A stretch of DNA of 64,000 nt from Solirubrobacteraceae bacterium (lineage in GTDB: Bacteria > Actinomycetota > Thermoleophilia > Solirubrobacterales > Solirubrobacteraceae), in assembly GCA_035504435.1 (NCBI GenBank), contig DATJRV010000083.1, positions 22,242 to 86,241 on the forward strand, in the 5' to 3' direction. The notes under the pieces are model-generated. The model worked only from the letters and a program-made list of their open reading frames with translations. It made no database searches and was not told the DNA's origin. Within the stretch, counting starts at the first letter, position 1. Each line of letters starts with the position of its first letter. A program made the position numbers and the translations under genes. Below are positions 1 through 64,000 of the stretch, one piece after another.

Positions 1-584
1 AAGCGCTCCAGCGCCTCCCCCACCTCCCGCCGGCGCAGCTCCGTTTCCGCGCCCACCCGCTCGCGGTCGAGCACTTCGCCGCGCGCGAGCACGCTGCCCT
101 TGCGCACGATCTCCGCGCGCGTGGGCCGCGGGCTCACGCCCAGGACGCGCGCCTGGGGCTCGTCTGCGGCGAGCGCGCGGATGACCAACGGGTCGCCGTC
201 GGCGAGCAGCTCGAACAGCGCGTCGTCCGGGAGGTCGATGAGCACGATGCCCGCCTCCACCAGCAGCTGGGGGCCGAGGTTGGGGTAGCTGCCGCTGGAG
301 GACGGGCTGCAGTTGAGGACCGCGACGGCGCCCGCGGCGATCAGCTCCTCGGCGGACACGCGGTCGATGTCGCGGTGGTCGATCAGCGCGACGTCGCCGC
401 GCACGAGATGCCTGACGAGCAGCTTCGTGCGCCGTCCCAGGCGCACCGAGCCGGCGACGCTCCACGCCCGCGCGCCGACGAGCGCGACCGGTTGCGCGCG
501 TGTCGTGGGCGAGGCGGAGGCTTCCGCACGCGCGGACTCGGGCGCCGATGCCGGCGGCTCCTGCGCGATCGGGCGCGTTGCCAC
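1..584 (-). CDS. steA: SteA-like cell-division/cytokinetic ring protein (partial, runs off window start)
   Basis: Manual translation gives GSVRLGRRTKLLVRHLVRGDVALIDHRDIDRVSAEELIAAGAVAVLNCSPSSSGSYPNLGP, the SteA N-terminal signature. Lies directly downstream of recN. Start (GTG 584) uncertain. Confidence 0.8.
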   Translation of the reverse strand, partial: MATRPIAQEPPASAPESARAEASASPTTRAQPVALVGARAWSVAGSVRLGRRTKLLVRHLVRGDVALIDHRDIDRVSAEELIAAGAVAVLNCSPSSSGSYPNLGPQLLVEAGIVLIDLPDDALFELLADGDPLVIRALAADEPQARVLGVSPRPTRAEIVRKGSVLARGEVLDRERVGAETELRRREVGEALER

Positions 585-641
585 AACTGCGAGGGTAACG
601 CCCGCGCCTGCGAAACGCGAAACGCGATGTTTGCAGGGCGT

Positions 642-2417
642 TCACGCCGCGCGGCGCAGGTCGCGCGCGTGACGGCGCGCGGTGGTGTCGTCGCTGTCGG
701 CGCCGAGCATGCGCACGAGCTCGCTGACGACGTCGCCCTCGCCGAGCTGCACGACGCTCGCGCGCGTGGGCAGGGCGGTGGTGTCCTTGACGATCGAGAA
801 GTGACGGGCGCCCAGCGAGGCGATCTGCGGCAGGTGCGTGATGCACAGCACCTGCCGGCGCTCGCCCAGCTCGCGCAGGCGCGCACCGACCACGCGCGCG
901 GTGTGACCGCCGATGCCGGCGTCCACCTCGTCGAAGACGAGCGTGGCGTCGTTCGGCGTGGCGTCGTTCGGCGGCTCTTCGCCGGCACCGTCTCCAGCAT
1001 CGTCGCCCGCGGCGCGGTCGCGAGACCGCGAGGGCGCTGCGCTGGCGACGCTCATGATCGCGAGCATCACGCGCGAGAGCTCGCCGCCGGAGGCGATCTC
1101 GCGCAGCGGCCCGGCGCCCACGCCGGGGTTGGGGGCGAGCATGAACTCGACCGCGTCGCCGCCGGTGGGCCCCGCGTCGCGCTCGTGCAGCAGCACCTCG
1201 AAGCTGGCCTCGCCCATCGCCAGCGCCGCCAGCTGCTCGCGCACGTCGCGCGCAAAGCGCTTGGCCGCCGCGTGGCGCGCGCGCCGCAGCGCCAGCACGC
1301 CCTGCTGGAGCTCCGCGCGGGCCGCCTGCAGACGTTCGCCGGTCTCGGCGAGCGCGCCCTCGACGCCGGCGAGCTGGTCGTGGCGCGCGCGGGCCTGTTG
1401 CGCGTAGTCGAGCACCGCGCGCACGCTGCCGCCGTGCTTGCGCGTGAGCCGCTCGACGGCCGCGAGCCGCGCTTCGAGCGCATCGAGCGACGCCTCGCCG
1501 TGGAGCTGGCCGAGGACCTCCTCGCCGGCGTGCTCGCCGGCGCGCTCGCAGTAGTCGTGCAGCTCACGCGCGAGATCCTGGGACTCGATCAGCAGCGAGC
1601 GCATGCGCTCGGCGAGGGCGTCGAGTGCAGGATCTATGGACGCGACCGCATCCATTCGCGCGCCCGCAGCCGCGAGCAGCTGGGCGGCTCCGACGGCCTC
1701 GCCGCTCTCCGGGGCGAGCGCGTCGGCGCCGGCGCCGGCGGCCGAGCACAGCGCGTCGAGGCTGCGCAGGCGCCCGCGCGCCGCCAGCAGCCGCTCGTGA
1801 TCTGACTCGTCGAGCGCGAGCGCGTCGATCTCGCCGAGCTCGAAGGCGAGCAGGTCGAGCTCGCGCTCGCGTTGCGCGGCGAGCTCGCGCAGCTCCTGCA
1901 GGCTCGCCTCGAGCGCGCGCGTGCGCGCGAACGCCTGCGCGCACGCGCTGAGCCGTGCGGCGTGCGCGCCAGCGCACTGCCCGTCGAGGATCTGCAGCTG
2001 GGCGCTGGCGAGCGTGAGCTTGCGGTGCTCGTGCTGGCCATAGAAGGCGAGCAGCGCCCCACCGATGTCACGCAGCTCGTGCGCGCTGGCCGCGCGGCCG
2101 CCGAGGTAGGCGCGTGTGCGCCCGTCGCTGGAGACGCGCCGCGCGAGCGTCAGCTCCTGGGCGTCGGCGCTGAGACGCTCGCCGAGCTGCCTGCGCAGCC
2201 CGTCAGGCAGATCGAAGGTCCCCTCGACGTACGCCTCGCTGGCGCCGGGGCGCACGATGCCGCTGCGCGCCTTGCCGCCGAGCAGCAGGTCGAGCGCGTG
2301 CGCGAGCACCGTCTTGCCGGCGCCGGTCTCGCCGGTGATCACGTTCAGGCCAGGGGCGAGCCGCAGCTGTGCCTCTTCGATCAGCAGCAGGTTCTCGACG
2401 CGAAGCTCTTGCAGCAT
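642..2417 (-). CDS. recN: DNA repair protein RecN
   Basis: MLQELRVENLLLI start, Walker A GETGAGKT, signature ASGGELSR, Walker B LVFDEVDAGIGG, CITHLPQIA. Confidence 0.97.
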   Translation of the reverse strand: MLQELRVENLLLIEEAQLRLAPGLNVITGETGAGKTVLAHALDLLLGGKARSGIVRPGASEAYVEGTFDLPDGLRRQLGERLSADAQELTLARRVSSDGRTRAYLGGRAASAHELRDIGGALLAFYGQHEHRKLTLASAQLQILDGQCAGAHAARLSACAQAFARTRALEASLQELRELAAQRERELDLLAFELGEIDALALDESDHERLLAARGRLRSLDALCSAAGAGADALAPESGEAVGAAQLLAAAGARMDAVASIDPALDALAERMRSLLIESQDLARELHDYCERAGEHAGEEVLGQLHGEASLDALEARLAAVERLTRKHGGSVRAVLDYAQQARARHDQLAGVEGALAETGERLQAARAELQQGVLALRRARHAAAKRFARDVREQLAALAMGEASFEVLLHERDAGPTGGDAVEFMLAPNPGVGAGPLREIASGGELSRVMLAIMSVASAAPSRSRDRAAGDDAGDGAGEEPPNDATPNDATLVFDEVDAGIGGHTARVVGARLRELGERRQVLCITHLPQIASLGARHFSIVKDTTALPTRASVVQLGEGDVVSELVRMLGADSDDTTARRHARDLRRAA

Positions 2418-2564
2418 CGTCAAGTGTGTAGCAGCACGTGGGGATGGATCGCGCCCGTGCACGACTTGCCTGGCGGCGTGGGAAGGAGCATAATCTTGGG
2501 GCCGGTCCAGGAAGGACAGCCGCAGGGAACCACCGGCTCGGCCGTACACTCGTCCGCTACAGGC

Positions 2565-3191
2565 ATGGCTGCCAGCGACCCCCATCAGCGCTCCGATCCC
2601 GCCGCCACGGGCGACGGCGACACGTATGCGCTGGGCAGCCTGGGCGAGCGCCTGGGCGAAGAGATCGCCCGCGCTGAACGCCACGGCACGGGGCTCAGCT
2701 GCCTGCTGGTGGCGTTCGACGACCTCGATCGGATGGCGGGCGGGCACCCCGACGAGCTGCGCGAGCAGACGCTCGAGTACGTGGTCGGGGCGCTGCGCAG
2801 CGAGCTGCGCTGCTTCGATCGTGTGGGTCGCACCGCGGAGGGGGATGTGCTGCTGCTGCTGCCCGGCGCGGACAGCCCGCGCGCGGAGGTGGTGGCGCGC
2901 CGCGCGCTGGAGCGCCTGCGCACGATCAAGGTGGAATCGGCGGGCACGCGCACGCCGTTGCAGGTCTCAGTTGGGCTGGCCGCGTGGCGCGACGGCCTGG
3001 GCGCCCAGGCGCTCGTGTTGCAGGCGCACGCGGCGCTGAGGAGCATCGGCGCGGAGCACGCCCACGACCCGGCGCTCGCGCCGGCACCGCCGTCGACTTC
3101 GGCCGAGCCGCCGGCGCAGGGAGCGCCGCCGGCGAGCGCGCGCGAGCGCACGGACCCGGCGACGACGCTGGGCTGCATGGGCGGGCAATAA
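2565..3191 (+). CDS. Stand-alone degenerate GGDEF-domain protein
   Basis: EEIARAERHGTGLSCLLVAFDDL, VGRTAEGDVLLLLP (GGDEF replaced by AEGDV), LQVSVGLA. Start ATG 2565 inferred. Confidence 0.8.
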   Translation: MAASDPHQRSDPAATGDGDTYALGSLGERLGEEIARAERHGTGLSCLLVAFDDLDRMAGGHPDELREQTLEYVVGALRSELRCFDRVGRTAEGDVLLLLPGADSPRAEVVARRALERLRTIKVESAGTRTPLQVSVGLAAWRDGLGAQALVLQAHAALRSIGAEHAHDPALAPAPPSTSAEPPAQGAPPASARERTDPATTLGCMGGQ

Positions 3192-3200
3192 GCTCCAGCT

Positions 3201-4334
3201 GTGCTGTCGGGATCGGAGTTGTGGCTGCTGCGGCTGATGGCCGACCGCGGCCTTGCGCTGCTGGACGCGAGCGCGCTGCTGGTGGTGATCGAGGAGCGCG
3301 GCGAGCTGCGCGTGGCTGCGGCCAGCGGGGCCTCGCCGCGCCTGCGCATCGCGCCCGTGCAGGGCAGCGCGCTGGGCTCGCTGTACCAGCAGCGCAAGCC
3401 GATCTCGCTGGATCGCCCGCGCGGCCAGGAGGCGGCGTGGCTGCACGAACTCGGCTTGGAGGCGCGCGCGGTGCTGGTGGAGCCGCTCGACATGGAGGGC
3501 CACGGCGGCGGGCTGGTGATCGCGCTGCGCGAGCACGGCGGTTTTCGCGACCCCGACCGCCAGGCGCTCGCCGCGTTCGCCTCGAGCGTCGCCCAGCGCC
3601 TGGCGGCCGAGCGCTCGGTGGAGATCGAACGCCTGCGCTACGGCATGGAGGCGCGCGAGCGCGAGCGCGCGCGCTGGGCGCGGGAGATCCACGACGAGAG
3701 CATCCAGGGCATCGGCGCGCTGCGCCTGCAGCTGGCGAATGCGCGTGACCTGGACGACCGCCGGGCGCTGAACGACGCGGTGGACACGGTGCTGGAGGGG
3801 CTCGGCACGGAGATCGACGGGCTGCGCCACCTGATCACCGAGCTGCGCCCGGCGGCGCTCGACGACCTGGGCCTGGCGGCCGCGCTGGAGGCGCTCGCCA
3901 GACGCGCCCAGGCGATCGACGGGCTGGAGGTCAAGACCGAGATCCAGCTCGGCGACCCGGCCGATCCGGGCGCGGAGGACGGGCGCCGGCGCCTTGACCC
4001 GGAGCTCGAGAGCACGATCTACCGGGTGGTGCAGGAGGCGCTCACGAACGTCAGCCGCCACGCGCAGGCGAACAGCGCGGTGATCACCGTGCGCGAGCGC
4101 GGTGGTGTGGTCGAGGCGTCGGTGCGCGACGACGGCCGCGGGATGCCGGGAATGGAGCGCTTGGGGCCGCGCGGCGACGGGCTGGAGGGCGGCTTTGGGA
4201 TGGGTGGCATGCGCGAGCGCGCCGAGCTGGTGGGCGGCGAGCTGGAATGGGCGCCGGCGCCGGAGCGCGGCACGGTCGTGCGCCTGACGGTGCCGCTGGC
4301 GGGACGCCCGGCGGCGGCCGCCCACCCGGCGTAG
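3201..4334 (+). CDS. GAF + HisKA_3 sensor histidine kinase (NarX/DevS-like)
   Basis: H-box ERARWAREIHDESIQ, N-box VVQEALTNVSRHA, G-boxes VRDDGRG and GFGMGGMRER, N-terminal GAF-like region. Confidence 0.9.
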   Translation: MLSGSELWLLRLMADRGLALLDASALLVVIEERGELRVAAASGASPRLRIAPVQGSALGSLYQQRKPISLDRPRGQEAAWLHELGLEARAVLVEPLDMEGHGGGLVIALREHGGFRDPDRQALAAFASSVAQRLAAERSVEIERLRYGMEARERERARWAREIHDESIQGIGALRLQLANARDLDDRRALNDAVDTVLEGLGTEIDGLRHLITELRPAALDDLGLAAALEALARRAQAIDGLEVKTEIQLGDPADPGAEDGRRRLDPELESTIYRVVQEALTNVSRHAQANSAVITVRERGGVVEASVRDDGRGMPGMERLGPRGDGLEGGFGMGGMRERAELVGGELEWAPAPERGTVVRLTVPLAGRPAAAAHPA

Positions 4335-4373
4335 GTCAGTGGCTGCACGCCCGCCTAGAGATCGTCGTTCTCG

Positions 4374-5426
4374 TTAGACGTCGCCCTCTTCGTCGGCGGG
4401 GAGATCGTCCTCCTCGCGGGACGCGTCGTCATCGGAGGTGGATGCGTCGTCGCGGCGCAGCCAGTCGGCGAGCTGCTTGCCGACGGAGTTGACCGACTCG
4501 CCGGCGTCGCGGAAGGCGTCGCGGATGCGCTCGGCGTAGAAGCTCACGGCCTCGCCGCCCTCCGCGCGGGCGTCGACGGGATCGCCGCGGCGGGGGTACT
4601 CGTGCGCGCCGACGATCCGGTCGAAGTCGCCCGAGCGCACCCACGCCATCAGCTCGTGCGTGCGCTTGACGGGCATCGGATGGGTGACGCCGAGGTCGAG
4701 CATCAGTCGCGTGAGGCGCTCGAGGCCGCCGCCCTTCTCTTTGTAGTCGAGCCCCTGGCGCATGAACGCGTCGAGGTCGAGCTCCTCGACCATCGCGCCG
4801 CCGGCGATCGACATCAGCGTGCGGCACACCGCCAGCGGGTCGCGCGTGACGAGCGCCGCGGCGCGGTCGGCGCTCAGCTCGGTCGCGCGACCCCACTCCA
4901 TCAGCGCGGTGCGCACCGGCGTCAGCGGCAGCGGCAGCCGCGAGCTGCGGGTGAGCAGCACGAGGATCAACAGGGCGGTGCGGTAGAGCTGGTGGTCGGA
5001 GAGGATGTGCGCGGCCTCGTGCGCGAACACCACCCGCCGCTGGGGGGCGTCGAGCAGCGAGAGCAGCTGGGACTGCACGACCACGATTGGGTGGCGCGCG
5101 CCGATGGCCATCGCGTTGGCGACCGGGAACTGGCTGAGATACAGGTCGGGCACGTCGGCCATGTCGAGCGTGGCGTAGGCGATCGCGTGCTCGCGCCAGA
5201 CGTCGCCGAGCTGCTCTTCGGAGAGGCGCACGGAGGAGCCGAGGAAGCTCTGGCGCAGTGCGCGCTCGTAGCCGAGCTCGATCAGCTTGCGTACGACGGT
5301 GTCGAGGTAGGGAATCGAGGACAGCGCGGCGGTGGCGGCGCGGTCGGCAGGGTGCTGGAAGGCCCGCGGCGAGATCCCGGTCAGCCGGTAACCCTCGGCG
5401 GGAACGGTCGAGCCGGACGCGTCCAT
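4374..5426 (-). CDS. M48 family Zn metallopeptidase
   Basis: FQHPADRAA N-terminus, HEAAH zincin motif, ELSADRAA, THP motif. Confidence 0.9.
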   Translation of the reverse strand: MDASGSTVPAEGYRLTGISPRAFQHPADRAATAALSSIPYLDTVVRKLIELGYERALRQSFLGSSVRLSEEQLGDVWREHAIAYATLDMADVPDLYLSQFPVANAMAIGARHPIVVVQSQLLSLLDAPQRRVVFAHEAAHILSDHQLYRTALLILVLLTRSSRLPLPLTPVRTALMEWGRATELSADRAAALVTRDPLAVCRTLMSIAGGAMVEELDLDAFMRQGLDYKEKGGGLERLTRLMLDLGVTHPMPVKRTHELMAWVRSGDFDRIVGAHEYPRRGDPVDARAEGGEAVSFYAERIRDAFRDAGESVNSVGKQLADWLRRDDASTSDDDASREEDDLPADEEGDV

Positions 5427-5581
5427 CGGTCCAGCGTACAGCTCCACGCGGAACCCTGTTGCGCGCAAGAGAATCGTCGGGGGCACCAAAAATCGGTGGC
5501 CGTGGAAGTGATGTACGCGTACGCCGACGCTGCGATCCGGGGCGACTGTGCCTGACCCTCGATGGCATACGCTCCCGCGCT

Positions 5582-6040
5582 GTGTCAGGGCCGATTCAAG
5601 TATCCGGTTCTTCGGGAGGCAACACCCGCATCACCGTGCGAGACTGGCCCGGTACGCGAGCTCCGTGGCGGGTGAGGACTCTTGACCACCGAGGACGCTT
5701 GCTAGAAGTCTTCGGTTGGCACGAATTTGAGCCGAACCAGTCTGTGGGGACACTGCGGCTGCATGTCGAGACCCGCAGGGCACTCCTGATCACGGGGTAC
5801 ACCTTGGCCGACACCCTTGTCACGACAGAGCGACCCGAAGCGTTGGCGGCCCTTGTCCTTTGCGCTCAGGACGTGGCAGCGCACCTGCATTCGACCCTCA
5901 AGGTGGGCAATGGATATCTCGAGTGGCGAATCGACAGCGACAAGGTGGGCAACATCTGTCGGCTGTTCCCGATGTTTCGGGCTACCAGCAAGCTCCACCG
6001 CTACAAGCGGGGCAAGCGGTATCTGAGGAGCTTCCCCTAG
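5582..6040 (+). CDS. Hypothetical protein (152 aa) in an atypical-composition islet
   Basis: Natural-looking aromatic-rich ORF. Codon style differs from flanks. Its stop overlaps the stop of a convergent ORF on a shared CTAG. Confidence 0.55.
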   Translation: MSGPIQVSGSSGGNTRITVRDWPGTRAPWRVRTLDHRGRLLEVFGWHEFEPNQSVGTLRLHVETRRALLITGYTLADTLVTTERPEALAALVLCAQDVAAHLHSTLKVGNGYLEWRIDSDKVGNICRLFPMFRATSKLHRYKRGKRYLRSFP

Positions 6041-6234
6041 AGACTCTGAGCAGACTGCTCAAACTCTTGGGGCGACATGCCGCGCCAAGAATCAACCAAC
6101 TGAGTTGCTGCCTCAGCTGTACGTGGCTCCATGTACTGCATACCAGACGCAAGCCGCTCCCCCGGCTCCGGGGCTCCCCCAGCCAGCGCCGGCAACGTCT
6201 GACGAGTCTCGGATGGGCGTCTCAGAAGCTCCAT
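6037..6234 (-). CDS. Small hypothetical ORF or remnant (65 aa)
   Basis: ATG start and convergent stop overlap with 5582..6040. No recognisable motif. Confidence 0.3.
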   Translation of the reverse strand: MELLRRPSETRQTLPALAGGAPEPGERLASGMQYMEPRTAEAATQLVDSWRGMSPQEFEQSAQSL

Positions 6235-6349
6235 AGCAGGCCCACTGTACCAATAAGGCTACGATGTCCACTGAGTAGCGACGGGAACCTTGTCGTGCTT
6301 GAAGCGGCTTCCCGTTGACATGGCGGCACGGTCGGTCCAGCGCTGGGCG

Positions 6350-6994
6350 CTACTCAGCGAGGCCGACGCGCCGCACGTACGCGGTGATCTCCGCGCGCGA
6401 GGAGAACCCGAGCTTCTCGATCGCGCGGGCGCGGTATGTCTTGACGGTGCGCTCGGCGACGTTCAGCTGCTCGGCGATCTCCGGGTTGGTGTAGCCGTTG
6501 GCGATTAGGCGCACGACCTCGCGCTCGCGCTCGGAGAGCACGACGCCGGCGGCGATGCCGTCCTCGCCGGTGGCCATCAGCGCGCCGAGGCGCGGATGCA
6601 GGTAGTTGCCGCCGGCGACCGCCAGCCGGAAGGCCTGCAGCAGCTCGGCGGGCTCGGCCTCCTTGAGCACGTAGCTGCGTGCTCCGGCGCGCAGCGCCTG
6701 GCGGGCGTACTCGGGGTCCTCGCGCATCGTGAGGATGGCGACGGCGAGCGTGGGATGGGCGATGAAGCACGACGGCAGGGCGCCCAGGCTCGAGCCGCCG
6801 GGCATCGTCAAGTCGAGCGTCAGCAGGTCGGGCTTGAGCTCGCGCACTTCGCGGATCATCGACGGGATGTCCGCGACCTCTGCGACGACGCGAAACTCGT
6901 CGGCCTCGCGGTGCAGCACGGCGCGGATGCCGTCACGCACCACCGCGTGATCGTCGGCGATGATCACGCTGATCGGGCGCGTCACCCCTGGCAT
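6350..6994 (-). CDS. NarL/LuxR-family response regulator
   Basis: IIADDHAVVR, DLLTLDLTMPG, LSEREREVVRLIANGYTNPEIAEQL HTH. Confidence 0.95.
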   Translation of the reverse strand: MPGVTRPISVIIADDHAVVRDGIRAVLHREADEFRVVAEVADIPSMIREVRELKPDLLTLDLTMPGGSSLGALPSCFIAHPTLAVAILTMREDPEYARQALRAGARSYVLKEAEPAELLQAFRLAVAGGNYLHPRLGALMATGEDGIAAGVVLSEREREVVRLIANGYTNPEIAEQLNVAERTVKTYRARAIEKLGFSSRAEITAYVRRVGLAE

Positions 6995-7194
6995 GCCCGT
7001 GTCTGGCGGATGTGTGGCTAGCGACTGCACTTGACCGATCCACCCGAGCATCGGCTGCAGAGGCCGTCCACCTTTAGGGCGGCACGATCGGCACCAACGG
7101 GCCTACGCGCGGAGCGTCGGGCAAACGGATCGTGTGGGCGTGCGGCGCAGGTTGCGCGCTCGACGCCATCCCAGCCAACCGCTAGCGTGGCGCC

Positions 7195-8550
7195 GTGTCA
7201 TCGACGCTCTCATCGGCGCTCTCTTCGCCGCGCCTGCGCCGCATCGTGGCGGCGTACACGATCAACCGGCTGGGCACGTGGATCGCGGAGATCGCCTTGG
7301 CGCTGGCGGTGTACGACCACACGCACAGCGCGCTCGCGGTGTCCGCGACGCTGATCGCGGCGCAGGCGCTGCCGGCGTTCGCGGTCCCGCCGCTGGTGGC
7401 CAAGGTCGAGGCGTCCCGCCGGCGGCGGGAGCTCAGCGGGCTGTACGTGTTCGAGGCCGTGTGCACGCTCGCGCTCGCCGGCATCCTGCTGTGGCAGTTC
7501 TGGCTGCCGGCGGTGCTCCTGCTGGTGGCGCTCGACGGCACCGCGGCGCTGACGGCCAGCGCCCTGCTGCGTACGGAGGCAGCACGGGCGGGACGGGAGG
7601 CGCTGGCCGTAGACGCCCGCGGCGGTGGCGATCGCCAGACATCGAGCGCACGTGACCCCCACGTCGGCGAACGGCAGGCCACGGCGGCGATCAACGTCGC
7701 CTTCTCGGTGACGTTCGTGCTCGGGCCCGTGCTCGGCGGCGTGATCACCGCCGGCGCGGGCGCCCCGGTGGCTTTGCTGGTGGACGCGGTCACGTTCGTG
7801 GCCTGTGGCCTGTTGCTCGTCGATCTGCACCCGGGCGTGGAGGAGGCGCGCGGCGAGTCCGTGCGTGCCCGCCTGGGCGCCGCCTGGGAATACGTCAGAG
7901 GCACGCCCACGCTGCGCGCCATCCTGCTCACGCAGGCGATCGCCTTCCTGTTCTTCGCCGCCGGCGAGCCGATCGAGGTGGCGTATGCGAAGGCCACCCT
8001 GCGGGTGGGCGACAGCGGCTTCGGACTGCTCGTCACCGTGTGGGGCGCGGGGACGGTGGTGGGCGCGGCTGCTTTCGCCCGTGCCCACAAGCAGCCATTG
8101 GGCGCACTGGTGAGCGCGGGCACGCTCGCGGCGGGCCTCGCGTACATCGGCTTCGCCGCCGCCCCTTCCCTGCTACCGGCGTGCGTGGCGGCGCTCGTGG
8201 GCGGCGTCGGCAACGGCATCCAGTGGGCGCCGCTGGTGAGCGCGGTGCAACGGCTCACCCCTGCGCAGCTCCAGGGGCAGGTGATGGGCGGGCTGGAATC
8301 GATCGGGGCGATATGTCCGGCGCTCGGCCTGGCGTTGGGTGGCGCCTTGGTGGCGCTCGGCTCGCCGCGCGAGGCGTTTCTGATCGTCGGCTCGGGCGCG
8401 GCCTTCACGACGGTGGCGTTCGCGAGCGTGATGCTCAGCGACAGCTCCGGCCTGGAATCCGGGCGCGATGACAGGGGACTCCGCGGCGGGCTTGCCGCAA
8501 GCAGGGACGACAGCGATCTGCCCGCGGAGATGCACGCCTCGACACCTTAA
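7195..8550 (+). CDS. MFS transporter (DHA3/H+ antiporter-like)
   Basis: About 12 hydrophobic segments, LRRIVAAYTINRLGTW, QRLTPAQLQGQVMG. Confidence 0.9.
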   Translation: MSSTLSSALSSPRLRRIVAAYTINRLGTWIAEIALALAVYDHTHSALAVSATLIAAQALPAFAVPPLVAKVEASRRRRELSGLYVFEAVCTLALAGILLWQFWLPAVLLLVALDGTAALTASALLRTEAARAGREALAVDARGGGDRQTSSARDPHVGERQATAAINVAFSVTFVLGPVLGGVITAGAGAPVALLVDAVTFVACGLLLVDLHPGVEEARGESVRARLGAAWEYVRGTPTLRAILLTQAIAFLFFAAGEPIEVAYAKATLRVGDSGFGLLVTVWGAGTVVGAAAFARAHKQPLGALVSAGTLAAGLAYIGFAAAPSLLPACVAALVGGVGNGIQWAPLVSAVQRLTPAQLQGQVMGGLESIGAICPALGLALGGALVALGSPREAFLIVGSGAAFTTVAFASVMLSDSSGLESGRDDRGLRGGLAASRDDSDLPAEMHASTP

Positions 8551-8574
8551 GTCCGACATCGCGTCGGTCGATAC
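8547..8574 (+). promoter_or_regulatory. Sigma28/WhiG-type promoter upstream of HD-GYP gene
   Basis: TTAA(8547-8550)-N16-GTCGATAC(8567-8574), 12 nt before ATG 8587. Confidence 0.6.
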
Positions 8575-8586
8575 GTACGGCGGGAC

Positions 8587-10089
8587 ATGCGTCTGCAACT
8601 CCCCGCAAGGCAAGGCAAGGATGCAGCCGCCGATCGCGCGGTCACGGTTGCGGATGTGACGCGAGCGCTGCGCGCGCAGCTCGGGGGAGTGCTGTCTGCT
8701 TCGCTCGCGCAGCAGCTCTTCTGGCTGGCCGAGGCGCTCCTGTTGGGCGGCGCCGTGACGGCGGCGACACTCCTCTCGCGCGCCGAGGAATGGCAGCCGC
8801 TGGTGCTCGTGGGGATGCTGCTCGTGCTCGCGCTGGGCGGTGACTGGCTGAGCATCGAGATCCGGATCGGGCAGCTGAGCGCGTCGATGGTGGCGCTCGT
8901 GCTCGCGATGAGCCTGCTGGGGCCGGCTCCCGCGGTGGCGTTCGGGCTCGCCGCGATCACGCTCACTTCGGCGATCAGGCGCCTGCGCGCAAGTCAGTGG
9001 CTGAACAACTTGGCGATGTTCGCCGTCGTCCCGCTCCTGGGAGGCCTGATGGTGCGCGCGCTGGCGGGCGACGTGCACAGCCCCCACGACCAGCACCTGA
9101 CGCACAGCGTCACGTTCGGGTTGATCGTGATGGGCATGTTCATGGCAATGGTCATATTGAACTTCCTGCTGTTTGCGCTGGACCACCAGTTCGCCGGCGG
9201 CCGCTCGGCCATTCGCCAGACGCGGGAGACCTTCTTTCCGATGCTCCCCGGACAGCTCGCGACGGGCGCGATCGCGACGATCCTCGTGGTCGCCTACACG
9301 AACTCCGGGCTCCCGGTGCTGTTCGCGTCGGTCTTCGCCGTGCTGATCTTCCGCCACCTGACGGTGGCGCTGCTGCGCTCTGAGGACCGCGCCGACCAGC
9401 TCGAAGCGCGCACCATCCACCTGGTCTCGCTGCAGCTCGGCGTGCTGCGAACGCTGGTGAGGGCGCTGAGCATGCGCGACGAGACAACGGGACGCCACGC
9501 GGCAGCGGTCGCCCGCTACGCCCGAGAGCTCGCGAAAGAGGTCGGCGCGGGCGAGGACGAGCAGGACACGGTGCACACCGCCGGCCTGCTGCACGACATC
9601 GGCAAGTTCACGTGGCCCGACCAGGTGCTGCACGCCGAGGTGGTCGGCCAGGAGGACCAGGCGATCGTGCGACGCCACCCTCAAGACGGGGCGGAGCTCG
9701 TGGGGGCGCTCGACGGCTACGGACCTGTGGCGGACACGATTCTCTACCACCACGAGCGGGTTGACGGGAGCGGCTACCCAGCCGGGCTGATCGGCAAGGA
9801 GATCCCACTCGGCTCGCGCATCCTCGCGATCTGCTGCACGTATGACACGATGACCCAGCGGGGCAGCTACCGGCCGCCGATGAGCCCGGCGGAAGCGATG
9901 GGCGAGTTGAGGATCGCGGCTGAACGCGGACAGCTCGATCGTGAGCTGGTCGAGACCTTCATCGGCATGCTCGAGCGCGAGGGACCCACATTCGGACATC
10001 GCGAGAGCACCGACTTCGACACCGAGCTCGCGTTCGGCCGGCGCGTGCGCGAAATGGCCTCGCCGTCGGGCCGGCACGACAAAGCATAA
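8587..10089 (+). CDS. Membrane-anchored HD-GYP c-di-GMP phosphodiesterase
   Basis: Multi-TM N-terminus, then RDETTGRH, HDIGK, HHERVDGSGYPAGL, IPLGSRILAI..YDTMT. Confidence 0.92.
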   Translation: MRLQLPARQGKDAAADRAVTVADVTRALRAQLGGVLSASLAQQLFWLAEALLLGGAVTAATLLSRAEEWQPLVLVGMLLVLALGGDWLSIEIRIGQLSASMVALVLAMSLLGPAPAVAFGLAAITLTSAIRRLRASQWLNNLAMFAVVPLLGGLMVRALAGDVHSPHDQHLTHSVTFGLIVMGMFMAMVILNFLLFALDHQFAGGRSAIRQTRETFFPMLPGQLATGAIATILVVAYTNSGLPVLFASVFAVLIFRHLTVALLRSEDRADQLEARTIHLVSLQLGVLRTLVRALSMRDETTGRHAAAVARYARELAKEVGAGEDEQDTVHTAGLLHDIGKFTWPDQVLHAEVVGQEDQAIVRRHPQDGAELVGALDGYGPVADTILYHHERVDGSGYPAGLIGKEIPLGSRILAICCTYDTMTQRGSYRPPMSPAEAMGELRIAAERGQLDRELVETFIGMLEREGPTFGHRESTDFDTELAFGRRVREMASPSGRHDKA

Positions 10090-10507
10090 GGACGTCCGCA
10101 GCGGATCACATCCCGCCGCGAAACGCCCTTACGTGGCACAACGGTCACTCGTGACCATTGCTACAAACTCCCTTTAGTGCTTGTAAAATTCCGCCATCGG
10201 GATTCTCCTTCTCGTTGACGAAAGGCGGTCACCAGCGACTCCATCCCCAGGACGACCGCTAACCCTTGAGTAGGTTTGGCAAGACTAGCGTACCTGCGAC
10301 TGAAATGTCCAGTTTGCGCACCTTTGTGCAGGGGTACTGTCAATTGAGGCGCTTTCCCTTTGCTGGACAGGGAAAACTGGCTGCCCAGCTGGCGCCGGCA
10401 CCGCCGGGCGTGGGCGCCAAACGTCCGCAAAAGTGCGCGGTGCTCAAGTTTTGGGTGGGCAAGGACGACACATAACGCAGCGATCCCCAACCGACTTGAG
10501 GCCAGTC

Positions 10508-10771
10508 ATGTCACTTCCCGCCCCACCCCCACCCCGCCGCAGCGAGCGCCAGCTGGTGTTCACGAGCTCTCAGGCAGCCCGCTATCTGGGCGTGTCGCTG
10601 GCGACCGTCCGCCGCTGGACGGACGCCGGGCACGTCGCCTGCTACCGCACGCCGGGAGGCCAGCGGCGCTTCTCGCGCGCGCAGCTGGACGACTTCATCG
10701 CGTCGATGCAGCGCACGGGACCTGTGGCGGAACCGCAGGTGACCGACCGGCGCGGCGCGCGTGTGGCGTAG
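10508..10771 (+). CDS. BldC/Xis-like MerR-type winged-HTH protein
   Basis: FTSSQAARYLGVSLATVRRWTDAGHVACYRTPGGQRRFSRAQL matches the BldC/HTH_17 pattern. Confidence 0.88.
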   Translation: MSLPAPPPPRRSERQLVFTSSQAARYLGVSLATVRRWTDAGHVACYRTPGGQRRFSRAQLDDFIASMQRTGPVAEPQVTDRRGARVA

Positions 10772-10772
10772 C

Positions 10773-11735
10773 TCAGCTGGCGAGACGCCCGAACTTCTCG
10801 CGCAGCCGCCGATAGAAGGAGGAGCCGGGCAGCTGGGCGATGGTGCCGACGTCGTTGACGAAGCGCGCGTGGATGTGCCCGGCGGGCGGGATCTCGCACG
10901 CTGGGCGCCCGTCGACGGCGACGTCGAGCGGCTCGCGCGAGCGGTTGAAGATGGTGAGCCGGTCGTCGGGGGCGACGACGAGCGCGCGCGCGCTCATGGA
11001 GTGGGGCGCGATGAACGACACGACGAAGCCCTCGACGCCCCACGCCATCACGGGCCCGCCGTTGGCGAGGTTGTAGCCGGTGGAGCCGGCGGGCGTGGCG
11101 ACGACGAGGCCGTCGCAGCGCACGCTGCCGGCCTCCTCGCCGTCGAGCGCGTACGCGAGCTCGGCCACCCGCTCGCCGACCTTGCGGTGGATGGCGACGT
11201 CGTTGACGGCGGTGAGGCCGTCGACGCAGCCCGCGCCGCCGGCTGGCGGGCCGCTGGATGCGGGGCCGCCGCCTGCCTGGCCGCTGGACGCCGGGCCGCC
11301 GGCCGACGCGTCGCCGGCTGGCGGGCCGCCGTCCGCCGGGCTGGGCGGGTCGAGCACGATGGCGGGCAGGCGCAGCAGCTCGAACTCCCCGCTGAGCGCG
11401 CGGCGCACGCCGTCCTCGATGTCCGTCGGCTCGACGGTGGCGAGGAAGCCGATCTCGCCGAAGTTGATGGCGAACACGGGCACTCGGGTGTGCGCGTAGG
11501 CCTGCAGGGCGCGCAGGATGGTGCCGTCGCCGCCGAGCACGACGCACAGCTCGACGTCGTCCTTGGTGGGCGCGTTGACGAACATCCCAGGGCCGTTCAC
11601 GAGCTTGTGCTTGAGCGTCTCCTCCGCGTCGAAGCGCAGCGTGACGCCGGCTTGGATGGCGCGCGTGACGAGCACGCGCAGCGCGGCGGCGGTGTCGTCG
11701 GCGCGGCGGTGCGTGAGCACGGTCATTTCTCTCAT
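10773..11735 (-). CDS. nadK: NAD kinase
   Basis: LGGDGTILRA, INFGEIGFL, NDVAI, DGLVVATPAGSTGYNLANGGP. Confidence 0.96.
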   Translation of the reverse strand: MREMTVLTHRRADDTAAALRVLVTRAIQAGVTLRFDAEETLKHKLVNGPGMFVNAPTKDDVELCVVLGGDGTILRALQAYAHTRVPVFAINFGEIGFLATVEPTDIEDGVRRALSGEFELLRLPAIVLDPPSPADGGPPAGDASAGGPASSGQAGGGPASSGPPAGGAGCVDGLTAVNDVAIHRKVGERVAELAYALDGEEAGSVRCDGLVVATPAGSTGYNLANGGPVMAWGVEGFVVSFIAPHSMSARALVVAPDDRLTIFNRSREPLDVAVDGRPACEIPPAGHIHARFVNDVGTIAQLPGSSFYRRLREKFGRLAS

Positions 11736-12622
11736 GGCTCGACCTGGCGGACGATTGCGTGCACCGCTGCAGCATCGCGCACGCCGCGCATGCTCGCGGG
11801 GTCCCCCTCCGGGGGCGCTGCGGTGAGCCACAGGAAGCTCTCGCGGTTGCCCTTCGGGCCGGGCAGGCCGGAGGAGTAGCAGCCGACGACCGCGGCGCCC
11901 AGCGCGAGCGCGGCCTCGCCGACGCCGATCAGCGCCTCGCGCCGGTCCTCGCTGGAGCGCACGACGCCGCCTTTGCCCACGCGCCCGCGCCCAAGCTCGA
12001 ACTGCGGCTTGACCAGCGCGAACACGTCGTAGGGGGGCGCGAGGCAGCTGAGCACGGCGGTGAGGACCTTATTTATAGATATGAAGGAGACGTCGATCGT
12101 GGCGAGATCCGGCGGTTGGTGTGCTGGAGCGTGTGCCTTGGCGCTCACGGCGCCGAGCAGCGCGGGTGAGAGAGCGCGGGCGTTGGTGCGCTCGAGGACG
12201 AGCACGCGGGGGTCGCTGCGCAGGCGGTAGTCGAGCGTGCCGTAGCCGACATCCACGGCGATCACCGAGCGCGCGCCGCGTTGCAGCAGGCAGTCGGTGA
12301 AGCCACCGGTGGAGGCGCCGACGTCGAGCGCGCGCCGGCCGCGCACCTGCAGGCCGCTGGCGTCGAGCGCGTTGGCGAGCTTGATGCCGCCGCGCGAGAC
12401 GTACGCAGGGCGGGTGGCGAGGCGCACGCGGGCCTCTACGTCCACGAGCTCCCCCGGCTTCTGTGCGCGCCGCTCGCCGGCGGCGGCGTCGCCGACGGCG
12501 GGGCGCGCGGACTGCACGAACACCTCGCCGGCCATCACCGACGCGGCGGCGCGGCTGCGCGACGGGAACAGCCCGCGCTCGGCCAGCAGCGCGTCCAGAC
12601 GGAGCTTGCGCGCGCCGGTCAT
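11732..12622 (-). CDS. tlyA: TlyA family rRNA 2'-O-methyltransferase
   Basis: RLDALL S4 domain, YVSRGGIKL, LDVGASTGGFTDCLLQRGA, LVKPQFE, GPKGNRE. Confidence 0.96.
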   Translation of the reverse strand: MTGARKLRLDALLAERGLFPSRSRAAASVMAGEVFVQSARPAVGDAAAGERRAQKPGELVDVEARVRLATRPAYVSRGGIKLANALDASGLQVRGRRALDVGASTGGFTDCLLQRGARSVIAVDVGYGTLDYRLRSDPRVLVLERTNARALSPALLGAVSAKAHAPAHQPPDLATIDVSFISINKVLTAVLSCLAPPYDVFALVKPQFELGRGRVGKGGVVRSSEDRREALIGVGEAALALGAAVVGCYSSGLPGPKGNRESFLWLTAAPPEGDPASMRGVRDAAAVHAIVRQVEP

Positions 12623-12790
12623 GCCTGCTCTCTGTGATCGATCTCACACACGCAAACGGACAACGCAGGCATCATGATCGGTGATCGAGAGGGCAGCATC
12701 GACTCTCCTGAATCCCTCCTCCCCGAAACGGCCCGCTTTCCCCGGCGGGTCGTTTCATTTAAGCGCCTCGACGTGGCCGCCGCGGCTCGC

Positions 12791-14911
12791 TCAGGCGCCG
12801 ACGATCGCGGGGCCGGCCCCCTGCTCCTGCGAGCCCCCGGCGCGCGGCGTGCCGCCGAGGATGCGCCCGCCGCTGCGCGCGCCGACGGCGGCGCTCACGC
12901 GCTCGACGATGCGCGCGGCGGTGAAGCCGACCTGCTCGTGCAGCAGCGCGGGCTTGCCGTGGGTCACGTACTCGTCGGGCAGCCCCACGCGCAGGACGGA
13001 GGTGCTGCCGGCGCCGGCGTCGCCCAGCGTCTCCAACACGGCCGAGCCGAAGCCGCCGGCGAGCACGCCCTCCTCGACCGTCACCAGCAGGTCGTGCTCG
13101 GCGGCCAGCTGGGCCATCAGCCCGGCGTCGATGGGCTTGGCGAAGCGCGCGTCGGCGACGGTCACGGCGATGTTGCGCAGCACGAGCTCGTCGGCGGCTT
13201 CCAGCGCCTTGCCGACGCCGGTGCCGTAGCCGATCAGCGCCACCCTGGGCGCCTGGGCGCCGGCGCCCACGCGGTTGGCGCGCGCTGCGGGCGTGGCGGC
13301 CTCGCGCAGGATCTCGCCGGTGCCGATGGCGATCGCGTGCGCCACTGTGGGCAGCGGCGTGCCGGTCCCCTCGCCGCGCGGGTAGCGCAGGGCGATCGGG
13401 CCGGCGTCGTGGTCGACGGCGGTGCGCAGCATGTGCACGAGCATCGCCTCGTCGCGCGGGGCCATCAGCACGATGTTGGGCAGGCAGCGCAGGTAGGCGA
13501 TGTCGAAGGCGCCGTGGTGGGTGGGGCCGTCGTCGCCGACGAGCCCCGCGCGGTCCATGGCGAACACGACGTTCAGCTTCTGCAGGCACACGTCGTGGAC
13601 GATCTGGTCGTAGGCGCGCTGCAGGAACGTGGAGTAGATGGCGGCCACCGGCTTGACGCCCTCCAGGGCGAGGCCGGCGGCGAACAGGATCGCCTGCTGC
13701 TCGGCGATGCCGACGTCGAAGTAGCGCTCGGGCATCGCCTTCTGCAGGAGCGACAGGCCGGTGCCGGAGTTCATGGCGGCGGTGATGCCCACGACGCGCT
13801 CCTCACGTTCGCATTCGCGCACGAGCGCCTCGCCGAACACCTGCGTGTACTGCGGCGGCGGGGCGGGCGCGCCCTTGCGCGCGCCGTTTCGCGCGGGGCG
13901 GGTGGGCGTGCCGTTGAGGATCGACTTGGGCTTGGCGGCGTGCCACTTCTCCATGCCCTCCAGCCCGCCTTCCTCGGCGGGCGCGAAGCCCTTGCCCTTG
14001 ACGGTGGCGATGTGCACGACGACGGGGCGCTCGGCGGCGAGCGCCTCGCGCAGCGCCTCACGCAGCGCGCGCGTGTCGTGCCCGTCGATCACGCCCATGT
14101 ACGCCCAGTCGAGCTCCTCCCACCACAGGCCGGGCGCCCAGAAGGCCTTGATCGACTCCTTCAGGTGCGGCCCCAGGCGCTCGAAGGCGGCGCCGATGCC
14201 GATCGGCAGGCGGGTGAGCCCGCCCTCGATGTCCGCGCGCGCGCGCCACAGCTTGGGGTTGAGGCGCACGCGGTTGAAGTAGCGGGAGATGGCGCCGACG
14301 TTGGGGGCGATGGACATGCCGTTGTCGTTGAGCACGACCACGATCGGCGTGCCGAGGCCGCCGGCCTGGCTGATCGCCTCGAAGGCCACGCCGCCGGTCA
14401 TGGCGCCGTCGCCGATCACGGCCACCACCTTGCCGGCCTCGGCGCCGCCCACCTGGCGCATGCCCTCCTTGATGCCGACGGCGTAGCCGATGGAGGTGGA
14501 GGCGTGTCCGGCGCCCATGATGTCGTGCTCGGACTCCGCGCGTGAGCAGAACGGCGCGAGCCCGCCATACTGGCGGATCGTGCTCAGCTGGTCGCGCCGG
14601 CCGGTGAGCACCTTGTGCGGGTAGGCCTGGTGGCCGACGTCCCACAGGATCTTGTCCTTGGGCGATTCCAGCACGGAGTGCAACGCGACGGCGAGCTCGC
14701 AGGTGCCGAGGTTGGCGCCGAAATGCCCGCCGATCTCGCCGACGGTGTCGATGATGTGCTCGCGCACCTCCTGCGCGAGCTGGGCGAGCTCCTGCTCGGA
14801 GAGCCCGTGCAGGTCTGCCGGCCCGTTGACGCGCTGCAGCAGCGTGCGCCGGGCGAGCGTCTGCCCGGTGGCGGTCGCGCCTGCGTTCGTGTCTGGGTGC
14901 TTGCGGCTCAT
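12791..14911 (-). CDS. dxs: 1-deoxy-D-xylulose-5-phosphate synthase
   Basis: GGHFGANLG, WDVGHQAYPHK, GDGAMTGG..FEA, LNDNGMSI, DVGIAEQ, DRAGLVGDDGPTHHG. Confidence 0.98.
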   Translation of the reverse strand: MSRKHPDTNAGATATGQTLARRTLLQRVNGPADLHGLSEQELAQLAQEVREHIIDTVGEIGGHFGANLGTCELAVALHSVLESPKDKILWDVGHQAYPHKVLTGRRDQLSTIRQYGGLAPFCSRAESEHDIMGAGHASTSIGYAVGIKEGMRQVGGAEAGKVVAVIGDGAMTGGVAFEAISQAGGLGTPIVVVLNDNGMSIAPNVGAISRYFNRVRLNPKLWRARADIEGGLTRLPIGIGAAFERLGPHLKESIKAFWAPGLWWEELDWAYMGVIDGHDTRALREALREALAAERPVVVHIATVKGKGFAPAEEGGLEGMEKWHAAKPKSILNGTPTRPARNGARKGAPAPPPQYTQVFGEALVRECEREERVVGITAAMNSGTGLSLLQKAMPERYFDVGIAEQQAILFAAGLALEGVKPVAAIYSTFLQRAYDQIVHDVCLQKLNVVFAMDRAGLVGDDGPTHHGAFDIAYLRCLPNIVLMAPRDEAMLVHMLRTAVDHDAGPIALRYPRGEGTGTPLPTVAHAIAIGTGEILREAATPAARANRVGAGAQAPRVALIGYGTGVGKALEAADELVLRNIAVTVADARFAKPIDAGLMAQLAAEHDLLVTVEEGVLAGGFGSAVLETLGDAGAGSTSVLRVGLPDEYVTHGKPALLHEQVGFTAARIVERVSAAVGARSGGRILGGTPRAGGSQEQGAGPAIVGA

Positions 14912-15855
14912 GAGGTGCGGGTGAAGATGAAGTCGGCGATGCCCTCGAGCTCGGCGGTGGAGCTCCCGGCCGGTGCTCGCTCGGCCACCTCGGCGAGCGC
15001 GGCGCGCGCGGTGCGGTGCGACTCGCCGGCAAGCTCCCTGGCGCGCTCGATCCCGAACACGCTCACGTACGTACGCTTCCCGTGGCGCTCGTCACTGCCT
15101 CGTGGCTTGCCCAGTGCATCATCGGTTCCGGTCACGTCAAGTATGTCGTCAACGATCTGGAACAAAACGCCCAGCTCAGCGGCGAAGCGCTGAAACGGGG
15201 CGACGTGCGCTGGATCGTCGATCCCCGTCAACAGTAGTACGCAGAGCACGGACGCGCCGATCAGACGTCCAGTCTTGAGCTCGTGCAGCCGCCTGAGCGC
15301 GGTGGGACCGGGATCTTCGGGGGCCTTCACGTCGGCGTACTGGCCGCCGACCATGCCGTCCACGCCGGTGGCCGCGGCGAGCTCGGCGGCGGCGGCGAGC
15401 ACCCGCTGGGGGGCGGATCGGCGGCTGGAGAGCAGGTGGTGGAAGGCCTCCGCGTACAGGCCGTCGCCGGCGAGGATGGCGACGTCCTCGCCGAACTTCA
15501 CGTGGCAGGTGGGCGCGCCGCGGCGCAGCTCGTCGTCGTCCATCGCCGGCAGGTCGTCGTGGATCAGCGAGTACGTGTGGATCAACTCGATCGCGCCGGC
15601 CAGCGGCAGCACCGCGGCCTGGTCGAGGCCGACGGTGCGCGCGGTCGCCAGCGCGAGCACCGGGCGGATGCGCTTGCCGCCGGCGAGCAGCGAGTAGCGC
15701 ATCGCCTCCTCCAGGCCGCGCGTGATCGACTCGGCGGAGAAGCGCATGTCCGCCAGGTAGCGCTCGACCTGCTCGCGCAGGTGTTCGGGGAAGCCGGCGC
15801 TCCCGGCGGGGAAGCCGGCGCTCCCGGCGGGGAAGCCGCCGCTCGCCTCGCTCAT
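14908..15855 (-). CDS. ispA: Polyprenyl (farnesyl/geranylgeranyl) diphosphate synthase
   Basis: GGKRIRP, HTYSLIHDDLPAMDDDELRRG, FQIVDDILD, GKRTY. Confidence 0.96.
   Translation of the reverse strand: MSEASGGFPAGSAGFPAGSAGFPEHLREQVERYLADMRFSAESITRGLEEAMRYSLLAGGKRIRPVLALATARTVGLDQAAVLPLAGAIELIHTYSLIHDDLPAMDDDELRRGAPTCHVKFGEDVAILAGDGLYAEAFHHLLSSRRSAPQRVLAAAAELAAATGVDGMVGGQYADVKAPEDPGPTALRRLHELKTGRLIGASVLCVLLLTGIDDPAHVAPFQRFAAELGVLFQIVDDILDVTGTDDALGKPRGSDERHGKRTYVSVFGIERARELAGESHRTARAALAEVAERAPAGSSTAELEGIADFIFTRTS
15787..15838. repeat. 21-bp tandem repeat (about 2.5 copies) encoding GFPAGSA in the IspA N-terminus
   Basis: ggggaagccggcgctcccggc at 15787 and 15808, partial copy at 15829. Confidence 0.9.
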
Positions 15856-15916
15856 CCCCGCGCACGCCCGTTTCGCTGGGCTCGGGCGCGCGGCGAGTGC
15901 AGCCGGGCGGCCACCT

Positions 15917-16123
15917 CTAGAGCAGCGTGTCCTGGCCTGGCGCGGGCGCCGGGACCTCGACGCGCGTGAGCTGCTCGAGCTCGGCGGCCGCCTGCGTGGC
16001 CAGTGAGGCACAGTCCTCGACCATCGTCGCCGCGGCGTCTGGCGAGAGCTCGCCGGAGCGCAGCTGCTCGCCCGCGCGCTCCAGGCGCGCGATCAGCTCG
16101 TCCAGGCGCTCGACGCTGCTCAT
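15917..16123 (-). CDS. xseB: Exodeoxyribonuclease VII small subunit-like protein
   Basis: ERLDELIARLERAGEQLRSGELS coiled coil, in the canonical nusB-xseB-ispA-dxs position. Confidence 0.7.
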   Translation of the reverse strand: MSSVERLDELIARLERAGEQLRSGELSPDAAATMVEDCASLATQAAAELEQLTRVEVPAPAPGQDTLL

Positions 16124-16136
16124 TGCACGGGGTTGG

Positions 16137-16550
16137 TCATTGGACACGCGCATTCTCGCGCACCTCGCGCAAAGCTGCGGCGAGCACGCCGTTGACGAAC
16201 GCGGGCGCCTCGGAGCCGCAGAAGGTCTTGGCGCTCTCCACCGCCTCCTCGATCGCCCCCTCGGCGGGTATCGGCTGCTCGGCGGGGACGGCGTCGGGAT
16301 GCAGCATCTCGACGAGCGCCACGCGCATGATGCTGCGCTCGAGCGGTTGGATGCGCGTGACCGACCAGCCGTGGGCGTGACGGTCGATCACCTCGTCGAG
16401 CTCCTCGCAGCGGTCGGCGGCGGCGTGGGCGAGCGCGCGCACGAACAGCGACGCGTCCGGGCTGAGCGTCTGCGCGAGCGGCCGGCCGGTGAGGTCGTGC
16501 TGGTAGAGCGCGATCACCGCGGCCCGGCGCTGCTCGGAGCGGCGCGGCAT
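16137..16550 (-). CDS. nusB: Transcription antitermination factor NusB
   Basis: RRSEQRRAAVIALYQ, IDRHAHGWSVTRIQPLERSIMR, FVNGVL. Confidence 0.95.
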   Translation of the reverse strand: MPRRSEQRRAAVIALYQHDLTGRPLAQTLSPDASLFVRALAHAAADRCEELDEVIDRHAHGWSVTRIQPLERSIMRVALVEMLHPDAVPAEQPIPAEGAIEEAVESAKTFCGSEAPAFVNGVLAAALREVRENARVQ

Positions 16551-17114
16551 CTACGCCCGCGCTACGTATTCGCCGGAGCGCGTGTCCACGCGAATGCGCT
16601 GCCCCGGCTCGACGAACAGCGGCACGTGGACCACCGCCCCCGTCTCGAGCGTCGCCGGCTTGGTGCCGCCGCTGGAGACCGTGTCGCCGCGCACGCCGGG
16701 ATCGGTCTGCGAGACCTCCAGGTCGACGGCGCTCGGCAGCTGCAGGTCAGACGGCTGGTCGTCGATGAACAGCACGTCCACCTCGCTGCTCGGCGTGATC
16801 CAGCGCAGCGCGTCCGCGACCGCCGACTCGGGTATCGCGATCTGCTCGTAGGACTGGCTGTCCATGAAGTGCGCGTCGGAGCCGTCCGCGTACAGGAACT
16901 GCATGCCGCGCGACTCCGTGCGCACCGCGCGGAACTTCTCGCCCGCGCGAAACGTCTTGTCGATCACCGCCCCGTCGGCGGCGCGGCGCAGCTTGGTGCG
17001 CACGAACGCCCCGCCCTTGCCGGGCTTCACGTGCTGGAACTCGAGGATCTTGAAGACCGTGCCGTCGACCTCGATGTGGTTTCCGTTTTTGAATTGATTT
17101 GTTGAGATCGCCAT
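16551..17114 (-). CDS. efp: Elongation factor P
   Basis: [36 protein letters not shown]. Confidence 0.98.
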
Positions 17115-17165
17115 CTTCCCTGCAAATCGGCTAGTTTCGATTTGGTTCGGACGGAGCCGCAGCCA

Positions 17166-17606
17166 TCACGCGGAGGGATCGTCTATCCAGAGCGTGCGTA
17201 CGCCCAGCAGCTCGCCGAGACGCTCGAAGTGATGATCGTAGTGCAGTACGTCCAGCCCTGACGCTTGTGCCGCGACGGCGACGGTGATGTCGGTCAGAGG
17301 CAGGCGGTGGGCTCCATGAGAGCCTTCGTCTGCCAACTCGCGCATCGCCGAGAGCACATCTCGCTGCACGGCGCGATCGACCGCTATCTCCCGCAAACCC
17401 GCCAGCGTCCGATCGACTGAGGCGATTCGCTCCGGGTTTGGGGCATCAAAGGTCAGCTCGTAGCGCACGGGCCAGCACCAGGCGAGCTCGCCACGCTCGG
17501 CGGCGGCGAAAAGCAGCTCCCGCGCGCGTGGAACCCGGCGCGCGAGCATCCATGCAGAGGTGTCGGCGAGCACCGCGCCCCGTCCGTCCCACAGCTCGAC
17601 GCTCAC
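17166..17606 (-). CDS. vapC: VapC/PIN-domain toxin
   Basis: VLADTSAW, ELTFD, DITVAVAA, VLHYDHHFERL acidic PIN pattern. Confidence 0.9.
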   Translation of the reverse strand: MSVELWDGRGAVLADTSAWMLARRVPRARELLFAAAERGELAWCWPVRYELTFDAPNPERIASVDRTLAGLREIAVDRAVQRDVLSAMRELADEGSHGAHRLPLTDITVAVAAQASGLDVLHYDHHFERLGELLGVRTLWIDDPSA

Positions 17607-17869
17607 ACGCTGCTCGGAGGTGAGTTGAGCCGATCGATATCCGCCAGATCGAGATCGAACCCGTCCCGGTCCATCGCGGCGAACAGCGCCTCGATCGCCT
17701 CACGACGTCTGCGCCCCGCCTGTAGCTCGACCTCGGCTCCCTCCACCGCAAGCCTCCGCACGAGCGACGCATCGGCCTCCCGCGTGCCCGTCACTGCGCG
17801 CACGCGCTCCAACGCCTCTCCGAGCTCAGGGTCCGCTGTGACGGCGATTCGTGGGTGCTTACTTGGCAT
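17603..17869 (-). CDS. Putative VapB-type antitoxin (RHH-like)
   Basis: MPSKHPRIAVTADPEL..LVRRLAVEGA, 4-nt overlap with the downstream PIN gene. Confidence 0.8.
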   Translation of the reverse strand: MPSKHPRIAVTADPELGEALERVRAVTGTREADASLVRRLAVEGAEVELQAGRRRREAIEALFAAMDRDGFDLDLADIDRLNSPPSSV

Positions 17870-18030
17870 CGCACCCATAGTGTAGCTCGCAGGGGTTACT
17901 CCGGGGCGCCCGATCGACAACGCCGGACATACGAATATTTGGATTCAGCTCTCAACGCCTGGCGGGTGGCTGCCGAACAGGACCGGACGGAATGGTGGCG
18001 AGGGATCGCTGGTCAGGCAACATGGTCCAC

Positions 18031-18329
18031 ATGTAGTTCGTTCACGTGCGCGCCCAACGTCGCGAACGCAGCGACGCTGCAGCCCTCGGCAGCGACTACA
18101 TCGACTTGCTTGCGCCGCTGCTCGCGGTCACAGATGAGCACCTGCGCCGTGGACTGTCGCTGTTCGAGAGCAACGAACGCCTCGGGGCGTTCGACGCCGT
18201 GCTGGCCGCGACCGCGATGGACGTCGACGCCAGCGCGCTGGTGTCCGCCGACGGCGCGTTCGCCGAGATCGCCGGACTCCCTCACGTCCTCCCCGACGAC
18301 GACGGCGTCGAGAAACTCATCAAAGGCTG
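18031..18329 (+). pseudogene. Truncated VapC (PIN) gene
   Basis: ATG TAG then FVHVRAQRRERSDAAALGSDY..LGAFDAVLAA..LVSADGAFAEI. TAG sits where the Glu of QEFVHVR is expected. N-terminal DTT half not found. Confidence 0.75.
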
Positions 18330-18459
18330 ACCGCCGAGCAGCGGGCCTACCGCCTGGACGCTCGGATCTGCCAGCTGAGCTTGCAGCGCCCCGCCCGACG
18401 GATAGGCTCTCGCTGGCCGTGTCCGGCAATCCGCACCCACCCCCGGGAGACACCACGGG

Positions 18460-19332
18460 ATGTGCCGCCTCTTCGCGATGAGCGCCGGCAGCGAGCCGGC
18501 GCGCGCCACGTTCTGGCTGCTCGACGCCCCGGACAGCCTGCGCGCGCAGAGCCACCGCGAGCCGGACGGGACGGGCCTCGGGTGGTTTGACGCCGACGGG
18601 GCGCCCGTCGTGCGCAAGCAGGCGCTCGCCGCGTACGCGGACAGGGCCTTCGCGCGCGAGGCCCACGAGATCTCCTCGCGCACCTTCGTCGCCCACATCC
18701 GCTTCGCCTCAACCGGCGCCGTGGAGCTGCGCAACACCCATCCCTTCCAGCAGCACGGGCGCCTGTTCGCCCACAACGGCGTCCTGGAGGACCTGCCCAC
18801 GCTCGACGCGCAGCTCGGCGCCGCGCGCGAGCTGGTGCAAGGCGACACCGACTCCGAGCGGCTGTTCGCGCTGATCACGCGCGAGATCGACGCCCGCGAC
18901 GGCGACGTCGACGCGGGCCTCCAGGCGGCGTGCTCGTGGGTGGCCGCAAACCTGCCGCTGCTGGCGATCAACTTCGTGCTCGCCACAGCTGACGACGTGT
19001 GGGCGCTGCGCTACCCCGCAACCCACGAGCTGCACCTGCTGGAGCGCCCGCCAGGGCAGCCGCTCGTGCACACGAGCAGCCTCGGCAGCAGGACTCGCTC
19101 CGAGCACGGCACCGACCACCCGCTGGTGGTGATCGCCAGCGAGCCGATGGACGACGACCCGCACTGGCGCGCGCTGCGCTCCGGCGAGCTGGTGCGCATC
19201 GCGTCCGACCTGCAGGTGAGCACGCGGCTGATGCTCCCCGACCCCCCAGCGCATCCGCTGACGCTCGCCGACCTCGGCAGCCGCGCGCGGGCATCCCAGG
19301 CGCCGGCGAGCGCCGACGCCGGCGGGCGATAA
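18460..19332 (+). CDS. Class II glutamine amidotransferase (EgtC/YafJ-like)
   Basis: MCRLF N-terminal Cys, PDGTGLGWF, AHIRFAS, NTHPF, FAHNG, GDTDSE. Confidence 0.92.
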   Translation: MCRLFAMSAGSEPARATFWLLDAPDSLRAQSHREPDGTGLGWFDADGAPVVRKQALAAYADRAFAREAHEISSRTFVAHIRFASTGAVELRNTHPFQQHGRLFAHNGVLEDLPTLDAQLGAARELVQGDTDSERLFALITREIDARDGDVDAGLQAACSWVAANLPLLAINFVLATADDVWALRYPATHELHLLERPPGQPLVHTSSLGSRTRSEHGTDHPLVVIASEPMDDDPHWRALRSGELVRIASDLQVSTRLMLPDPPAHPLTLADLGSRARASQAPASADAGGR

Positions 19333-19357
19333 AGCCAGCGCCCGCGCGTGCCGATAC
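19330..19357 (+). promoter_or_regulatory. Sigma28/WhiG-type promoter (probably leaderless)
   Basis: TAAA(19330-33)-N16-GCCGATAC(19350-57), ATG 6 nt later at 19364. Confidence 0.75.
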
Positions 19358-19363
19358 GAACGC

Positions 19364-21169
19364 ATGGGCCGAGTCCGTGCCCACGCTCGCCGTCAGCTGA
19401 TCGCGCTCGCAGCCGTCTTCGCGTTGTGCACCGCTGGCCTGTTCGTCCTCCACGCACAGACCAAGCATCGCTACCGGCTGTCCGCCGCCGCCGCGATCGC
19501 CGACGCCCGCGCGAACGCGAGCGACCGCGCGTTCCTCGCGCGCAACCCCACCAACCACGCGCGCGTGATTCCCCTCGACGGGAGCCTGCAGCGCGTCACG
19601 TTCTTCGCCGGCGCACAGGTGGTGCTCGACGCGGCGGTCGACGAACGCGGCGAAGTCGTGGCGATCGAGCAGCACGACGCCGGCGTGCCCGCCTCCGGCG
19701 CCTCGCTGGCCAACGCCCCCTGGCTGCTGGTTCTGCTGAGCGCGGTGTTCCTGGCGGCCACCACGGTCGTGCCGCTGCGCCGCATCCGCAACCTCGACGC
19801 GCTCGTGCTCGCCAGCTTCACCGTCACCGTGCCGCTCATCAACGCACGCCTGGCCGGCGCGAGCGTGATCTGCGCGTCAGCCGCGCTGCTGTACCTCACG
19901 CTCAGGTGCCTCGCGGTCGGCCTGCGCCCCCACCGCCAGCCCGCCGCCCCGAGCACACCGCTGCTCGCCCACATGTGCAGCAGCTGGCAGCCGCGCCGGC
20001 GTACGCGGCTGCTGCGCCTGCTGCTGGCGGCCACCGTGTTCATCTTCGTCACGATCACGCTCACCTCCGCCGGCTACACCGACGTCGCCGCCGCATCGCT
20101 GCAGGGAGCCACCGAGCTGGTGCATGGCGTGCTGCCCTACGGCCACATCACGCTCGCGCTGCACGGCGACACCTACCCCCTGCTCAACTACGTCCTCTAC
20201 ATCCCCGGCGCCCTGTGGCAGCCGGTGACCACCGCCTTCAGCAGCCTGGAAGGCTCCCTCGCGACCACCACCGCCGCCGCCCTGCTCGCCGGTCTCGGCG
20301 TCCACCGCCTCGCCGCAGCCCCCGGCGCGTCTCACCGACGGCCCGCCAGCGCCACCCAACAGACCCGCTCGGAGCGCGACCGCGCCCTGCGCACCACGCT
20401 CGCCTGGTTCGCCTTCCCCCCCGTGCTGCTGGCCGCCTCCGGAGGCGCCAACGACCTCCTCCTGGCCGCCTGCCTGGCGTGGATGCTCGCTCTGCGCAAG
20501 CACAAGACGTGGTCCACCCTCGCCCTGGCAATGGGCGTGTGGGTCAAGCTCGTCCCGCTGGTGCTCGCAGCGATCTGGCTCCCCTGCCGCCGCAGCGAGC
20601 GGCGCGAGCTGATCCGCGCGTGCGCCGGCGCAGCCGCCCTGTCACTCGCCCTCACCGCCCTGCTCATCGCCCTCGGCGGCCCAGCCGCCATCCCGGCGAT
20701 GATCAAAGCCATGGCCTTCCAGTTCCAGCGCGGCTCGTTCTTCGCCCCCTGGTACACCTTCAACGTCCAGTGGCTGCAGCCCCCAGTACAGGCCGCAGCG
20801 CTAACGATCGTCCTCCTGGTCGCCGTGCGCGCGCAAGCCGACCGCCCCCTGCGCCACGACCTGGTGCGCGTGAGCGCCCTGGCCGCCGCCCTGCTCCTAG
20901 CCCTGCAGCTGAGCGCCAACTACTGGACGTGGTCCTACCTCCCGTGGGTGCTCCCGCCGTTGCTGGTCGCGCTGTTCATGATCGACGGCGATCAGCCGGC
21001 GAGCACGAACGGCGCAGCCCACCACGCCCGAACCAGCACCCCGACAGCGCGCCGCCTCCAGACAGCAGACGCCGCCGCGCCCACGCGGCAGCCGCGACCC
21101 CTGGCTGGTGAGATCGAGCAGCGAGGGCATGTCAGGACACTACGGTCAACGCGCGCGGCAGTCCAGTGA
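19364..21169 (+). CDS. Multi-pass membrane protein, GT-C fold / GT87 (DUF2029)-like glycosyltransferase
   Basis: YTDVAAAS..GVLPYG..DTYPLLNYVLYIP, GGANDLLLAAC, VWVKLVPLVL, NYWTWSYLPWVLP, many TM segments. Confidence 0.7.
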   Translation: MGRVRAHARRQLIALAAVFALCTAGLFVLHAQTKHRYRLSAAAAIADARANASDRAFLARNPTNHARVIPLDGSLQRVTFFAGAQVVLDAAVDERGEVVAIEQHDAGVPASGASLANAPWLLVLLSAVFLAATTVVPLRRIRNLDALVLASFTVTVPLINARLAGASVICASAALLYLTLRCLAVGLRPHRQPAAPSTPLLAHMCSSWQPRRRTRLLRLLLAATVFIFVTITLTSAGYTDVAAASLQGATELVHGVLPYGHITLALHGDTYPLLNYVLYIPGALWQPVTTAFSSLEGSLATTTAAALLAGLGVHRLAAAPGASHRRPASATQQTRSERDRALRTTLAWFAFPPVLLAASGGANDLLLAACLAWMLALRKHKTWSTLALAMGVWVKLVPLVLAAIWLPCRRSERRELIRACAGAAALSLALTALLIALGGPAAIPAMIKAMAFQFQRGSFFAPWYTFNVQWLQPPVQAAALTIVLLVAVRAQADRPLRHDLVRVSALAAALLLALQLSANYWTWSYLPWVLPPLLVALFMIDGDQPASTNGAAHHARTSTPTARRLQTADAAAPTRQPRPLAGEIEQRGHVRTLRSTRAAVQ

Positions 21170-21571
21170 GCACTTCACAGCCGGTGTCCGTCACCACCGC
21201 CAGCTCCTCGACACGCACCCCCAGCACGTCGGGGATGTACACGCCCGGCTCGCCTCCTCGAAGCCCAGCCGCCCGCCGGCGTCCGCGAGCGTCTGCGCCA
21301 GCTCGCCCAGCAGGTCTTCCGTGACGATCTCGCGCGCGAACGCCTCCGGCACCTGCGCCGCCGACTGGGTGGCATGGCGAAAGTCCGACAGGAAGCGGTG
21401 CGCGCCCAGGCGCGCCGCCGCCGACGCAGCGACCGCCAGCACGAGCGCGTTCGAGCCCGTGAAGCCGCTCAGGTAGCGGATGTCCACCAGCGCGTCCACC
21501 AGCAGCGCGTCCACGCCAAGCGCGTCCAGCTCGGCGGCGAGCCGCTGCGCACGCGTCGCGTCCGCGCTCAC
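21132..21571 (-). pseudogene. pepQ: Xaa-Pro aminopeptidase (M24) with a large internal deletion
   Basis: Creatinase_N part (DIRYLSGFTGSN..SDFRH..LGFEEA) joined out of frame near 21252 to the C-terminal EPGVYIPDVLGVRVEELAVVTDTGCEVLT..VS*. Confidence 0.85.
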
Positions 21572-22026
21572 GCAGCGCCCTCGTCGAGCCTCTCGCGCAG
21601 CAGCGCCAGCGCGTCTGCGTAGCCCGCCGGCCCGCGCCCGGAGATGGTGGCGAAGCACAGCTCGCGAATCACCGACACCCGCCGCCACGGCTCACGGTGC
21701 TCGACGTCCGACAGGTGGATCTCCAGCGCGGGCAGGCCGGCGATCTCGAGCGCGTCGCGAATCCCCCACGCGTAGTGCGTCCACGCGCCCGGGTTCAGGA
21801 TCAGCGCGTCGGCCCGATCGCGCAGGGCGTGCAGGTGCTCCACGAAGTCACCCTCGTGGTTGGTGTGGAAGAAGCGCGTCACGAGCCCCAGCTCGTGGGC
21901 CTGCGATTCGATCTGGCGCTCCAGCTCGACCAGCGTGAGCGTGCCGTACAGCAGCGGATCGCGGCGTCCGAGCTGGTCCAGGTTGACCCCGTGCATCACC
22001 TCGATGCGCCACGCGCGCGCGCTCAC
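21568..22026 (-). CDS. aroQ: Type II 3-dehydroquinate dehydratase
   Basis: HGVNLDQLGRRDPLLYG, NHEG, NPGAWTH, EIHLSD. Confidence 0.97.
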   Translation of the reverse strand: MSARAWRIEVMHGVNLDQLGRRDPLLYGTLTLVELERQIESQAHELGLVTRFFHTNHEGDFVEHLHALRDRADALILNPGAWTHYAWGIRDALEIAGLPALEIHLSDVEHREPWRRVSVIRELCFATISGRGPAGYADALALLRERLDEGAA

Positions 22027-23639
22027 GGCAGGAGCTCCGCCACCGCTGCGCGCACTTCCGCCTCAGACACCGCGCAGCCATGCTGCACCTCGCCGGGGGC
22101 TCGCACCAGCACGAACGGGACCGTGTCGGTCGAGGTGCGCTTCTTGTCCTTCGCCATCGCCCCCAGGATCGCATCCAGCGACACCCCCTCATCATCTTTG
22201 TCGTTCTCGAGCGTCACAGGCAGGCCGCGCGCGAGCATCAGCGCGCGCAGCTGCTCACGCAGCTGTGGCTGCCCCGAAAGGGTCAGCGCCGCGAGCAGGC
22301 CCAGGCCGACGGCTTCGCCGTGGCGGTAGCGCGCGTAGCCGCTGGCGGTCTCGATCGCGTGCCCTACCGTGTGCCCCAGGTTCAGCACCTGGCGCACCCC
22401 TCCGTCGCGCTCGTCGGCCGCCACCACCGCCAGCTTCGTGCGCGCGCACGCGAGGATCGTGCGCTCGTCCACCTGGTCCGCATCGAACGTGGCGCCGCCG
22501 GCGCTCACCGTCTCCCACAGCCAGCCGCCGGCGATCAGCGCCGTCTTCACCACCTCCACCCAGCCGGCCGCCAGCTCCGCGGCCGGCAGGCTCGCAAGCG
22601 TGTCCGGGTCGACCAGCACCCCCGCCGGCTGGTGGTAGGCGCCCACGTAGTTCTTCGCCTGCGGCAGGTCCACGCCGGTCTTGCCGCCGTACGCCGAGTC
22701 CACCTGCGCCACCAGCGTCGTCGGCACCTGCACCACCGGCACGCCGCGCTGGTAGCAGGCCGCGCAGAAGCCCGCCAGGTCGCCCACCACCCCACCGCCC
22801 AGCGCCACCACGTGGTCGGCGCGCGTCACGGCCGCGTCGACCATCGCCTGCCACACCCGCTCCGCGCTCGCGAGCGTCTTCTGCGACTCGCCCGCCGGGA
22901 TCGTCGCCGCGCCCGCCAGCTCGCCGATCCGCCCGCCGTACAGCCCGTGCACCGTCTCGTCGCTCACGCAAAATGCGCGCGAGCGCGCGCGGTCGAGCGG
23001 CCAGATGGCATCCAGCCACCGCGCGTCGTCCGCGCCGAGCAGCCCGCGTCCCACGAGCACCGGGTAGGACCCGGAGGCCGCGCTCGCCCACAGCATGCGC
23101 GTGCCCGCCGGCGCCGCCGCCAGCGCGCGCAGCGCGCCGAGCGCGCGCACGATCCCGCCGCGCGGCAGGCTCGGCAGGATCGCGTCGGCCAGCGACTCGT
23201 ACAGCTCCTGGCGCGCGGCATGCAGCGCAAGGAAGGCCGCACGGTCGCGCGCCAGCGGGCGCTCGGACTCCCCCGCCGCCCGCGAGGCGTCCCCACCCGC
23301 CGCGCCCACCCGCTCCCACGCCGTCTGCGCGTCCACGTCCAGCAGCACCGTCACGTGCCCCGTGAGCGCCTCGCGCACGCGCCGCGAGAGCACGCTGCCG
23401 CCGCCGAGCGCGATCACCGCGCCCGGGCGGGCGTCCGCCAGCATGCCGCACACCAGCCGCTCCTCGCGCGCGCGGAACGCCGCCTCGCCGTGCAGCTCGA
23501 ACTCGCGCGCCACCGGGTGGCCGAGCTGCTCCTCCAGCAGCGCGTCGCTGTCCAGCGCAACCACGCCCAGCGCCTCTGCTAGCTCGCGGGCGGCCGTCGA
23601 CTTGCCCGCGCCCATGAAGCCGATCAGGACGTACGCCAT
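22023..23639 (-). CDS. aroKB: Bifunctional shikimate kinase / 3-dehydroquinate synthase
   Basis: IGFMGAGKS, ALGGGSV, RPL; then GGGVVGDLAGF, PTTLVAQVDSAYGGKTG, LNLGHTVGHAIE. Confidence 0.96.
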   Translation of the reverse strand: MAYVLIGFMGAGKSTAARELAEALGVVALDSDALLEEQLGHPVAREFELHGEAAFRAREERLVCGMLADARPGAVIALGGGSVLSRRVREALTGHVTVLLDVDAQTAWERVGAAGGDASRAAGESERPLARDRAAFLALHAARQELYESLADAILPSLPRGGIVRALGALRALAAAPAGTRMLWASAASGSYPVLVGRGLLGADDARWLDAIWPLDRARSRAFCVSDETVHGLYGGRIGELAGAATIPAGESQKTLASAERVWQAMVDAAVTRADHVVALGGGVVGDLAGFCAACYQRGVPVVQVPTTLVAQVDSAYGGKTGVDLPQAKNYVGAYHQPAGVLVDPDTLASLPAAELAAGWVEVVKTALIAGGWLWETVSAGGATFDADQVDERTILACARTKLAVVAADERDGGVRQVLNLGHTVGHAIETASGYARYRHGEAVGLGLLAALTLSGQPQLREQLRALMLARGLPVTLENDKDDEGVSLDAILGAMAKDKKRTSTDTVPFVLVRAPGEVQHGCAVSEAEVRAAVAELLP

Positions 23640-24802
23640 CCGATGCGCTTCGTGTACGCGCTCAGCGCCTCGCGCACGTCGTCGATGTGGTCGCCGCCGA
23701 ACTTGCGCCGGTAGGCGTCCGCCAGCACCAGCGCGATCATCGCCTCCCCCACCACGCCCGCCGCCGGCACCGTGCACGAGTCGGTGCGCTCGCGCAGCGC
23801 CTGCGCGGGCGCGTGCGTGGCCGTGTCCACCGAGCGCAGCGGCTTGGTGAGCGTCGGCAGCGGCTTCATCGCGCCGCGCACGATCAACGGCAGGCCCGTG
23901 GTCATGCCGCCCTCCAGGCCGCCCGCGCGGTTGGTCTCGCGGAAGTAGCCGCGCTCCTGCGAGTAGAAGATCTCGTCGTGCGCCTGCGAGCCCGGCAGCC
24001 CCGCGATTGTGAACGCGTCGCCGATCGACGCGCCCTTGACCGCCTGGATCGAGCACATCGCGCCCGCCAGGCGCCCGTCCAGGCGCTCCTGCCAGGATAC
24101 GTGCGAGCCGAGCCCCGGCACCAGGCCGAAAGCCTGCACCTCGAACACGCCGCCCAGCGACTCGTTGGCCTTGCGCAGCCTGTCGATCTCCCGCACCATC
24201 GCCTGCGAGGCCTCCGCGTCCAGACAGCGCACCGGCGACTCGTCCACGTGCGCGAAGTCCGCCGCGCCGAGCGCCCGCTCGCGCGTGGGCGCGTGCACGG
24301 AGGCGATCTGGATCACGTGCGAGTGCACGCTCACCCCCAGCGCGCGCAGGAACGCCTTGCACACCCCGCCGCCCGCCACGCGCGCGGCCGTCTCGCGCGC
24401 GGACGCCCGCTCGAGGATGTTGCGCACGTCCGTCTGCTTGTACTTCAGCGTGCCCACCAGGTCCGCGTGGCCGGGGCGCGGCAGGTGCACCTCGGCGGTC
24501 GGCTGGGCGGCGTCCGCCACCGGCCACGGGCTCATGCGCTCTTCCCAGTTGGCGAAGTCGCGGTTTGCGACCTGCAGCGCGATCGGCCCGCCGAGCGTGC
24601 GCCCGTGGCGCACGCCGCCGGTGAGCTCCGCGCTGTCGCGCTCGATCTTCATGCGCCCGCCGCGGCCGTGGCCGAGCTGGCGGCGCGACATGTCGCGGTT
24701 GAGGTCCTCCGGGGTCAGCTCGATCCCCGCGGGCAGACCCTCGACGATGCACGTCAAGCCGGGGCCGTGCGACTCACCGGCAGTTGTCAAACGGAGCTCC
24801 AC
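23624..24802 (-). CDS. aroC: Chorismate synthase
   Basis: TTAGESHG, RPGHAD, ERASARETA, NRAGGLEGG, KPLPTL. Confidence 0.98.
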   Translation of the reverse strand: MELRLTTAGESHGPGLTCIVEGLPAGIELTPEDLNRDMSRRQLGHGRGGRMKIERDSAELTGGVRHGRTLGGPIALQVANRDFANWEERMSPWPVADAAQPTAEVHLPRPGHADLVGTLKYKQTDVRNILERASARETAARVAGGGVCKAFLRALGVSVHSHVIQIASVHAPTRERALGAADFAHVDESPVRCLDAEASQAMVREIDRLRKANESLGGVFEVQAFGLVPGLGSHVSWQERLDGRLAGAMCSIQAVKGASIGDAFTIAGLPGSQAHDEIFYSQERGYFRETNRAGGLEGGMTTGLPLIVRGAMKPLPTLTKPLRSVDTATHAPAQALRERTDSCTVPAAGVVGEAMIALVLADAYRRKFGGDHIDDVREALSAYTKRIGWRTS

Positions 24803-24828
24803 GGCTCCTTAGCTTATTTGCCGGCGAT

Positions 24829-25767
24829 CTAGCGCCCGCGAGAACGCCCGTCACGGCCGCCGAACGGCGCGCGGCCGGCGAGCACGAGCACGCCCTGCTT
24901 GGCGGAGTAGCGCAGCCCGGGGATCTCCGTGAGCCCATCGTGCTTGAGCAGCTCGCGACCCGCCTTCGACGCGCCGCGCAGCTCGCTTTCCACCTTCGCG
25001 CTCGCTTCCTTGCTCACCGTGATGCTCACCAGCTCCAGCTCGTACACCAGCGACTGCCCGGAGGAGGCGTATTCGAGCGTCTCGATCTGCCCCGGCGTCA
25101 GTTCGATCGCTTCGCACTGGGAATCGCTCGGCAGGCACTTCGCGGGGCCGTGCAGGATCGCTTCGCTGACGAGCGTGAAGGTCGCGCTCTTGCCGCCCGC
25201 CGTGACGCCGCGGAAGACGATCAGCGCCTGCGTGGAGGACGGCAGCGGCGTGAGCAGCTGCAGGTTCTCGTACGGCGTCAGCTGTTCGACTTCCGGCGTT
25301 TCCGCCGGTGGCAGCAGACCGAACAGGATCGCCGCGTGGTACGCGGTCTTGGTCGCAGGCGGCGCGGGCGGCGCGGACGGCGCGGGCGTGCTGGAGCTCG
25401 GTTCCGAGGCGGTCGAGCTGCTCGAGCCGGACGAGCTCGTGCTGCTCGGGGCGCTGCTCTTCGCGGTCGAGGTCTTTTCCTTCGCTTCCGGCAGCGGCGT
25501 GAACGGATTGCGCGCCTTCCCGCCGCGCTGCTGGGAGACCCCGCCGGTCGTCTCGGCCACCGCCTTGTTCGGGGTGACGCGGCTGACCGACAGTCCGGTA
25601 GTGGCAGGGGCGCCCGCGGACGCGCCCGCCGGCGTGCTCGTGTTCGAGCCGCCGCCCAGCACCACGTAGCCGATCGCCAGCGCAAAGCCGACCACCACGA
25701 CGACCACCAGCGGCAGCAGGCGCCGGTCGAGCAGATCGGCCTTCAGGGAGCTGAAGAAGCTGCTCAT
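24829..25767 (-). CDS. Pilus-operon hypothetical membrane-anchored protein (after PilO)
   Basis: Overlaps the pilO stop. N-terminal TM helix, ARNPF motif, Ser-rich linker, C-terminal domain with a Cys pair (CLPSDSQC). Confidence 0.75.
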   Translation of the reverse strand: MSSFFSSLKADLLDRRLLPLVVVVVVGFALAIGYVVLGGGSNTSTPAGASAGAPATTGLSVSRVTPNKAVAETTGGVSQQRGGKARNPFTPLPEAKEKTSTAKSSAPSSTSSSGSSSSTASEPSSSTPAPSAPPAPPATKTAYHAAILFGLLPPAETPEVEQLTPYENLQLLTPLPSSTQALIVFRGVTAGGKSATFTLVSEAILHGPAKCLPSDSQCEAIELTPGQIETLEYASSGQSLVYELELVSITVSKEASAKVESELRGASKAGRELLKHDGLTEIPGLRYSAKQGVLVLAGRAPFGGRDGRSRGR

Positions 25768-26507
25768 GGCGTGCTCGCTTTCACGACTGCGGGCGTCGTT
25801 GGCGCGCCCGCGGAGCTACTCGACGCCGGCGTCGCACTCGCGGCGCCCGGCGCGCTCGGGCTCGCTCCGGCGGTGAGGCCCTGGCCGGCCGGCAGCACGT
25901 AGGCGTCGGCCGTGATCGTGCCGGTCAGCTCGTTGGAGTTGCTGAAGCCATCGCCGCTGGCGAGCGCGAGCTTCACGCTCTGGACGGTCAGCAGACGACC
26001 GCTGACGTCGATGTTTCCAGGCCCGCTCATGGTCGTGAAGTCCGCGAGCTGGCGCAGCAGGTGTTCGAGTTCGAAGAAGCCGCCGTTGAAGGTGAGCGTG
26101 AAGGGCAGCTGCGTGAACGCACTGGCGGCCGTGCCGGCAGCCGGGCTGCCCGACGCGCTTGTCGTGCTCGCGCCGCCGCTGGTGCCGCTGGAAATGGCCG
26201 CGAAGTTAACCCGCTTGCTGTCGGAGGCCTGAGCGACCTGGTAGATCAGCGACGGGACTTCCTGGGTCGGCGGCACGGCTTTGCCGAGGTTGACGATCGA
26301 TTCGTAGGCGGCCGCATACCGGCTCTGGGCGCCGCGCGCTTCGCCGAGCTGCTTTTCGGCCGTGCTGAGCTGTGCCTGTGCGGTCGCGATCTGCGCGTTC
26401 AGGTTGCTGGCCTTCTTGCGCTCGGGCGAGACGACCTCCAGCCACACGCCGCCAAGCACCACGACGAGCGCGACGAGCATGATCACTGTGCGATCGCGCG
26501 TGGTCAT
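25764..26507 (-). CDS. pilO: Type IV pilus assembly protein PilO-like
   Basis: MTTRDR + TM helix, coiled coil, AVPPTQEVPSLIYQV, LPFTLTFNGGFFEL. Confidence 0.85.
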   Translation of the reverse strand: MTTRDRTVIMLVALVVVLGGVWLEVVSPERKKASNLNAQIATAQAQLSTAEKQLGEARGAQSRYAAAYESIVNLGKAVPPTQEVPSLIYQVAQASDSKRVNFAAISSGTSGGASTTSASGSPAAGTAASAFTQLPFTLTFNGGFFELEHLLRQLADFTTMSGPGNIDVSGRLLTVQSVKLALASGDGFSNSNELTGTITADAYVLPAGQGLTAGASPSAPGAASATPASSSSAGAPTTPAVVKASTP

Positions 26508-27331
26508 CTCGCCTTGACCTCCCCACCAGCGGTGCTCGTCTGGGTGTGGGTGCTCGCCGCCGCGCCACTCTTGTCCGACACCGTCGCAGCCGGCGCGCTC
26601 GCCGCAGCTACCGCCGACGCGCTGGGGAGCGCTTCGAAGGTGACCACGATGCTGTACGCGGGGTCGTTTGAGGGGCAGCCGCCGCTGCTGCCTCCACCAC
26701 CGCTGGTGGCGGACGTGGTGGAGCTCTCCAGTTCGTCTTCCTTCACGCCGTCGATCAGCCGCAGACGCTCGAGCAGCTCCGCCACGGACTTCTGCCCGGT
26801 GGCGCAGCCGGAGATCGTGAACGCCGGCACCGCGCCGGGCGGCGTGCTGGACGCCACGGTCGCACTGCTCGAGCTCGCGGAAGCGCTGGAGCTGGCGGAG
26901 GTAGTCGAGCTGGGAGAGCTGGCGGAGGTCGCGGCGGCTGTCGATGACGAGCCGCCGACGGAGCCGTCGAGCGAGGAGATCGACGTGCCCGGCGGCAGCA
27001 CCCGGCCGAATTCGTGAAACACGTGCGCCCAGTCGAAGCGTGACTCCAGCAGCGTTTCCACCGCCTGCAGACGCTGTTGCCGCAGCGCAGCGAACGCCGT
27101 GTAGGACGTCAGCCGGTTGGCCTGCGCTTCCGCGCGCTGCGCCTGCGCGGCCAGCGACGCAGCCTGCGCCTGCTTGGAGGAGATCGCGTGATCGGCTTTG
27201 CCGTACAGCACGGCCATGATCGCCAGGCCGGCGATGATGGCGAGCAGCGTGTACGCACCGCCCTGCGAGCGCCCGGCGCCGACCGGCGCACCTGTGCGCT
27301 GCTCAGCGGGGATCAGGTTCACGGCTCTCAT
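26504..27331 (-). CDS. pilN: Type IV pilus assembly protein PilN-like
   Basis: MRAVNLIP, TM helix, RFDWAHVFHEFGRVLP, ELLERLRLIDGV. Confidence 0.87.
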   Translation of the reverse strand: MRAVNLIPAEQRTGAPVGAGRSQGGAYTLLAIIAGLAIMAVLYGKADHAISSKQAQAASLAAQAQRAEAQANRLTSYTAFAALRQQRLQAVETLLESRFDWAHVFHEFGRVLPPGTSISSLDGSVGGSSSTAAATSASSPSSTTSASSSASASSSSATVASSTPPGAVPAFTISGCATGQKSVAELLERLRLIDGVKEDELESSTTSATSGGGGSSGGCPSNDPAYSIVVTFEALPSASAVAAASAPAATVSDKSGAAASTHTQTSTAGGEVKAR

Positions 27332-28647
27332 TGCGGCGCCTCCGCAGCCGACAGGCCGGTTGCCACAGCGAGCCGGTGCAGCGAGACCGTCTCAGCGAGG
27401 CTCGCGTCGAGCACGCCCACCTCCGCGCAGCGGACCTCCACGCCCAACGTGGCCTTCAGCGCGTCGGCGAAACCCGGGATGTCCTGGGCGCAGCCGCTCA
27501 TCACGACGTGCGAGACCTCGCCGCCGCCGTCCTGGGAGCGGTGGAAGTCGAGGGAGTTGCGCACCTCGCCGGAGATGTCGCGGATGCCGTTCTCCAGCAC
27601 CGCCCACAGGTCGGCGTCCGACTGCGCGGTCGCGGCCGGCGCGGGCGCCTCTTCCAGCGCCGTGAGCTCCTCGTAGCTCATTTCACGTTCGCCCTGCTCG
27701 GCCTCCTCAGCGCTCAGCGGCTCGCGCTCCTCACCGGGCTCTGCGGCTATCTCGTCATCGTGGGAGCTCGCCTCGTCCGCGCTCGGTGCGACCGCGTCGC
27801 TGCCATGCATGCCTGGCGCCGGGGCGGTCAGATCGACGCCCATCAGCAGCGCCCGCGCGTCGGTCAACGCGATGCTGCGCCGCTCGGCGAGCTCGCTGGC
27901 CATGCCCTCCAGGCCGGTGCCGACGACGCGTGTGAAGCGACACACGGTGCCCTCGGCGATCGCCAGGTTGGTCAGGCCGTCGACGTTCAGGTACAGCACG
28001 CGGCCGGGCTGCTCTCCCTCCGCGGGCGGCGCTGGCTCGGGACGGTACAGCGAGCGGATCAGCGCGAACGCGGACAGGTCGACGCCTTCCGCGCTCAACC
28101 CCGCTTGGCGCACCGCCTTCAGCAGCCGTTCGATCATGTCGCGTTGGGCAGCCACCAGCACCACCCGCTGGCGCGGTCCCGCGGGGGTGTCGACGATGCC
28201 CAGCGGGTGGAAGTCCATGACGGCGTTGTTCAGCGGCATCGGCACCTGGTCCTGGGCCTGGAAGTTGACGGCCGCGGCGAGCTCTTTGGGGTCTGTGACC
28301 GGTGGCAGCTCGAGCGTGCGCAGCACCGTGCGCTGGTTGGCGACGCCAACGCGCACGCGCTTGGACAGCCCGCTGCCGGCGAACAGCTCGCGCAGCGTCT
28401 CCGCGAGCGCCCCCTCGTCGAGGACTTCCCCGTCGCGCATCGAGTCCGCTGGCAGCGCCATCGTGGCTGCTCGCTCGGCGAGGATGCGCCCGTTCACGCG
28501 CGCCTGCACGGCGGCCACGAACCCCGGCTGGATGTCGAGCCCCACGAGGCTCTTGGCGGAGCCGCGGCCGAGCAGGGACGGAAGCCTGAGCTTCAGCGCC
28601 GGGACCTTGAGCTCCGGCGAGGCGATTCGTGAAGGAAGGATCTGCAT
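27328..28647 (-). CDS. pilM: Type IV pilus assembly protein PilM
   Basis: VGLDI, FQAQDQVPMPL, VDLSAFALIRSL, EVRNSLDFH actin-like fold. Confidence 0.93.
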   Translation of the reverse strand: MQILPSRIASPELKVPALKLRLPSLLGRGSAKSLVGLDIQPGFVAAVQARVNGRILAERAATMALPADSMRDGEVLDEGALAETLRELFAGSGLSKRVRVGVANQRTVLRTLELPPVTDPKELAAAVNFQAQDQVPMPLNNAVMDFHPLGIVDTPAGPRQRVVLVAAQRDMIERLLKAVRQAGLSAEGVDLSAFALIRSLYRPEPAPPAEGEQPGRVLYLNVDGLTNLAIAEGTVCRFTRVVGTGLEGMASELAERRSIALTDARALLMGVDLTAPAPGMHGSDAVAPSADEASSHDDEIAAEPGEEREPLSAEEAEQGEREMSYEELTALEEAPAPAATAQSDADLWAVLENGIRDISGEVRNSLDFHRSQDGGGEVSHVVMSGCAQDIPGFADALKATLGVEVRCAEVGVLDASLAETVSLHRLAVATGLSAAEAPQ

Positions 28648-28692
28648 CTGAGTAGGACGCTTCGGGCGGCGGGCAGATCGCCCGCATCAGCG

Positions 28693-28720
28693 ATATCGGC
28701 GCAATGCCTGCGGCGCTTTA
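28693..28720 (-). promoter_or_regulatory. Sigma28/WhiG-type promoter of pilMNO
   Basis: Minus strand TAAA(28720-17)-N16-GCCGATAT(28700-28693). Confidence 0.8.
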
Positions 28721-29470
28721 GTGCAGGAAGTGGTTGACGTAGACGCTCACCAGCTGCGGGCCGACGAACACCGCCACCACCGCTCCCAGCGCCAGGAACG
28801 GCCCGAACGGGATCGCCGTCTTGCGCCCGGCATGCGCGCCGTTGCGCGCGATCACCACCGCGCCCAGCGCCACGCCGCTGAGCAGCGCCGTCAGCAGCGC
28901 GGGCGCCACCGCGGAGCCCAGGAACAGGCCCATCACGCCGGCGAGCTTGACGTCACCCATGCCCATGCCGCGCGGGTAGGCGAGCGCCGCGAGCAGGAAG
29001 AAGCCGCCGGCGGCGGCGGCGGCGATCAAACGTCCAGGCTCGCCCGCCGGGTCGAGCGCGAGCCCGAGCGCCAGCGCGAGCGCGGCGCCCAGGCCGGTGA
29101 GCTTGTTGGGGATGATGCGGTGCTCGAGGTCGATCAGCGCGATCGGCACCACCAGCAGGATCAGCGCGATGCCGAGCGCGATCTCCGAGGCGGAGTGGTG
29201 CACGAGCACGACGCCCACGCACAGCGCCGCGGTCAGCGCCTCGACGAGCGGATAGCGCGGCGAGATCGGCGCGCCGCAGCTGCGGCAGTGCCCGCGCAGC
29301 AAGAGCCAGGAGAGGATCGGGATGTTGTCGTAGGGCTTGACCGGCGTGCCGCAGCGCGTGCAGTGCGAGGCGGGCTTGACGATCGACTCGTGGCGCGGCA
29401 GCCGGTAGGCGACGACGTTCAGGAACGAGCCGAAGACGGCGCCGAGCACTCCCGCCAAAGTGGCCTCCAT
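28718..29470 (-). CDS. pilD: Prepilin peptidase / N-methyltransferase
   Basis: GSFLNVVAYRLP, two CxxC pairs, IDLEHRIIP, GMGDVKL, PFGPFL. Confidence 0.96.
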   Translation of the reverse strand: MEATLAGVLGAVFGSFLNVVAYRLPRHESIVKPASHCTRCGTPVKPYDNIPILSWLLLRGHCRSCGAPISPRYPLVEALTAALCVGVVLVHHSASEIALGIALILLVVPIALIDLEHRIIPNKLTGLGAALALALGLALDPAGEPGRLIAAAAAGGFFLLAALAYPRGMGMGDVKLAGVMGLFLGSAVAPALLTALLSGVALGAVVIARNGAHAGRKTAIPFGPFLALGAVVAVFVGPQLVSVYVNHFLH

Positions 29471-29477
29471 GCGCAAT

Positions 29478-29505
29478 TGATCGGCCGCTACGGGATCGGG
29501 CTTGA
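29478..29505 (-). promoter_or_regulatory. Sigma28/WhiG-type promoter of pilD (probably leaderless)
   Basis: TCAA(29505-02)-N16-GCCGATCA(29485-78), ATG 7 nt later at 29470. Confidence 0.75.
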
Positions 29506-29530
29506 GCGGTGGCGCAGAGCGCGGGCGATC

Positions 29531-29562
29531 AAAGAAGAGAGGCGGCCCGAGGGCCGCCTCTC
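29531..29562 (-). terminator. Intrinsic terminator after pilin gene
   Basis: GAGAGGCGGCCC-TC-GGGCCGCCTCTC followed by TTCTTT on the minus strand. Confidence 0.8.
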
Positions 29563-29603
29563 AGTCTCTGGAGCTCGTCCAGAGCCCGTTGCGATCGGGG
29601 GAA

Positions 29604-30059
29604 CTACCAGCTTCCGGTCGGGCAGCCCTTGTCGTTGTTGTTTTCAGTACAGCTGCGGGTCACGACACCTTCGGAGTTCCGGGTAATCGTGAACGTGTCA
29701 CCTGTCTTGTGGGCTTTGACGGTGACCGAGTATTCGTTGGCTCCAGGCGATGTCCCCGAGAGCCACGCGCCGCCGCCCGATGTTTCTTCGCTTATCGGGA
29801 TGGCTTTTTCGTAAGCGTGGATTTCTTCGGGGGTCACCTTCAAGTATTCCCCGTTGTTGTCGGTGGCGATCGTCTCCGCGGTCGTCTGCGCAGACTGGGC
29901 CAGCGACTTCGCCGACGCGTCGTAGGCCTTGTTCTTCTGGCTCAGCAGCGACGGGATGGCAATGGCGGCGAGGATGCCGATGATGAGAATAACGACCAGC
30001 AGTTCGATGAGCGTGAAACCACTCTCATCCGTTGAGCGCTGGCGCAGTCGGTACAACAT
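29604..30059 (-). CDS. pilA: Type IV major pilin
   Basis: Class III signal DESG|FTLIELLVVILIIGILAAIAIP, C-terminal Cys pair, AGGAGG RBS. Confidence 0.95.
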   Translation of the reverse strand: MLYRLRQRSTDESGFTLIELLVVILIIGILAAIAIPSLLSQKNKAYDASAKSLAQSAQTTAETIATDNNGEYLKVTPEEIHAYEKAIPISEETSGGGAWLSGTSPGANEYSVTVKAHKTGDTFTITRNSEGVVTRSCTENNNDKGCPTGSW

Positions 30060-30093
30060 TGCTTGATCCTCCTAGGATCCGGTTTGGGCGCCA

Positions 30094-30190
30094 GCCCTTG
30101 GTAATCGCCTCTTGCGGCGATGCGTCCCCCTTCGGTGAGGGCCGCCGGCTTTGCTACGCACCTGTCGATGCTTTGCCATGGCACCTCGGC
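30094..30190 (-). ncRNA. Candidate c-di-GMP-I (GEMM-I)-like riboswitch in the pilA leader
   Basis: GGCAAA-GCAUC-GACA-GGUGC-GUA-GCAAAGCC (30177-30147), then a P3-like stem and GAUUACC. Tetraloop and 3' half are non-canonical. Confidence 0.55.
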
Positions 30191-30209
30191 GCTGGCTCTG
30201 TCAGCGGCT

Positions 30210-30237
30210 GGATCGACCGGCGCACGGCGAACCTTTA
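30210..30237 (-). promoter_or_regulatory. Sigma28/WhiG-type promoter of pilA
   Basis: TAAA(30237-34)-N16-GTCGATCC(30217-10). Confidence 0.75.
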
Positions 30238-30285
30238 CGGCTGCACGGGGCGTTGGACGGATGGCCTGACGCCGCAGCGGGGGGC

Positions 30286-30546
30286 TCAGGCGGCCGGCTC
30301 GGGCGCCTGACTCGTCGCGTCCTCGCCCGTGTCGTTCCCGGCCCAGTGTGCCTGCGCGTCGACACCCGGCACACGTACGCCGCTGCCCTCGCACCACGGA
30401 CACCGGAGCGCGCTGGGGCTGGCGCCCAGGTTCGAGATCACTTGGCCGGTGCCGCGGCAGGCCATACACTCCCGCGGCTCATGGGATGCCGACTCCTGAC
30501 CGCCGCTGGAGCCGCTCTGGCCGTTGTCGGTGCTGTCGCTCGCCAC
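30286..30546 (-). CDS. Small protein with DnaJ-type CxxCxGxG zinc-finger repeats
   Basis: CMACRGTG and CPWCEGSG. Confidence 0.75.
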   Translation of the reverse strand: MASDSTDNGQSGSSGGQESASHEPRECMACRGTGQVISNLGASPSALRCPWCEGSGVRVPGVDAQAHWAGNDTGEDATSQAPEPAA

Positions 30547-30572
30547 GAGCCGACCACACTAGCGTTCCGCGC

Positions 30573-32585
30573 GTGAGCACACCCAGACGCATGGCGGAGT
30601 GGGCGCTCGTGGCTGCGATCACGGTGGGCGCGGCGGCGCTGCGCCTGGTGCACATCGGCCAGGTTCCGCCCGACCCGTTCTACGACGCGGCGGTGCGCAG
30701 CATGTCACTGTCGTGGCACAACTTCTTCTTCGGCGTGTACGACCCCGGCGGCAGCCTGTCGATCGACAAGCCGCCCGTGGACCTGTGGCTGCAGGTGATC
30801 AGCACGCAGCTGCTGGGGTACAGCTCGACGACGCTGAAGCTGCCGGAGGCGTGCGCGGGCATCGTGTCGGTGCCCGCGCTGTACGTGGTCGTGCGCCGCA
30901 TGTGGAGCGCCCCCGCGGGCATCGCCGCCGCGGTCGCGATGGCAGTGCTGCCGATCGAGGTGATCACCGCGCGCAGCGACACGATGGACGCGGTGATGAT
31001 GCTCGTGATCGTGCTCGCGCTGTGGCTCGCGGTGCGCGCGGTCGAGAGCGGGCGTCTGGCGTTCCTGCTCGCCGCCGCCGCGGCGCTGGGCGTGGCGTTC
31101 GACGTGAAGCTGCTCGAGTCGCTGATCGCGCTGCCGGGGCTCGCGGCGTTCGCCTACCTCGGCATGCCCGGCTCGCGCGTACGGCGCCTGCTGGGCCTGA
31201 CCGCGGCCGGCGCCGTGTATGTGGCGGTGGCGCTCGCGTGGCTCACCGCCACGCTGCTGTTCCCCGCGCACGACCGCCCGTACGCGATCGGCTCGACCAA
31301 CGGCAGCGCGTGGAACGCGGCGTTCGTGTTCAACGGCACAGACCGCCTGGCCGGCAAATCGCCGGAACCCGGGGCGACCGTGTACGAAGCCGGCCACCAC
31401 TACCCCGTGGCGACCCAGGAGGAGCGCGACCACATCCCGATCGTGCCGCCCTCGCCGACGCGGCTGCTGGCCACCGTCGGGCCGCTGTCCGGCGAGCGTC
31501 TGGGCCTGGAGGTGCTGGTGGCGCTGTTGCTGGGGATGCCGGCGCTCGCCTGGGGGCTGTGGGCCGAGCGCAACGGGCCGGAGCGAGATGAGGCCGAGCG
31601 GTACGGGGCCGAGCTCGGTGTGGCCGGGCGCGACGGGACCGGGCGCGGTGTGACCCCGAGCGAGAGTGTTGGGCGGCGCCGGCGCATGCGCCGGGCGTGC
31701 GCGGGCGGCCTCGGCGTGTGGATGCTGACGGGCATCGTGCTCTACAGCCACATGATCCGTCTGCACCCGCGTTACGTCGAAGCGTTCACGCCGGTCGTCG
31801 CCGCCATGCTGGGCATCGGCCTCGCGTGGGCGGCCGTCCCGGACCGCCCACCGCGAGGCTCTGGGGCGGCGAGTGGACGCCCGGCGAGCGGCGCGTCCCA
31901 GCGACCGCTGGGTTGGGAGCGTGCGCGCGTGTTGCTCCTGGTTATCACCCTGGCGGTCGTCGTGTACTACGCCGAGCGCCTCCTCTACGGCGTCGCGCCC
32001 GTGTGGTGGGTGACGCTCGCGGCGGCGCTGTGCGCAGTTGCGCTCGCCGCGCTTGCGTGGTCGCGCGGCGCTCCCTCACCGCGCGGCTCGCTGCTGACGA
32101 GCGCCGGCGTGATGGCGCTCAGCCTGGTGGCGGTGCTGGCGATCCCGTTGAAGGCGGACTTCACGGCGATCGCCGACCGCGTCAGCGACGCCGGGCTCGT
32201 CGGTCAGCTGCCGGGCGCTCAGCAGCACCCGCTGAGCGCATACCTGATCGCCCACCAAGACGGCGCCTACTACGAGGTGGCGTCCGAGTCGGCGACGGCG
32301 GTCGGCTCGCTGATCGTCCAAGACGCCCGGCCGATCCTCGCACTGACAACCTACGACGCGCGCGTGTTCACCTCCATACCCCAGCTACGGCGCCTGATCG
32401 CGCACGGCAAGGTGCGCTACGCGTTCCTGAACACGTTCTGCGTCAAGGAAGCGGCGACGTCGGTGAACCCCGCGTGCGCAGCGCCCGTGCAGTGGGTGCG
32501 CGCGCACGGCACCGACGTCTCGCTGCAGGCTGGCCTGGGGCAAGGCGGCCTCTTGTACCTGCTGCCGGGAGCCAAGACGGGATGA
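30573..32585 (+). CDS. GT39/ArnT-like (PMT_2) membrane glycosyltransferase
   Basis: DPFYDAAVRSM..SIDKPPVDLW, ITARSDTMD, GVAFDVKLL, multi-TM. Confidence 0.88.
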   Translation: MSTPRRMAEWALVAAITVGAAALRLVHIGQVPPDPFYDAAVRSMSLSWHNFFFGVYDPGGSLSIDKPPVDLWLQVISTQLLGYSSTTLKLPEACAGIVSVPALYVVVRRMWSAPAGIAAAVAMAVLPIEVITARSDTMDAVMMLVIVLALWLAVRAVESGRLAFLLAAAAALGVAFDVKLLESLIALPGLAAFAYLGMPGSRVRRLLGLTAAGAVYVAVALAWLTATLLFPAHDRPYAIGSTNGSAWNAAFVFNGTDRLAGKSPEPGATVYEAGHHYPVATQEERDHIPIVPPSPTRLLATVGPLSGERLGLEVLVALLLGMPALAWGLWAERNGPERDEAERYGAELGVAGRDGTGRGVTPSESVGRRRRMRRACAGGLGVWMLTGIVLYSHMIRLHPRYVEAFTPVVAAMLGIGLAWAAVPDRPPRGSGAASGRPASGASQRPLGWERARVLLLVITLAVVVYYAERLLYGVAPVWWVTLAAALCAVALAALAWSRGAPSPRGSLLTSAGVMALSLVAVLAIPLKADFTAIADRVSDAGLVGQLPGAQQHPLSAYLIAHQDGAYYEVASESATAVGSLIVQDARPILALTTYDARVFTSIPQLRRLIAHGKVRYAFLNTFCVKEAATSVNPACAAPVQWVRAHGTDVSLQAGLGQGGLLYLLPGAKTG

Positions 32586-33802
32586 GCGCAGCAGACGATC
32601 CGCACGGGCTGCACGCGCTGGCCGACGGGGCACGCGCGGCCGGCCGTCTGGCGCTTGACACGGAGTTCATGGGCGAGGGCCGCTACCGCACGCTGTTGTG
32701 CCTCGTGCAGCTGGCGATCCCCGAGGGCGCACACGCCGCGGGGCGCGCGCCGGAGGGCGAGCGCATCGCCGTCGTCGACCCGCTCGCCGAGGACCTCGAC
32801 GGCGCGCCGCTGGCGGGCGTGCTGGCGGACCCGGCCGTGCAGATCGTCGTGCACGCCGGGCGCCAGGACGTGGCGCTCGTGCGCCGCCGCTTTCAGACGG
32901 AGGTGACCAACGTGTTCGACACGCAGGTCGCCGCTGGTTTCGCGGGCCTGGGCGCGCAGAGCTCGTACGACTCGCTGCTCACGGAGCTGCTCGGCCTGCG
33001 GGTGGCGAAGACCGCGAGCTTCACCCGCTGGGACGTGCGCCCGCTCTCACCCGAGCAGCTCGCGTACGCGCGCGAGGACGTCGTGCACCTGGTCGAGCTC
33101 GCGGATGAGCTCGAACGCCGCCTGGTAAGGCTCGAGCGGCTGCAGTGGGCGCAGGAGGAGTGCCAGCCGCTGGCGCTCGCCAACGACGAGCGCGACCCCG
33201 AGACGATCTTCGCGCGCCTGCCGCGCATCGGCAGCCTCGCCGCCGCCGCGCGCCCGGTGGCGCGCGAGCTCGTCGAGTGGCGCGAGCGCACCGCCGCCCG
33301 CCACGACCGCCCGGTGCAGAGCGTGCTGGGCGACGCGACGCTGCTGGAGATCGCCAAGCGCCGCCCTGCCTCGCGCGAGGAGCTCGAACGCATCCGCGGC
33401 GTGGGCACATCCGCTGGCGCCCGCCGCTTCGAGGAGCTGCTGGAGGCGATCCGCCGCGGGCGCGAACGACCGCCCGAACCACCGCCGCAGCACTCGCGCG
33501 GCCCCACGCCCAAGCCGGACGACGCCCCGCTGGTCGCGCTCGGCGAGGCGCTGCTGCGCGCACGCGCACGCGAAGCCGGCCTCGCCTACGAGCTGCTGGC
33601 CGCGCGCGCCGACCTGCAGGCGATCGTCGCCGCCGCGCGCGGCGGGGGCGAGGAGGCGGATGTGCGCACGCTGCGCGGCTGGCGGCGCGAGCTGGCGGGG
33701 GCCGAGCTGCTGGAGCTGCTCGACGGGAGGGTGGCGCTGTCGGTGGCGCACACCGACGGCGGGCGGCGGGTGCGGATCAGCGAGGCGCCGGAGCGGGGAT
33801 GA
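32582..33802 (+). CDS. rnd: Ribonuclease D
   Basis: ALDTEFM, VHAGRQD, FDTQVAA, YAREDV, HRDC-like VLGDATLLEIA. Confidence 0.95.
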   Translation: MSAADDPHGLHALADGARAAGRLALDTEFMGEGRYRTLLCLVQLAIPEGAHAAGRAPEGERIAVVDPLAEDLDGAPLAGVLADPAVQIVVHAGRQDVALVRRRFQTEVTNVFDTQVAAGFAGLGAQSSYDSLLTELLGLRVAKTASFTRWDVRPLSPEQLAYAREDVVHLVELADELERRLVRLERLQWAQEECQPLALANDERDPETIFARLPRIGSLAAAARPVARELVEWRERTAARHDRPVQSVLGDATLLEIAKRRPASREELERIRGVGTSAGARRFEELLEAIRRGRERPPEPPPQHSRGPTPKPDDAPLVALGEALLRARAREAGLAYELLAARADLQAIVAAARGGGEEADVRTLRGWRRELAGAELLELLDGRVALSVAHTDGGRRVRISEAPERG

Positions 33803-33852
33803 GCGTTTGTAGCCCTCGGCGAGCCCGCAGAGCTCGCAGGCCGAACCGGCTT

Positions 33853-34098
33853 CTATCTAAGAGGCCACCACGAGAAGATCGTGCAGAGCCCGACATGGGC
33901 CAGGAAAGCACCGGCCAGGATATTCAACGCACATGCCATCAATCGAAGTCGATGTACCCGACGACAGCCCGGCCCAGATGTCGCGATCAGGTCCTCTGAG
34001 GACACATGGAGTGATACGCGAGCGCGCGCGAAACGAGGAGCAAAGCCAATCAGTGACACTCCGACCACAACAAAGAGAGCGCCCAAGAGGTCTTTCAT
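33853..34098 (-). CDS. Small 2-TM hypothetical protein (81 aa)
   Basis: ATGA overlap with the upstream ORF stop. Two hydrophobic helices. Confidence 0.55.
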   Translation of the reverse strand: MKDLLGALFVVVGVSLIGFAPRFARARVSLHVSSEDLIATSGPGCRRVHRLRLMACALNILAGAFLAHVGLCTIFSWWPLR

Positions 34099-34340
34099 CC
34101 TGAGCACCCACACGCGGAGTTCTGGTTCGAGCTGAGCCCTATCACCGCAGTCTCTGACGGACCGCCTCCGGCGTCAACCCCAAAGCCTGCGGTAACGCCG
34201 CCGGTCCCACCGATAACGGTGCGCCCATGTCCGGGGATTCCCGCATTCGAGAACCCCGTCCCATAGCCGGCGGACAGCCAGACGCACGCGAAGAGCCCCA
34301 TCACCGCCAGGGCCGATCTCAGCTCCAGCCTCGTCCTCAT
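34095..34340 (-). CDS. Small secreted Gly-rich peptide (81 aa)
   Basis: GAGG RBS, signal-peptide-like MRTRLELRSALAVMGLFACVWLSAG, Gly-rich body, C-terminal CGC. Confidence 0.5.
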   Translation of the reverse strand: MRTRLELRSALAVMGLFACVWLSAGYGTGFSNAGIPGHGRTVIGGTGGVTAGFGVDAGGGPSETAVIGLSSNQNSACGCSG

Positions 34341-34528
34341 TGCAACCTCACGATCGTGACTCGATGGACAACGCACCGTGGCAATCGCAAGCCGATCGCG
34401 GCAGACACGAGGCCGTGGAGACGAGGGCAGCCTACGCATTCCACGGAGCAGCCGTCAAGTGCGATCGACGAAAAGTCCGCTTCTTGGAACTGAACGCGTG
34501 CGCGCGCTCGACGGCATCTGCGCGCGGG

Positions 34529-35092
34529 TCAGCGACGCGCCGGGCTGAGGCCGAGCACATCCGCGGCTTCGAGCACCACCGGGTGCGACGGCGCCAGCGG
34601 CGTCGCACCTTTGAATTGCAGGCGAGGCGCCGCTCGGTCGTACAGCGTGACGTTGATGAAGCTCGCCTCGAGCGTCGACCACCAGCGCAGTCCGAGCGCG
34701 TCCGGGCGTTCGCCGAAGATCCGCTGCGCGTAGGACTGCGTCAACGCGCGCACACCGGTTGCTACCTGCGAGGGCCGTAGAGCGGCATCCGCGAGCACGG
34801 CTGGGCTGTCGAGATCGATGAGCACGCTCGTGTCGTCCAGCTGCAGCTCGACGAGCGCAAGCGGGATCCCACCCCGTACGAGCATCGCCGCCGAGAGCTC
34901 ACCCGTGCCACGAAACGGCGCCAAGCCCTCGGCAACTGCCGACACCGACCGCTCAGCGGCATAAAGGCATCCGTAGAGCGCGGGGTTGTCGTGACGTCCC
35001 GCGCCCTGGAGCTCACGCGGAAACCACAGTCCCCCGCCGGGGCCGCCGACGGGCGCATCGGCCACCCAGGGCAGCAGCCGCCACAGGATCAC
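34529..35092 (-). CDS. RES-domain toxin (NAD+-targeting family)
   Basis: GAGRHDNP, LYAAERSVSAVAE, GLRWWS. Confidence 0.9.
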   Translation of the reverse strand: MILWRLLPWVADAPVGGPGGGLWFPRELQGAGRHDNPALYGCLYAAERSVSAVAEGLAPFRGTGELSAAMLVRGGIPLALVELQLDDTSVLIDLDSPAVLADAALRPSQVATGVRALTQSYAQRIFGERPDALGLRWWSTLEASFINVTLYDRAAPRLQFKGATPLAPSHPVVLEAADVLGLSPARR

Positions 35093-35421
35093 GCGAAGCT
35101 ACCGGCGCGCTCCTGTGCGATCGCGTCCAGGAGCTCCTGCGAGCGCCCGGCGCGGATCACGTCCACCGGGCGGCGTCCACCGAGATGCGGGTTCATCCCC
35201 CGCAGCCACAGCTCCGCCGCCTCGGGCGAATACAGCCGCAGCAGGCTCGACATCGCCAGCTCGAGCAGATCGACGCGACTGGCGTTGGTCTCATCGATGC
35301 CCTGCCCACGCCGCCAGCGCGTAACCTGAGCCGGGCTCACCCCCAACAGCTCGGCGAGCCGCCGCTGCGAGCGAAAGTCCTCGCTCAGAGCGGCCACCTT
35401 CTCGGCAGTGCTCACCGGCAT
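35089..35421 (-). CDS. Xre/MbcA-type antitoxin (DUF2384)
   Basis: N-terminal HTH LAELLGVSPAQVTRW, C-terminal WLRGMNPHLGGRRPVDVI. Confidence 0.9.
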   Translation of the reverse strand: MPVSTAEKVAALSEDFRSQRRLAELLGVSPAQVTRWRRGQGIDETNASRVDLLELAMSSLLRLYSPEAAELWLRGMNPHLGGRRPVDVIRAGRSQELLDAIAQERAGSFA

Positions 35422-35433
35422 ACCTCGATCCTA

Positions 35434-35454
35434 GCGCAACGTTTTACGTTGCGC
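35434..35454. promoter_or_regulatory. Palindromic operator upstream of Xre-RES
   Basis: GCGCAACGT-TTT-ACGTTGCGC, a perfect 9-bp inverted repeat 12 nt before the antitoxin start. Confidence 0.65.
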
Positions 35455-35475
35455 ACTGCCCGCCGCGGAGGAGTG

Positions 35476-35503
35476 CTCGATCGGGTCGAAAGACCGGATC
35501 GAG
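35476..35503 (-). terminator. Hairpin after pilC
   Basis: CTCGATC-G-GGTC-GAAA-GACC-G-GATCGAG, 11 nt past the pilC stop. Confidence 0.6.
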
Positions 35504-35514
35504 AATCTCTGCAC

Positions 35515-36723
35515 CTATTCAATCTGATTGTAAACTTCGAACAGCGGCAGGTACATCGAGATCACGATGAACCCGACGATGCCGCCGATGAGGATGATCA
35601 TGATCGGCTCGAGGATGGAGGTGAGCGCCTTGACCGAAGCCTCCACCTGTTCCTCGTAGAACTCAGCGACCCGGTCGAGCATCTGGTCGAGCGCGCCGGT
35701 CTCCTCGCCGACGCCCACCATGTGCGTGACGATCGAGGGGAAGATCGGCTGCTGGGCGAGCGGTGCGGAGATCGTGCCGCCGCGCTTGACCGAGGCGATC
35801 ACGTCTTCCATCGACTCTTCGACCACGACGTTGCCACCGGTGCGTCCTGTGATCTCCAGGGCCTGCAGCAGCGGCACGCCGGCGGCGGTCAGCGAGGCGA
35901 GCGTGCGCGACCAGCGCGCGACGGCGATCTGCTGCACGATCGTGCCGATCTTCATCGGTATGTGCAGGCGGAAGCGGTCCCACTGCTTGCGCCCCCAGGT
36001 CGTTTTCTTCCACTTGAGGAAGGTCACGACCGCCAGGATCGAGCCGCCGATCATCGCCCACCAGTCGTGGAGCACGATGTGAGACATGTCAACCGACACC
36101 TGTGTCATGGCGGGGAGCTTGCCGCCGAATTCCTTGAACACGCTCTCGAACACCGGCACCAGGAAGGCGACGAGCGCCATCATCACGCCGACCGCGAACA
36201 CGATCACCATGACGGGGTAGATCATCGCGGATTTGATCTGTTTGCGCAGGCCGGCGTCCTTCTGCAGCTGGTCGGCAACCCGCATGAGCGCGTCCTCGAG
36301 CACACCGCCGGTCTCCCCCGCCTGCGCCATCGACACGAACAGCGGGCTGAACACCTTCGGGTGGCGCGCGAGCGAGTCGCTCAGCGAAAGGCCGGCCTCG
36401 ACGTCCTTGCGCACGGCGATGATCGTTTCCTTGAGGTATTTGCTCTCGGTCTGCTCCTCCAGCACGTACAGCGCGCGCAGGATGCTCATGCCCGAGGAGA
36501 TCATCGTGGAGAGCTGGCGCGAGAAGATCGCCAGCTCATTCGGCGTAACGCGCTTGAACAGCGAGATCTCGATGTTCGCCGAGGAGTGCTTGTCGGCGAT
36601 GTCGAGGACGATCAGCCCGCGTTGCTTGAGCTGGTCGGAGACGGCCTGCTTGGAGTCCGCCTCCATTTCGCCGCGGGCCTTGCCCCCGGCGACGTCGAGC
36701 GCCTTGAAGACGTACGTGCTCAT
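35515..36723 (-). CDS. pilC: Type IV pilus platform protein PilC
   Basis: MSTYVFKA, FSRQLSTMISSG, AGETGGVL, AMIYP, VGEETGAL. Confidence 0.96.
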   Translation of the reverse strand: MSTYVFKALDVAGGKARGEMEADSKQAVSDQLKQRGLIVLDIADKHSSANIEISLFKRVTPNELAIFSRQLSTMISSGMSILRALYVLEEQTESKYLKETIIAVRKDVEAGLSLSDSLARHPKVFSPLFVSMAQAGETGGVLEDALMRVADQLQKDAGLRKQIKSAMIYPVMVIVFAVGVMMALVAFLVPVFESVFKEFGGKLPAMTQVSVDMSHIVLHDWWAMIGGSILAVVTFLKWKKTTWGRKQWDRFRLHIPMKIGTIVQQIAVARWSRTLASLTAAGVPLLQALEITGRTGGNVVVEESMEDVIASVKRGGTISAPLAQQPIFPSIVTHMVGVGEETGALDQMLDRVAEFYEEQVEASVKALTSILEPIMIILIGGIVGFIVISMYLPLFEVYNQIE

Positions 36724-37802
36724 GCCGCCGCCAGCGATGTGGCGCCGAGCAGACGCCTGAGCTCCTCCGGCGTGGAGGAGCGCGCTTCGGCGAGTTTCTG
36801 GGAGATCTTGCCCTGGCGCACGAGCGTGGCCAGCGACGCGTCCATCGTCTGCATGCCCACCGAGGAGCCGGTCTGCAGCACGGAGTAGATCTGGTGGGTC
36901 TTGCCCTCGCGGATCAGGTTGCGCACCGCCGGGGTGGGCACCAGGATCTCGGTGGCCACCACGCGCCCGGAGCCGTCGGCGTTGGGCAAAAGCTGCTGGG
37001 TCATGATCCCCTGCAGCGCTACCGACAGCTGCACGCGAACCTGGCCCTGCTGGTGGGAGGGGAACACGTCGATCACGCGGTCGATCGTCTGCGCGGCGTC
37101 CTGGGTGTGCAGCGTGGCGAACACCAGGTGGCCGGTCTCCGCGGCGGTCAGCGCGGTGGAGATCGTCTCCAGGTCGCGCATCTCGCCGACCAGGATCACG
37201 TCGGGGTCCTGACGCAGGGCGGCGCGCAGCGCGTCCCCGAAGCTCTGCGCGTCCGAGCCCAGCTCGCGCTGGTTGACGATGCACTTCTTGTGCCCGTGCA
37301 GGAACTCGATCGGGTCCTCGATCGTCATGATGTGCTCCTCGCGGGTGGAGTTGATCTCGTCGATCATCGCCGCCAGCGAGGTGGACTTGCCCGAGCCGGT
37401 GGGGCCGGTGACGAGCACGAAGCCCCGTGGCTTGCGCGTGAACTCGTGCACCGCGGCCGGCAGCCCCAGCTCGTCGATGGACGTCAAGTTGAACGGGATC
37501 AGGCGGAAGGCAGCGCCGAGCGCGCCGCGCTGGAAGTAGGCGTTGACACGAAAGCGCGCGTGGCCGGGCACCGAGTAGGCGAAGTCGAGCTGCCAGTCGG
37601 TCTCCAGGCGCTGGCGCTGGTCGCCGGTGAGGATCGAGTAGATGATCTCCCGCGTGTCCGTCGGCGAGAGCTTGGGGTAGTCCTCGAGCGGCGTGAGTTT
37701 GCCGCGCACGCGGACCGTCGGGTGCGCGCCGGAGCTGAGGTGAAGGTCGGATGCACGGCGGTGTACGACCTCCATCAGGAGATCCGCGAAATCGATGTCC
37801 AT
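36720..37802 (-). CDS. pilT: Pilus retraction ATPase PilT
   Basis: ASDLHL, GPTGSGKST, TIEDPIE, AALRQDPDVILVGEMRD, AAETGH. Confidence 0.97.
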   Translation of the reverse strand: MDIDFADLLMEVVHRRASDLHLSSGAHPTVRVRGKLTPLEDYPKLSPTDTREIIYSILTGDQRQRLETDWQLDFAYSVPGHARFRVNAYFQRGALGAAFRLIPFNLTSIDELGLPAAVHEFTRKPRGFVLVTGPTGSGKSTSLAAMIDEINSTREEHIMTIEDPIEFLHGHKKCIVNQRELGSDAQSFGDALRAALRQDPDVILVGEMRDLETISTALTAAETGHLVFATLHTQDAAQTIDRVIDVFPSHQQGQVRVQLSVALQGIMTQQLLPNADGSGRVVATEILVPTPAVRNLIREGKTHQIYSVLQTGSSVGMQTMDASLATLVRQGKISQKLAEARSSTPEELRRLLGATSLAAA

Positions 37803-37929
37803 GCGCCCCAGATCGACCGCCGGAGGTGCCCCCGCGCGCCCCGTGGTGAACCGTGGACGAAGGTTCTAGCGCCGGCCGTGCATTGCAACGCGGCTGTCAA
37901 AGGCCAGGCCAGCCGCGCCCGCCAAGCGA

Positions 37930-37982
37930 AGGTCGTCTCGCACGGGACGCCCACGCAGTCGGCGTCGCGTGCGAGACGACCT
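37930..37982. terminator. Long perfect hairpin between pilB and pilT
   Basis: AGGTCGTCTCGCACG / CGTGCGAGACGACCT (15 bp) enclosing GACGCC/GGCGTC. Confidence 0.65.
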
Positions 37983-37987
37983 GAGCG

Positions 37988-39910
37988 CTAATTGGTGCCG
38001 ATCACCCGCGCGATCTCCGCCATCGAGGTGCGCCCCAGGCGCACCTTGTTCAGCCCGTCGTCGCGCAGGCGCATCATGCCCTGCTTGACCGCAATGTCGC
38101 GGATCGGCTCCGCGGGGCTGCGTTCGAGCGCGAGCGTCTGGATCTCGGGCGACATCTTCATCACCTCATACAGCCCCACCCGCCCGCGGTAGCCGCTGCC
38201 GCCGCAACGCCGGCAGCCCACGGCTTCGTAGGCCTCGAGCTCCATGCGTGCCCGGTAGCCGTTCTCCTGCAGCACCTTCGCGGGGATGATCGTGCGCTTC
38301 TTGCAGTTGGGGCAGAGCATGCGCGCGAGGCGCTGGGCGACCACGCAGTCGAGCGCGGAGGCGACGAGGAACGGCTCCACCCCCATCTCCACCAGGCGCG
38401 TGATGGCGGAAGGCGCGTCGTTGGTGTGCAGCGTGGAGAGCACCAGGTGGCCGGTGAGCGCCGACTCGACGGCAATCTGCGCGGTCTCGCGGTCGCGGAT
38501 CTCTCCCACCATGATGATGTCCGGGTCCGCGCGCACCATCGCGCGCAGCCCCGCCGCGAAGCTCAGCCCGACCTTCGCCGAGACCTGCACCTGGGTGAGC
38601 CCCGCCATTTCGTACTCGACGGGGTCCTCGACGGTGATGATGTTCTTCTCCGGCGTGTTCAGCAGCTGCAACGCGGCGTACAGCGTCGTCGACTTGCCGG
38701 AGCCGGTGGGGCCGGTGACGAGCACCGCGCCGTGGGTCTCTTTGCACGCGCGTTCGAAGCGTTCGCGCTCGGCGTCGGCCATGCCGAGCTTGTCGAGCGC
38801 CACCACCACGTTGTCCTTGTCCAGCACGCGCATCACGACGCCCTCGCCGTGCACGCTCGGCAGCGTCACCACGCGCAGGTCCACGTGGCGGCCGTCCACG
38901 ACCAGCCCCACGCGCCCGTCCTGGGGCAGGCGCTTCTCGGCGATGTTCAGCTCGGCCATGATCTTGATGCGCGAGATCACGCCGGCGGCCATCCGCCGCT
39001 GCACGGTGGTGACGTCCTGCAGCACGCCGTCCACGCGGAAGCGCACCCGCAGTTCCTTGCCGTCTGGCGCCAGGTGGATGTCGGAGGCGCCGCGCTCGAT
39101 CGCCTGTGCGACGACCTGGTTGACGAGCTTGACGACGGGCGCGTCTTCGGAGGTCTCGTGCAGCGCGACGACCTCGCCGCCGTCGTCTTCCTCGGGCTGG
39201 TCGATCGCGGTGGAGGTCTCCCCGACGACGTCTTCGAGCCTGTCCAGGCGCGCGATCAAGCCGGTGATGTCGTCGGGCGGCGCGACCGCCACGCGGATCT
39301 CGTAGCCGGTCATGATCGCGATGTCGTCGACCGCCAGCACGTTCGAGGGGTCGGCCATCGCCACCAGCAGCGTGCGCTTGTCGGCGAACGCCACCGGCAC
39401 CGTCTGGTAGCGCTTGGCGACGGTCGTCGAGACGAGGTTGGCGGCGTTCATGTCCACCGCGAACACGCCCAGGTCGAGGTGGTCGAGGCCGTAGCGCTCG
39501 GCGAGCGCGCGCGCCAGCGCGTCCGGCGTGAGCACGCCCTGCTCGAGCAGCACGCGCTCGGGCGTGGTGCCCGACACGCGCGAGCTGGCGATCGCGTCGT
39601 CCACCTGCCGGCGCGTGGCCAGCTCCATCTCGACGATCACGTCGGTGAGGAAGCGCTGCGAGGAGCCACGCCGCGTGGGCTTGGTGATCCCGTTGTAGTC
39701 CTTCGCCTGCTCGGGCTTGGCGACGGGCGCGGCGGCGTGTGCCTGCTCGGCCGGCTCGACCTCCACGTGCAGGCCGCCGTCGTCGCCCGGGCTGAGCGCG
39801 CGCTCCACGGAGATCACGCCGTCGCCCTGGTCGAGGCCGGGTGCTCCCGGCCCGTCCATGCCGAAGATCGCGTGCAGGTCGGGGTCGGTCTGCTGCGGCA
39901 GATCGCTCAT
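37988..39910 (-). CDS. pilB: Pilus extension ATPase PilB (GspE family)
   Basis: ASDIH, GPTGSGKST, VEDPVEY, RADPDIIMVGEIRD, CxxC..CxxC, GRVGLYE. Confidence 0.97.
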   Translation of the reverse strand: MSDLPQQTDPDLHAIFGMDGPGAPGLDQGDGVISVERALSPGDDGGLHVEVEPAEQAHAAAPVAKPEQAKDYNGITKPTRRGSSQRFLTDVIVEMELATRRQVDDAIASSRVSGTTPERVLLEQGVLTPDALARALAERYGLDHLDLGVFAVDMNAANLVSTTVAKRYQTVPVAFADKRTLLVAMADPSNVLAVDDIAIMTGYEIRVAVAPPDDITGLIARLDRLEDVVGETSTAIDQPEEDDGGEVVALHETSEDAPVVKLVNQVVAQAIERGASDIHLAPDGKELRVRFRVDGVLQDVTTVQRRMAAGVISRIKIMAELNIAEKRLPQDGRVGLVVDGRHVDLRVVTLPSVHGEGVVMRVLDKDNVVVALDKLGMADAERERFERACKETHGAVLVTGPTGSGKSTTLYAALQLLNTPEKNIITVEDPVEYEMAGLTQVQVSAKVGLSFAAGLRAMVRADPDIIMVGEIRDRETAQIAVESALTGHLVLSTLHTNDAPSAITRLVEMGVEPFLVASALDCVVAQRLARMLCPNCKKRTIIPAKVLQENGYRARMELEAYEAVGCRRCGGSGYRGRVGLYEVMKMSPEIQTLALERSPAEPIRDIAVKQGMMRLRDDGLNKVRLGRTSMAEIARVIGTN

Positions 39911-40828
39911 GGCGCGGCTCCCGCCGCCGAATGGCTAGCCGGTCGCGTCCTCCCCGTCGCGCGCGGCGGCGCGCATGAGCGCCAGCGGCGCCGCGCGGCC
40001 GGTCCACAGCTCGAAGCTGAGCGCTCCCTGGGCGACCAGCAGCTCGAGCCCGTCGACGGTGCGCGCGCCGTGCGCCCTGGCTGCCGCGAGCAGCGGCGTG
40101 GGCTCAGATCTGTACACGAAGTCGACGACATAGGCGTAGTTACCGACTTGATCGAACGCCATTCCGAGTTGGTTGAGCGCGTCCTTGTCACTGGCCGAGC
40201 GTTGTACGCCGGCGGGCGAATGGAGCCCCACGGAGGTGCAGTTGACGAGCAAGTCGGCGCGCTGTGGCGTGCTGACGGCGCGCGCTCCCAGCTCGTCTGC
40301 GAGCGCCTGTGCGCGCTGGGGGGTGCGGTTCCACACCATCACCTCGCTCGCGCCCGACTCGCGCAGTGCCCACACGGCGGCGCGCGCGCTGCCGCCCGCC
40401 CCGAGCACTAGCGCGCGCGGGTGGGCGGGCATGGCGGGCAGGGCGCCGAGGATCGACGCGAGCGCCGGGGCGTCGGTGTTCTCGGCGGCGATCGCGCCGT
40501 CGGCGGCGAACGTCAGCGTGTTGGCGGCGGCGATCTCGCGCGCCGCGCGCGAGGCGCTGTCTGCGAGCGCGAGCGCGGCCTGCTTGTGGGGGATGGTGAC
40601 GTTCGCGCCGAGGAAGCCCGATAGCCGCAGCGCGCGGGTGATCTCGTCGAACAGCGCGGGCGGCACCGGCAGGCGCTGGTAGCGCCAGCCCGCCATCCCG
40701 AGCGCCGCCAGCGCCGCGTTGTGCATCCCCGGGGAGCGGCTGTGCGCGACGGGCCAGCCGAGGACGCCGAGGCGCGTGCGTGCGTGCGTGGGCGCCGCGC
40801 TGCGCTGGGGATCGGCCGCGGCGCTCAT
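39907..40828 (-). CDS. aroE: Shikimate dehydrogenase
   Basis: GWPVAHSRSP, GANVTIPHK, ENTD, LGAGGSAR, NRT, DGLELLVAQG. Confidence 0.96.
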
Positions 40829-41778
40829 GGCCTGTGCTTGCACACCGGTGGGTGCCCGCCGTTGCGCGCGACCGCTTCGCGGTAGGCGGCTGCGTTGCTT
40901 TCGAATTCGGCGGCGGTGTCGGAGAACACCTGCTCGCCGCAGCCGTCCGCGCCGGCGACGTAGTACAGGTAGGCGACGTGTGCGGGGTGCGCGGCGGCTT
41001 CGATGGAGGCGACGCCGGGGTTGGAGATCGGCGTGGGCGGCAGGCCGACGTGCGTGCGCGTGTTGTAGGGCGAGTCGATGTGCAGCTGCGCTTGTGTGAG
41101 TTCGCCGGTGTAGGTGGGCATGCCGGTGGCCTGCTCGACCGCGTAGTAGATGCTCGCGTCGATGCCCAGCGGCATGCCGGCGGCGAGCCGGTTGTAGATG
41201 ACGGCGGCGATCTTCGGGCGGTCGCCGGGGATCACCGCCTCGCGCTCGACCATCGAGGCGACGATCAGCAGCTGATATGGGGTCACGTGCAAGGCACGGG
41301 CGGCGGCGATGTCGTGGGGCCCGAAGTTTTCCTTGAACGCCACGAGCTGCTCTTCCACGAGCCGGCTGACGGGGGCGCCCTTGAGCATGTCGTAGGTGGC
41401 GGGGAACAGGAAGCCTTCGAGGCTCGGTGTGCCGGCGGGCGCGCCGTAGGCCGCGGGGTCGAGCAGCGGCGAGCGCGTGGAGGCGGCGAGGTAGTCGCCT
41501 GTCAGGCCGTCGGCGGCGACCACCTGGGCGATCTGCGCGCGCGTTTTGCCCTCGGTGACGAGCACCCTGACTTCGGGTGGCGGGGCGAGCGTGGGCTTGG
41601 GCGCGGGCTTGTGGTGATGCGTGAGCGCCGCCGCCGCCACGAGCGCCGCCGCGAGCGCCACCACCAGCCACAGCCGTCCGCTGCGCCGCCGGCGCGCGCG
41701 CGGACGGGATCTAGCGCGTGCGGGCGGCAAGCCAGTTCTCCAACAGGTGGGCGGCGGCGCGCGAGTCCTCGCTGGCAT
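40825..41778 (-). CDS. mltG: Endolytic transglycosylase MltG (YceG)
   Basis: LEGFLFPATY, ASMVERE, VIYNRL..MPLGIDA, DSPYNT, GLPPTPISNPG. Confidence 0.95.
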   Translation of the reverse strand: MPARTRAPPPTCWRTGLPPARARSRPRARRRRSGRLWLVVALAAALVAAAALTHHHKPAPKPTLAPPPEVRVLVTEGKTRAQIAQVVAADGLTGDYLAASTRSPLLDPAAYGAPAGTPSLEGFLFPATYDMLKGAPVSRLVEEQLVAFKENFGPHDIAAARALHVTPYQLLIVASMVEREAVIPGDRPKIAAVIYNRLAAGMPLGIDASIYYAVEQATGMPTYTGELTQAQLHIDSPYNTRTHVGLPPTPISNPGVASIEAAAHPAHVAYLYYVAGADGCGEQVFSDTAAEFESNAAAYREAVARNGGHPPVCKHRP

Positions 41779-42127
41779 GGCTCGCGCCGCCCGCCACGCT
41801 GAGCCGCTGGGCGATGCGCGTGGTGAAGCGCTCGTCGTAGAGCTCCACGGGGATGCTGTCCCCCAGCTGCTGGGCGAGCACGCGCGCGAACGCGCGTGTC
41901 TCGTGCGTCTGGGCGCTGTCGCTGCCGTCGAGCGACAGCGGCAGCCCGACGATCACGCGCTGCACCTCGCGCTCGCGCACGAGCTGGCGCAGGCGCGCGA
42001 GGCCGCGTTTGCTGGTCGGGCGCACGACGGTGTCGATCGGTGTGACGATCGTGCCGGTGGGGTCGCTGAGCGCGCAGCCACAGCGCGCGCTGCCGTAGTC
42101 GAGCGCGAGCACCCGCAACGCGCTCAA
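41711..42127 (-). CDS. ruvX: Holliday junction resolvase-like RuvX/YqgF
   Basis: LALDYGSARCGCALSDP, VGLPLSLDG, DERFTT, DSRAA. Confidence 0.93.
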   Translation of the reverse strand: MSALRVLALDYGSARCGCALSDPTGTIVTPIDTVVRPTSKRGLARLRQLVREREVQRVIVGLPLSLDGSDSAQTHETRAFARVLAQQLGDSIPVELYDERFTTRIAQRLSVAGGASHASEDSRAAAHLLENWLAARTR

Positions 42128-44883
42128 GCGCCGAGCACGGACTCGATCTCGCGGCGCGCCAGCTCGATCGCCTCCGGCAGGCGCTCCGGTTCGCGCCCGC
42201 CCGCCTGGGCGATCGTGTCGCGCCCGCCACCGCCGCCGCCGACGACCGCGGCGGCGGCCTTGACGATCGCGCCCGCCTTCACGCCGCGTCCCACGAGCTC
42301 CGGTGCGACGCTGGCAACCAGGTGCACGCGCCCGTCGGCCGCCGCGCCGAGCACGATCGCCGCGTCCGGGAGGCGCCCCTTCAGCCGGTCGAGCACGTCC
42401 AACAGGGCCTTCGCGTCGGCGACGTCGACGCTGGCCGCGAGCACGTTCGCGCCATCCGCGCGCGTGGCGCCCGCGGCGAGCGCGTCGAGGTCCACCGAGG
42501 CGGCGCCGTCCTGCGGCGTGCCCCCCTGCTTGAGCTCCTTCTCCAGCCGCCTGCGCTCCTGCATGAGCGTCGCTACCGCCGTGGGCGCGTCCTCGGGGCG
42601 GGTGCGCAGCTGGCCGGCGAGCTCGCGCAGCAGCCGGTCGTGCTCGCGCAAGAGCTCCACCGCCACCGGGCCGGTGACCGCCTCGATGCGACGCACGTTG
42701 GCGGCGCTGGAGGTCTCGTGCAGGATGCGAAACGCGCCGATCTCGGCGGTCGAGCGCACGTGCGTGCCGCCGCACAGCTCGCGCGAGTATTGATTCTCCC
42801 CGCCGCCTCCCCCGTCGCCGACCTCGACCATGCGCACGACATCCCCGTACTTTTCGCCGAACAGCGCCATCGCGCCGAGCCGCTTGGCCTCCTCCAGCGT
42901 GGTGGTGAGCGCGCGGACGGGGTCGTTGCGGGCGATCCAGCCGTTGACGCGATCCTCGACGTCGCGCAGCTCCTCGGCGCTGAGGGCGTGCCCGTGGCTG
43001 AAGTCGAAGCGCAGCTTGTCGGGGCCGACGTAGGAGCCGGCCTGGCGCACGTGGCTGCCGAGGCGCTCGCGCAGCGCCGCCTGCAGCAGGTGCGTGGCGG
43101 TGTGGTTGCACTCGGTCTGATGGCGGGTGAGGTGGTCGACGCGCGCGAGCACCTGCTCGCCGACCTCCAGCGCTCCGGCCTCGACGATCACCTCGGGGAT
43201 ACGGTCCTGCCCGATCGCGAGCACGTTCTCGACGCGCGCCACACAGTCGCCGTGCGCGCATTCGATCGTGCCGACGTCGGAGACCTGCCCACCGCCGGCC
43301 GCGTAGAAGGGGGACTCGGCGAGCTTCACCAGCATGCGCGCCGGCGCGCCGCCGTTGCCCGCCCCGCCGTTCTCGCCCACGGCGCTGTCCAGCGCGCGGA
43401 CGGCGACGACGCTCGTCGGCTGCACCTCTGTCTCGTAGCCGGTGAACACCGTGGGCGCGCCGTCGTCGAGCGGGCCGAGCGTGCCGGCGCCCGCTCCGGC
43501 GCCGGCAGCCGGCGGTCCGCTGACGGCCGCCTCGGCGGCCGTGCTCCCGCGCAGAGCGGCCCCGCGGCCCCGCGCGCGCTGCTCCTCCATCAGCTCGTCG
43601 AAGTCGCCCTCGATGTCGAACCCCTGTTCGGCGAGCAGCTCGCTGGTCATCTCGTAGGGAAACCCGTGCGTGTCGTGCAGCGTGAACACGTCCTCGGCGG
43701 CCACCGACGTGCTGCCGCCGGCGCGCGCGGCTTCGATGTGCTCCTGCAGGATCTGCAGGCCCTGGGCGAGCGTGCGCCCGAAGCTGTCCTCCTCGGATGA
43801 CAGCCACATGTCGGTGACCTCGGCCTGCTCGCCGAGTTCGGGGTAGACGCCGCCCATGACCTCGCGCACGCGCTGCGCGTAGCGCGTGAGGAACCCCGGC
43901 GCGAGCTCGAGCGCGAGGCCCTGCTGGATGGCGCGGCGCATGATCCTGCGCAGCACGTAGCCGCGGTCCTCGTTGGAGGGGACGACGCCGTCGGCGGTGA
44001 GGAAGGTCATCGCGCGCGCGTGGTCGGCGAGGATGCGCAGCGCACGGTCGCCCTCGAAGTCGGCGCCGTAGCGGCGCCCGGAGAGCTCCTGGCCGAGCTC
44101 GATGAGCGGCCGGAACTGGTCGGTCTCGAACACGGACTCCTTCTCCTGGAGGATGGCGGCGGCGCGGTTGAGCCCGAGGCCGGTGTCGATGTTGTTGGCG
44201 GGCAGCGGCTCCAGGGCGCTGCCGGGCTCATCGGGCGCGGGCCGCTGGTCGTACTGCATGAACACGAGGTTCCAGTACTCCAGGAAGCGCTCGTTCTCGC
44301 CCCCCGGCAGGTCGTCGGGCGAGCCGTGCTGGACGCCGCGGTCGATGTACAGCTCAGAGCACGGGCCGCACGGGCCGGTGGGGCCGGCCTGCCAGAAGTT
44401 CTCGGAGCGCGGGCAGCGCACGATCCGCTCGGCGGGCAGCCCGAGCTCGCTCCACAGCGCGATCGCCTCCTCGTCGGGGCCGAGCTGCAGGCCGTCGTCG
44501 CCTGCGAACACGGTCACCCAGATGGCGTCGGCGGGGAAGCCGAACACTTCGCGGGAGAGGTCCCACGCGTAGCGGATGGCCTCGCGCTTGAAGTAGTCAC
44601 CGAACGAGAAGTTGCCGAGCATCTCGAAGAACGTGAGGTGGCGCGCGGTGTTGCCGACGTTGGCGATGTCGACGGTGCGGAACACCTTCTGGCAGTCGGT
44701 GAGCCGCGTGGCGGGCGGGGTCTCCTGCCCGAGGAAATAAGGCTTCAGCGGGTGCATCCCGGCGACCGTGAGCAGCGCCGAGGGGTCGTGCGCGGAGGGC
44801 ACGAGCGAGGCTGACGGTATGCGCTTGTGGCCGCGTTCCTCGAAGAAGCTGAGGTAGCGCTCGCGGATCTCGTCGGTGGTCAT
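42124..44883 (-). CDS. alaS: Alanine-tRNA ligase
   Basis: ARHLTFFEMLGNFSFGDYFK, GPCGPCSE, DTGLGL, HTATH, ELCGGTH, GGGG C-terminus. Confidence 0.99.
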   Translation of the reverse strand: MTTDEIRERYLSFFEERGHKRIPSASLVPSAHDPSALLTVAGMHPLKPYFLGQETPPATRLTDCQKVFRTVDIANVGNTARHLTFFEMLGNFSFGDYFKREAIRYAWDLSREVFGFPADAIWVTVFAGDDGLQLGPDEEAIALWSELGLPAERIVRCPRSENFWQAGPTGPCGPCSELYIDRGVQHGSPDDLPGGENERFLEYWNLVFMQYDQRPAPDEPGSALEPLPANNIDTGLGLNRAAAILQEKESVFETDQFRPLIELGQELSGRRYGADFEGDRALRILADHARAMTFLTADGVVPSNEDRGYVLRRIMRRAIQQGLALELAPGFLTRYAQRVREVMGGVYPELGEQAEVTDMWLSSEEDSFGRTLAQGLQILQEHIEAARAGGSTSVAAEDVFTLHDTHGFPYEMTSELLAEQGFDIEGDFDELMEEQRARGRGAALRGSTAAEAAVSGPPAAGAGAGAGTLGPLDDGAPTVFTGYETEVQPTSVVAVRALDSAVGENGGAGNGGAPARMLVKLAESPFYAAGGGQVSDVGTIECAHGDCVARVENVLAIGQDRIPEVIVEAGALEVGEQVLARVDHLTRHQTECNHTATHLLQAALRERLGSHVRQAGSYVGPDKLRFDFSHGHALSAEELRDVEDRVNGWIARNDPVRALTTTLEEAKRLGAMALFGEKYGDVVRMVEVGDGGGGGENQYSRELCGGTHVRSTAEIGAFRILHETSSAANVRRIEAVTGPVAVELLREHDRLLRELAGQLRTRPEDAPTAVATLMQERRRLEKELKQGGTPQDGAASVDLDALAAGATRADGANVLAASVDVADAKALLDVLDRLKGRLPDAAIVLGAAADGRVHLVASVAPELVGRGVKAGAIVKAAAAVVGGGGGGRDTIAQAGGREPERLPEAIELARREIESVLGA

Positions 44884-45007
44884 TGGAGACTGATCTTACG
44901 GCGCTGCTGACGGGGCCGAGGGTCGAGCCGGACAAGGACGCAGCGAGCGAAATGTGCTCGGCACATGAGCGAACGAGGACACCGTCCGGCGAAGGCCATC
45001 GGCTCCG

Positions 45008-46546
45008 TCAGGCGATGGTGCCGTGACCGACGACGAGATCGCCGGCGTACAGGCAGGCGAGCTGGCCGGGTGCGGTGCGCTCGGCGGGCGCCTGCAGCTC
45101 GATCGCCAGGCTGGCGTGCGCGCCGGCGCCGGCCTCGCCGCGCAGCGTGCAGGCGAAGCGCCGGCCGTGGGCGCGCACGCGCACGCTGTCCACGCAGCGC
45201 CCGTCGCGGTGGAGCGTGGCCTCGCGCACGCTGAGCTCGCGGGCGAGCAGCGACTGGCGTGGCCCGACGGTGACGGTGTTGGCGTGCGTGTCGGTGGCGA
45301 GCACGTACAGCGGCGCCGGCGCGGAGAGGCCGAGGCCGTGGCGCTGGCCGACGGTGTACGCGTGCGCGCCGGCGTGCTCGCCGAGCACGCGCCCACGGGC
45401 GTCGAGGATCGCGCCGGGGCGCGCGCCGAGCGCTCCGTGGCGCTGCAGGAAGTCGCTGTGGCGGGTGCCGGCGAGGAAGCACAGGTCCTGGGAGTCGCGC
45501 TTGCGCGCCACCGCGAGGCCCGCCTGTTCGGCGAGCGCGCGCACCTGCGGCTTGTGCATGGCGCCGAGCGGGAAGCGCAGGCGCGCGAGCGACTCGGGGG
45601 CGAGCGCGGCGAGCACGTAGCTCTGGTCCTTGCGCTCGTCGGCGGCGGCCTGCAGCAGCGGCGTGTGCCCGGCGCGCTCGGGGCGCGCCTGCGCGGCCTG
45701 CTGTGCCGGGGAGGTGGCGTCTGAGTCGAGGCTGCGCTCGGCGACGCGCGCGTAGTGGCCGGTGGCGAGCGTCTCCGAGCCGAGGCGCCGGGCGAGCTCG
45801 AGCATGGCGTCGAGGCGCACGTGGCCGTTGCAGCGCACGCACGGGTTGGGCGTGAGCCCGGCGGCGTGGTCGGCGAGCCAGTGCTCGACGACGCCGGCGC
45901 GAAACTCGGCGCGCAGGTCGATCGACAGGTGCGCCATGCCGAGCTTGTGGGCGAGCGCGCGCGCGCCGCGCACCGCGTGGGCGGAGCAGCAGCTGGCTTC
46001 GCCGTCGTTCTCGGGGTCCGACCACAGTTCGAGCGTGACGCCCACCGCCTGGTGGCCGGCGCGCGCGACGAGCAGCGCGGCGACGGCGCTGTCGACGCCG
46101 CCGCTCATCGCGACGAGCGTGCGCTGCGGGTTGGCCGCGAGCGTGGCGCGCTCGCGCGCGGCTGCGCCGAGCGCCCGGTGCAGCGCGTCGGCGGCGAGCT
46201 CCGCGGCGTGGCGCTTGGCGGGGGCGAGGCCGCCGAGCTCCGCGGCGATGTCGCCGGCCCCGAGCTTGGCGGCGTCGAGCAGTGGCGTGCCGCGCACGAG
46301 CGCCACGCACGCGCTGCCGGCGGCGATGCTCGCACCGCAGCCGCTGGCGTCGAAACCCACCTGGTGGATGCGCCCGTCCGGGTCTGCGTCGTCGAGTGCG
46401 AGCGACACGCGGATCAAGTCGCCGCACGCGGCCCCGCCGGCGGCGCCGGTGAAGGCGCCCGCGGGTCGCTGGCCGCGTCCCAGCGGGTGTTCGAGGTGGC
46501 TTTGCAGCCGCTCTCCCTGCGGGGAGGATGCGTGGGTGGCGCTCAC
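45008..46546 (-). CDS. mnmA: tRNA 2-thiouridylase MnmA fused to an N-terminal IscU/NifU_N-like domain
   Basis: N-terminal ACGDLI..FDASGCGASIAAGS..KRHAAELA; then AMSGGVDS, SCC, PNPCVRCN, ATGHYAR, DQSY, SQDLCF, TVGQR, PGQ. Confidence 0.93.
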   Translation of the reverse strand: MSATHASSPQGERLQSHLEHPLGRGQRPAGAFTGAAGGAACGDLIRVSLALDDADPDGRIHQVGFDASGCGASIAAGSACVALVRGTPLLDAAKLGAGDIAAELGGLAPAKRHAAELAADALHRALGAAARERATLAANPQRTLVAMSGGVDSAVAALLVARAGHQAVGVTLELWSDPENDGEASCCSAHAVRGARALAHKLGMAHLSIDLRAEFRAGVVEHWLADHAAGLTPNPCVRCNGHVRLDAMLELARRLGSETLATGHYARVAERSLDSDATSPAQQAAQARPERAGHTPLLQAAADERKDQSYVLAALAPESLARLRFPLGAMHKPQVRALAEQAGLAVARKRDSQDLCFLAGTRHSDFLQRHGALGARPGAILDARGRVLGEHAGAHAYTVGQRHGLGLSAPAPLYVLATDTHANTVTVGPRQSLLARELSVREATLHRDGRCVDSVRVRAHGRRFACTLRGEAGAGAHASLAIELQAPAERTAPGQLACLYAGDLVVGHGTIA

Positions 46547-46583
46547 CTGAGCGAGTGTACGACCCGCTGGCGAGAGTTTTGCG

Positions 46584-47567
46584 CTATGCGGCGCGGGCTT
46601 CGTCGATCGCTTGTTCGATCGAGAATGCGTCCTGCAGCCCGGTGAGCACGATGGTCTTGCCTTGCTTGTTGATGACGAGCAGCGTGGGTGTGGAGTAGAT
46701 CTGCAGCCCGGCGGTGATCGTGCCGTAGGAGGTGACCTGGCTGGCGGTGGCCTTGAAGATGGCGAAGTTCTTCGTCAGTTCCTCACCGCTCTTTTCCAGC
46801 ACGCGCCGGACACCGGGGACCTTGGCGTAGGGCGCTACGAGGTGGTGGATGGCCTGTAGGCGCTGGAGTTCGACGGCGTCGACCGTGTCGTCGGCGCCCT
46901 TGGGGTTCCAGAACAGGATGACGGCGATCTTGCCTCCCTTCAGCGCCTGTTCGACGAGCACCTGGTTTGCGGGTGTGCGGGCGCTGTTGAGATGGGATTT
47001 GACCGGCTGCGCCTTGACGCTCGTGCTGGCGGTCCTTGGCGGGGTGGATGTACGGGCGTGAGCGCTGGCGCTCGTACTCGGGTGCGCGGTGGTGGTGGTG
47101 ATGGTGGTGGCGGAGCCGTGCGCGGCGGCGGTGGTGGTGCTGGGCGCGGCGGTGGAGCTCTGGTGGGTCGGGCTCACCGAGGTGTGCGCGCCGCTGGGGG
47201 CTTGGCTGGGGGCTTCGCTGGTTCCGGCAGCGGCCTTCGCTTGGACTTCGCGTGCTTCGCGCTGCGGGGTCGCCGCCGCTTCGCGCGCCTTGGCGACATC
47301 GCGCGTGAGCCCCTGCAATCCGGGGACTGAGCTGTGGTGGGCTCCGGCGGCGGGGTGCGTCGCGCTGGTGCTCGGCTTGGCGCTGGCGGAGCGGCTGTGG
47401 GCGGCGGACGTGGAGCCGGTCGAGACGGTGCTGGTGACGACGGGCGTGGAGGTGGAGCTTGTGGTGCTGGGGCTGTTGGAATGCGGTTGGAGCGCGAACA
47501 GCCACACGCCTGCGAGCAGCACGACGACGACCAGGGCGAGCTGAAAAGGACGTGGGATCTGCGCCAT
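46584..47567 (-). CDS. Membrane-anchored protein with Ser/Thr-rich stalk and C-terminal thioredoxin-like domain lacking CxxC
   Basis: N-terminal TM helix, long S/T/A linker, IAVILFWNPKGADD..STPTLLVINKQGK. Confidence 0.75.
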   Translation of the reverse strand: MAQIPRPFQLALVVVVLLAGVWLFALQPHSNSPSTTSSTSTPVVTSTVSTGSTSAAHSRSASAKPSTSATHPAAGAHHSSVPGLQGLTRDVAKAREAAATPQREAREVQAKAAAGTSEAPSQAPSGAHTSVSPTHQSSTAAPSTTTAAAHGSATTITTTTAHPSTSASAHARTSTPPRTASTSVKAQPVKSHLNSARTPANQVLVEQALKGGKIAVILFWNPKGADDTVDAVELQRLQAIHHLVAPYAKVPGVRRVLEKSGEELTKNFAIFKATASQVTSYGTITAGLQIYSTPTLLVINKQGKTIVLTGLQDAFSIEQAIDEARAA

Positions 47568-47574
47568 CGCCCAT

Positions 47575-47602
47575 GTTTCGGCATCTGCGGTGCAGAAGTT
47601 GA
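47575..47602 (-). promoter_or_regulatory. Sigma28/WhiG-type promoter (probably leaderless)
   Basis: TCAA(47602-47599)-N16-GCCGAAAC(47582-75), ATG 7 nt later at 47567. Confidence 0.7.
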
Positions 47603-47640
47603 GCGGCCAATCGCGCGTTGGACGCGCCGTTGGCGTGCCT

Positions 47641-48942
47641 TCAGAGGGCGTGGTGGCGGCGCAGCACGGCGTGCACGACGGCGTCCGCGGCCATCGGCTC
47701 CTGGCCGCCGCCCTGCATGTCCTTGAGCACGGCGCCGTCCGCGTCGAGGATCGCCACGTAGCGTGCCCCGAGCGCGTCCGCGTGGCTCAGCTGACCCTTG
47801 AGCGAGCGTCCACCGAGGTCCATCTGCGCGGAGAGCCCGGCCGAGCGCGCGTCGCCCAGCAGGCTGAAGGCGCGCGCGCGCAGCCGAGTGTCGCGATCTT
47901 CGCCCTCCGGCGAGGATGCGAGCGCGACGAACAGCTCCAGCGGAGCGCTCGCGGCAGCCGCGCGGTGGCGGCCGTCGCCACCGGCCTGCTCGCCGGCGAG
48001 CAGGATGCGCTCGATGCCCGCCGCCCAGCCGACGCCGGGGGTGGGGGGCCCGCCGAGCTGCTCGACGAGGCCGTCGTAGCGCCCGCCACCCCCCACGCCG
48101 CTTTGTGCGCCGAGCGCGTCGGAGGTGAACTCGAAGACGGTGCGCGTGTAGTAGTCGAGACCGCGCACGAGCGTGTGGTCGAGCTGGTAGGCGACGCCGG
48201 CGACGTCCAGCAGCTGGCGCACCTGCGCGAAGTGCTGGCGGTCATCGGCGCTGAGGTGGTCGGCGAGCTGCGGCGCGCTTTGCATCACCTGCACGGTGCC
48301 GGGATGGTCGGAGTCGAACGCGCGCAGCGGGTTGAGCTCGATGCGGTCGATGACCTCCTGGGAGAGGCTTGCTTGGTTGGCGCGCAGGTGTGCCTGCAGC
48401 TGCTCGCGGTACGCGCGCCTGCTGTCCGCGGTGCCGAGGCTCGCCAGGCGCAGCCGCAGGCCGCGCACGCCGAGATCGGCGAGCAGGCCGGTGAGCAGCA
48501 CGATCAGCTCGGCGTCGACGGCCGGGTCCTCGGAGCCGATGGCCTCGGCGCCGACCTGCCAGAACTGGCGGTAGCGTCCGGCTTGCGCGCGCTCGTGGCG
48601 GAAGAAGCTGGACAGGTACCACAGCTTGACCGGCTGGCGGCGCTTGTGCATGCCGTGCTCAACGTAGGCCCGGCACACGGGCGCGGTGCCCTCGGGGCGC
48701 AGCGTGAGCGAGCGCCCGCCCTGGTCCTGGAAGGTGAACATCTCCTTGCGCACGATGTCGGTGGACTGCCCGACGCCGCGGGTGAACAGCTCGGTGGCCT
48801 CGAACACGGGTGTCTCGATGCGCTCGTAGCCGGCGGCCTCGAGGATCGCGCGGGCGCGTGCCTCGAGCGCGCTGCGCCGGGCGGCGTCGGGGCCGAGCAC
48901 GTCGAAGGTGCCGCGCGGGGCTTTGATCTTGGGGGCGCTCAA
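47641..48942 (-). CDS. hisS: Histidine-tRNA ligase
   Basis: APRGTFD, LRPEGTA, FRHERAQAGRYRQF, RGLDYYT, GGGRYDGL, GIERI. Confidence 0.98.
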   Translation of the reverse strand: MSAPKIKAPRGTFDVLGPDAARRSALEARARAILEAAGYERIETPVFEATELFTRGVGQSTDIVRKEMFTFQDQGGRSLTLRPEGTAPVCRAYVEHGMHKRRQPVKLWYLSSFFRHERAQAGRYRQFWQVGAEAIGSEDPAVDAELIVLLTGLLADLGVRGLRLRLASLGTADSRRAYREQLQAHLRANQASLSQEVIDRIELNPLRAFDSDHPGTVQVMQSAPQLADHLSADDRQHFAQVRQLLDVAGVAYQLDHTLVRGLDYYTRTVFEFTSDALGAQSGVGGGGRYDGLVEQLGGPPTPGVGWAAGIERILLAGEQAGGDGRHRAAAASAPLELFVALASSPEGEDRDTRLRARAFSLLGDARSAGLSAQMDLGGRSLKGQLSHADALGARYVAILDADGAVLKDMQGGGQEPMAADAVVHAVLRRHHAL

Positions 48943-49640
48943 CTGGCGGGTGCCGGCGAGGGCGCGGCGCCGACGCGCGGGAGGCGTGCGCGTATCTCCG
49001 CGAGGAACGGGTTGACGTCGCGCTCGCGCCCGAGCGTGGTGACGCCCATGTGGCCGGGGTAGACGACGGTCTCCGGCGGATAGGCCTTGAGCAGAGCTTC
49101 GATCGAGCGCTCCAGCGTCGCCCAGTCGCCGCCGGGGAGGTCGACGCGCCCGACGGAGCCCTGGAAGAGCACGTCGCCGGAGAGCAGCGCCGGGTGGGTG
49201 GGCGATTGGAGGGCGTAGGTCAGGTGCCCGGGGCTGTGTCCGGGGGTGAAGATCACCTCGATGTCGAGGCCGGCGAGGCTCAGACGCTCGCCGCCGGAGA
49301 GCGTGTGCTCGGCCTGGTAGCTCTCGAACGGCCCGAAGCCGGGCGGCACCCAGCTCATGACGTCGGCGAGCACGGGGCGCTCGATCTGCGGGCAGTACAC
49401 GGGGGCGCCGGTGGCGCGCGCGAGCGGGGCGACGGCGCCGATGTGATCGAAGTGGCAGTGGGTGATGAGGATCGCCTCGATCTGCACGCCGAGCGCGTCG
49501 ATCGCGCGCTGCAGGCGCTCGGGCTCGTCGCCGGGGTCGATCAGCAGGGCGCGCTGTGCGTCGCTGCTGGCGCGCACGATGTAGGAGTTCTCCTGCACGG
49601 GCCCGACGGTGAAGGCGCGTACGTCGAGCGCGCTCGTCAT
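48939..49640 (-). CDS. MBL-fold metallo-hydrolase (glyoxalase II-like)
   Basis: THCHFDHIG, TPGHSPG, SGDVLF, YPGH. Confidence 0.93.
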   Translation of the reverse strand: MTSALDVRAFTVGPVQENSYIVRASSDAQRALLIDPGDEPERLQRAIDALGVQIEAILITHCHFDHIGAVAPLARATGAPVYCPQIERPVLADVMSWVPPGFGPFESYQAEHTLSGGERLSLAGLDIEVIFTPGHSPGHLTYALQSPTHPALLSGDVLFQGSVGRVDLPGGDWATLERSIEALLKAYPPETVVYPGHMGVTTLGRERDVNPFLAEIRARLPRVGAAPSPAPAS

Positions 49641-50023
49641 GACGGCGCCCTGCGTGCGGCAGCCTGTTCGGCTTTCTTGCGCTGGCGGCGGCTGTAGACG
49701 AACTTGTCGCTGTAGTAGCTGATCAGCGTGTAGAGGATGAGCACCACCGGGAACAGCGCAAGCACGCTGCCCGACTGGTGCAGCAGGAGCACGAACACCA
49801 CGATCAGCCCGATCGCCGCGAGCATCCCCTTGATGAACGCGCTGCCCCACGTGGGGGGCCGGTCGCGTCTGTCGAGCTTGCTCTCGCGCTCGCGCGCGAT
49901 CTGGCGCGCATCGCCGCTCTTCTCGCCGGCGGTCGGCTTGCGCCCGGTGCGCCCGCGCGACTCGATCACGCCGGCGGCGTTGCCGCGGTGCTTGGTCTGT
50001 CGTTTGCGTCTGGTTTGCGCCAT
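49637..50023 (-). CDS. Hypothetical 2-TM membrane protein
   Basis: Basic N-terminus (RRKRQTKHRGNAAG), two hydrophobic helices, operon-coupled. Confidence 0.75.
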   Translation of the reverse strand: MAQTRRKRQTKHRGNAAGVIESRGRTGRKPTAGEKSGDARQIARERESKLDRRDRPPTWGSAFIKGMLAAIGLIVVFVLLLHQSGSVLALFPVVLILYTLISYYSDKFVYSRRQRKKAEQAAARRAPS

Positions 50024-50029
50024 CGTCAC

Positions 50030-51067
50030 TCAGGAGCCTAGTGCGTTCTCGAGCAGGTGGCGAGCGGGATCGAAGCCGGGAATCGGCAGGTCCTCGGGAA
50101 ACCCCGCGAACGCGGCGGCGGGCGCGAGACCGACGAGCTCGGCGCTGGCGATGGGCGCGTGCGTGCGCACCGCGTCGACGACCCGCGCGAGCGCCGTCTC
50201 GTTGGGGCGCTCGACGTTCGTCGACACCTGCGCGCTGCCGTCGCGGAGCGCCACCGCGATCGCCCGCACGCCGGGCAGGCCCTCCTCGCCGCCCTCGCGG
50301 ATGCGGGCGGCGATCGCGCGCGCGTCCGCGATCGTCGCGGGCGGCGCGAGCTGGAGGTTGAACGCCACCAGCGGTGGGCGCGCGGCGACGAGCGCGGCGC
50401 CGGCGCGGGGATGCAGGCTGTGGGGGCCGAAGTCGGGGACGAGCGGCGTGGCGGCGGCGGCGTCGTTCGTGCGGCCGCGCGCACCCTGCGCGCCGGCTGG
50501 TGCGAGCCCATCGGCGATCTCGACCTCGCCCACCATGCGCGCCGCCAGCCCGGCGATGCCGCCTCGCCGCAGCTGCGCGCGCGTGCGCTCCGACCCAGGG
50601 TCGGCGCCGGAGAGCTCGCCGTAGAGGAACACGGGTAGGTCCAGCTCGCTGCCGAGACGGTCTGCCACGACCAACGCCTCGGCGCACGCGGCGCCACGGT
50701 CGCTCTGGCTGAGGTAGACGATCGGCACCACGTCGATTGCGCCGACGTGCGGGTGCTGGCCGGCGTCGTCAGCGTGACCGTGCGCGCGCTCCATCACGTT
50801 GAGCTGTTCGACGGCCGTGTGGGCGCCGCGCAGCAGGGCGTCGGCGAGCTTCACAGGCGGTCCGGCGAGCGTGAACACCGAGCGGTGGTGGTCGCGGTCG
50901 GTGTGGACGTCGAGCAGGCGCACGGCCGCCGCGGCCGAGCCTGCGAGCGCTCCGGTCACGCCGTCGGCTGCGGCGGTGCCCACGAACGCGGCGGCGAGGG
51001 CGGCGACAGCCGTCTCGTCGCGGCCCTCCGACACGTTGGGCACTGCCAGCAGGATCGGCGGCTTCAT
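50030..51067 (-). CDS. ftcD: Glutamate formimidoyltransferase-like protein
   Basis: VPNVSEGRD, DVHTDRDHHRSVFT, HPHVGAIDVVP, HPRAGA, LVAFN, QVSTN. Confidence 0.88.
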   Translation of the reverse strand: MKPPILLAVPNVSEGRDETAVAALAAAFVGTAAADGVTGALAGSAAAAVRLLDVHTDRDHHRSVFTLAGPPVKLADALLRGAHTAVEQLNVMERAHGHADDAGQHPHVGAIDVVPIVYLSQSDRGAACAEALVVADRLGSELDLPVFLYGELSGADPGSERTRAQLRRGGIAGLAARMVGEVEIADGLAPAGAQGARGRTNDAAAATPLVPDFGPHSLHPRAGAALVAARPPLVAFNLQLAPPATIADARAIAARIREGGEEGLPGVRAIAVALRDGSAQVSTNVERPNETALARVVDAVRTHAPIASAELVGLAPAAAFAGFPEDLPIPGFDPARHLLENALGS

Positions 51068-51177
51068 CGCGCCAGCAGGCTACCCGCGCCCGGCTCGCCC
51101 CGCCGCCGCGACGGCCCGCGCCTCGGCGGCGGCGCCGGGTCGAATCCGCCGCTCGACGGCTACACTCGGGCGTCCCT

Positions 51178-51251
51178 GCCGGAGTAGCTCAGCTGGTTAG
51201 AGCAGCGGAATCATAATCCGCGTGTCGGGGGTTCGAGTCCCTCCTCCGGCA
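51178..51251 (+). tRNA. tRNA-Met(CAT), elongator type
   Basis: Acceptor GCCGGAG/CTCCGGC, TAGCTCAG D arm, anticodon arm GCGGA-ATCATAA-TCCGC, GTTCGAGTC T loop. G1-C72 pair argues against initiator. CCA not encoded. Confidence 0.95.
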
Positions 51252-51456
51252 TCGTGAAAGGCCTGCAAATACGGTGGTTTGCAGAGTATCAAGGCGGCGG
51301 CGGATTTCCCCAGGGATTTCCCTGGAGGGCCGCGCTGAGGGCGCTACACGGCAAATAGCCGCCGTCAAGGCAGCAAGGTACGGAATCAGAACACCCTGTC
51401 CGATGCGGGAGTCCTGCGTCGCCTATGGATGAATTGGCAGCAGGCTGCTGCCAAAT

Positions 51457-52596
51457 TCAATCTGGGCTCGTATCGAGCCTTTCGTCGTCGTAGATCACGT
51501 TCGCCGCATCAGAGATCCCGGCCAGCTCTGCGGCGAGCTCAGGCAGCTCGGGCAGGGCCGGCCTGAGCGCGGTGGGGGTCTCGTCGGTCATGGTGGTGTC
51601 ACCAACCGTGTACCGAGCGACCGCGACCGGAGTATCGAGGCCGCGCAGAGCCCACTGAGTCACGGTCTTGTTGCGTCCCGGGCACAGCACGAGACCGATC
51701 GTCGCTGCGTCGCCCTCCTGGCGCTCAAGCTCGTCGACGGCATTGAGGTAGAAGTTCATCTTGCCCGCGAACTCCGGCTTGAAATCCTCAATCTTCAGGT
51801 CGATGACAACAAAGCGGCGCAGCCTGTAGTTGTAGAACAGCAGGTCGAGGAAGAACTCGGACTCCTCGCCGCTCTCTCCGTCGGGAACCCGAAGCGGGAA
51901 CTGCCGTCCGACTAGGGCGAACCCTCGGCCCATCTCCATTAGGAAGCTCTGCACGTCGTTCAGAAGCGCTGCCTCCAGGTCACGCTCCTTCGCGTCGGCT
52001 GAGAGACCGAGGAACTCGAAGTTGTAGGGGTCCTTGATCGCGTCACGGACGAGCTCGGAGTCAGGCGCCGGGAGGGCGTGATCGAAGCTGGTGAGGGCTG
52101 CTCCCTGCCGGCCGCGAAGATCGCTGGCGATTTGGGCCTCTAGGACCTTGCGTGACCAGCCATGCTCTACGGCCGCACGCGCGTACCACGTGCGTGCGTC
52201 GGCGTCCGCAACCTTGTCGAGCAGCACCATGTGATGCCCCCACGGCAATTTGGCAGCAGGTTGCTGCAACATTTCGCTGGCGCTCTGCGCCGGCCATGCG
52301 CGCGCGAACTCGCGCATGTAGCGAAGGTTACGAGCCGACAACCCTCGCATATCGGGAAACTCCCGTCGCAGGTCTGCGGCCAGTCGCTCGATCACCTTGG
52401 CGCCCCAGCCCTCTCGGTCCTCACGCGCGATGATGCCGGTGCCGATCTCCCAGTAGGCAGCGAGCACAGCCGCGCTGACTGCCAACGCAGCCTGCGACCG
52501 TGCAGCCGAGACGGCGCGCTTGACCTCCTCGAGGAACCGCGGGTACTCGGTCGGCAGGGTTTCGCCGCGGCGCACGGGCACATTGCGTCTTGCCAT
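51457..52596 (-). CDS. YhcG/DUF1016 PD-(D/E)XK nuclease-domain protein
   Basis: YWEIG, GWGAKVIERLA, SARNLRYMR, LPWGHH, KDPYNFEFL, DLLFY, IDLK, GKMNFY. Confidence 0.93.
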   Translation of the reverse strand: MARRNVPVRRGETLPTEYPRFLEEVKRAVSAARSQAALAVSAAVLAAYWEIGTGIIAREDREGWGAKVIERLAADLRREFPDMRGLSARNLRYMREFARAWPAQSASEMLQQPAAKLPWGHHMVLLDKVADADARTWYARAAVEHGWSRKVLEAQIASDLRGRQGAALTSFDHALPAPDSELVRDAIKDPYNFEFLGLSADAKERDLEAALLNDVQSFLMEMGRGFALVGRQFPLRVPDGESGEESEFFLDLLFYNYRLRRFVVIDLKIEDFKPEFAGKMNFYLNAVDELERQEGDAATIGLVLCPGRNKTVTQWALRGLDTPVAVARYTVGDTTMTDETPTALRPALPELPELAAELAGISDAANVIYDDERLDTSPD

Positions 52597-52627
52597 TCGA
52601 ACGATCGTATCCCCACGATCGGGGGGC

Positions 52628-52821
52628 GACGACAGGGATGAACCGCTCGCGATCGTCGACCCGAGACCGGGGAGCGCATCACGCGCGCCGATGGCGCCGA
52701 GTGCCGGGCACGGCTGCTGCCTTTCGGCTACCGCAGCGGAGACCTCCACGTCGAGGTCATCGAGGTCGCCGCGGCCGAGCCGGTCACCGCCAGCTTCCAC
52801 TACTCCACCGCCGCCACGTGA
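52628..52821 (+). pseudogene. Frameshifted gene remnant coupled to the XRE gene
   Basis: DEPLAIVD|PETGERITRADGAECRARLLPFGYRSGDLHVEV reads through with a single-base correction near 52660. Ends in a GTGA overlap with the XRE start. Confidence 0.4.
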
Positions 52822-53087
52822 GCCCCGTGCCACGAACGGCGATATCTGAGCTCCACACGAAGGTCGTTGGCCGAGAGATCAAAGACACGCGCCAAGCGCT
52901 CGGACTGACCCAAACCGCGGTCGCCGAGTGCCTGGGAGTCTCCCCCTCCTACATCTCGGCCGTCGAAGCCGATCGTCGCAACCTCACGCTCGGCCAGCTG
53001 GCCAACATCGCCAACGCCATGCGACTTGGGATCGACATCTCGTTCATCCGCCCGGATGGTACGCCTGTCCGCGTCCCCCGAACGTGA
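52818..53087 (+). CDS. XRE-family HTH regulator
   Basis: VGREIKDTRQALGLTQTAVAECLGVSPSYISAVEADRRNLTL. Confidence 0.85.
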   Translation: MSPVPRTAISELHTKVVGREIKDTRQALGLTQTAVAECLGVSPSYISAVEADRRNLTLGQLANIANAMRLGIDISFIRPDGTPVRVPRT

Positions 53088-53778
53088 CGGCTGCGATGAG
53101 GCATTGACGCGGCAAACGTCGGAGGCGCTCTCCAAAAACACAATTCTTGAGCCTGTCTACGCATGTATGTGGGAGCAATTGGGGAGCGCTTTTGGCCTGT
53201 TCCGCGACTACGCAGCGAGATAGGCCACCTCGGAAGCTCGCATCGTTGTCCGGTGGAGTGCCACTCGCGTAGGGAGTGCCTGAAAATCGGTCAAAACTGC
53301 GAGATTTTGTGCGTAGACTAGACCGGGCGATTGTGCCTGCTGTTTCGTCAAAATACCTCCCACTATGACAATACACTCACATTCGAGCGTACAGCACACA
53401 TGCTCCGTCGATCGGTTCACGACCACACGACCATCGTTCCATTCGAGTGAACGTGTCGGCGGAGAGCAACAGGACTTCACCGGAACACATGAACACCGCA
53501 CGCGACGGAATGACTCACCGTCGCATAACGCAAGCACCGCGCAACCCGGTCGTGCCGGTTGTCGCGTACGCTCGCTGCGTGACCGGCTCGTCGGTCGTGT
53601 CTGCGGGACGCGCCGACTCACCGTTGGGTTGGTTCACGACTACACAGCGGCGCCGGGGTCAGCGGGAAGATGTCCCCAGGTCCGACGCGGGGATCAGCGG
53701 CTTGTCGCCGAGCCGGAGGACGTTGTTCTTTAGCGAGTCATTCGGCTGCATTCGAGTAGGCTGCATTCGCGCGGCATC

Positions 53779-54197
53779 CTACTCGGCGGCGCGCCAGAGC
53801 TCCCGCAGTCGTTGCAGGCGACGCGCCAGCTCGCCGGAAATGACACTGGGGTCTCGTAGAGCATCGAGGTCTCGCCAAGCGTTGGTTTCATCCCTACGTC
53901 CGCGAAGCTCGGCGAGCTCCAAGCCGAAGGTGGCAAGCTCGGCGATGTAGTTGTAGAGCTGGTCGACGCCTCGCTCGACAGCCTTCACGCGGTTGAGCTC
54001 GACCGGATCCTCCGAAGCGTAGGCTGCGCGAAAGGCATCCAGCTCGAAGTCCTCGCCGAGCTCCGCCATCGCCGTGCGCAGCGCGAGCAGATGGCAGCGC
54101 ACGTCGCTCACCCGGTCGCTGATCTTGGCCTTCAACGCCCGCGCACGCGGAGGATCGTTAGCCTCGAGCGGGGCGGGACGGGATCGGGCGCCGTCAT
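53779..54197 (-). pseudogene. HEPN/DUF86-like partner of the MNT, apparently disrupted
   Basis: AVERGVDQLYNYIAEL..DLDALRDPSVISGELARRLQRLREL; stop where the RxxxxH(EY) motif is expected. The ATGA-coupled start is out of frame with the body. Confidence 0.6.
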
Positions 54198-54745
54198 GCG
54201 GCGTGATCGTCGAGGTCGTGCTCATCGATCGCGGCGGGCGAGGAGCGTTCGACGCGACGCGCGAGACGCCGCCACCTCGCGGCGACCTCGCGCAAGCCAG
54301 ACCAAAGGTCATCTCGATCGACCAGCACGCGCCCGCGCTCGATCACGTCAACCATGAGGACAGGAGAGCTCCGCGCGTCGGAGAGTCGAACCAGCTGCAC
54401 TTCGCGACCGATGCGCCGGGAGAGCCGCTCCGCCAAGTCGGCAAGGCGGCCCACGCCCGGGTCGTGCAAGACGACGAGGACATCGACATCCGAGCGCTGG
54501 TGATCGCTCCCGGTGGCTGTCGAGCCGAACAACACCGCGAGCCTGACGTTCGGCTCCGTACGCAACGCCGCCCGGAGCGCCCGCAACAATTTCCAATGGC
54601 CACGAAGGTACGCCTCCTCCCAGAACGTGACCCGAAACCGGCGCGGGCTGACGCGCTCTCCCCGCACCAGGCCTTCGGAGGCCGCGCGACGCAGCGTCCG
54701 CTCCGGGATCGAAAGTTCGGCCGCCACTCGTCGCAGAGAGTCCAT
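54194..54745 (-). CDS. Minimal nucleotidyltransferase (MNT) with N-terminal HTH
   Basis: LAVLFGSTATG..SDVDVLV, N-terminal LRRVAAELSIPERTLRRAASEG. Confidence 0.88.
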   Translation of the reverse strand: MDSLRRVAAELSIPERTLRRAASEGLVRGERVSPRRFRVTFWEEAYLRGHWKLLRALRAALRTEPNVRLAVLFGSTATGSDHQRSDVDVLVVLHDPGVGRLADLAERLSRRIGREVQLVRLSDARSSPVLMVDVIERGRVLVDRDDLWSGLREVAARWRRLARRVERSSPAAIDEHDLDDHAA

Positions 54746-54763
54746 GGATCCATCGACATTACA

Positions 54764-54824
54764 CCGTATGGCCGATAAATCCAGCCCGTATGGCCGATAA
54801 ATTGTGCCCGTGTGGCCGATACAT
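54764..54824. repeat. Three 17-bp direct repeats at 22-bp period upstream of the MNT
   Basis: CCGTATGGCCGATAAAT at 54764 and 54786, CCGTGTGGCCGATACAT at 54808. Confidence 0.9.
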
Positions 54825-55068
54825 CGCGGTGGGCGAGCCTTGACGCTGGTCATCGAAAAGACCCTCGACCCGACATCCTGGCTGAGCTGCGAGATAGCCG
54901 GTAGCGCGACTGGCACTCGCGCGTCGCACACGTACATATCTGCTCGCGCTCGACTGGCCCGCGATCGACGCTGCCGAGAAAGCCCTGGCGCTGCTTGAGC
55001 GCGAACCGCTCGCAACGGCGCCCACCCCCAACTCACGGTGTTCTGCTCAAATACCGATAGATGGCCTT

Positions 55069-56352
55069 GTGAACGGCACGGACATCGAACCGACGACAAA
55101 CCCAGCCGAGCACTCCCCCGCCCCCGCCCCGGCGCCGGCCGCCGACCCGACCGTGTTGCGCGTAGCGCGCCAGCCGATCCTCGACGCCAGCGCGCGCGTG
55201 ATCGGCTACGAGCTGCTGTTCTGGGCGCCCCAGGCGGACAGCGCGGTGCTGCTCGACGACCGCGCGACGACGGCGGCGGTGATCCTCGACGGGCTGCTCG
55301 ACGTCGGCCTGTCCGACCTGGTGGGCGAGAGCGTCGCCTATCTGAACGTCTCCCGCGACTTCCTGCTCAGCGTCCGCCCGCTGCCGCTGCCGGCCGACCG
55401 GGTCGTGCTGGAGGTGCGCGAGGACCAGCTGATCGACGAGCAACTGCTGGACGTCCTGCAGGAGCTGGTCGAACAGAGCTTCACGATCGCGCTCGACGAG
55501 TTTCGCCTGACCGCCGACACCGAGCAGCTGCTGAAGTACGCGCGGATCGTGAAGATCGACGTGCTCGAGTACACCGGCCAGGCGCTGGAGGACCTCGTCG
55601 CCGAGCTGCAAGCGCACCCGTCCGCGCCGACCCTGCTCGCCGAGAAGGTCGAGACGCGCGAGCTGTTCGAGCATTGTCGCGCGCTCGGCTTCCACGCCTT
55701 CCAGGGCTACTTCTTCGCTGCCCCGTCGCGTGTGCAGCAGCAGCGCCTGCCGTCCCGCGGCCTCACCGCGCTGCGTTCCATGACCGACCTCAGCGCCACC
55801 GAGGACATGGACGAGCTGCACCAGATCATCACGCGCGACGCCGGCCTGAGCATGCGGCTGCTGCGCTACGCCAACTCCGCCTACCTGTCCATACCGCGGC
55901 GTGTCGGCTCCGTCCACGAGGCGCTCGTGTGGCTCGGCGCGCGCGAGGTGCGGCGGTTCGCGCTGATGGTCGCGCTCGCAGGCGCTCCCGACATCCCCGA
56001 CGTGCTGCTCGTGACGGCGCTCGTGCGCGCCAACATGTGCCAGCTGCTGTCCGGCGCCGGCGACAGCCCCACCGGGGACTCGTACTTCACGGTCGGCCTG
56101 TTCTCCGTCGCCGACGCGCTCGTCAACGCGCCCATGGAGCACGTGATCGAGCAGCTCCCCTTCCGCGAGGACATCGCCGCCGCGCTGCTCGACCGCAGCG
56201 GCGAGCTCGGCGAGCTGCTCGGCGAAGTGATCGCCTACGAGCGCGGCGAGTTCGACGCCGCCGGGACGCTGATCGAGCGCAACCCCAACGTCGAGCAGAC
56301 CTACCGCGAGGCGACCGCCTGGGCCGACCTCAGCATCCGTGGGCTGATCTGA
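55069..56352 (+). CDS. EAL + HDOD domain protein (YuxH/PdeH-like)
   Basis: ARQPI..GYELLF, ALDEF, KID, AEKVET, FQGYFF, then IITRDAGLSMRLLRYANS..FTVGLFS. Confidence 0.92.
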   Translation: MNGTDIEPTTNPAEHSPAPAPAPAADPTVLRVARQPILDASARVIGYELLFWAPQADSAVLLDDRATTAAVILDGLLDVGLSDLVGESVAYLNVSRDFLLSVRPLPLPADRVVLEVREDQLIDEQLLDVLQELVEQSFTIALDEFRLTADTEQLLKYARIVKIDVLEYTGQALEDLVAELQAHPSAPTLLAEKVETRELFEHCRALGFHAFQGYFFAAPSRVQQQRLPSRGLTALRSMTDLSATEDMDELHQIITRDAGLSMRLLRYANSAYLSIPRRVGSVHEALVWLGAREVRRFALMVALAGAPDIPDVLLVTALVRANMCQLLSGAGDSPTGDSYFTVGLFSVADALVNAPMEHVIEQLPFREDIAAALLDRSGELGELLGEVIAYERGEFDAAGTLIERNPNVEQTYREATAWADLSIRGLI

Positions 56353-56375
56353 GCGCCGCAGCCGGCGCCGGCCTC

Positions 56376-56603
56376 CTACGGGGCTTCGACTTCCGCAGCC
56401 AGCTCGACCAGCGTCACTTCCAGCGCCGCCGCGATGCGGCGCACGGTCGTCCACGCGGGGGTCGCCTGGCCGAGCTCGATCCGCGCGAGCGAGCCGGTCG
56501 TGATGCCCGCGCGGTACGCGAGCGCTTCCTGTGTTGACCCCCGCTCAACGCGCAGCCGGCGCAGCACCGCAGCTAGCGCGAGATCAGGGCCCCCGGATGA
56601 CAT
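56376..56603 (-). CDS. XRE-family HTH regulator
   Basis: LRRLRVERGSTQEALAYRAGITTGSLARIELGQATP. Confidence 0.88.
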   Translation of the reverse strand: MSSGGPDLALAAVLRRLRVERGSTQEALAYRAGITTGSLARIELGQATPAWTTVRRIAAALEVTLVELAAEVEAP

Positions 56604-56690
56604 GTTGAAAACATGTCACGCGATGCACGTCTAGGTCTATACGGTCAACTATCCATTGTTGACAGGGTATTGTAGACAACTGTACGCTGA

Positions 56691-56909
56691 ATGCAGATGT
56701 CCGGTAGCCCGTTGCACGTGGTCCAGCTGCGCTTCACCCACGACGAGTGGAGCCACATCAGCGCCATCGCCCGCCTGCGCAATGTCACCGTCGAGGAGCT
56801 GCTGCGCGAGGAGCTGCGCCTGAGCAGCCGGCAGGCCGAGCCACCGGAGCGCCAGCGCTCGCACCTGCAGATCGTGGCGCCCCGCCGCGAGCCCGACCGG
56901 GGAGCCTGA
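56691..56909 (+). CDS. Small RHH-like protein
   Basis: VQLRFTHDEWSHISAIARLRNVTVEELLREEL strand-helix-helix pattern. Confidence 0.6.
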   Translation: MQMSGSPLHVVQLRFTHDEWSHISAIARLRNVTVEELLREELRLSSRQAEPPERQRSHLQIVAPRREPDRGA

Positions 56910-57053
56910 AGCAAGCGAACCGCCCGCGTTCATCGCGTCGGCGCGGCGTGCCGGGTGTGCGGCGCGCTCGCCGGAGGAGCTTTTAGCCGCAAGGTGCGCG
57001 ATCGGCAAGCGCGGGCTCTTGCAATCGACGAGCGAGCCGCCTAAGTTGACTAC

Positions 57054-57182
57054 AGACGCGGTTCCGAGCCGTCAAGAGCGAGGCCACTGAGGTGTGAGGC
57101 CGTGCCACCAGAACCGGAGGGCCCTCGGGCCGGAAGGGGACAGGTTCCTCGAACGGCCCGGAGCCGCGTCGCTTTGTTGTTC
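57054..57182 (+). ncRNA. Candidate stand-alone structured small RNA
   Basis: TTGCAA-N17-TAAGTT promoter (57019-57047), 11-bp closing stem 57055-65/57160-70, inner stems, U-rich tail. Lies between convergent genes. Confidence 0.6.
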
Positions 57183-57258
57183 ACGCGGCCCCGCGCCGCT
57201 CTGCCGCTGCGAGAACGTCTCCTCTCGCCCATGCTCTCGCACGCAGCGCGGCGCGCCG

Positions 57259-57328
57259 GGTCAGAAGCAGGGCTTGCGGCGCGCCAGGTCAGAAGCAGGG
57301 CTCGCGGCGCTCCGGGTCAGAAGCAGGG
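57259..57328. repeat. 28-bp tandem repeat (3 copies) containing the GH114 gene 3' end and stop
   Basis: GGTCAGAAGCAGGG at 57259, 57287 and 57315. Confidence 0.9.
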
Positions 57329-58123
57329 TTCGTAGCGGCGGCCGTTGAGCGCCAGGTTGAAGCGCGCGCCCATGATTCCCGCGGCTTCATCGGCGGCGCA
57401 GAAGCGGCGCTTCTTCAGCTTGTACTCAGCGTTCAGCACCGGCTTGCCAACCGCCAGATACGGGTCGAAGTCGGAGCATTCGTCGAACTGGTTGCATTCC
57501 TCGGACAGCGCGCCGTCGAAGTACGGCTCCTGTTCGACGGTCTGTTCGCCGTCGTTCTTCTGCAACACCGCCATCCCCAGCGAGTGCACCTCGCTGGCCA
57601 CCCACAGGTTGTAGGTCAGCTGCTCCTGCGCGGTCAGCGGGAAGCCCGTCTTGTTGGCGTAGCCTTCCATGTTGTCCGGCTCCACCGCGTCGAAGCCCTT
57701 TTCCTTGCACATTTCAAAGCGCTTGGTCATGATCGGCTCGAGGACGCTCAGCTGGCGAATGTCGAGCCAGCGCTCGCCCGGCCAGCCGTTGGGCTTCCCC
57801 AGCACCGACTTGGGGAACTCGTCGTAGTCCGGGCGAAACTTCTCGGCGGTGCCGACATCGATGTAACACACCACGTGCTTGCCCTGCGCGTGCAGCAGCG
57901 CGACCTCTTCGGCGCTGTTTTCAAAGCCGTCGATGTCGTAGATTTCGACCGGCTCGTTGTTGTTGACCGTGCCCGTGAGCTGCCAGTACCAGGTGGGGTG
58001 CGCTGGCAGCGTCCACCAGCTCGCCGCGCGCGCCTGGCCGACGGCGAGCAGCAGCGCAGCGCACGCCAGCAGCGCCGCCGCCACCACCGCCCTCCTTGAC
58101 ACGCCACGCGCGAGCGTACCCAT
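57317..58123 (-). CDS. Secreted endo-alpha-1,4-polygalactosaminidase (GH114-like)
   Basis: Signal peptide, WYWQL, YDIDGF, CYIDVGTAE, DAVEPDNMEG, KN, EECNQF. Confidence 0.9.
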   Translation of the reverse strand: MGTLARGVSRRAVVAAALLACAALLLAVGQARAASWWTLPAHPTWYWQLTGTVNNNEPVEIYDIDGFENSAEEVALLHAQGKHVVCYIDVGTAEKFRPDYDEFPKSVLGKPNGWPGERWLDIRQLSVLEPIMTKRFEMCKEKGFDAVEPDNMEGYANKTGFPLTAQEQLTYNLWVASEVHSLGMAVLQKNDGEQTVEQEPYFDGALSEECNQFDECSDFDPYLAVGKPVLNAEYKLKKRRFCAADEAAGIMGARFNLALNGRRYEPCF

Positions 58124-58221
58124 CGGCCAACGATGGTAGACGACCGCGTCCTCAGATGTCGCAGGTGCTCTTACGGCAGCCTTACCCACGGGTAAGCGAC
58201 CGTTCACGCCCGCCAGCCAGC

Positions 58222-58821
58222 ATGCACGGCATGCTCGCCACCGCCACCGGGCCGTACCTGCTCTGGATCACCAGCCGCGCAGCCGGCAGCGCCGCGCTGA
58301 TCCTCTCCAGCCTGACGGTGTGCGCCGGCCTGCTGATGGGCGGGCGCACCGTGAGCGGCCACCGCCACGAGCTGCGTGTGACCCACGAGGCGCTGTCGCT
58401 CGCGGCGCTTGCGGCGCTCGCCGTCCACGGCCTCAGCCTGCTCGGCGACGGCTATCTGCACCCGAGCCTCGCCGACGTGTCGATCCCTCTCGTGAGCAGC
58501 TACAAGACGCTGTGGACGAGCATCGGGATCGTCGCCTTCTGGATGCTGCTCGTGCTCGGCCTCTCCTACTACGCGCGAGCGCGCATCGGCGTGCAGCGTT
58601 GGCGCAAGCTGCACCGCTTCGCCGCGCTCGCATGGCTGCTCGGGCTCGTCCACGCCCTCGGCGAGGGCACCGACGCCGGCCAGGCTTGGTTCCTGGCGAT
58701 GATCGCGCTCGCCGCGGCGCCCGCGCTCCTCCTGCTGCTTGCGCGCCTGCTCGACACCCAGCCGTTCGCCCACGCGCGCGCCCAGCCCACCCAGACGACC
58801 CAGCCAGGGGTCGCGCGGTGA
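58222..58821 (+). CDS. Ferric reductase-like (MsrQ-like) heme membrane protein
   Basis: LWITSRAAG, HEALS..AVHG, WRKLHRFAALAWLLGLVHALGEGTD (paired His). Confidence 0.88.
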   Translation: MHGMLATATGPYLLWITSRAAGSAALILSSLTVCAGLLMGGRTVSGHRHELRVTHEALSLAALAALAVHGLSLLGDGYLHPSLADVSIPLVSSYKTLWTSIGIVAFWMLLVLGLSYYARARIGVQRWRKLHRFAALAWLLGLVHALGEGTDAGQAWFLAMIALAAAPALLLLLARLLDTQPFAHARAQPTQTTQPGVAR

Positions 58822-59252
58822 GCGCGCGCGCCCCCGCCCCCCGGCCGCGAGCCGCCGCGGGGTCGGCTGACGCGAGGACGCTCGCCCGCGCCCGCCGCGC
58901 GGCCCTGCGCCGGCGCACACGCCGCATTCGCCGATCCGTCGCCGCGCTGTCGGTCACGCTGTTCATGCTGGTCTTCGCCGTCGTCTACGCGCAACTGGCC
59001 TCCGGGCATGACCCGGCGCTCGTCGCCGCCGCGCGCCGGCGCGCCGCGCTCGCGTCCAGCCAAGCGCGCTCGCAGGCGAGCAGATCATCGACGGCGTCGA
59101 GCGCGGGGGCCGACAGCACACAAGCTGGCGGCACGGAAACGGGCGGCGCGAGCTCGAGCGAATCGAGCAGCACCGAAACGGGCAGCACGAGCACCTCTGG
59201 CGGCGAAGAAGCGAGCACGGGCGCTTCGGCGGTGACCACGTCGCAGTCATGA
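58818..59252 (+). CDS. Small TM-anchored protein with Ser/Thr-rich tail ending TGAS..TTSQS
   Basis: GTGA/ATGA coupled on both sides. Arg-rich N-terminus, TM helix, low-complexity tail. Confidence 0.75.
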   Translation: MSARAPAPRPRAAAGSADARTLARARRAALRRRTRRIRRSVAALSVTLFMLVFAVVYAQLASGHDPALVAAARRRAALASSQARSQASRSSTASSAGADSTQAGGTETGGASSSESSSTETGSTSTSGGEEASTGASAVTTSQS

Positions 59253-60214
59253 GCGGACTGGAGGCGAGCGAGGAGTTCGAGTGCTTCGGCGCGCGTTGCC
59301 TGGCGCTCGTGACCGGGTCGGGGCGCGCGGGGTCGGCCTACGAAGCAGCGGCGCTATCGCGCGACACGCTGCTCGCCTGGCACACGCGCTTCTCGCGCTT
59401 CCTGCGCGGCAGCGAGCTCTCGCGCCTGAACGCCGACGCGCGGCGCACGGTCCCGGTCAGGCCGCTGATGGCGCACTTCGCGCGCGCGGTGCGCGACGCG
59501 GGCACGCTGACGCGCGGGCTGGTCGATGCGACGCTCGTGCGGGAGATCGAGCTCGCGGGCTACCGCGAGGATCTGCGCGGCTCGCTCGCGCTGGCCGACG
59601 CGCTCGCGCTCGCTCCCCCGCGCCGGCCGGCGGCGGCGTCGGCTGCGCGGCGCTGGCGCGCGATCGACGTGGACCTGGACGCGCGCACCGTCACCCGCCC
59701 GCCGGGCGTGCGCCTGGACAGCGGCGGCCTCGCCAAGGGCCTGTTCGCGGACACGCTCGGCGCGACGCTCGCCACGCACGCGAGCTTCGCCGTCAACTGC
59801 GCCGGCGACCTGTTGCTCGGCGGCACGGCGGGCACGAGCCGCCAGGTGAAGGTGGAGAGCCCGTTCGACGGGCACACGCTGCACACGTTCGAGCTCGCCG
59901 CCGGTGGCGTCGCCACCAGCGGCATCGGCCGGCGCAGCTGGCTGGACGCGGACGGCGCGCCGGCCCACCACCTGCTCGATCCCGCCAGCGGACGCCCGGC
60001 GTTCACGGGCGTGGTGCAGGTCACCGCGCTCGGGCCTACGGCGTTGGCCGCGGAGATCAAAGCCAAGGCCGCGCTGCTCAGCGGGCCCGAGCGCGCGCCG
60101 CAGTGGCTCGCGCAGGGCGGGGTGATCGTGTTCGACGACGGCTCCCAGCGGGTGCTCGAGCCGCCGCCGACGGTCACGCTCGCCCAGCTGTCGGCGTTCG
60201 CGCGGGCGCGCTAG
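59249..60214 (+). CDS. apbE: FAD:protein FMN transferase
   Basis: FSRF..SELSRLN, LDSGGLAKG, VATSG, HHLLDP. No signal peptide visible. Confidence 0.93.
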   Translation: MSGLEASEEFECFGARCLALVTGSGRAGSAYEAAALSRDTLLAWHTRFSRFLRGSELSRLNADARRTVPVRPLMAHFARAVRDAGTLTRGLVDATLVREIELAGYREDLRGSLALADALALAPPRRPAAASAARRWRAIDVDLDARTVTRPPGVRLDSGGLAKGLFADTLGATLATHASFAVNCAGDLLLGGTAGTSRQVKVESPFDGHTLHTFELAAGGVATSGIGRRSWLDADGAPAHHLLDPASGRPAFTGVVQVTALGPTALAAEIKAKAALLSGPERAPQWLAQGGVIVFDDGSQRVLEPPPTVTLAQLSAFARAR

Positions 60215-60289
60215 GCGGCGCGCACCGCGGCCAGCGCACGCGCGGGCACGCGGATGAGACGAGCGGGCGCCGGAGCGGGCGCGACGCCG

Positions 60290-62308
60290 CTACGCGGCCG
60301 GCGCGACGGCGAGCGGCACGGCGGCGGGGATCGCGAACTGCGCGCTCAGCCGTTCGGTCAGCTCGTGGGCGGGCAGCGGGCGCGAGAAGAAGTAGCCCTG
60401 GCCGGTGTTGCAGCCGAGCTCGGCGAGGTGCGCCATCACGGCCTCCGTCTCGATGCCCTCGGCGACGAGCGTCAGGCCGAGGTTGCGGGCGAGATCGACG
60501 ATCGACTGCACGATCGCCTGCGTGCGCGCGTCGGTGAGCATGTCGGTGATGAACGTGCGGTCGATCTTCAGCTCGCTGGCGGGCAGCGCGGCGAGGTACT
60601 CGATGGACGCGTTGCCGGTGCCGAAGTCGTCCACCGACACGCCCACGCCGTGCGCGCGCAGCGCCTGCAGCGCGGCGATCGCCCGCTCGGGGTCGGCCAG
60701 CGCGGCGCTCTCGGTGACCTCCAGCGTCAGCCGCTGGGCGGGGATCGCGTGGCGCGCGAGCAGCTCGGCGACCCGCGTGGGCAGATCGGGGTCGAGCAGG
60801 TTGCGGGCGGACAGGTTGACGGACATCTCCATGTCGATGCCGCGCCAGCGCCAGGCGACCATCTGCACGAGCGAGCGCTCGATCACGTACTCGGTGAACG
60901 GGCGCACCAGCGCAGTGGGCTCGATCAGCGGGATGAACTCCCCTGGCGCGAGCAGCCCCCGCTCGGGGTGCTGCCAGCGCACGAGCGCCTCCACGCCGCT
61001 GACGCGGCCCGCGCCCTGCAGGTCCACCTTCGGCTGGTAGTGGACGACGAACTCCTCGCGCTCCAGCGCCTGGCGCACCTGGCCGAGCAGCAGCAGCCCC
61101 TGGGCGTTGAAGTAGTCGCAGCGCTCGGAGTGCACGTGCACGCTCGTCTGGCGCGAGCGCGCACGCGCGAGCGCGGTGTCGGCGCGCTGCAGCAGCAGCT
61201 CGGGGCCGTCGTCGTAGGCGCTGCTGAGCGCGATGCCGATGCTCGCCTCGATGTTGACCGCCACATCGCCCACCGCCACCGCCGGCTCGAGGCTCGCCTG
61301 CACGAGCTCCGCCGCGCGCCGCGCGCCGTCCTCGCCGTCCGCGCCGAGGCACACGAGCGCGAACTCGTCGGCGCCCAGGCGCGCGACATGGGCATCGTGC
61401 GGGAACGCGCGGCGCAGCCGCTGGGCGACCTCGTGCAGCACCCGGTCGCCGTTGGCCTGGCCGAGCGTGTTGTTGATCTCGGTGAAGCGGTCGATGTCGA
61501 TCAGCAGCACCGCGATGTCGTCGGGCCGTGAGCGGCGCGCACCCAGCCCGCGGCGCAGGGCCTCGACGAGCAGCATGCGGTTGGGCAGGCCGGTCAGCTG
61601 GTCGTAGCGCGCGAGGCGGTAGTTCTCGCGTGCCTGCAGGCGCAGCCGGCGCGAGGCGCCGACGACGATCGGGCACAGCAGCGCCCACAAGAGCGCCAGC
61701 CCGATGGCGACCAGCAGCGCGATCGTGCGCTTGTCGTTCGCGATCGCCGCGGCGATCGGGCGGTAGCTGAGGTAGATCTCAAACGCGCCTTCCGGCGGGC
61801 CGGAGGCGGCGAGGCGCAGCGGCACGTACACCTCGACCAGCTGCCCGAGGCCCACCTCGCTGGCGGTCTCGGTGCCGGCCATCGGCGTCACCACCTCCGC
61901 GTCGTCGGGACGCCCGGCGAGCGCGTTCAGCAGGTCGTCGCTCGGTTTGAGCGTGCGCCCGATGAGGCGGTGATCGTCGGAGTAGATGACGCGGTAGTGG
62001 GAGTTCCAGATCTTGATGCGCGCGAGGTCGTCGTTGACCGACCGCCACATCAGCTGCTCGTCGAGCGTGCGCACGCCGGCGGGCGACAGGCCCGTCTGCA
62101 GGTCGCGCTTGGACAGATGGGGCTGGATCGCGAGCTGGGCGATGATGCGCGCGGACTGCGTGGCGTCGGCGAGCGTGCGCGAGACGATCTGCGCCTGCAG
62201 CACGCGCGCGAGCACGAACCCCAGCACGACCATCGGCAGCAGGCTGAACAGCGCGACCTGCCGCGTGAGGCTGGGGCGCCTGCGGGAACGGCCGACGGTT
62301 ACGCGCAT
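60290..62308 (-). CDS. Membrane GGDEF-EAL protein
   Basis: [24 protein letters not shown]; [37 protein letters not shown]. Confidence 0.95.
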
Positions 62309-62435
62309 GCCGAACGCTTCGAGTGCGGGCCGCGCAAACTGGATAGCGAGTGCGGAAAAATGGACCGATTGCGCGGGCACAAGCGCCCTGCCGCACGCTT
62401 GCGCGGGCGCCAAGCGCCCTGCGATACTCGCGGGC

Positions 62436-62915
62436 ATGCGCGCGCTCGTGCAGAGGGTCAGCCGCGCGGCGGTGCGCGTGCACGAGGAGACGGTCGCCGA
62501 GATCGGGCCCGGCCTGCTGGTGCTGCTGGGGGTGGCGCGCGAGGACGACGAGGCGGCGGCCGACCGCCTGGCGGAGAAGGTGCGCGCGCTGCGCGTGTTC
62601 GCGGACGCCGACGGTCACATGAACGCGCCGCTGGGCGCCCGCGAGATCCTGTGCGTGAGCCAGTTCACGCTGTACGGCGACACGCGGCGCGGCAACCGCC
62701 CGAGCTTCATCGCCGCCGCCGCCGGCGAGCAGGCCGAGCGGCTGTACGAGCGCTTCTGCGAGCGCGCTGGAGCGCACGCGCGCGGCGTGTTCGGCGCGCA
62801 CATGGACGTGGAACTAGTCAACGACGGCCCCGTCACGCTGCTGCTCGAAGTGCACGCGGGCGGCCGGCCCCCGCGATCGCGCCGGGCCGGCCTCTGGCCT
62901 AGAAGCCGAACTTGA
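62436..62915 (+). CDS. dtd: D-aminoacyl-tRNA deacylase
   Basis: [33 protein letters not shown]. Confidence 0.96.
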
Positions 62916-62940
62916 CTTGAGTTCGGCTTAGAACTAGCGT
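62903..62940 (+). promoter_or_regulatory. Promoter with a perfect inverted repeat over its -35, upstream of lipase
   Basis: AAGCCGAACT-N7-AGTTCGGCTT overlapping TTGACT(62912-17)-N17-TAGCGT(62935-40). Could also terminate dtd. Confidence 0.55.
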
Positions 62941-63031
62941 TGTACGCGAACGCCAGGGGAGCTGATGCCGTGCAGCTCGCACGGGCAGCCGGCTCGGCGC
63001 TCGTTCAAGGCAACTTCGAGGGAGGAATGAG

Positions 63032-64000
63032 ATGCATCGCATGGCTGTGGCGCGGGCTGCGCTCGCGCTTTCGATCTTGGCGGCCCTGGCGCTCGCCGCC
63101 ACGGCGTCGGCGGCGCCGGTGGAAGGCCCGGCGGGGTCCGCGTTCTACACACCGCCGTCGCCCACGCCGACCGGCAGCGCCGGCGAACTGGTGTGGTACA
63201 GGCCGGCGACGATCGACCTCAACGTGACGCTGCCCAGCGTCAAAGCGTGGACGGTCCTCTACCAGTCGACCGACCAGCACGGCAACCCCGACTGGGTGAC
63301 GGGCACCGTGATCGTGCCCACCGCCAAGTGGAGCGGCAAAGGCGAACGGCCGCTCGTCACCTACGCCGAGGGCACCCAGGGGCTCGCGCACCAGTGCGCC
63401 CCCTCGATCCAGATGGCGGAAGGCACCGAGTACGACGGCGGCGCGATCATCGAATCGCTGAAAAGGGGCTACGCGGTCACGGTCACCGACTACCAGGGCT
63501 ACACCAACGGCGCGATCCCGACGTACACGGCCGGCAAGGCGGAGGGCCAGGCGGTGCTCGACGTGGTGCGCGCCGGCCGGCAGATCCCCGGCTCGGGGAT
63601 CGGCGAAAAGGACCCGGTGATCGTGTGGGGCTACTCGCAGGGCGGCCAGGCCGCCGGCTGGGCGGCGGAGCTGCAGCCCACGTACGCCCCGGACGTGAAG
63701 ATGATCGGCCTCGCCGCCGGCGGCGTGCCGGCGAACCTCCAGGCGGTGCGCGAATTCGACAACGGCTCGGTTGGCACCGCGTTCGGGCTCGACGCGCTGA
63801 TCGGGCTCGACGCGGCGTACCCCGAAGAATTCGGCCTCACCGCGCAGGAGGACGAAGCCGGCCTCGCCGCGGGCGAGAAGCTGCTGGGCGAGTGCGCAAT
63901 TCAGTCGCTGGCGGAATTCCGCGACATCAACATCGACGAATACACGCTCGGCCACAAGACGCTCGCGCAGGAGGAAGCCGAACACCCGGCGATCGAACGG
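63032..64000 (+). CDS. Secreted lipase (LIP / secretory lipase family), partial
   Basis: GGAGG RBS, signal peptide, VLYQST, VTDYQG, WGYSQGGQA nucleophile elbow. Runs off window end. Confidence 0.9.
   Translation, partial: MHRMAVARAALALSILAALALAATASAAPVEGPAGSAFYTPPSPTPTGSAGELVWYRPATIDLNVTLPSVKAWTVLYQSTDQHGNPDWVTGTVIVPTAKWSGKGERPLVTYAEGTQGLAHQCAPSIQMAEGTEYDGGAIIESLKRGYAVTVTDYQGYTNGAIPTYTAGKAEGQAVLDVVRAGRQIPGSGIGEKDPVIVWGYSQGGQAAGWAAELQPTYAPDVKMIGLAAGGVPANLQAVREFDNGSVGTAFGLDALIGLDAAYPEEFGLTAQEDEAGLAAGEKLLGECAIQSLAEFRDINIDEYTLGHKTLAQEEAEHPAIER

Follow-up and report, generated by a model that had tools for sequence, protein, structure and literature searches.

Sigma-28/WhiG-type candidate promoters at type IV pilus, c-di-GMP and dispersed genes of a Solirubrobacteraceae bacterium

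In the 64-kb stretch of Solirubrobacteraceae DNA analyzed here (the window), the same short bipartite motif recurs upstream of type IV pilus genes and of genes scattered around them. This raises the question of whether the copies are promoters of one regulon and, if so, which factor reads them.

A bipartite element with a fixed spacer

The element consists of a -35 box T(A/C/T)AA(G), a fixed 16-nt spacer, and a -10 box G(C/T)CGA(T/A)(A/C). In the correct orientation, it precedes nine transcription units: pilA, pilD, pilM-N-O, pilT-pilC (-10 box only), and the HD-GYP, EAL-HDOD, GT87-like, 327-amino-acid thioredoxin-fold, and BldC-like genes (Table 1). The initial annotation had located the motif at pilA, pilD, pilM, HD-GYP, the GT87-like gene, and the gene at 46584-47567, with coordinates that are all correct; the weaker TCAC-N16 copy before EAL-HDOD and the -10-only copy before pilT, which it also listed, are both present. 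The BldC-like member was absent from its list and surfaced with the published one-mismatch rule.

Table 1. Candidate promoter elements and the genes they precede (window coordinates; gap, from the -10 8-mer to the start codon)
Feature	Coordinates	Strand	Sequence or basis	Gap (nt)
HD-GYP promoter	8547..8574	+	TTAA-N16-GTCGATAC; exact match	12 (ATG)
HD-GYP c-di-GMP phosphodiesterase-type protein	8587..10089	+	Pfam HD_5, 8e-38	
BldC-like promoter-like site	10444..10471	+	TCAA-N16-GACGACAC	36
BldC-like, small MerR/excisionase-type HTH protein	10508..10772	+	Pfam HTH_17, 5e-14	
Seventh match, candidate	17952..17979	+	TCAA-N16-GCCGAACA; exact match; not in the initial list	
GT87-like promoter	19330..19357	+	TAAA-N16-GCCGATAC; exact match	6 (ATG)
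GT87-like GT-C membrane glycosyltransferase	19364..21169	+	Pfam GT87, 4.9e-7, 30.2 bits (cut-off 25)	
312-aa gene downstream of pilO	24829-25767	-		
pilO	25764-26507	-	Pfam PilO/T2SSM	
pilN	26504-27331	-	Pfam PilN	
pilM	27328-28647	-	Pfam PilM_2	
pilM promoter (+ downstream pilN, pilO, 312-aa gene)	28693..28720	-	TAAA-N16-GCCGATAT; exact match	~45
pilD, prepilin peptidase	28718..29470	-	translation	
pilD promoter	29478..29505	-	TCAA-N16-GCCGATCA; exact match	7 (ATG)
pilA, major type IV pilin	29604..30059	-	N_methyl motif; NCBIfam prepilin N-terminal domain	
pilA promoter	30210..30237	-	TAAA-N16-GTCGATCC; exact match	~150 (conserved 5' leader)
pilBTC	35515..39910	-	translations, orthologues	
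pilC	35515-36723	-		
pilT	36720-37802	-		
pilT -10-only element	37810..37817	-	GTCGATCT	7 (ATG)
pilB	37988-39910	-		
327-aa membrane-anchored protein	46584..47567	-	translation	
327-aa gene promoter	47575..47602	-	TCAA-N16-GCCGAAAC; exact match	7 (ATG)
EAL-HDOD promoter	55033..55060	+	TCAC-N16-ACCGATAG	8 (GTG)
EAL-HDOD protein	55069..56352	+	Pfam HDOD, 1e-13; EAL, 4e-10	

A regular-expression search of the window for THAA-N16-GYCGAWM, with 100 dinucleotide shuffles as background, returned seven exact matches against 0.09 expected, and none of the shuffles reached seven. All seven are intergenic and oriented towards the next gene; coding sequence makes up 87% of the window. When the spacer was varied from 10 to 22 nt, the match counts were, in that order, 0, 0, 0, 3, 0, 0, 7, 0, 0, 0, 0, 1, and 0; two of the three N13 matches derive from an unrelated 22-bp tandem repeat (54764-54825). 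The published consensus, scanned as T[AC]AA-N16-GCCGA, matched five times, always in intergenic DNA and with a start codon on the same strand no more than 200 nt downstream, while the 12 other spacer lengths pooled yielded 10 matches, 2 of them promoter-positioned. A matrix trained solely on sites from relatives was scored over 128,000 window positions, and the window sites, each of them intergenic and co-oriented, took ranks 1 to 6 and 8, with the 327-aa gene first and HD-GYP second. In random 330-nt stretches, at least 10 of the 11 specified motif positions are matched with P = 4.6% and all 11 with P = 0.27%. Further candidate sites lie at 57049 and inside aroE.

Five of the nine units have their start codon 6 to 8 nt past the -10 box; the mRNAs of these five, including that of the GT87-like gene, are therefore predicted to be leaderless. 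The earlier observation of three strong copies 6 to 7 nt before the ATG agrees with our measurements at GT87-like, pilD, and the 327-aa gene. Longer gaps were found at HD-GYP, pilM, and pilA.

Retention of the element at orthologous genes

Across Solirubrobacteraceae, the element is retained at orthologous positions in relatives of 50 to 87% identity, while the spacer sequence drifts. The pilA site is conserved in the relatives' loci L001, L002, and L006 and occurs on further contigs as TAAA-N16-GCCGATC, TAAA-N16-GTCGATC, or with other -10 variants. Locus L005 encodes three pilin paralogues, each with such a site, and in other Actinomycetota sites are also found at pilin paralogues and at a GT-C gene adjoining a pilin gene. 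The RNA evidence, which comes from metatranscriptome contigs of relatives only, concerns pilA: contigs of ~91%-identical relatives stop at 30163-30182, placing the 5' end 29 to 38 nt downstream of the -10 box, or nearer. In L001 and L002, where the pilD orthologue is 73% identical, TCAAG-N15-GCCGATCA precedes the start by 8 nt; a similar site occurs in L005. The -35 box of pilM overlaps the pilD stop codon; comparable sites occupy the pilD-pilM interval in L005, L006, L009, L014, and L025. No -35 match was found upstream of the pilT -10 box. Among 13 relatives, 12 have retained G[CT]CGAT 8 to 12 nt ahead of the pilT ATG, and their -35 boxes are weak or variable.

The HD-GYP protein has a multi-pass membrane N-terminal half and contains HDIGK and HHERVDGSGYP, although its match to the NCBIfam c-di-GMP phosphodiesterase model is below the cut-off. 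Upstream of its gene, T[ACT][AT]AG-N15-G[CT]CG[AT][AT]A[AC] is kept at N16 in 67 of 80 orthologous loci and at no other spacing. In 49 of these 67 promoters the -10 box reads G(C/T)CGTTAA, with CGT in place of the consensus CGA. A conserved dyad, CGAC-N5-GTCG, lies within the spacer, and another factor may therefore act there. At EAL-HDOD, TCA[CA]-N16-[TG]CCGA[TA]AA is kept in all three orthologous metagenome contigs, with the GTG 6 to 7 nt downstream; the EAL match is weak and covers only the second half of the profile, so this domain may be degenerate. The element is absent from the genes for GGDEF proteins (2565-3191 and 60290-62308), and the c-di-GMP genes of the window that carry it are of the degradative type only.

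At the GT87-like gene, TCAAG-N15-G[TC]CGAT is kept in 17 of 18 orthologous loci, 6 to 9 nt before the ATG where N-termini align. The site of the 327-aa gene is kept in all four loci compared (N16 in L001, L002, and L265; N15 in L264), and the protein start MAQ(I/L)(P/S)RPF is conserved though the proteins are only ~35% identical. This protein comprises an N-terminal transmembrane helix, a Ser/Thr/Ala/Pro-rich linker of ~190 aa, and a C-terminal thioredoxin-fold domain with WNPKG where CxxC is expected; the fold is redox-dead. Two of its 17 homologues match Pfam Thioredoxin_2, and each of the 50 best PDB fold matches to its structure model (pLDDT 71) is a member of the thioredoxin family, the first being membrane-anchored Etrx and DsbF.

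The BldC-like protein was found in 78 loci by tblastn and is 75 to 85% identical across the family; it scores 42.6 bits against the NCBIfam BldC subfamily, below the cut-off of 77. Its upstream element, TCA[AT][GC]-N15-[GAC][ACT]CGANNC, is present at N16 in at least 46 of 73 orthologous loci, with zero to one match at other spacings. The -10 box is mostly GACGAAAC (GCCGAA in 10 loci), and a box particular to this promoter, CAAACGTCCACAAA, lies upstream. The seventh exact match, at 17952, is flanked by a VapBC-like pair on one side and a truncated PIN fragment on the other; it ranks sixth by the relatives-only matrix.

The factor that reads the element

Taken together, the sites have the properties of a single family of sigma-28/WhiG-type promoters, a conclusion supported by their shared geometry, orientation, and intergenic position and by their conservation at orthologous genes. 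We consider it likely that the organism's WhiG, a sigma-28-family factor, reads them, since the motif equals the WhiG2 consensus T(A/C)AA-N16-GCCGATAA given in a 2026 preprint (Denis et al., PMC12871210) and WhiG of this family closely matches Streptomyces WhiG in the regions that read the -10 and -35 boxes. The Thermoleophilia sigma factor P0132 passes the NCBIfam WhiG equivalog (370.8 bits versus 343), and in regions 2.4/3.0 and 4.2 it is almost identical to S. venezuelae WhiG. Genome contigs encode at least 579 relatives of this factor; the top 80 (79 to 99% identity) come from Thermoleophilaceae, Solirubrobacteraceae, Baekduia, and Capillimicrobium. Genes for WhiG with such reading regions are widespread in Solirubrobacterales. 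The 64-kb window holds neither whiG nor rsiG, and neither a sigma gene nor an RsiG motif was detected in it or in ~2 Mb of retrieved loci.

Several observations count against WhiG: the CGT at most HD-GYP orthologues, an AAG-N17-CGT geometry resembling ECF promoters, the HD-GYP spacer dyad, pilA RNA contigs that end 29 to 38 nt rather than 6 to 8 nt past the -10 box, a pilT element without a -35 box, a pilM site that has become degenerate in L001 and L002, the closest relatives, and a window without sigma or RsiG genes. The CGA of the -10 box is treated as invariant for WhiG and FliA, and in many ECF promoters 17 nt separate AAG or AAC from CGT or CGA. One real regulon could be read by another alternative sigma factor (ECF or another group 3/4 member), its likeness to WhiG promoters being coincidental. 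The HD-GYP majority -10 and the BldC-like GACGAAAC both deviate from GCCGATAA, the 17-nt distance is shared with ECF promoters, two window sites start with TCAAC, and no sigma gene is tied to the source genome. We regard this as unlikely, because CGATAA, CGAAAA, and CGTTAA interchange at a single orthologous HD-GYP position, suggesting one tolerant reader; the pil, GT87-like, and EAL-HDOD sites fit the WhiG consensus, with TAAA and GCCGATA among their boxes; the combination of pili and c-di-GMP enzymes is that of the start-site-verified Rubrobacter WhiG set; and WhiG is almost universal and highly conserved in Thermoleophilia.

Slightly less probable still is a mixed set, in which WhiG reads the pil-cluster sites, as in Rubrobacter, and some dispersed members are separately controlled look-alikes joined by nothing more than a loose consensus. 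Suspicion falls on 17952, which has no orthologous locus for comparison, and on the HD-GYP and BldC-like sites with their own dyad and upstream box; a relaxed motif also matches coding DNA with codon-phase periodicity, and the one-mismatch rule gives 10 matches at N13 and 7 at N19. An unrelated element would not be expected, however, to preserve the two boxes 16 nt apart in many genomes with next to no other spacings, as the HD-GYP, GT87-like, EAL-HDOD, 327-aa, and BldC-like sites do. A role for the element as an operator, bound by a DNA-binding regulator, seems very improbable: it is bipartite and conserved, and the HD-GYP copy contains an inverted repeat, but its halves differ, it is strictly oriented towards the gene, the fixed 6 to 8 nt at five genes leave no space for another promoter, and the RNA of pilA relatives starts downstream of it, not upstream.

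Proposed circuit and comparison with known systems

With WhiG as the probable reader, a homodimeric single-motif RsiG loaded with c-di-GMP would hold WhiG, by analogy with Rubrobacter. This gating is suggested because single-motif RsiG proteins have been published for Conexibacter, Patulibacter, and Thermoleophilum. A drop in c-di-GMP would free WhiG and switch piliation on, and, with only degradative-type c-di-GMP genes carrying the promoter in the window, the circuit would reinforce itself by positive feedback towards low c-di-GMP. The idea of one dispersed regulon linking pil and non-pil genes is upheld; its c-di-GMP gating draws on the literature, which had been cited correctly for the FliA/SigD/WhiG consensus, RsiG with c-di-GMP, and the Rubrobacter pilus regulon (PMC8325347, PMC12871210). 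The initial view that all non-pil members are pilus or surface factors does not hold, as two are c-di-GMP phosphodiesterase-type signaling proteins, which Rubrobacter has too, and one is a BldC-like regulator. The remaining two, the GT-C glycosyltransferase and the membrane-anchored, Ser/Thr-rich thioredoxin-fold protein, are probably envelope factors expressed together with the pili; that they are linked to the pilus is conjecture.

A WhiG regulon of pilus and c-di-GMP genes is already known from Rubrobacter and predicted across Actinomycetota. The present set would extend the Rubrobacter switch to a sister lineage, a soil Solirubrobacteraceae actinobacterium, with new candidate members. In the (RsiG)2-(c-di-GMP)2-WhiG regulon of Rubrobacter radiotolerans (Schumacher et al. 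2021, PMC8325347), 12 WhiG promoters are verified by transcription start sites, 3 of them in the pil cluster and 5 at diguanylate cyclase/phosphodiesterase genes. Both systems share the consensus, several promoters within the pilus cluster that drive separate units, promoters at c-di-GMP turnover genes (one near the pil cluster), and a unicellular, early-branching actinobacterial host. They differ in class (Thermoleophilia here, Rubrobacteria there), in that starts were mapped there whereas the promoters here are read from DNA and RsiG and WhiG do not come from one genome, and in the restriction of promoters within the window to degradative-type c-di-GMP genes. Extra conserved members here are the glycosyltransferase, the thioredoxin-fold protein, and the BldC-like regulator. 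In Denis et al. (PMC12871210), the most widespread predicted WhiG2 targets are c-di-GMP enzymes, and pilus targets are predicted for Cellulomonadaceae, Cryptosporangiaceae, Sanguibacteraceae, Rubrobacteraceae, and Jonesiaceae; Thermoleophilia, Solirubrobacter, Conexibacter, glycosyltransferases, and HD-GYP do not appear in its main text.

The Streptomyces WhiG-RsiG sporulation switch employs an orthologous sigma factor, and there, as in three loci here, whiG adjoins a xerC-like gene and not flagellar genes. Its targets are whiH and whiI, in contrast to the pili and c-di-GMP enzymes found here. Streptomyces RsiG is a monomer with two motifs. The FliA/SigD class III flagellar promoters of E. coli and B. 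subtilis likewise combine TAAA with a GCCGATAA-type -10 box and a sigma-28-family reader, but have a 15-nt spacer, flagellar targets, and FlgM as anti-sigma factor, where RsiG with c-di-GMP is expected here. In Actinoplanes, the zoospore pili depend on FliA, so that the sigma-28 family drives type IV pilus genes there too.

Spacing, position and orientation of the motif

The copies of the bipartite motif that the initial annotation had listed were all found in the window where it had placed them. In its degenerate form (THAA-N16-GYCGAWM, with N16 being the 16-nt spacer between the -35 and -10 boxes), the motif matched 7 times, compared with 0.09 expected; the seventh match, at 17952, had gone unlisted and is regarded as a candidate only. 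Because this version had been fitted to its own sites, two fairer controls were applied. When the same boxes were combined with spacers of 10 to 22 nt, matches were obtained almost exclusively at 16 nt. The published WhiG2 consensus, T(A/C)AA-N16-GCCGA (PMC12871210), yielded five exact matches; coding sequence makes up 87% of the window, and all five lay in intergenic DNA, no more than 200 nt upstream of a start codon on the same strand. The 12 other spacers combined gave 10 matches to this consensus, two of which were promoter positioned. Under a one-mismatch rule, four further matches were added, and eight of the nine were intergenic. The element, composed of a T(A/C)AA -35 box and a GCCGATAA-like -10 box 16 nt apart, is specific to N16. 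Looser versions of the motif also matched coding DNA, with a three-base periodicity, so position and orientation count for more than raw numbers. The comparison of intergenic and coding DNA proposed in the initial annotation came out in favor of the motif, with sites lying upstream of genes, oriented as these are, and being rare in coding sequence.

A matrix built from the sites of relatives alone placed the window sites at ranks 1 to 6 and 8 among 128,000 positions, a result that is not fully independent, as the relatives' sites were chosen by the same scoring rule. The fixed position of those sites relative to their genes constitutes independent evidence. [quoted passage not shown]

Several matches allow other explanations. 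Two of the three N13 matches (54776 and 54798) belong to a 22-bp tandem repeat and are not promoters of the sigma-28/WhiG class. This repeat consists of three copies of CCGTATGGCCGATAAATnnnnn with a period of 22; every copy contains a perfect GCCGATAA/C box, with TAAA 13 nt upstream rather than 16. The repeat lies just upstream of a divergent gene. It is probably an operator array rather than a WhiG promoter, and it could titrate the sigma factor. An intergenic TCAA-N16-GTCGATTG without a convincing downstream gene on its strand is either a chance match or an antisense or orphan promoter. Upstream of pilB, at a distance of 239 nt, the 3'-terminal part of aroE contains TCAA-N16-TTCGATCA; this window copy has TTCGAT, and the corresponding sequence in relatives is TCAAG..GCCGAT. 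The site could be an internal pilB promoter or, with equal justification, reflect codon conservation (K-x-L-P-L-x-A-D). The N17 match was rejected as part of another conserved repeated box, located upstream of a response regulator gene. This regulator is 89 to 95% identical across 80 genomes, compared with about 60% for its neighbors, and the region upstream of it carries repeated boxes GTCGTCCCAAAGGTGCA beside TGCCGATCGTG in many relatives.

Coordinates of features in the window
Feature	Coordinates (strand)	Remark
GGDEF protein adjoining HisKA_3 kinase	2565-4334	GGDEF-containing gene at 2565-3191
NarL/LuxR-type response regulator	6350-7051 (-)	region with repeated boxes, 6350-7190
N17 match	7049-7076	rejected
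Dyad in HD-GYP promoter spacer	8551-8566	
HD-GYP gene	8587-10089 (+)	
Conserved box upstream of BldC-like promoter	10410-10425	
Site before BldC-like gene	10444-10471	
BldC-like gene	10508-10772 (+)	
VapBC-like pair	17166-17857	with truncated PIN fragment, 18037-18330
GT87-like gene	19364-21169 (+)	
pilA 5' leader	30060-30204 (-)	
GT-C glycosyltransferase (PMT_2 + YkcB_C)	30591-32585	
RES/Xre pair	34529-35421	between rnd and pilC
Site within aroE 3' end	40149-40176 (-)	
327-aa gene	46584-47567 (-)	
tRNA-Met	51177-51253	
Lower-GC region	51177-55000	
HTH-nucleotidyltransferase (MNT-like) gene	54194-54746	divergent from tandem repeat
Tandem repeat	54764-54825	
EAL-HDOD gene	55069-56352 (+)	
Intergenic TCAA-N16 match	57023-57049 (-)	
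GGDEF-EAL protein	60290-62308	

The pilus cluster and its predicted promoters

The window has a G+C content of 71%, its PilT is 85 to 87% identical to those of metagenome-assembled Solirubrobacteraceae genomes, and its DNA was nearly complete in one wetland metagenome run, placing it in an uncultured member of the Solirubrobacterales (class Thermoleophilia, Actinomycetota). A look-up of the exact PilT sequence yielded no record. The window carries a type IV pilus gene cluster (pilB, pilT, pilC, pilA, pilD, pilM, pilN, and pilO) embedded in the conserved block alaS-ruvX-mltG-aroE ... aroC-aroKB-aroQ-efp-nusB. The cluster encodes a pilin with an N-methylation motif, a prepilin peptidase, the PilB and PilT ATPases, the PilC platform protein, and PilM, PilN, and PilO. 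Conserved gene order is broken in two places by toxin-antitoxin modules (17166-18330 and the RES/Xre pair). A second GT-C glycosyltransferase gene, without the motif, is divergent from pilA in the window and in L001 and L002 (L numbers denote fetched loci of relatives, compared at orthologous positions). In L029, at 5741, the GT-C gene adjoining a pilin gene has TCAAG-N15-GCCGATAG.

Judged from sequence, conservation in relatives is the strongest evidence for the predicted promoter family. At pilA, three loci (L001, L002, and L006) as well as contigs from additional relatives retain the boxes, with differing spacer sequences, and L005 has three pilin paralogues with one such site each. For pilD, L001, L002, and L005 retain the site. 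Sites of the pilM type were found in L005, L006, L009, L014, and L025 and are degenerate in the two closest relatives. The pilT site, which the initial annotation had described as a -10 box only, agrees with the pattern in 12 of 13 relatives, where a G[CT]CGAT box lies 8 to 12 nt before the ATG and the -35 boxes are weak.

The pilA gene is preceded by a 5' leader of about 150 nt that shares conserved blocks (CTGACA.AGCCAG, AAAGCCGGCGGCCC, GGGCTGGCGCCC, and CCTAGGAGGAT) with L001 and L002 and has a consensus fold of -43 kcal/mol. An Rfam search of this leader returned no match and no riboswitch. RNA of this organism itself was present in none of the runs. In a peat metatranscriptome, a contig from a relative that is about 91% identical covered pilA at high depth together with the leader up to 30163, from where it ran 12 nt further, into Illumina adapter; a soil metatranscriptome contig ended near 30182. 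The 5' ends of the relatives' pilA RNA, at approximately 30173 to 30182, fall inside the leader, 29 to 38 nt after the -10 box rather than 6 to 8 nt, and are contig ends of less than single-base resolution, not start-site maps, that may reflect processing. As the relatives' contigs showed no RNA coverage upstream of these ends, the start of the pilA transcript probably lies downstream of the predicted promoter. These ends are compatible with the promoter position and do not amount to confirmation. Across 20 kb, the metatranscriptome contigs held no start-site information except for pilA.

Predicted promoters of c-di-GMP, envelope and regulatory genes

The product of the HD-GYP gene is a membrane protein in which the HD and GYP motifs are both intact. 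Among 80 orthologous loci (51 to 80% protein identity), 67 retain T[ACT][AT]AG-N15-G[CT]CG[AT][AT]A[AC] in the corresponding position, compared with a background in which at least 10 of the motif's 11 specified positions were matched in 4.6% of random 330-nt stretches from the same loci. This pattern occurred at any other spacer in none of the 80 loci. In 49 of the 67 orthologous promoters, CGT replaces the central CGA, so the supposedly invariant trinucleotide of the -10 box is not invariant at this one orthologous promoter. The spacer also contains a dyad, (A)CGAC-N5-GTCG(G), that is conserved in L082 to L161 and reads CCGACatcgcGTCGG in the window. The dyad suggests that a second factor may bind over the HD-GYP promoter alone, and together with the CGT boxes it weakens the WhiG reading of this site.

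At the EAL-HDOD gene, the copy that had been called weaker proved genuine, because TCA[CA]-N16-[TG]CCGA[TA]AA, followed after 6 to 7 nt by a GTG start, is conserved in each of the three orthologous contigs. The EAL match of the encoded protein is weak and partial. According to the relatives' matrix, the two GGDEF-containing genes of the window have no such promoter, and within the window, the promoter set takes in c-di-GMP enzymes of the degradative type only. The EAL-HDOD gene lies directly downstream of what looks like an island integrated at tRNA-Met. The tRNA gene is followed there by a stretch of lower G+C content (66%) with a nuclease-like gene of no assigned family, an XRE-type regulator, and a HEPN/MNT-like pair.

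The GT87-like gene, which encodes a GT-C glycosyltransferase, retains TCAAG-N15-G[TC]CGAT in 17 of 18 loci, 6 to 9 nt before the ATG where the N termini align. Four relatives keep TCAACT...TGCCGAAG upstream of the 327-aa gene, right before a MAQ(I/L)(P/S)RPF start that is likewise conserved, despite a protein identity of only about 35%. The 327-aa protein has a transmembrane helix, a linker rich in Ser, Thr, Ala, and Pro that spans about 190 residues, and a C-terminal thioredoxin fold without CxxC. Some members outside the pil cluster may act as surface factors, a role that the initial annotation had supposed for them.

Under the published one-mismatch rule, we obtained a site that had been left out of the initial annotation, TCAA-N16-GACGACAC, 36 nt ahead of a small HTH gene. 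The element is retained in at least 46 of 73 orthologous loci, at N16 only, with an off-consensus -10 box of GACGAAAC or, in some loci, GCCGAAAC. From its sequence, the product is BldC-like and is not classed as BldC, scoring 42.6 bits with NCBIfam HTH_BldC against a cutoff of 77. A further box, CAAACGTCCACAAA, which precedes the -35 box by about 24 nt, is conserved in the window and in L082 to L161. A similar CAAACGTACAC is found upstream of Thermoleophilaceae whiG; the CAAA-N16-GTCGAAAC there could point to autoregulation or to a different type of promoter.

WhiG, RsiG and relation to known regulons

In the 64-kb window, tblastn with Escherichia coli FliA and Streptomyces venezuelae WhiG detected no sigma gene. 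Sigma genes near the pil clusters in L010 to L012 were SigB/F-like or primary-like and hence not WhiG. With S. venezuelae WhiG as the query, a search of proteins recovered Streptomyces only; a representative search together with cluster names led to P0132, a WhiG from Thermoleophilia that passes the NCBIfam WhiG equivalog. In the genome collection, relatives of P0132 number at least 579, and the best 80 belong to Thermoleophilaceae, Solirubrobacteraceae, Baekduia, and Capillimicrobium. Regions 2.4/3.0 and 4.2 of Solirubrobacteraceae WhiG are almost the same as those of S. venezuelae WhiG, and the same promoter specificity is therefore expected. At three loci, whiG adjoins a xerC-like gene and flagellar genes are not beside it. 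The source metagenome contained plentiful whiG-like contigs, none assignable to the genome of the window. Of the two homologues sought, whiG is widespread in the order. The RsiG motif E(X)3S(X)2R(X)3Q(X)3D was absent from the window and from all fetched loci, including 4 kb on either side of 80 whiG genes; the scan matched only out-of-frame junk. The presence of RsiG rests on single-motif proteins published for Conexibacter, Patulibacter, and Thermoleophilum (PMC8325347).

The reading of these sites as promoters of a regulon is well supported. By analogy, the regulon would be gated by c-di-GMP. If WhiG were freed at low c-di-GMP, the degradative enzymes within the regulon could create a positive feedback loop. 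We also offer a broader proposal, which we consider speculative and rather unlikely: the Solirubrobacteraceae WhiG regulon would be more than a pilus switch, joining the pilus machine, an envelope glycosylation module, a BldC-like regulator, and solely c-di-GMP-degrading enzymes in a self-locking low-c-di-GMP state, and would represent an ancestral WhiG-to-BldC-type cascade predating Streptomyces development. The glycosylation module would comprise the GT87-like GT-C transferase and the 327-aa protein as a mucin-like, Ser/Thr-rich, redox-dead thioredoxin-fold anchor, which could be the substrate of the transferase or a pilus-associated adhesin.

The WhiG circuit of pili and c-di-GMP, described in a single genus (Rubrobacter), would hereby be extended to the Solirubrobacterales (Thermoleophilia), an entire lineage that is very abundant in soil. 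Such an extension would support pilus and c-di-GMP control as the ancestral job of WhiG in Actinomycetota. Relatives that can be cultured, including Conexibacter, Solirubrobacter, and Baekduia, give access to the new targets conserved across the family, namely, a GT-C glycosyltransferase, a thioredoxin-fold membrane protein rich in Ser and Thr, a BldC-like regulator, and an HD-GYP enzyme.

In the literature, including the main text of the 2026 preprint, we found no report of such a regulon in Thermoleophilia. The kind of regulon is already known; new is a handful of well-conserved candidate targets. The motif is the one reported for actinobacterial WhiG2 in PMC12871210, and the set in the window fits the phylum-wide WhiG2 predictions of 2026 presented there. 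It also copies the architecture of the Rubrobacter WhiG regulon, in which promoters in the pil cluster and at DGC/PDE genes were verified by transcription start sites (PMC8325347): several WhiG-type promoters lie in the pilus cluster (pilA, pilD, pilM, and pilT), accompanied by promoters at c-di-GMP turnover genes (HD-GYP and EAL-HDOD).

Follow-up and report, generated by a model that had tools for sequence, protein, structure and literature searches.

The window analysed here, a stretch of 64,000 nucleotides from a Solirubrobacteraceae bacterium, carries on its minus strand the gene pilA for a type IV major pilin, with pilD, pilM, pilN and a pilO-like gene downstream of it. Homologues of the pilin number in the thousands and the nearest are found in Solirubrobacteraceae; an exact-sequence lookup of the window pilin itself returned no record. 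The subject of this study is the leader that lies between a putative WhiG/sigma-28-type promoter and the start codon of pilA (30059-30057). The functional unit exceeds the interval initially reported (30094-30190), and extends from about 30198 (GCCAG) to 30057 (AUG), a length of about 140 nt.

Table 1. Features of the pilA leader and its surroundings, in window coordinates
Feature	Positions	Strand	Remarks
-35 element TAAA	30234..30237	-	WhiG/FliA (sigma-28)-type promoter, as read from the sequence
-10 element GTCGATCC	30210..30217	-	5/8 matches to GCCGATAA
P0 candidate, 5' strand GCCAG	30192..30196	-	complementary to CUGGC 30094-30090; possible long-range helix
P1, 5' strand GGUG	30182..30185	-	pairs with UACC 30103-30100
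J1/2 CCAUG	30177..30181	-	G30177 is the counterpart of Vc2 G20
P2	30153..30176	-	closing GC/GC (30176-75 with 30154-53), internal loop AAA/GUA
P2 stem GCAUC/GGUGC	30171-67 / 30162-58	-	loop GACA; 5/5 stem pairs covary
J2/3 AAAGCCG	30146..30152	-	A30152 is the A47 equivalent; identical in 48/52 leaders
P3, upper part GCG-G-CCCUC / GGGGG-A-CGC	30122..30145	-	loop ACCGAA
P4 AUCGCC/GGCGAU	30104..30121	-	loop GCAAGA; extra helix
P1, 3' strand UACC	30100..30103	-	after P4; in GEMM-I the P1 3' strand directly follows P3
P5, or 'hub', GGG CUGGCG CCC	30086..30097	-	small hairpin; stem covaries (GC to AU)
SD hairpin GAUCCU/AGGAUC	30065..30079	-	loop AGG; SD AGGAGG 30073-30068
pilA, type IV major pilin	29604..30059	-	Pfam N_methyl, E=3e-8

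The promoter reads TAAA, N16, GTCGATCC, with the -10 element at the place given for it in the initial annotation, 150 nt before the AUG. The consensus for WhiG is a -35 TAAA and a -10 GCCGATAA (PMC8325347), and by the definition that we applied (TAAA and GCCGATAA about 15-16 nt apart and at most 200 bp from a start codon) the sequence before pilA is classed as a putative WhiG/FliA-type promoter. Among the orthologous leaders that extend far enough upstream, 36 contain the pattern T[AC]AA-N14-16-xxCGAT, most commonly with a spacing of N16, and the -10 site of relatives reads GTCGATGC, GCCGATGA or GCCGATAA. Transcription probably starts near 30203. A scan for consensus sigma-70 promoters and terminators found neither within the leader, and the sole terminator-like site that it returned is 3' of pilA (29562-29537). 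When the window was scanned for the RsiG motif E-x3-S-x2-R-x3-Q-x3-D, the one match fell within a G+C-rich frame that is spurious. Metatranscriptomes of relatives contain the leader and the pilin CDS as parts of the same transcript. One metatranscriptome contig has a discrete 5' end directly after GGCA.

Conservation and fold of the leader

More than 50 genomes of Solirubrobacterales have this 140-nt leader in front of their major pilin gene. Across relatives the nucleotide identity is 83% in the leader, compared with 72% in the pilin CDS and 65% in the DNA upstream of the promoter, and the pilin proteins are 64% identical. The single-sequence fold of the window leader is unremarkable (z = -0.88), so that the window alone shows nothing beyond chance. 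A comparison across pilA leaders, which had been proposed as a check of the initial annotation, bears out a conserved structure. In the window-type leaders the helices are 93.6% paired, compared with 33-55% in slid controls, and 22 of the 34 pairs are altered on both sides; none of 500 shuffles matched the observed values, which were counted in an alignment fitted to the model. The signal was weaker when 22 close relatives were simply aligned with MAFFT, with 89.4% paired and nine pairs altered on both sides. In the model-based alignment, the compensatory changes are spread over six separate helices.

The minus strand reads exactly as first described: GGCAAA (30177-30172), GCAUC (30171-30167), GACA (30166-30163), GGUGC (30162-30158) and GUA (30157-30155), followed by GCAAAGCC (30154-30147), GGCGG (30146-30142), CCCUC (30141-30137), ACCGAA (30136-30131) and GGGGG (30130-30126), and finally ACGC (30125-30122), AUCGCC (30121-30116), GCAAGA (30115-30110), GGCGAU (30109-30104) and UACC (30103-30100). 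In P1 all four pairs are altered on both sides among the leaders, one of them being UA in 31, CG in 9, UG in 4 and GC in 2. J1/2 ends with G in 52 of the 52 window-type leaders, and this base, G30177 in the window, is aligned to the unpaired G that precedes a GC pair in the RF01051 consensus. An alignment-free fold of the P2 segment gives a single hairpin in 51 of 51 leaders (mean z -3.3), with 25 distinct stem ends. The near-invariant junction GCAAAGCCG, which holds the A47 equivalent, is retained; the AGCC of J2/3 was at one time the 5' strand of basal P3, and its conserved partner is now gone. The upper part of P3 is 95.6% paired with four of its eight pairs altered on both sides, and its loop is variable, with an inserted hairpin there in many relatives.

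P4 is 95.5% paired and has three covarying pairs (UA is replaced with CG in 8 leaders, and CG with UA in 10). It occupies the location that in canonical relatives belongs to ...GGGUUGCC..., which comprises the P3 3' strand, C92 and P1'. Between P4 and P1 there are 0-3 unconserved nucleotides, which where present read G, GG, UG or GAG. With this extra helix, the three-way junction is turned into a four-way junction of P1, P2, P3 and P4. The hairpin had been put forward as a possible mutually exclusive expression platform, a role that does not agree with its joint covariation with P1 in the window clade, which makes it part of the conserved fold. Its presence, the GUA junction and the non-GNRA loop of P2, all singled out at the same time as non-canonical, are real and conserved throughout the clade. 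The overall pattern, in which stems turn over (P2 alone has 25 or more stem versions) and the unpaired junction is invariant, is what would be expected of an aptamer. Close to the start codon, the SD hairpin is 97.6% paired, with four of six pairs altered on both sides (for example AAACCU/AGGUUU and AUUCCU/AGGAAU); its predicted energy is -6.8 kcal/mol, and in the predicted fold the 3' half of the SD is base-paired.

Three upstream segments, GCCAGC, GGUGCC and GCCGGC, are each complementary to the invariant loop of P5, CUGGC(G), with similar predicted duplex energies of -13.2, -12.7 and -12.5 kcal/mol, respectively, and compensatory change was seen in none of these three partners. The GCCAG of the P0 candidate is invariant in 51-52 of the 52 window-type leaders and also occurs in canonical relatives; it is 98.8% pairable, with no covariation. 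Formed together, P0 and P5 would make a pseudoknot with a crossing loop of 1 nt, which we judged to be sterically unlikely, and we therefore treat them as alternatives that may exclude one another. Two other pairings were discarded. In the first of these, AGCC (30150-47) would pair with GGCU (30096-93) as a canonical-like closure, for which we counted nine mismatched cells and no compensation, and the GGCU columns covary within P5. The other was an alternative P1 of GGUGCC with GGCGCC (30092-87), which has no compensatory change and mismatches wherever the sequences vary. An all-against-all covariation scan of the 52-leader alignment showed no covarying alternative structure that would link the junction to the RBS hairpin, and returned no further consecutive covarying pairs, just clade-correlated single columns. 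A pairing that mimics the SD is present in some canonical relatives and weak in the window clade. For a putative hairpin that would compete with the aptamer in canonical relatives, the duplex energy in this G+C-rich sequence did not differ from that of shuffled controls in all but one leader (L030:96-180), so that the case for this hairpin comes from reading the alignments alone.

Relation to the c-di-GMP-I riboswitches

At the gathering threshold, an Rfam search of the whole window returned tRNA only, and no member of clan CL00126 matched positions 29950-30400 even at E<=10. The initial annotation, which had described a GEMM-I-like element and suggested a search with the Rfam c-di-GMP-I models, is borne out in part: the element is related to GEMM-I, but it does not belong to the Rfam family. 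Relatedness is evident from several comparisons. Canonical leaders at the equivalent pilin position in more distant relatives pass the gathering scores, with 60-70 bits for RF03167 and 41-59 bits for RF01051. A covariance model (R1) built from window-type leaders alone matches these canonical leaders with 27-46 bits (E from 1e-12 to 1e-6). The best window-type leaders for RF01051, L146 and L031, have this model as their top non-tRNA family and score 22.7 and 22.2 bits, compared with a gathering score of 35. When the 5' halves of window-type and canonical leaders are aligned, their core motifs are nearly identical. These matches identify the leader as homologous to, or descended from, GEMM-I, and as a derivative of that class it is a variant with a new structure. 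A scan of metagenomes with the pattern GGCA-N14-40-GCAAAGCCGGCGG proved too loose: among the 80 loci listed only L146 was a real leader, again before a pilin, and L122, for instance, was a chance match inside a coding sequence.

In common with RF01051 (the Vc2 type), the element is the 5' leader of a gene for a surface appendage, and it keeps a short P1, a J1/2 that ends in the G20 equivalent, a P2 hairpin closed by GC/GC beside an A-rich internal loop, the GCAAAGCC junction with the A47 equivalent, and an upper P3 of the form CGG..CCUC/GAGG..CCG or similar. GCAAAG is present at 30154-30149 and includes the J2/3 counterpart of A47, the intercalating base of the Vc2 structures. The unpaired G30177 at the end of J1/2 stands for G20, which in GEMM-I recognises G-alpha of the ligand (PMC6140456). 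C92, on the other hand, forms a Watson-Crick pair with G-beta in GEMM-I, where it is one of two base-specific ligand contacts (PMC6140456), and it has no counterpart in the window: there is no J3/1, the P4-P1 spacer has no conserved C, and the Cs of UACC are paired in P1 and covary. The GAUUACC of the window had been equated with the GUUACC of Vc2 that includes C92, an assignment that cannot be kept, as the ACC pairs with GGU to form P1. The three-helix junction is likewise missing, with P4 (30121-30104) separating P3 from the P1 3' strand, and AUCGCC rather than the GGCU of a basal AGCC/GGCU helix follows P3. Unlike RF01051, the window also has GUA instead of GAC in the internal loop of P2, and the GNRA tetraloop by which type 1 members dock P2 into a receptor in P3 is replaced with GACA; in the model-based alignment, the P2 loop varies from 3 to 7 nt and is an exact GNRA in 2 of 52 leaders.

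RF03167 (c-di-GMP-I-GGC) belongs to the same clan, and no family scores higher on the canonical pilin leaders of relatives. A single substitution in the pocket sets it apart from RF01051, with GCGAAG in its consensus where RF01051 has GCAAAG; GCAAAG is also what the window and its relatives have, and the change in the window is architectural. The GEMM-Ib riboswitches for 3'3'-cGAMP from Geobacter are GEMM-I derivatives, as is the window leader, and have an altered function; some of them regulate pilus or electron-transfer genes. Their selectivity, however, arises from the substitution of G20 with A in an unchanged three-way junction (PMC6140456), whereas the window keeps G20 and rebuilds the junction.

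Interpretation and rival explanations

The explanation that we favour, and to which we give about an even chance, is that the leader is a conserved, folded cis-regulatory RNA, a descendant of GEMM-I with a remodelled 3' third, that most likely still binds a ligand at its junction. Transcription of the leader would begin at the WhiG/sigma-28-type promoter. In this clade of Solirubrobacterales, the 3' third of the aptamer has been remodelled: the AGCC/GGCU helix at the base of P3 is lost, together with the C92 junction and the former 3' strand of P1, and the P4 hairpin and a new P1 3' strand fill the vacated place, leaving a four-way junction as the core. This junction retains G30177, A30152 and the invariant AAAGCCG, and may bind a small ligand, c-di-GMP being the leading candidate. 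A bound ligand would hold P1 and the strands of the junction in place and thereby select the pairing partner of the CUGGCG hub (30094-30089), and the choice of partner could alter access to the half-buried RBS or to the 5' end of the mRNA. Ligand sensing is probably retained. The data show the homology to GEMM-I, the fold, the pattern of conservation, the type of promoter and the RBS hairpin; that a ligand is bound, which ligand it is, the direction in which expression is regulated and how the junction is coupled to the output are inferred. The absence of an Rfam match, the loss of C92, a basal P3 with no supported replacement, the lack of a covarying structure between junction and RBS hairpin, the weakness of the SD-mimicking pairing in this clade and the weaker signal of the MAFFT alignment all count against this explanation.

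As P4 sits at the place of the putative hairpin that would compete with the aptamer in canonical relatives, the clade could also be frozen in the former ligand-free fold. The RNA would then be a ligand-blind, constitutively structured leader derived from GEMM-I, perhaps with a role in mRNA stability, in tuning translation through the RBS hairpin or as a platform for protein or RNA binding, and the WhiG/RsiG promoter would be the sole remaining c-di-GMP input. The loss of C92 and of the basal P3 helix agrees with such a fate, and so do the perfect pairing of P4 and its covariation with P1, the lack of any visible pair of mutually exclusive helices, and the outcome of the 52-leader scan, which found no covarying alternative helices. 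Furthermore, GCCAG, GGUGCC, GCCGGCG and CUGGCGCC, all of them invariant and unpaired, are complementary to one another, and RNA-RNA pairing alone could explain their conservation. However, the junction bases that contact the ligand in GEMM-I (the G20 and A47 equivalents, and AAAGCCG) have stayed invariant despite the turnover of every stem, and a purely structural leader has no need of them, barring a newly acquired role. We regard a frozen leader as a serious possibility, but one that falls clearly below an even chance.

Rearranged variants of known riboswitch classes often have new ligands, with examples in the guanine, FMN and SAM classes. One half of the binding pocket is replaced and the other half retained, which would suit a four-way variant with changed specificity that senses another cyclic or linear dinucleotide, such as cGAMP, c-di-AMP or pGpG, or an unrelated metabolite. 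On the other hand, cGAMP, the ligand suggested at the outset, is disfavoured by the absence of the G20 to A substitution, its one known determinant (PMC6140456), and the target gene is the same pilin that canonical c-di-GMP riboswitches regulate in relatives, which argues for the same signal; we consider a changed specificity of this kind quite unlikely. Somewhat less improbable, and put forward tentatively, is a new class in which a four-way-junction aptamer has captured its own expression-platform hairpin and either binds a ligand other than c-di-GMP, such as a linear or mixed dinucleotide, or binds c-di-GMP by way of the freed AGCC in place of C92. Were this so, pilin synthesis would gain a second signal input on top of the c-di-GMP-controlled WhiG promoter.

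It is highly improbable that the leader is an ordinary c-di-GMP-I member missed by Rfam through sequence drift. Its core motifs GGCAAA and GCAAAGCC and the sub-threshold RF01051 matches of some window-type leaders point that way, but the window has no match at E<=10, the best window-type scores fall well below the gathering score, and the leader lacks C92, the basal helix of P3 and the three-way junction. Lower still do we rate a chance resemblance, with conservation imposed by signals in the DNA, namely palindromes of a promoter or operator, or by a hidden coding frame, and not by RNA. The ordinary z value of the single sequence and the fact that GATCCTAGGAGGATC is a DNA palindrome would fit this, but it is refuted by covariation and homology, namely the compensatory changes in six helices and the bona fide Rfam matches at the equivalent position in relatives. 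In addition, loop indels and inserted hairpins break any reading frame, and the region is transcribed.

Control of type IV pilins by a leader RNA has a parallel in the c-di-GMP-II riboswitch of Clostridioides difficile, which acts by transcription control; its class II aptamer fold is unrelated, however, and that pilin system has no known c-di-GMP input at the level of a sigma factor. The riboswitch lies upstream of the type IV pilin operon (CD3513-03) of this monoderm (PMC11477304). In the Rubrobacteria, the sister class, type IV pili are under c-di-GMP control via WhiG promoters, and in Rubrobacter RsiG bound to c-di-GMP sequesters the sigma factor WhiG (PMC8325347). The RsiG-(c-di-GMP)-WhiG system, from a basal class of actinobacteria, has the same promoter type (-35 TAAA, -10 GCCGATAA-like) ahead of pil genes, but is a protein-based switch at transcription initiation, whereas the element in the window is an RNA downstream of such a promoter. 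The word 'riboswitch' is absent from PMC8325347 and PMC13595943. The major pilin in these basal Actinomycetota appears to be doubly controlled, by a WhiG-type promoter and a GEMM-I-type leader RNA. Rfam does not see the window clade, and counts of riboswitches in soil Actinomycetota are therefore too low for elements of this sort. The canonical and remodelled versions at one locus in related genomes form a natural series of aptamer rebuilding, in which a helix and a ligand contact have been swapped for a hairpin that was probably the aptamer's own competitor.

The pilin gene, its neighbours and its promoter

The gene order after pilA is pilD, pilM, pilN and a pilO-like gene. The closest homologues of the pilin were found in metagenome-assembled Solirubrobacteraceae and Solirubrobacterales genomes, and a wetland metagenome run carries the window's own sequence almost complete. 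The leader lies in a 226-nt gap between the end of a small zinc-ribbon ORF (30286) and the pilA AUG. This ORF (30286-30546, minus strand) encodes 86 aa with two CxxC pairs; its Pfam matches, to DnaJ_CXXCXGXG and Anti-TRAP, are weak and fall below threshold. Between its end and the pilA -35 element there are 49 nt. Divergent from it runs a PMT_2/YkcB-type glycosyltransferase ORF (30348-32585, plus strand), which in fact probably begins near 30590. The pil genes are immediately followed by ORF 22023-24752 (minus strand), whose last 530 residues comprise shikimate kinase and 3-dehydroquinate synthase domains; the first 370 residues have no match, and the ORF is therefore probably over-extended.

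The -35 and -10 elements, separated by a 16-nt spacer, fit the flagellar/WhiG consensus (-35 TAAA, -10 GCCGATAA) that is used for Rubrobacter type IV pilus genes and was validated there through start-site mapping (PMC8325347). A like arrangement, most commonly with a 16-nt spacer, is present in 36 orthologous leaders that reach far enough upstream, and a scan with the sigma-70 consensus gave no match at this promoter. Transcription is inferred to start near 30203. WhiG-controlled type IV pili have been described in Actinomycetota (PMC8325347, PMC13595943); the word "riboswitch" is absent from both papers.

Features of the pilA locus and leader (window coordinates)
Feature	Sequence	Position	Strand	Remarks
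pilA, type IV major pilin	GFTLIELLVVILIIG	29604-30059	-	Pfam N_methyl, E=3e-8
-35	TAAA	30237-30234	-	fits flagellar/WhiG consensus
-10	GTCGATCC	30217-30210	-	fits flagellar/WhiG consensus
P1	GGUG / UACC	30185-82 / 30103-00	-	4/4 pairs change on both sides, e.g. UA 31, CG 9, UG 4, GC 2
P2 closing pairs	GC / GC	30176-75 / 30154-53	-	no covariation; near-invariant (one pair constant, the other variable on one side)
P2 stem	GCAUC / GGUGC	30171-67 / 30162-58	-	5/5 pairs covary
P3	GCG-G-CCCUC / GGGGG-A-CGC	30145-37 / 30130-22	-	95.6% paired
P4	AUCGCC / GGCGAU	30121-16 / 30109-04	-	UA to CG in 8 leaders, CG to UA in 10
P5	GGG / CCC around CUGGCG	30097-86	-	stem covaries, GC to AU
SD hairpin	GAUCCU-AGG-AGGAUC	30079-65	-	4/6 pairs change on both sides

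Homology of the leader to GEMM-I riboswitches

The initial annotation had proposed a c-di-GMP-I-like (GEMM-I) riboswitch, and the minus strand reads as it was written there: GGCAAA (30177-30172), GCAUC-GACA-GGUGC (30171-30158), GUA, GCAAAGCC (30154-30147), GGCGG CCCUC ... GGGGG ACGC, AUCGCC-GCAAGA-GGCGAU (30121-30104) and UACC (30103-30100). A relaxed Rfam scan of 29950-30400 (E<=10) returned no c-di-GMP family, a result that by itself counts against the proposal. At gathering thresholds, the sole match in the whole window was tRNA; a tRNA gene with anticodon CAU lies at 51178-51251 (plus strand, 67 bits). The single-sequence fold of the leader is likewise unremarkable (z = -0.88).

The orthologous leaders, however, are strongly conserved. 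We retrieved 80 loci surrounding pilin homologues, all of them in species-representative Solirubrobacterales genomes. BLASTN and MAFFT showed strong conservation of the ~160 nt that precede the major pilin gene, recognised by its signal peptide MLYRLRQRS.DEG; the downstream minor pilin genes have no such leader. Between the window and 14 relatives, mean nucleotide identity is 83% in the leader, 72% in the pilA coding sequence and 65% in the DNA upstream of the promoter, and the pilin proteins are 64% identical in amino acids.

These leaders are of two kinds. The canonical ones read as textbook GEMM-I, GGCAAACCG-stem-GAG-stem-GGGACGCAAAGCCACGG...AGCCGGGCUGCCACC, and score 41-59 bits with RF01051 (c-di-GMP-I, gathering score 35; loci L029, L020, L030) and 60-70 bits with RF03167 (the c-di-GMP-I-GGC variant, gathering score 59; L040, L027, L078, L038, L030). 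For the latter set (including L040:2337-2417 and L027:2333-2412) RF03167 is the best family, yet the variant-distinguishing position holds A, not G (GACGCAAAGCC), so that the label, a product of Rfam clan competition, is misleading. Leaders of the second kind (window type, the window's included) yield no Rfam match at gathering thresholds. When the cut-off is relaxed to E<=10, two of them, L146 (22.7 bits) and L031:1566-1671 (22.2 bits), have RF01051 as their best family apart from tRNA, in alignments that run through J1/2, P2 and GCAAAGCC. R1, a covariance model built from 22 window-type leaders, found 80 leaders in 81 sources; its single match in the window is 30059-30198 (140 bits), and canonical leaders score 27-46 bits with it. 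Both kinds have a WhiG-type promoter, a 5' GCCAG, a downstream CUGGC and a hairpin over the ribosome-binding site. Given the Rfam-passing orthologues, the cross-matches of R1 and these common features, the window element is a homologue of a bona fide riboswitch rather than a chance look-alike; its homology to GEMM-I, together with a functional fold, is very nearly certain. The proposed assignment is partly supported, as to descent and not as to family membership.

In canonical relatives, the combination of a WhiG-type promoter and a GEMM-I-type leader on one pilin gene is well supported and noteworthy in its own right. In many relatives, two or three major-pilin genes stand in tandem, each with its own leader copy (L031 at 1556, 2366 and 3135; L073 at 2339 and 3209; L045 at 1628 and 2362; three each in L036 and L072; two each in L027, L040 and L078), and the copies within one locus are sometimes of clearly different subtypes.

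A remodelled four-way junction

When 52 window-type leaders were aligned to R1, 93.6% of cells in the proposed structure were paired, compared to 33-55% with partners slid by 1-3 columns, and 22 of 34 pairs had changed on both sides (0 of 500 shuffles reached any observed measure), in an alignment that, being fitted to the model's structure, favours it. For the 22 closest leaders in an unfitted MAFFT alignment, in which P2 is misaligned, pairing was 89.4% and nine pairs had changed on both sides. Folding the GGCA-to-GCAAAG segment leader by leader, which needs no alignment, produced a single hairpin in 51 of 51 cases (mean z -3.3) with 25 different stem ends. An all-against-all covariation scan of the leader alignment detected no further covarying helix. 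Since P4 precedes the P1 3' strand, with an unconserved spacer of 0-3 nt, the core is a four-way junction.

Window-type leaders keep P1, P2, the GC/GC pairs, the A-rich internal loop and upper P3 of GEMM-I. Also kept are the unpaired G that ends J1/2 (G30177; 52/52 leaders), at the position of Vc2 G20, which reads G-alpha of c-di-GMP (PMC6140456), and the GCAAAG motif, in which A30152 takes the A47 position; 48 of the 52 share an identical AAAGCCG. Three parts of GEMM-I have been lost: the helix at the base of P3 (AGCC/GGCU), the former 3' strand of P1, and J3/1 together with C92, which makes a Watson-Crick pair with G-beta (PMC6140456). The ...CCGGGUUGCCAC... of canonical relatives is replaced in the window type by ...CGCAUCGCCGC..., which forms P4 with a downstream strand. 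The GAUUACC of the initial annotation turns out to be the last P4 base pair plus the P1 strand, and its Cs are paired, not C92.

In the alignments, the J3/1 and P1' stretch of canonical relatives can pair with the next segment as a hairpin (GUUGCC/GGUGAC in L020; GCCGA/UCGGC in L029; UGCCG/CGGCG or CUGUC/GACAG in L036 and L072). A duplex-energy test gave this hairpin no statistical confirmation; it resembles the usual kind of hairpin with which the ancestral expression platform would have competed with the aptamer. Window-type P4 occupies the same position. In our reading, the clade fixed the competing hairpin as P4, gained a new P1 partner beyond it, and can no longer close the aptamer in the canonical way.

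The pilA leader is a structurally new GEMM-I-derived variant. It does not pass the membership tests of the GEMM-I family itself. Literature searches for the Rfam variant name, and for GEMM variants in these bacteria, turned up no four-way-junction form. In C. difficile, a c-di-GMP-II riboswitch controls the pilin operon (PMC11477304), so riboswitch control of pilins is already known, with an aptamer unrelated to the one described here.

Possible ligand and output, and transcripts

Our best guess, held at about even confidence, is that the leader still senses c-di-GMP. A leader that is now ligand-independent is a distinctly weaker though real possibility, and one that senses something other than c-di-GMP seems unlikely.

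A possible output can be sketched around the invariant CUGGCG(CC) (30094-30087), a hub with complementarity to three stretches upstream that are likewise invariant: GCCAGC close to the 5' end (predicted -13.2 kcal/mol), GGUGCC in the P1 strand and J1/2 (-12.7 kcal/mol), and GCCGGC from J2/3 into P3 (-12.5 kcal/mol). P1 alone is predicted at only ~-4 kcal/mol. We sought compensatory change in these three long-range pairings among window-type leaders and found none; GCCAG/CUGGC is invariant and 98.8% pairable, and the other two show mismatches wherever the sequences vary. The hairpin over the ribosome-binding site (predicted -6.8 kcal/mol) pairs all of AGGAGG except the first AGG, which lies in the loop. 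Occupancy of the junction would hold GGUGCC and GCCGGCG in place, the hub would then have two options, the 5' GCCAG as partner or the P5 fold, and this choice might in turn alter ribosome access or 5'-end-dependent decay. In some canonical relatives (L040:2440-2500 and similar), a 10-nt CCUAGGGAUC beside CUGGC has full complementarity to GAUCCCUAGG of the anti-SD/SD region and is an obvious competitor of the hairpin over the ribosome-binding site; in the window type this complementarity is down to 3-4 bp.

Metatranscriptome contigs from soil, peat and permafrost runs represent relatives at >=85% identity. They cover the pilin 5' coding region and extend into the leader to ~30163, where alignment breaks off at the variable P2 loop; one extends through GCCAUGGCA. 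As these contigs span both coding region and leader, the leader is part of the pilin mRNA in relatives. There are hints of a discrete RNA 5' end just after GGCA (window ~30163-30175, minus strand); RNA processing there, or a stop of reverse transcription within the aptamer-like domain, could account for it. A relative's 595-nt contig (depth 169, run X15) comprises pilin CDS and leader and stops 12 nt past 30163 in Illumina adapter.

Follow-up and report, generated by a model that had tools for sequence, protein, structure and literature searches.

Locus and domain organisation

The gene described here lies on contig DATJRV010000083.1 of a soil actinobacterium, Solirubrobacteraceae bacterium (assembly GCA_035504435.1), within a window of 64,000 nt, meaning the whole stretch of DNA that was analysed. 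On the minus strand it is preceded by a gene for an MBL-fold hydrolase, by hisS and by a gene for a membrane protein of unknown function, and is followed by alaS and ruvX. The encoded protein begins with a domain of the IscU type, which is joined by a linker to the three domains of a complete MnmA (Table 1). Searches of the genome with PF01592 and PF03054 returned matches with coordinates identical to those of the Pfam NifU_N and tRNA_Me_trans domains of this fusion protein, and all three MnmA Pfam domains (PF03054, PF20259 and PF20258) score above their cut-offs.

The original prediction, that an IscU-like domain precedes a complete MnmA of the CxxC type, is borne out by Pfam, by NCBIfam and by the presence of both parts in one ORF. 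The motifs it had quoted (ACGD, GCG, KRHAAELA, SCC, PCVRC and DLCF) are all found in the translation, and the Pfam architecture of NifU_N plus tRNA_Me_trans is found across the lineage.

Table 1. Positions of the IscU-like–MnmA fusion gene and its features in the window.
Feature	Position	Strand	Basis
Whole fusion gene, 512 aa + stop	45008..46546	−	GTG start at 46546; ORF list, translation
IscU/NifU_N-like domain, residues 13–127	46166..46510	−	Pfam NifU_N, E 2.8e-21; AlphaFold2
C41-G42-D43	46418..46426	−	Sequence, alignment with IscU chains
C70	46337..46339	−	Sequence, alignment with IscU chains
H113-A114 (codons CAC GCC)	46205..46210	−	His of K-x-H-C retained, third scaffold Cys replaced by Ala
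Linker, residues 128–141	46124..46165	−	End of last IscU helix to MnmA strand 1; AlphaFold2
MnmA catalytic (HUP/PP-loop) domain, residues 142–359	45470..46123	−	Pfam tRNA_Me_trans, 206.5 bits
PP-loop SGGVDS, residues 148–153	46088..46105	−	Sequence
CC pair C186, C187 (C-type MnmA)	45986..45991	−	Sequence; motif per PMC7025502
CxxC, C236-V-R-C239, predicted [4Fe-4S] ligands	45830..45841	−	Sequence
C356 (DLCF), predicted third [4Fe-4S] ligand	45479..45481	−	Sequence
MnmA PRC-barrel domain, residues 365–428	45263..45454	−	Pfam tRNA_Me_trans_M PF20259, 64.3 bits
MnmA C-terminal beta-barrel, residues 454–511	45014..45187	−	Pfam tRNA_Me_trans_C PF20258, 29.9 bits

The MnmA portion

The C-terminal 370 residues score 333.7 bits against the NCBIfam MnmA equivalog NF001138 (cut-off 284), and the fusion protein scores 277.9 bits against the MnmA model TIGR00420 (cut-off 236.95). 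A genome-wide search with PF03054 showed it to be the sole MnmA of the source genome. The fusion protein is thus an MnmA, a tRNA 2-thiouridine(34) synthase, and is of the C type as judged by its CC-CxxC-C pattern, which defines the [4Fe-4S]-dependent form of the enzyme (Shigi et al. 2020, PMC7025502). In the Thermus thermophilus enzyme (TtMnmA), the CxxC motif (Cys105 and Cys108) and a distal cysteine (Cys200) ligate the [4Fe-4S] cluster, and these residues correspond to C236, C239 and C356 of the fusion (PMC7025502).

The 111 fusion proteins of the alignment do not vary at S148, G149, G150, D152 and S153 of the PP-loop, and conservation at V151 is at least 90%. Of the C-type cysteines, C186, C187, C236 and C239 are invariant and C356 is conserved to at least 90%. 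The complete CC-CxxC-C pattern is present in 230 of 240 relatives. The role of the conserved CC pair in C-type MnmA is still unassigned (PMC7025502). The T. thermophilus protein is active in vitro without any IscU-like domain, and IscS and SufS can each serve C-type MnmA as a direct sulfur donor in vitro (PMC7025502).

The N-terminal domain is IscU-like

Residues 13–127 match Pfam NifU_N with 76.4 bits (cut-off 22), so that the N-terminus is clearly a member of this superfamily, as had been proposed. Its scores against the more specific models all fall well below the equivalog level: 63.2 bits for NifU_clost (TIGR03419, cut-off 187.9), 54.2 bits for IscU (TIGR01999, cut-off 192.4) and 25.9 bits for SufU (TIGR01994, cut-off 92.5). 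The ranking of these scores, together with the fold, makes the domain IscU/MisU-like rather than SufU-like.

An AlphaFold2 model of the fusion protein, built on an alignment of 111 sequences, has a mean pLDDT of 90.9 and a pTM of 0.88. The last helix of the N-domain (residues 109–132) is followed by a strand at 142–146, and the linker block is predicted with pLDDT values of 94–96; the fusions of Rubrobacteraceae have a longer, Gly-rich linker. In Foldseek comparisons, the model of the N-domain superposes on 4eb5_C, the IscU chain of an IscS-IscU complex, with an rmsd of 1.1 Å, and gives a TMt of 0.83 for both 3lvl_A (likewise IscU from an IscS-IscU complex) and 8rmc_D. Most of the best IscU chains have TMt values (scores on the target) of 0.75–0.85 and rmsd values of 1.1–2.0 Å, while SufU gives a TMt of about 0.65. 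The C-terminal body matches the MnmA structures 2hma and 2det at TMt 0.87, and no PDB chain spanning both an IscU-like and an MnmA domain was found. The label "SufU-like", which had been suggested for the N-domain, is therefore to be dropped: the SufU score of 26 bits compares with 63 bits for NifU_clost and 54 bits for IscU, the SufU fold match is the poorer one, and HMM score, ligand set and fold together rule out membership of SufU.

Three cysteines (C37, C63 and C106 in Escherichia coli IscU) ligate the cluster in a canonical IscU, and the fusion has only the first two. Residues C41 and D43 are equivalent to C37 and D39 of E. coli IscU and to C69 and D71 of human ISCU2, and C70 is equivalent to C63 and C95, respectively. 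The Asp39 and His105 of the assembly site are also retained (D43 and H113). The third cysteine (E. coli C106, human C138) is replaced by A114, which in phmmer alignments with solved IscU/NifU chains falls exactly on the Cys of the K-x-H-C motif in 7c8m, 5t0v and 4eb5; the stretches PQKMHCS and PVKLHCS of solved chains are the counterparts of the H113-A114 stretch.

The same pattern is found throughout the relatives. The 111-sequence alignment, which covers two classes, shows no variation at C41, D43, C70, K111 or H113 and at least 90% conservation at A114. A wider set of 240 fusion proteins, made up of three large lineages, has the C.D and GC motifs in 238 members, the remaining two not being scored. 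Not one of the 240 has His-Cys at the third site, where His-Ala is usual and a few proteins have His-Gly, His-Thr or His-His. The loss of the third scaffold cysteine, noticed originally in the single window protein, is thus not a chance feature.

Integrity and inheritance of the fusion

It is highly improbable that the fusion is an artefact, in the sense that translation truly begins at the MnmA domain or that faulty sequencing or assembly has run two genes together. What could be said for an artefact is that the start codon is a GTG without an obvious Shine-Dalgarno sequence upstream, and that a promoter-like site was lacking: a scan of positions 44800–46800 for promoters and terminators found none. 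The alternative starts, however, do not help. In-frame start codons after the GTG at 46546 occur at codons 44, 47, 63, 81 and 84, all within the IscU-like domain, and the only ATG near the junction (codon 147) encodes the Met in AMSGGVDS, a residue of the opening strand of the PP-loop domain. Since the later starts fall either in the IscU-like domain or in this strand, no start codon gives an intact stand-alone MnmA, and a true start at the MnmA domain, one of the two doubts attached to the original prediction, can be set aside.

An assembly error is hard to reconcile with the number of independent assemblies that have the in-frame fusion, which runs to hundreds and takes in closed genomes as well as cultured Rubrobacter. 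The third codon positions have a GC content typical of coding sequence throughout both parts (the N-domain has a GC3 of 0.91, MnmA one of 0.97), and the conservation of the N-domain is typical of purifying selection. Identity to the window protein within Solirubrobacteraceae is 76% for the N-domain and 77% for MnmA, and to Rubrobacteraceae 39% and 44%, respectively. Separate trees of the two parts recovered the same five clades, indicating that the fusion is old and has been inherited as a unit.

Distribution of the fusion and of the third cysteine

The IscU-like–MnmA arrangement is lineage-wide and not peculiar to the window gene. A search with the N-domain gave exactly one match in 76 of the 81 Solirubrobacterales genomes sampled (66 of the 67 high-quality genomes), nearly all of them in frames of at least about 480 aa. 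Among the best 120 matches of a protein search with the N-domain, nearly all are NifU_N plus MnmA proteins of 480–525 aa, and every organism name among these 120 is that of a Solirubrobacteraceae MAG. Fusions were counted in whole genomes, because the N-domain matches among representative proteins are mostly metagenomic fragments, the lengths of which cannot be used for this purpose. In a sample of 401 genomes from the phylum, frames of fusion length were also found in other families of Thermoleophilia and, outside that class, in Rubrobacteraceae. The cultured species R. xylanophilus and R. radiotolerans carry the fusion, annotated simply as MnmA/TrmU.

A contig scan for further relatives was seeded with a two-sequence alignment of forms that keep the third cysteine. 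This residue is retained in a few deeper lineages (f5/Soudan_30, LH_M23, C12 and CSMAG_679), in which the site reads RRSC, RHNC or RSSC, mostly without the His. As these deeper lineages keep the cysteine, the fusion may predate its loss, and the loss could have occurred either once or several times. A stand-alone IscU-like protein of 135 aa that has the His-Ala signature, and so also lacks the third cysteine, is encoded on a contig of Rokubacteriota, between a gene for IscS (with the loop SAGSACTSG) and one for a putative serine acetyltransferase.

Cysteine desulfurases and gene neighbourhoods

No desulfurase gene was found near the fusion in the window. NifU_N occurs twice in the source genome, in the fusion and in a true SufU. 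The latter scores 95.3 bits (above the cut-off of 92.5), and its gene comes next after that of SufS (550 bits) on a different contig. The class V PLP proteins of the genome are SufS, SerC and one weakly scoring protein (contig C53). This last protein was considered as a hidden desulfurase and rejected, as it is weak on all desulfurase models; no Cys was seen in the C-terminal stretch where SufS has its catalytic Cys. A class I desulfurase (IscS/NifS) is absent from the source genome, leaving SufS as its only desulfurase.

This is the rule in the order. A query with the Rubrobacter NifS-like protein gave no match at E ≤ 1e-30 in 78 of 81 Solirubrobacterales genomes, and only one of the 81 has a convincing class I desulfurase. 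Solirubrobacterales are thus almost entirely without desulfurases of the NifS/IscS type and have only SufS-SufU. In all five Rubrobacteraceae genomes examined, the fusion has a gene for a class I desulfurase as its immediate upstream neighbour; in R. xylanophilus, the desulfurase (positions 2816–3985), which scores 415 bits with the NifS model and 356 bits with that of IscS, is followed almost at once by the fusion at 3989–5458.

These neighbourhoods bear on the suggestion that the N-domain is a structural or regulatory relic, i.e., an IscU fold that binds Zn or Fe, transfers neither sulfur nor clusters, and has been kept for folding, dimerisation, tRNA binding or the sensing of iron or sulfur status. 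The four residues C41, D43, C70 and H113 do not vary, either with or without a class I desulfurase in the genome, which would fit an intrinsic metal site, and the pTM of the model, along with its confidently predicted linker, may point to a fixed two-domain body. The tight operon with the desulfurase in Rubrobacteraceae speaks against a relic, as does the IscS neighbour of the stand-alone form without the third cysteine in Rokubacteriota. The N-domain is also as conserved as MnmA, and this favours a function connected with sulfur chemistry. On balance, we consider a relic quite unlikely.

The metal site and the lost cysteine

The meaning of the residue pattern is best seen by comparison with human ISCU2. 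Free ISCU2 binds Fe(II) tetrahedrally via Cys69, Asp71, Cys95 and His137, and once the desulfurase is bound, the loop Cys of NFS1 displaces Cys69 at the metal (PMC11021402). Cys138 is the sole persulfide acceptor, and the C138S change abolishes persulfidation (PMC11021402). The N-domain retains precisely the four residues of this mononuclear Fe(II)/Zn site and is without the acceptor. Judging by these residues, it plausibly still binds metal and engages the loop of a desulfurase. The lost cysteine being the persulfide acceptor of ISCU, a simple persulfide relay via the canonical acceptor is excluded, and canonical persulfide-to-cluster chemistry is out of reach for the domain.

One possible reading, although an unlikely one, is that the N-domain acts in cis as a dedicated Fe-S scaffold or repair module for the labile [4Fe-4S] cluster of the MnmA to which it is joined, the missing fourth ligand being supplied by a second subunit, by the CC pair of MnmA or by the desulfurase loop. 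The MnmA part is indeed of the Fe-S-dependent C type, no variation is seen at four assembly-site residues of IscU (Asp, His and two Cys), and the deeper-branching fusions that keep the third Cys leave room for an ancestral fusion that was a full scaffold. There is precedent in dedicated pairs of desulfurase and target, such as NifS-NadA of Bacillus subtilis, which are thought to build clusters in situ (review, PMC13066941). Against this, the cysteine that was lost is indispensable in ISCU for accepting the persulfide, C138S giving no persulfidation (PMC11021402), and also ligates the cluster there; its loss is fixed in all 240 proteins of the three large lineages. The source genome, moreover, has a complete SufS-SufU system for the supply of clusters. 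Solirubrobacterales also seem to lack the N-terminal Tyr that has been linked to the dimerisation of ISCU2 and to cluster synthesis (PMC8617193), although this position is aligned with some uncertainty. With the persulfide-accepting and cluster-completing Cys gone, the N-domain is most likely not a cluster-building scaffold.

Our preferred, still tentative, reading is that the N-domain is a built-in docking site for a desulfurase and a module for handing on sulfur. In the mechanism that we infer, the domain, a descendant of the Fe-S scaffold IscU, has a predicted Fe(II)/Zn(II) site formed by C41, D43, C70 and H113, and a cysteine desulfurase would dock at this site with its mobile persulfide loop. 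The partner would be the upstream NifS/IscS-type enzyme in Rubrobacteraceae and SufS in Solirubrobacterales. Sulfur could then be passed in cis to the active site of MnmA, either via the CC pair (C186/C187), the obvious candidate acceptor, which is conserved, or straight to the free cluster iron. A built-in module that would deliver sulfur or Fe-S is a reasonable idea, and the position of a desulfurase gene just before the fusion in Rubrobacteraceae agrees with it.

The main weakness of the docking model lies in the identity of the partner. The usual partner class of IscU is absent from Solirubrobacterales, so the partner there would have to be SufS. The normal sulfur acceptors of SufS are SufU and SufE alone, and the N-domain is not SufU-like. 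The four metal-site residues are invariant despite the missing class I desulfurase, so the role of the domain could be independent of the type of desulfurase. There is also a more specific form of the docking model, which we regard as doubtful: the Cys-Asp-Cys-His site would capture the persulfide loop of any desulfurase, including SufS, the CC pair would take the place of the lost Cys, and an inter-domain relay would carry sulfur to the free cluster iron. If true, such a relay would be the missing in vivo sulfur route for Fe-S-dependent thiolation of U34.

Comparison with known systems

No description of an IscU-MnmA fusion was found in a literature search. Both parts of the protein are familiar; their combination and the specific degeneration of the cysteine site are undescribed and mechanistically suggestive. 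With C-type MnmA such as that of T. thermophilus (PMC7025502), the fusion shares the three-domain body, the SGGVDS motif, the CC pair, the CxxC motif and the distal Cys. It differs in having about 135 extra residues at its N-terminus, MnmA chains in the PDB, including TtMnmA, being 375–380 aa long.

With IscU, ISCU2 and the archaeal-clostridial 'MisU'-type proteins (3LVL, 4EB5, 7C8M and 8RMC), the N-domain has in common the fold and the Cys-x-Asp, Gly-Cys and Lys-x-His motifs, and in Rubrobacteraceae the fusion gene likewise directly follows a class I desulfurase gene. The fusion departs from these proteins in the Ala at the third Cys position, in scores far below the IscU/NifU equivalog cut-offs, in being attached to an enzyme and, in Solirubrobacterales, in its missing class I desulfurase partner. 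With SufU, the zinc-dependent protein that accepts sulfur from SufS, it shares the superfamily and the proposed role, that of a sulfur relay and not of a scaffold. The zinc site of SufU is Cys-Asp-Cys-Cys, whereas the fusion domain has Ala at the last ligand position and keeps a His instead; the source genome, besides, has a separate bona fide SufU beside SufS.

Mycobacteria have iscS and mnmA as neighbours, and a desulfurase-MnmA pair is also known from B. subtilis (YrvO-MnmA). The desulfurase gene upstream of the fusion in Rubrobacteraceae resembles these arrangements; the source genome has none adjoining. The fusions share with the desulfurase-MnmA pairs a conserved neighbourhood of hisS/aspS ... 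(desulfurase) mnmA ... alaS ruvX, and differ from them in that an IscU-like domain is inserted between desulfurase and MnmA.

In public databases, hundreds of copies are annotated simply as MnmA, and truncated ones as "Fe-S scaffold protein"; both labels miss the combination. The fusion is in effect a natural separation-of-function variant, in which the iron site of ISCU is kept and the persulfide acceptor is gone, and it may show how MnmA enzymes of the iron-sulfur type obtain their sulfur. Being essentially universal in Solirubrobacterales and present in cultivable Rubrobacter, it opens a direct route to experiments on how [4Fe-4S] thiolases are provided with sulfur, on what the metal site of IscU is capable of without Cys106, and on the supply of sulfur for tRNA thiolation in organisms that have SufS as their only desulfurase.

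Features of the fusion proteins

The N-termini of the fusion proteins differ between lineages. A Tyr aligns with Tyr3 of IscU (Tyr35 of ISCU2) in the fusions of Rubrobacteraceae and in those of Thermoleophilia other than Solirubrobacterales, and is absent from those of Solirubrobacterales, although the alignment is uncertain over so short a stretch. The Solirubrobacterales, for which the lack of a Tyr3 equivalent rests on this uncertain alignment, are also almost entirely without a class I desulfurase. A class V PLP-fold protein encoded in the window's own genome scores weakly against every cysteine-desulfurase model (best SufS, 72 bits), and no Cys was seen in the C-terminal region that holds the catalytic Cys in SufS.

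The catalytic domain of MnmA in the window protein contains an Ala/Gln/Ser/Pro-rich segment (including …ERSLDSDATSPAQQAAQARPERAGHTPLLQ…), modelled with a pLDDT of 55–57. The 99% identical protein P0002 has this segment too, whereas it is missing or far shorter in the other relatives read.

Some copies of the fusion gene appear disrupted. That of Thermoleophilia MAG MFD01872.bin.4.195 (L050) shows an apparent frameshift right after the HAAE motif, and two others (G458:C10 and G437:C8) have a TGA codon within the reading frame. Errors of assembly may account for these cases, or the copies may be pseudogenes.

Neighbouring genes

In Rubrobacter and other Thermoleophilia, the fusion gene is directly followed by a gene for a small membrane protein (about 120–165 aa) with an N-terminal hydrophobic helix. 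In the window, alaS comes next after the fusion gene, with only 124 nt between the two. The product of the ORF directly upstream of the fusion gene in the window combines a TM segment with a long stretch rich in Ser, Thr and Ala and a globular C-terminal part; a Pfam search of it at E ≤ 0.001 came back without a match. At the corresponding position, Rubrobacter and another Thermoleophilia genome carry lipoprotein-like ORFs.

Coordinates of the features described (L023, Rubrobacter locus; L018, locus of another Thermoleophilia genome; L021, a further locus from Rubrobacter or other Thermoleophilia)
Feature	Location	Strand	Remarks
Ala/Gln/Ser/Pro-rich segment	window about 45650-45745	-	residues about 268-298, ~30 aa
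ORF upstream of fusion	window 46584-47567	-	327 aa
Lipoprotein-like ORFs	L023 1840-2772; L018 4391-4921		
Small membrane protein genes	L023 5471-5860; L018 2374-2868; L021 5623-5991		
Class V PLP-fold protein	L004 1405-2505 (G000:C53)		366 aa
IscU domain + oxidoreductase-like frame	L029 (G064:C44) about 1403-2740	+	446 aa; another Actinomycetota genome
Stand-alone IscU-like protein	L047 638-1045	+	135 aa; Candidatus Rokuibacteriota contig JACQRS010000105.1

IscU-like proteins outside the MnmA fusion

A different IscU fusion, distinct from IscU-MnmA, is found at L029. Its IscU domain is canonical, with three Cys (…KMHCSNL…), and is followed in the same frame by a GGGPGG dinucleotide-binding motif; the product appears to resemble FAD/NAD(P) disulfide oxidoreductases. 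The stand-alone IscU-like protein of Candidatus Rokuibacteriota reads ERRHAAD, and so lacks the third Cys, as does the fusion domain. Its gene begins inside the end of the preceding gene, which encodes an IscS-type desulfurase; the gene after it is of the hexapeptide-repeat (CysE-like) kind. A two-Cys IscU subfamily may exist outside the MnmA fusion.
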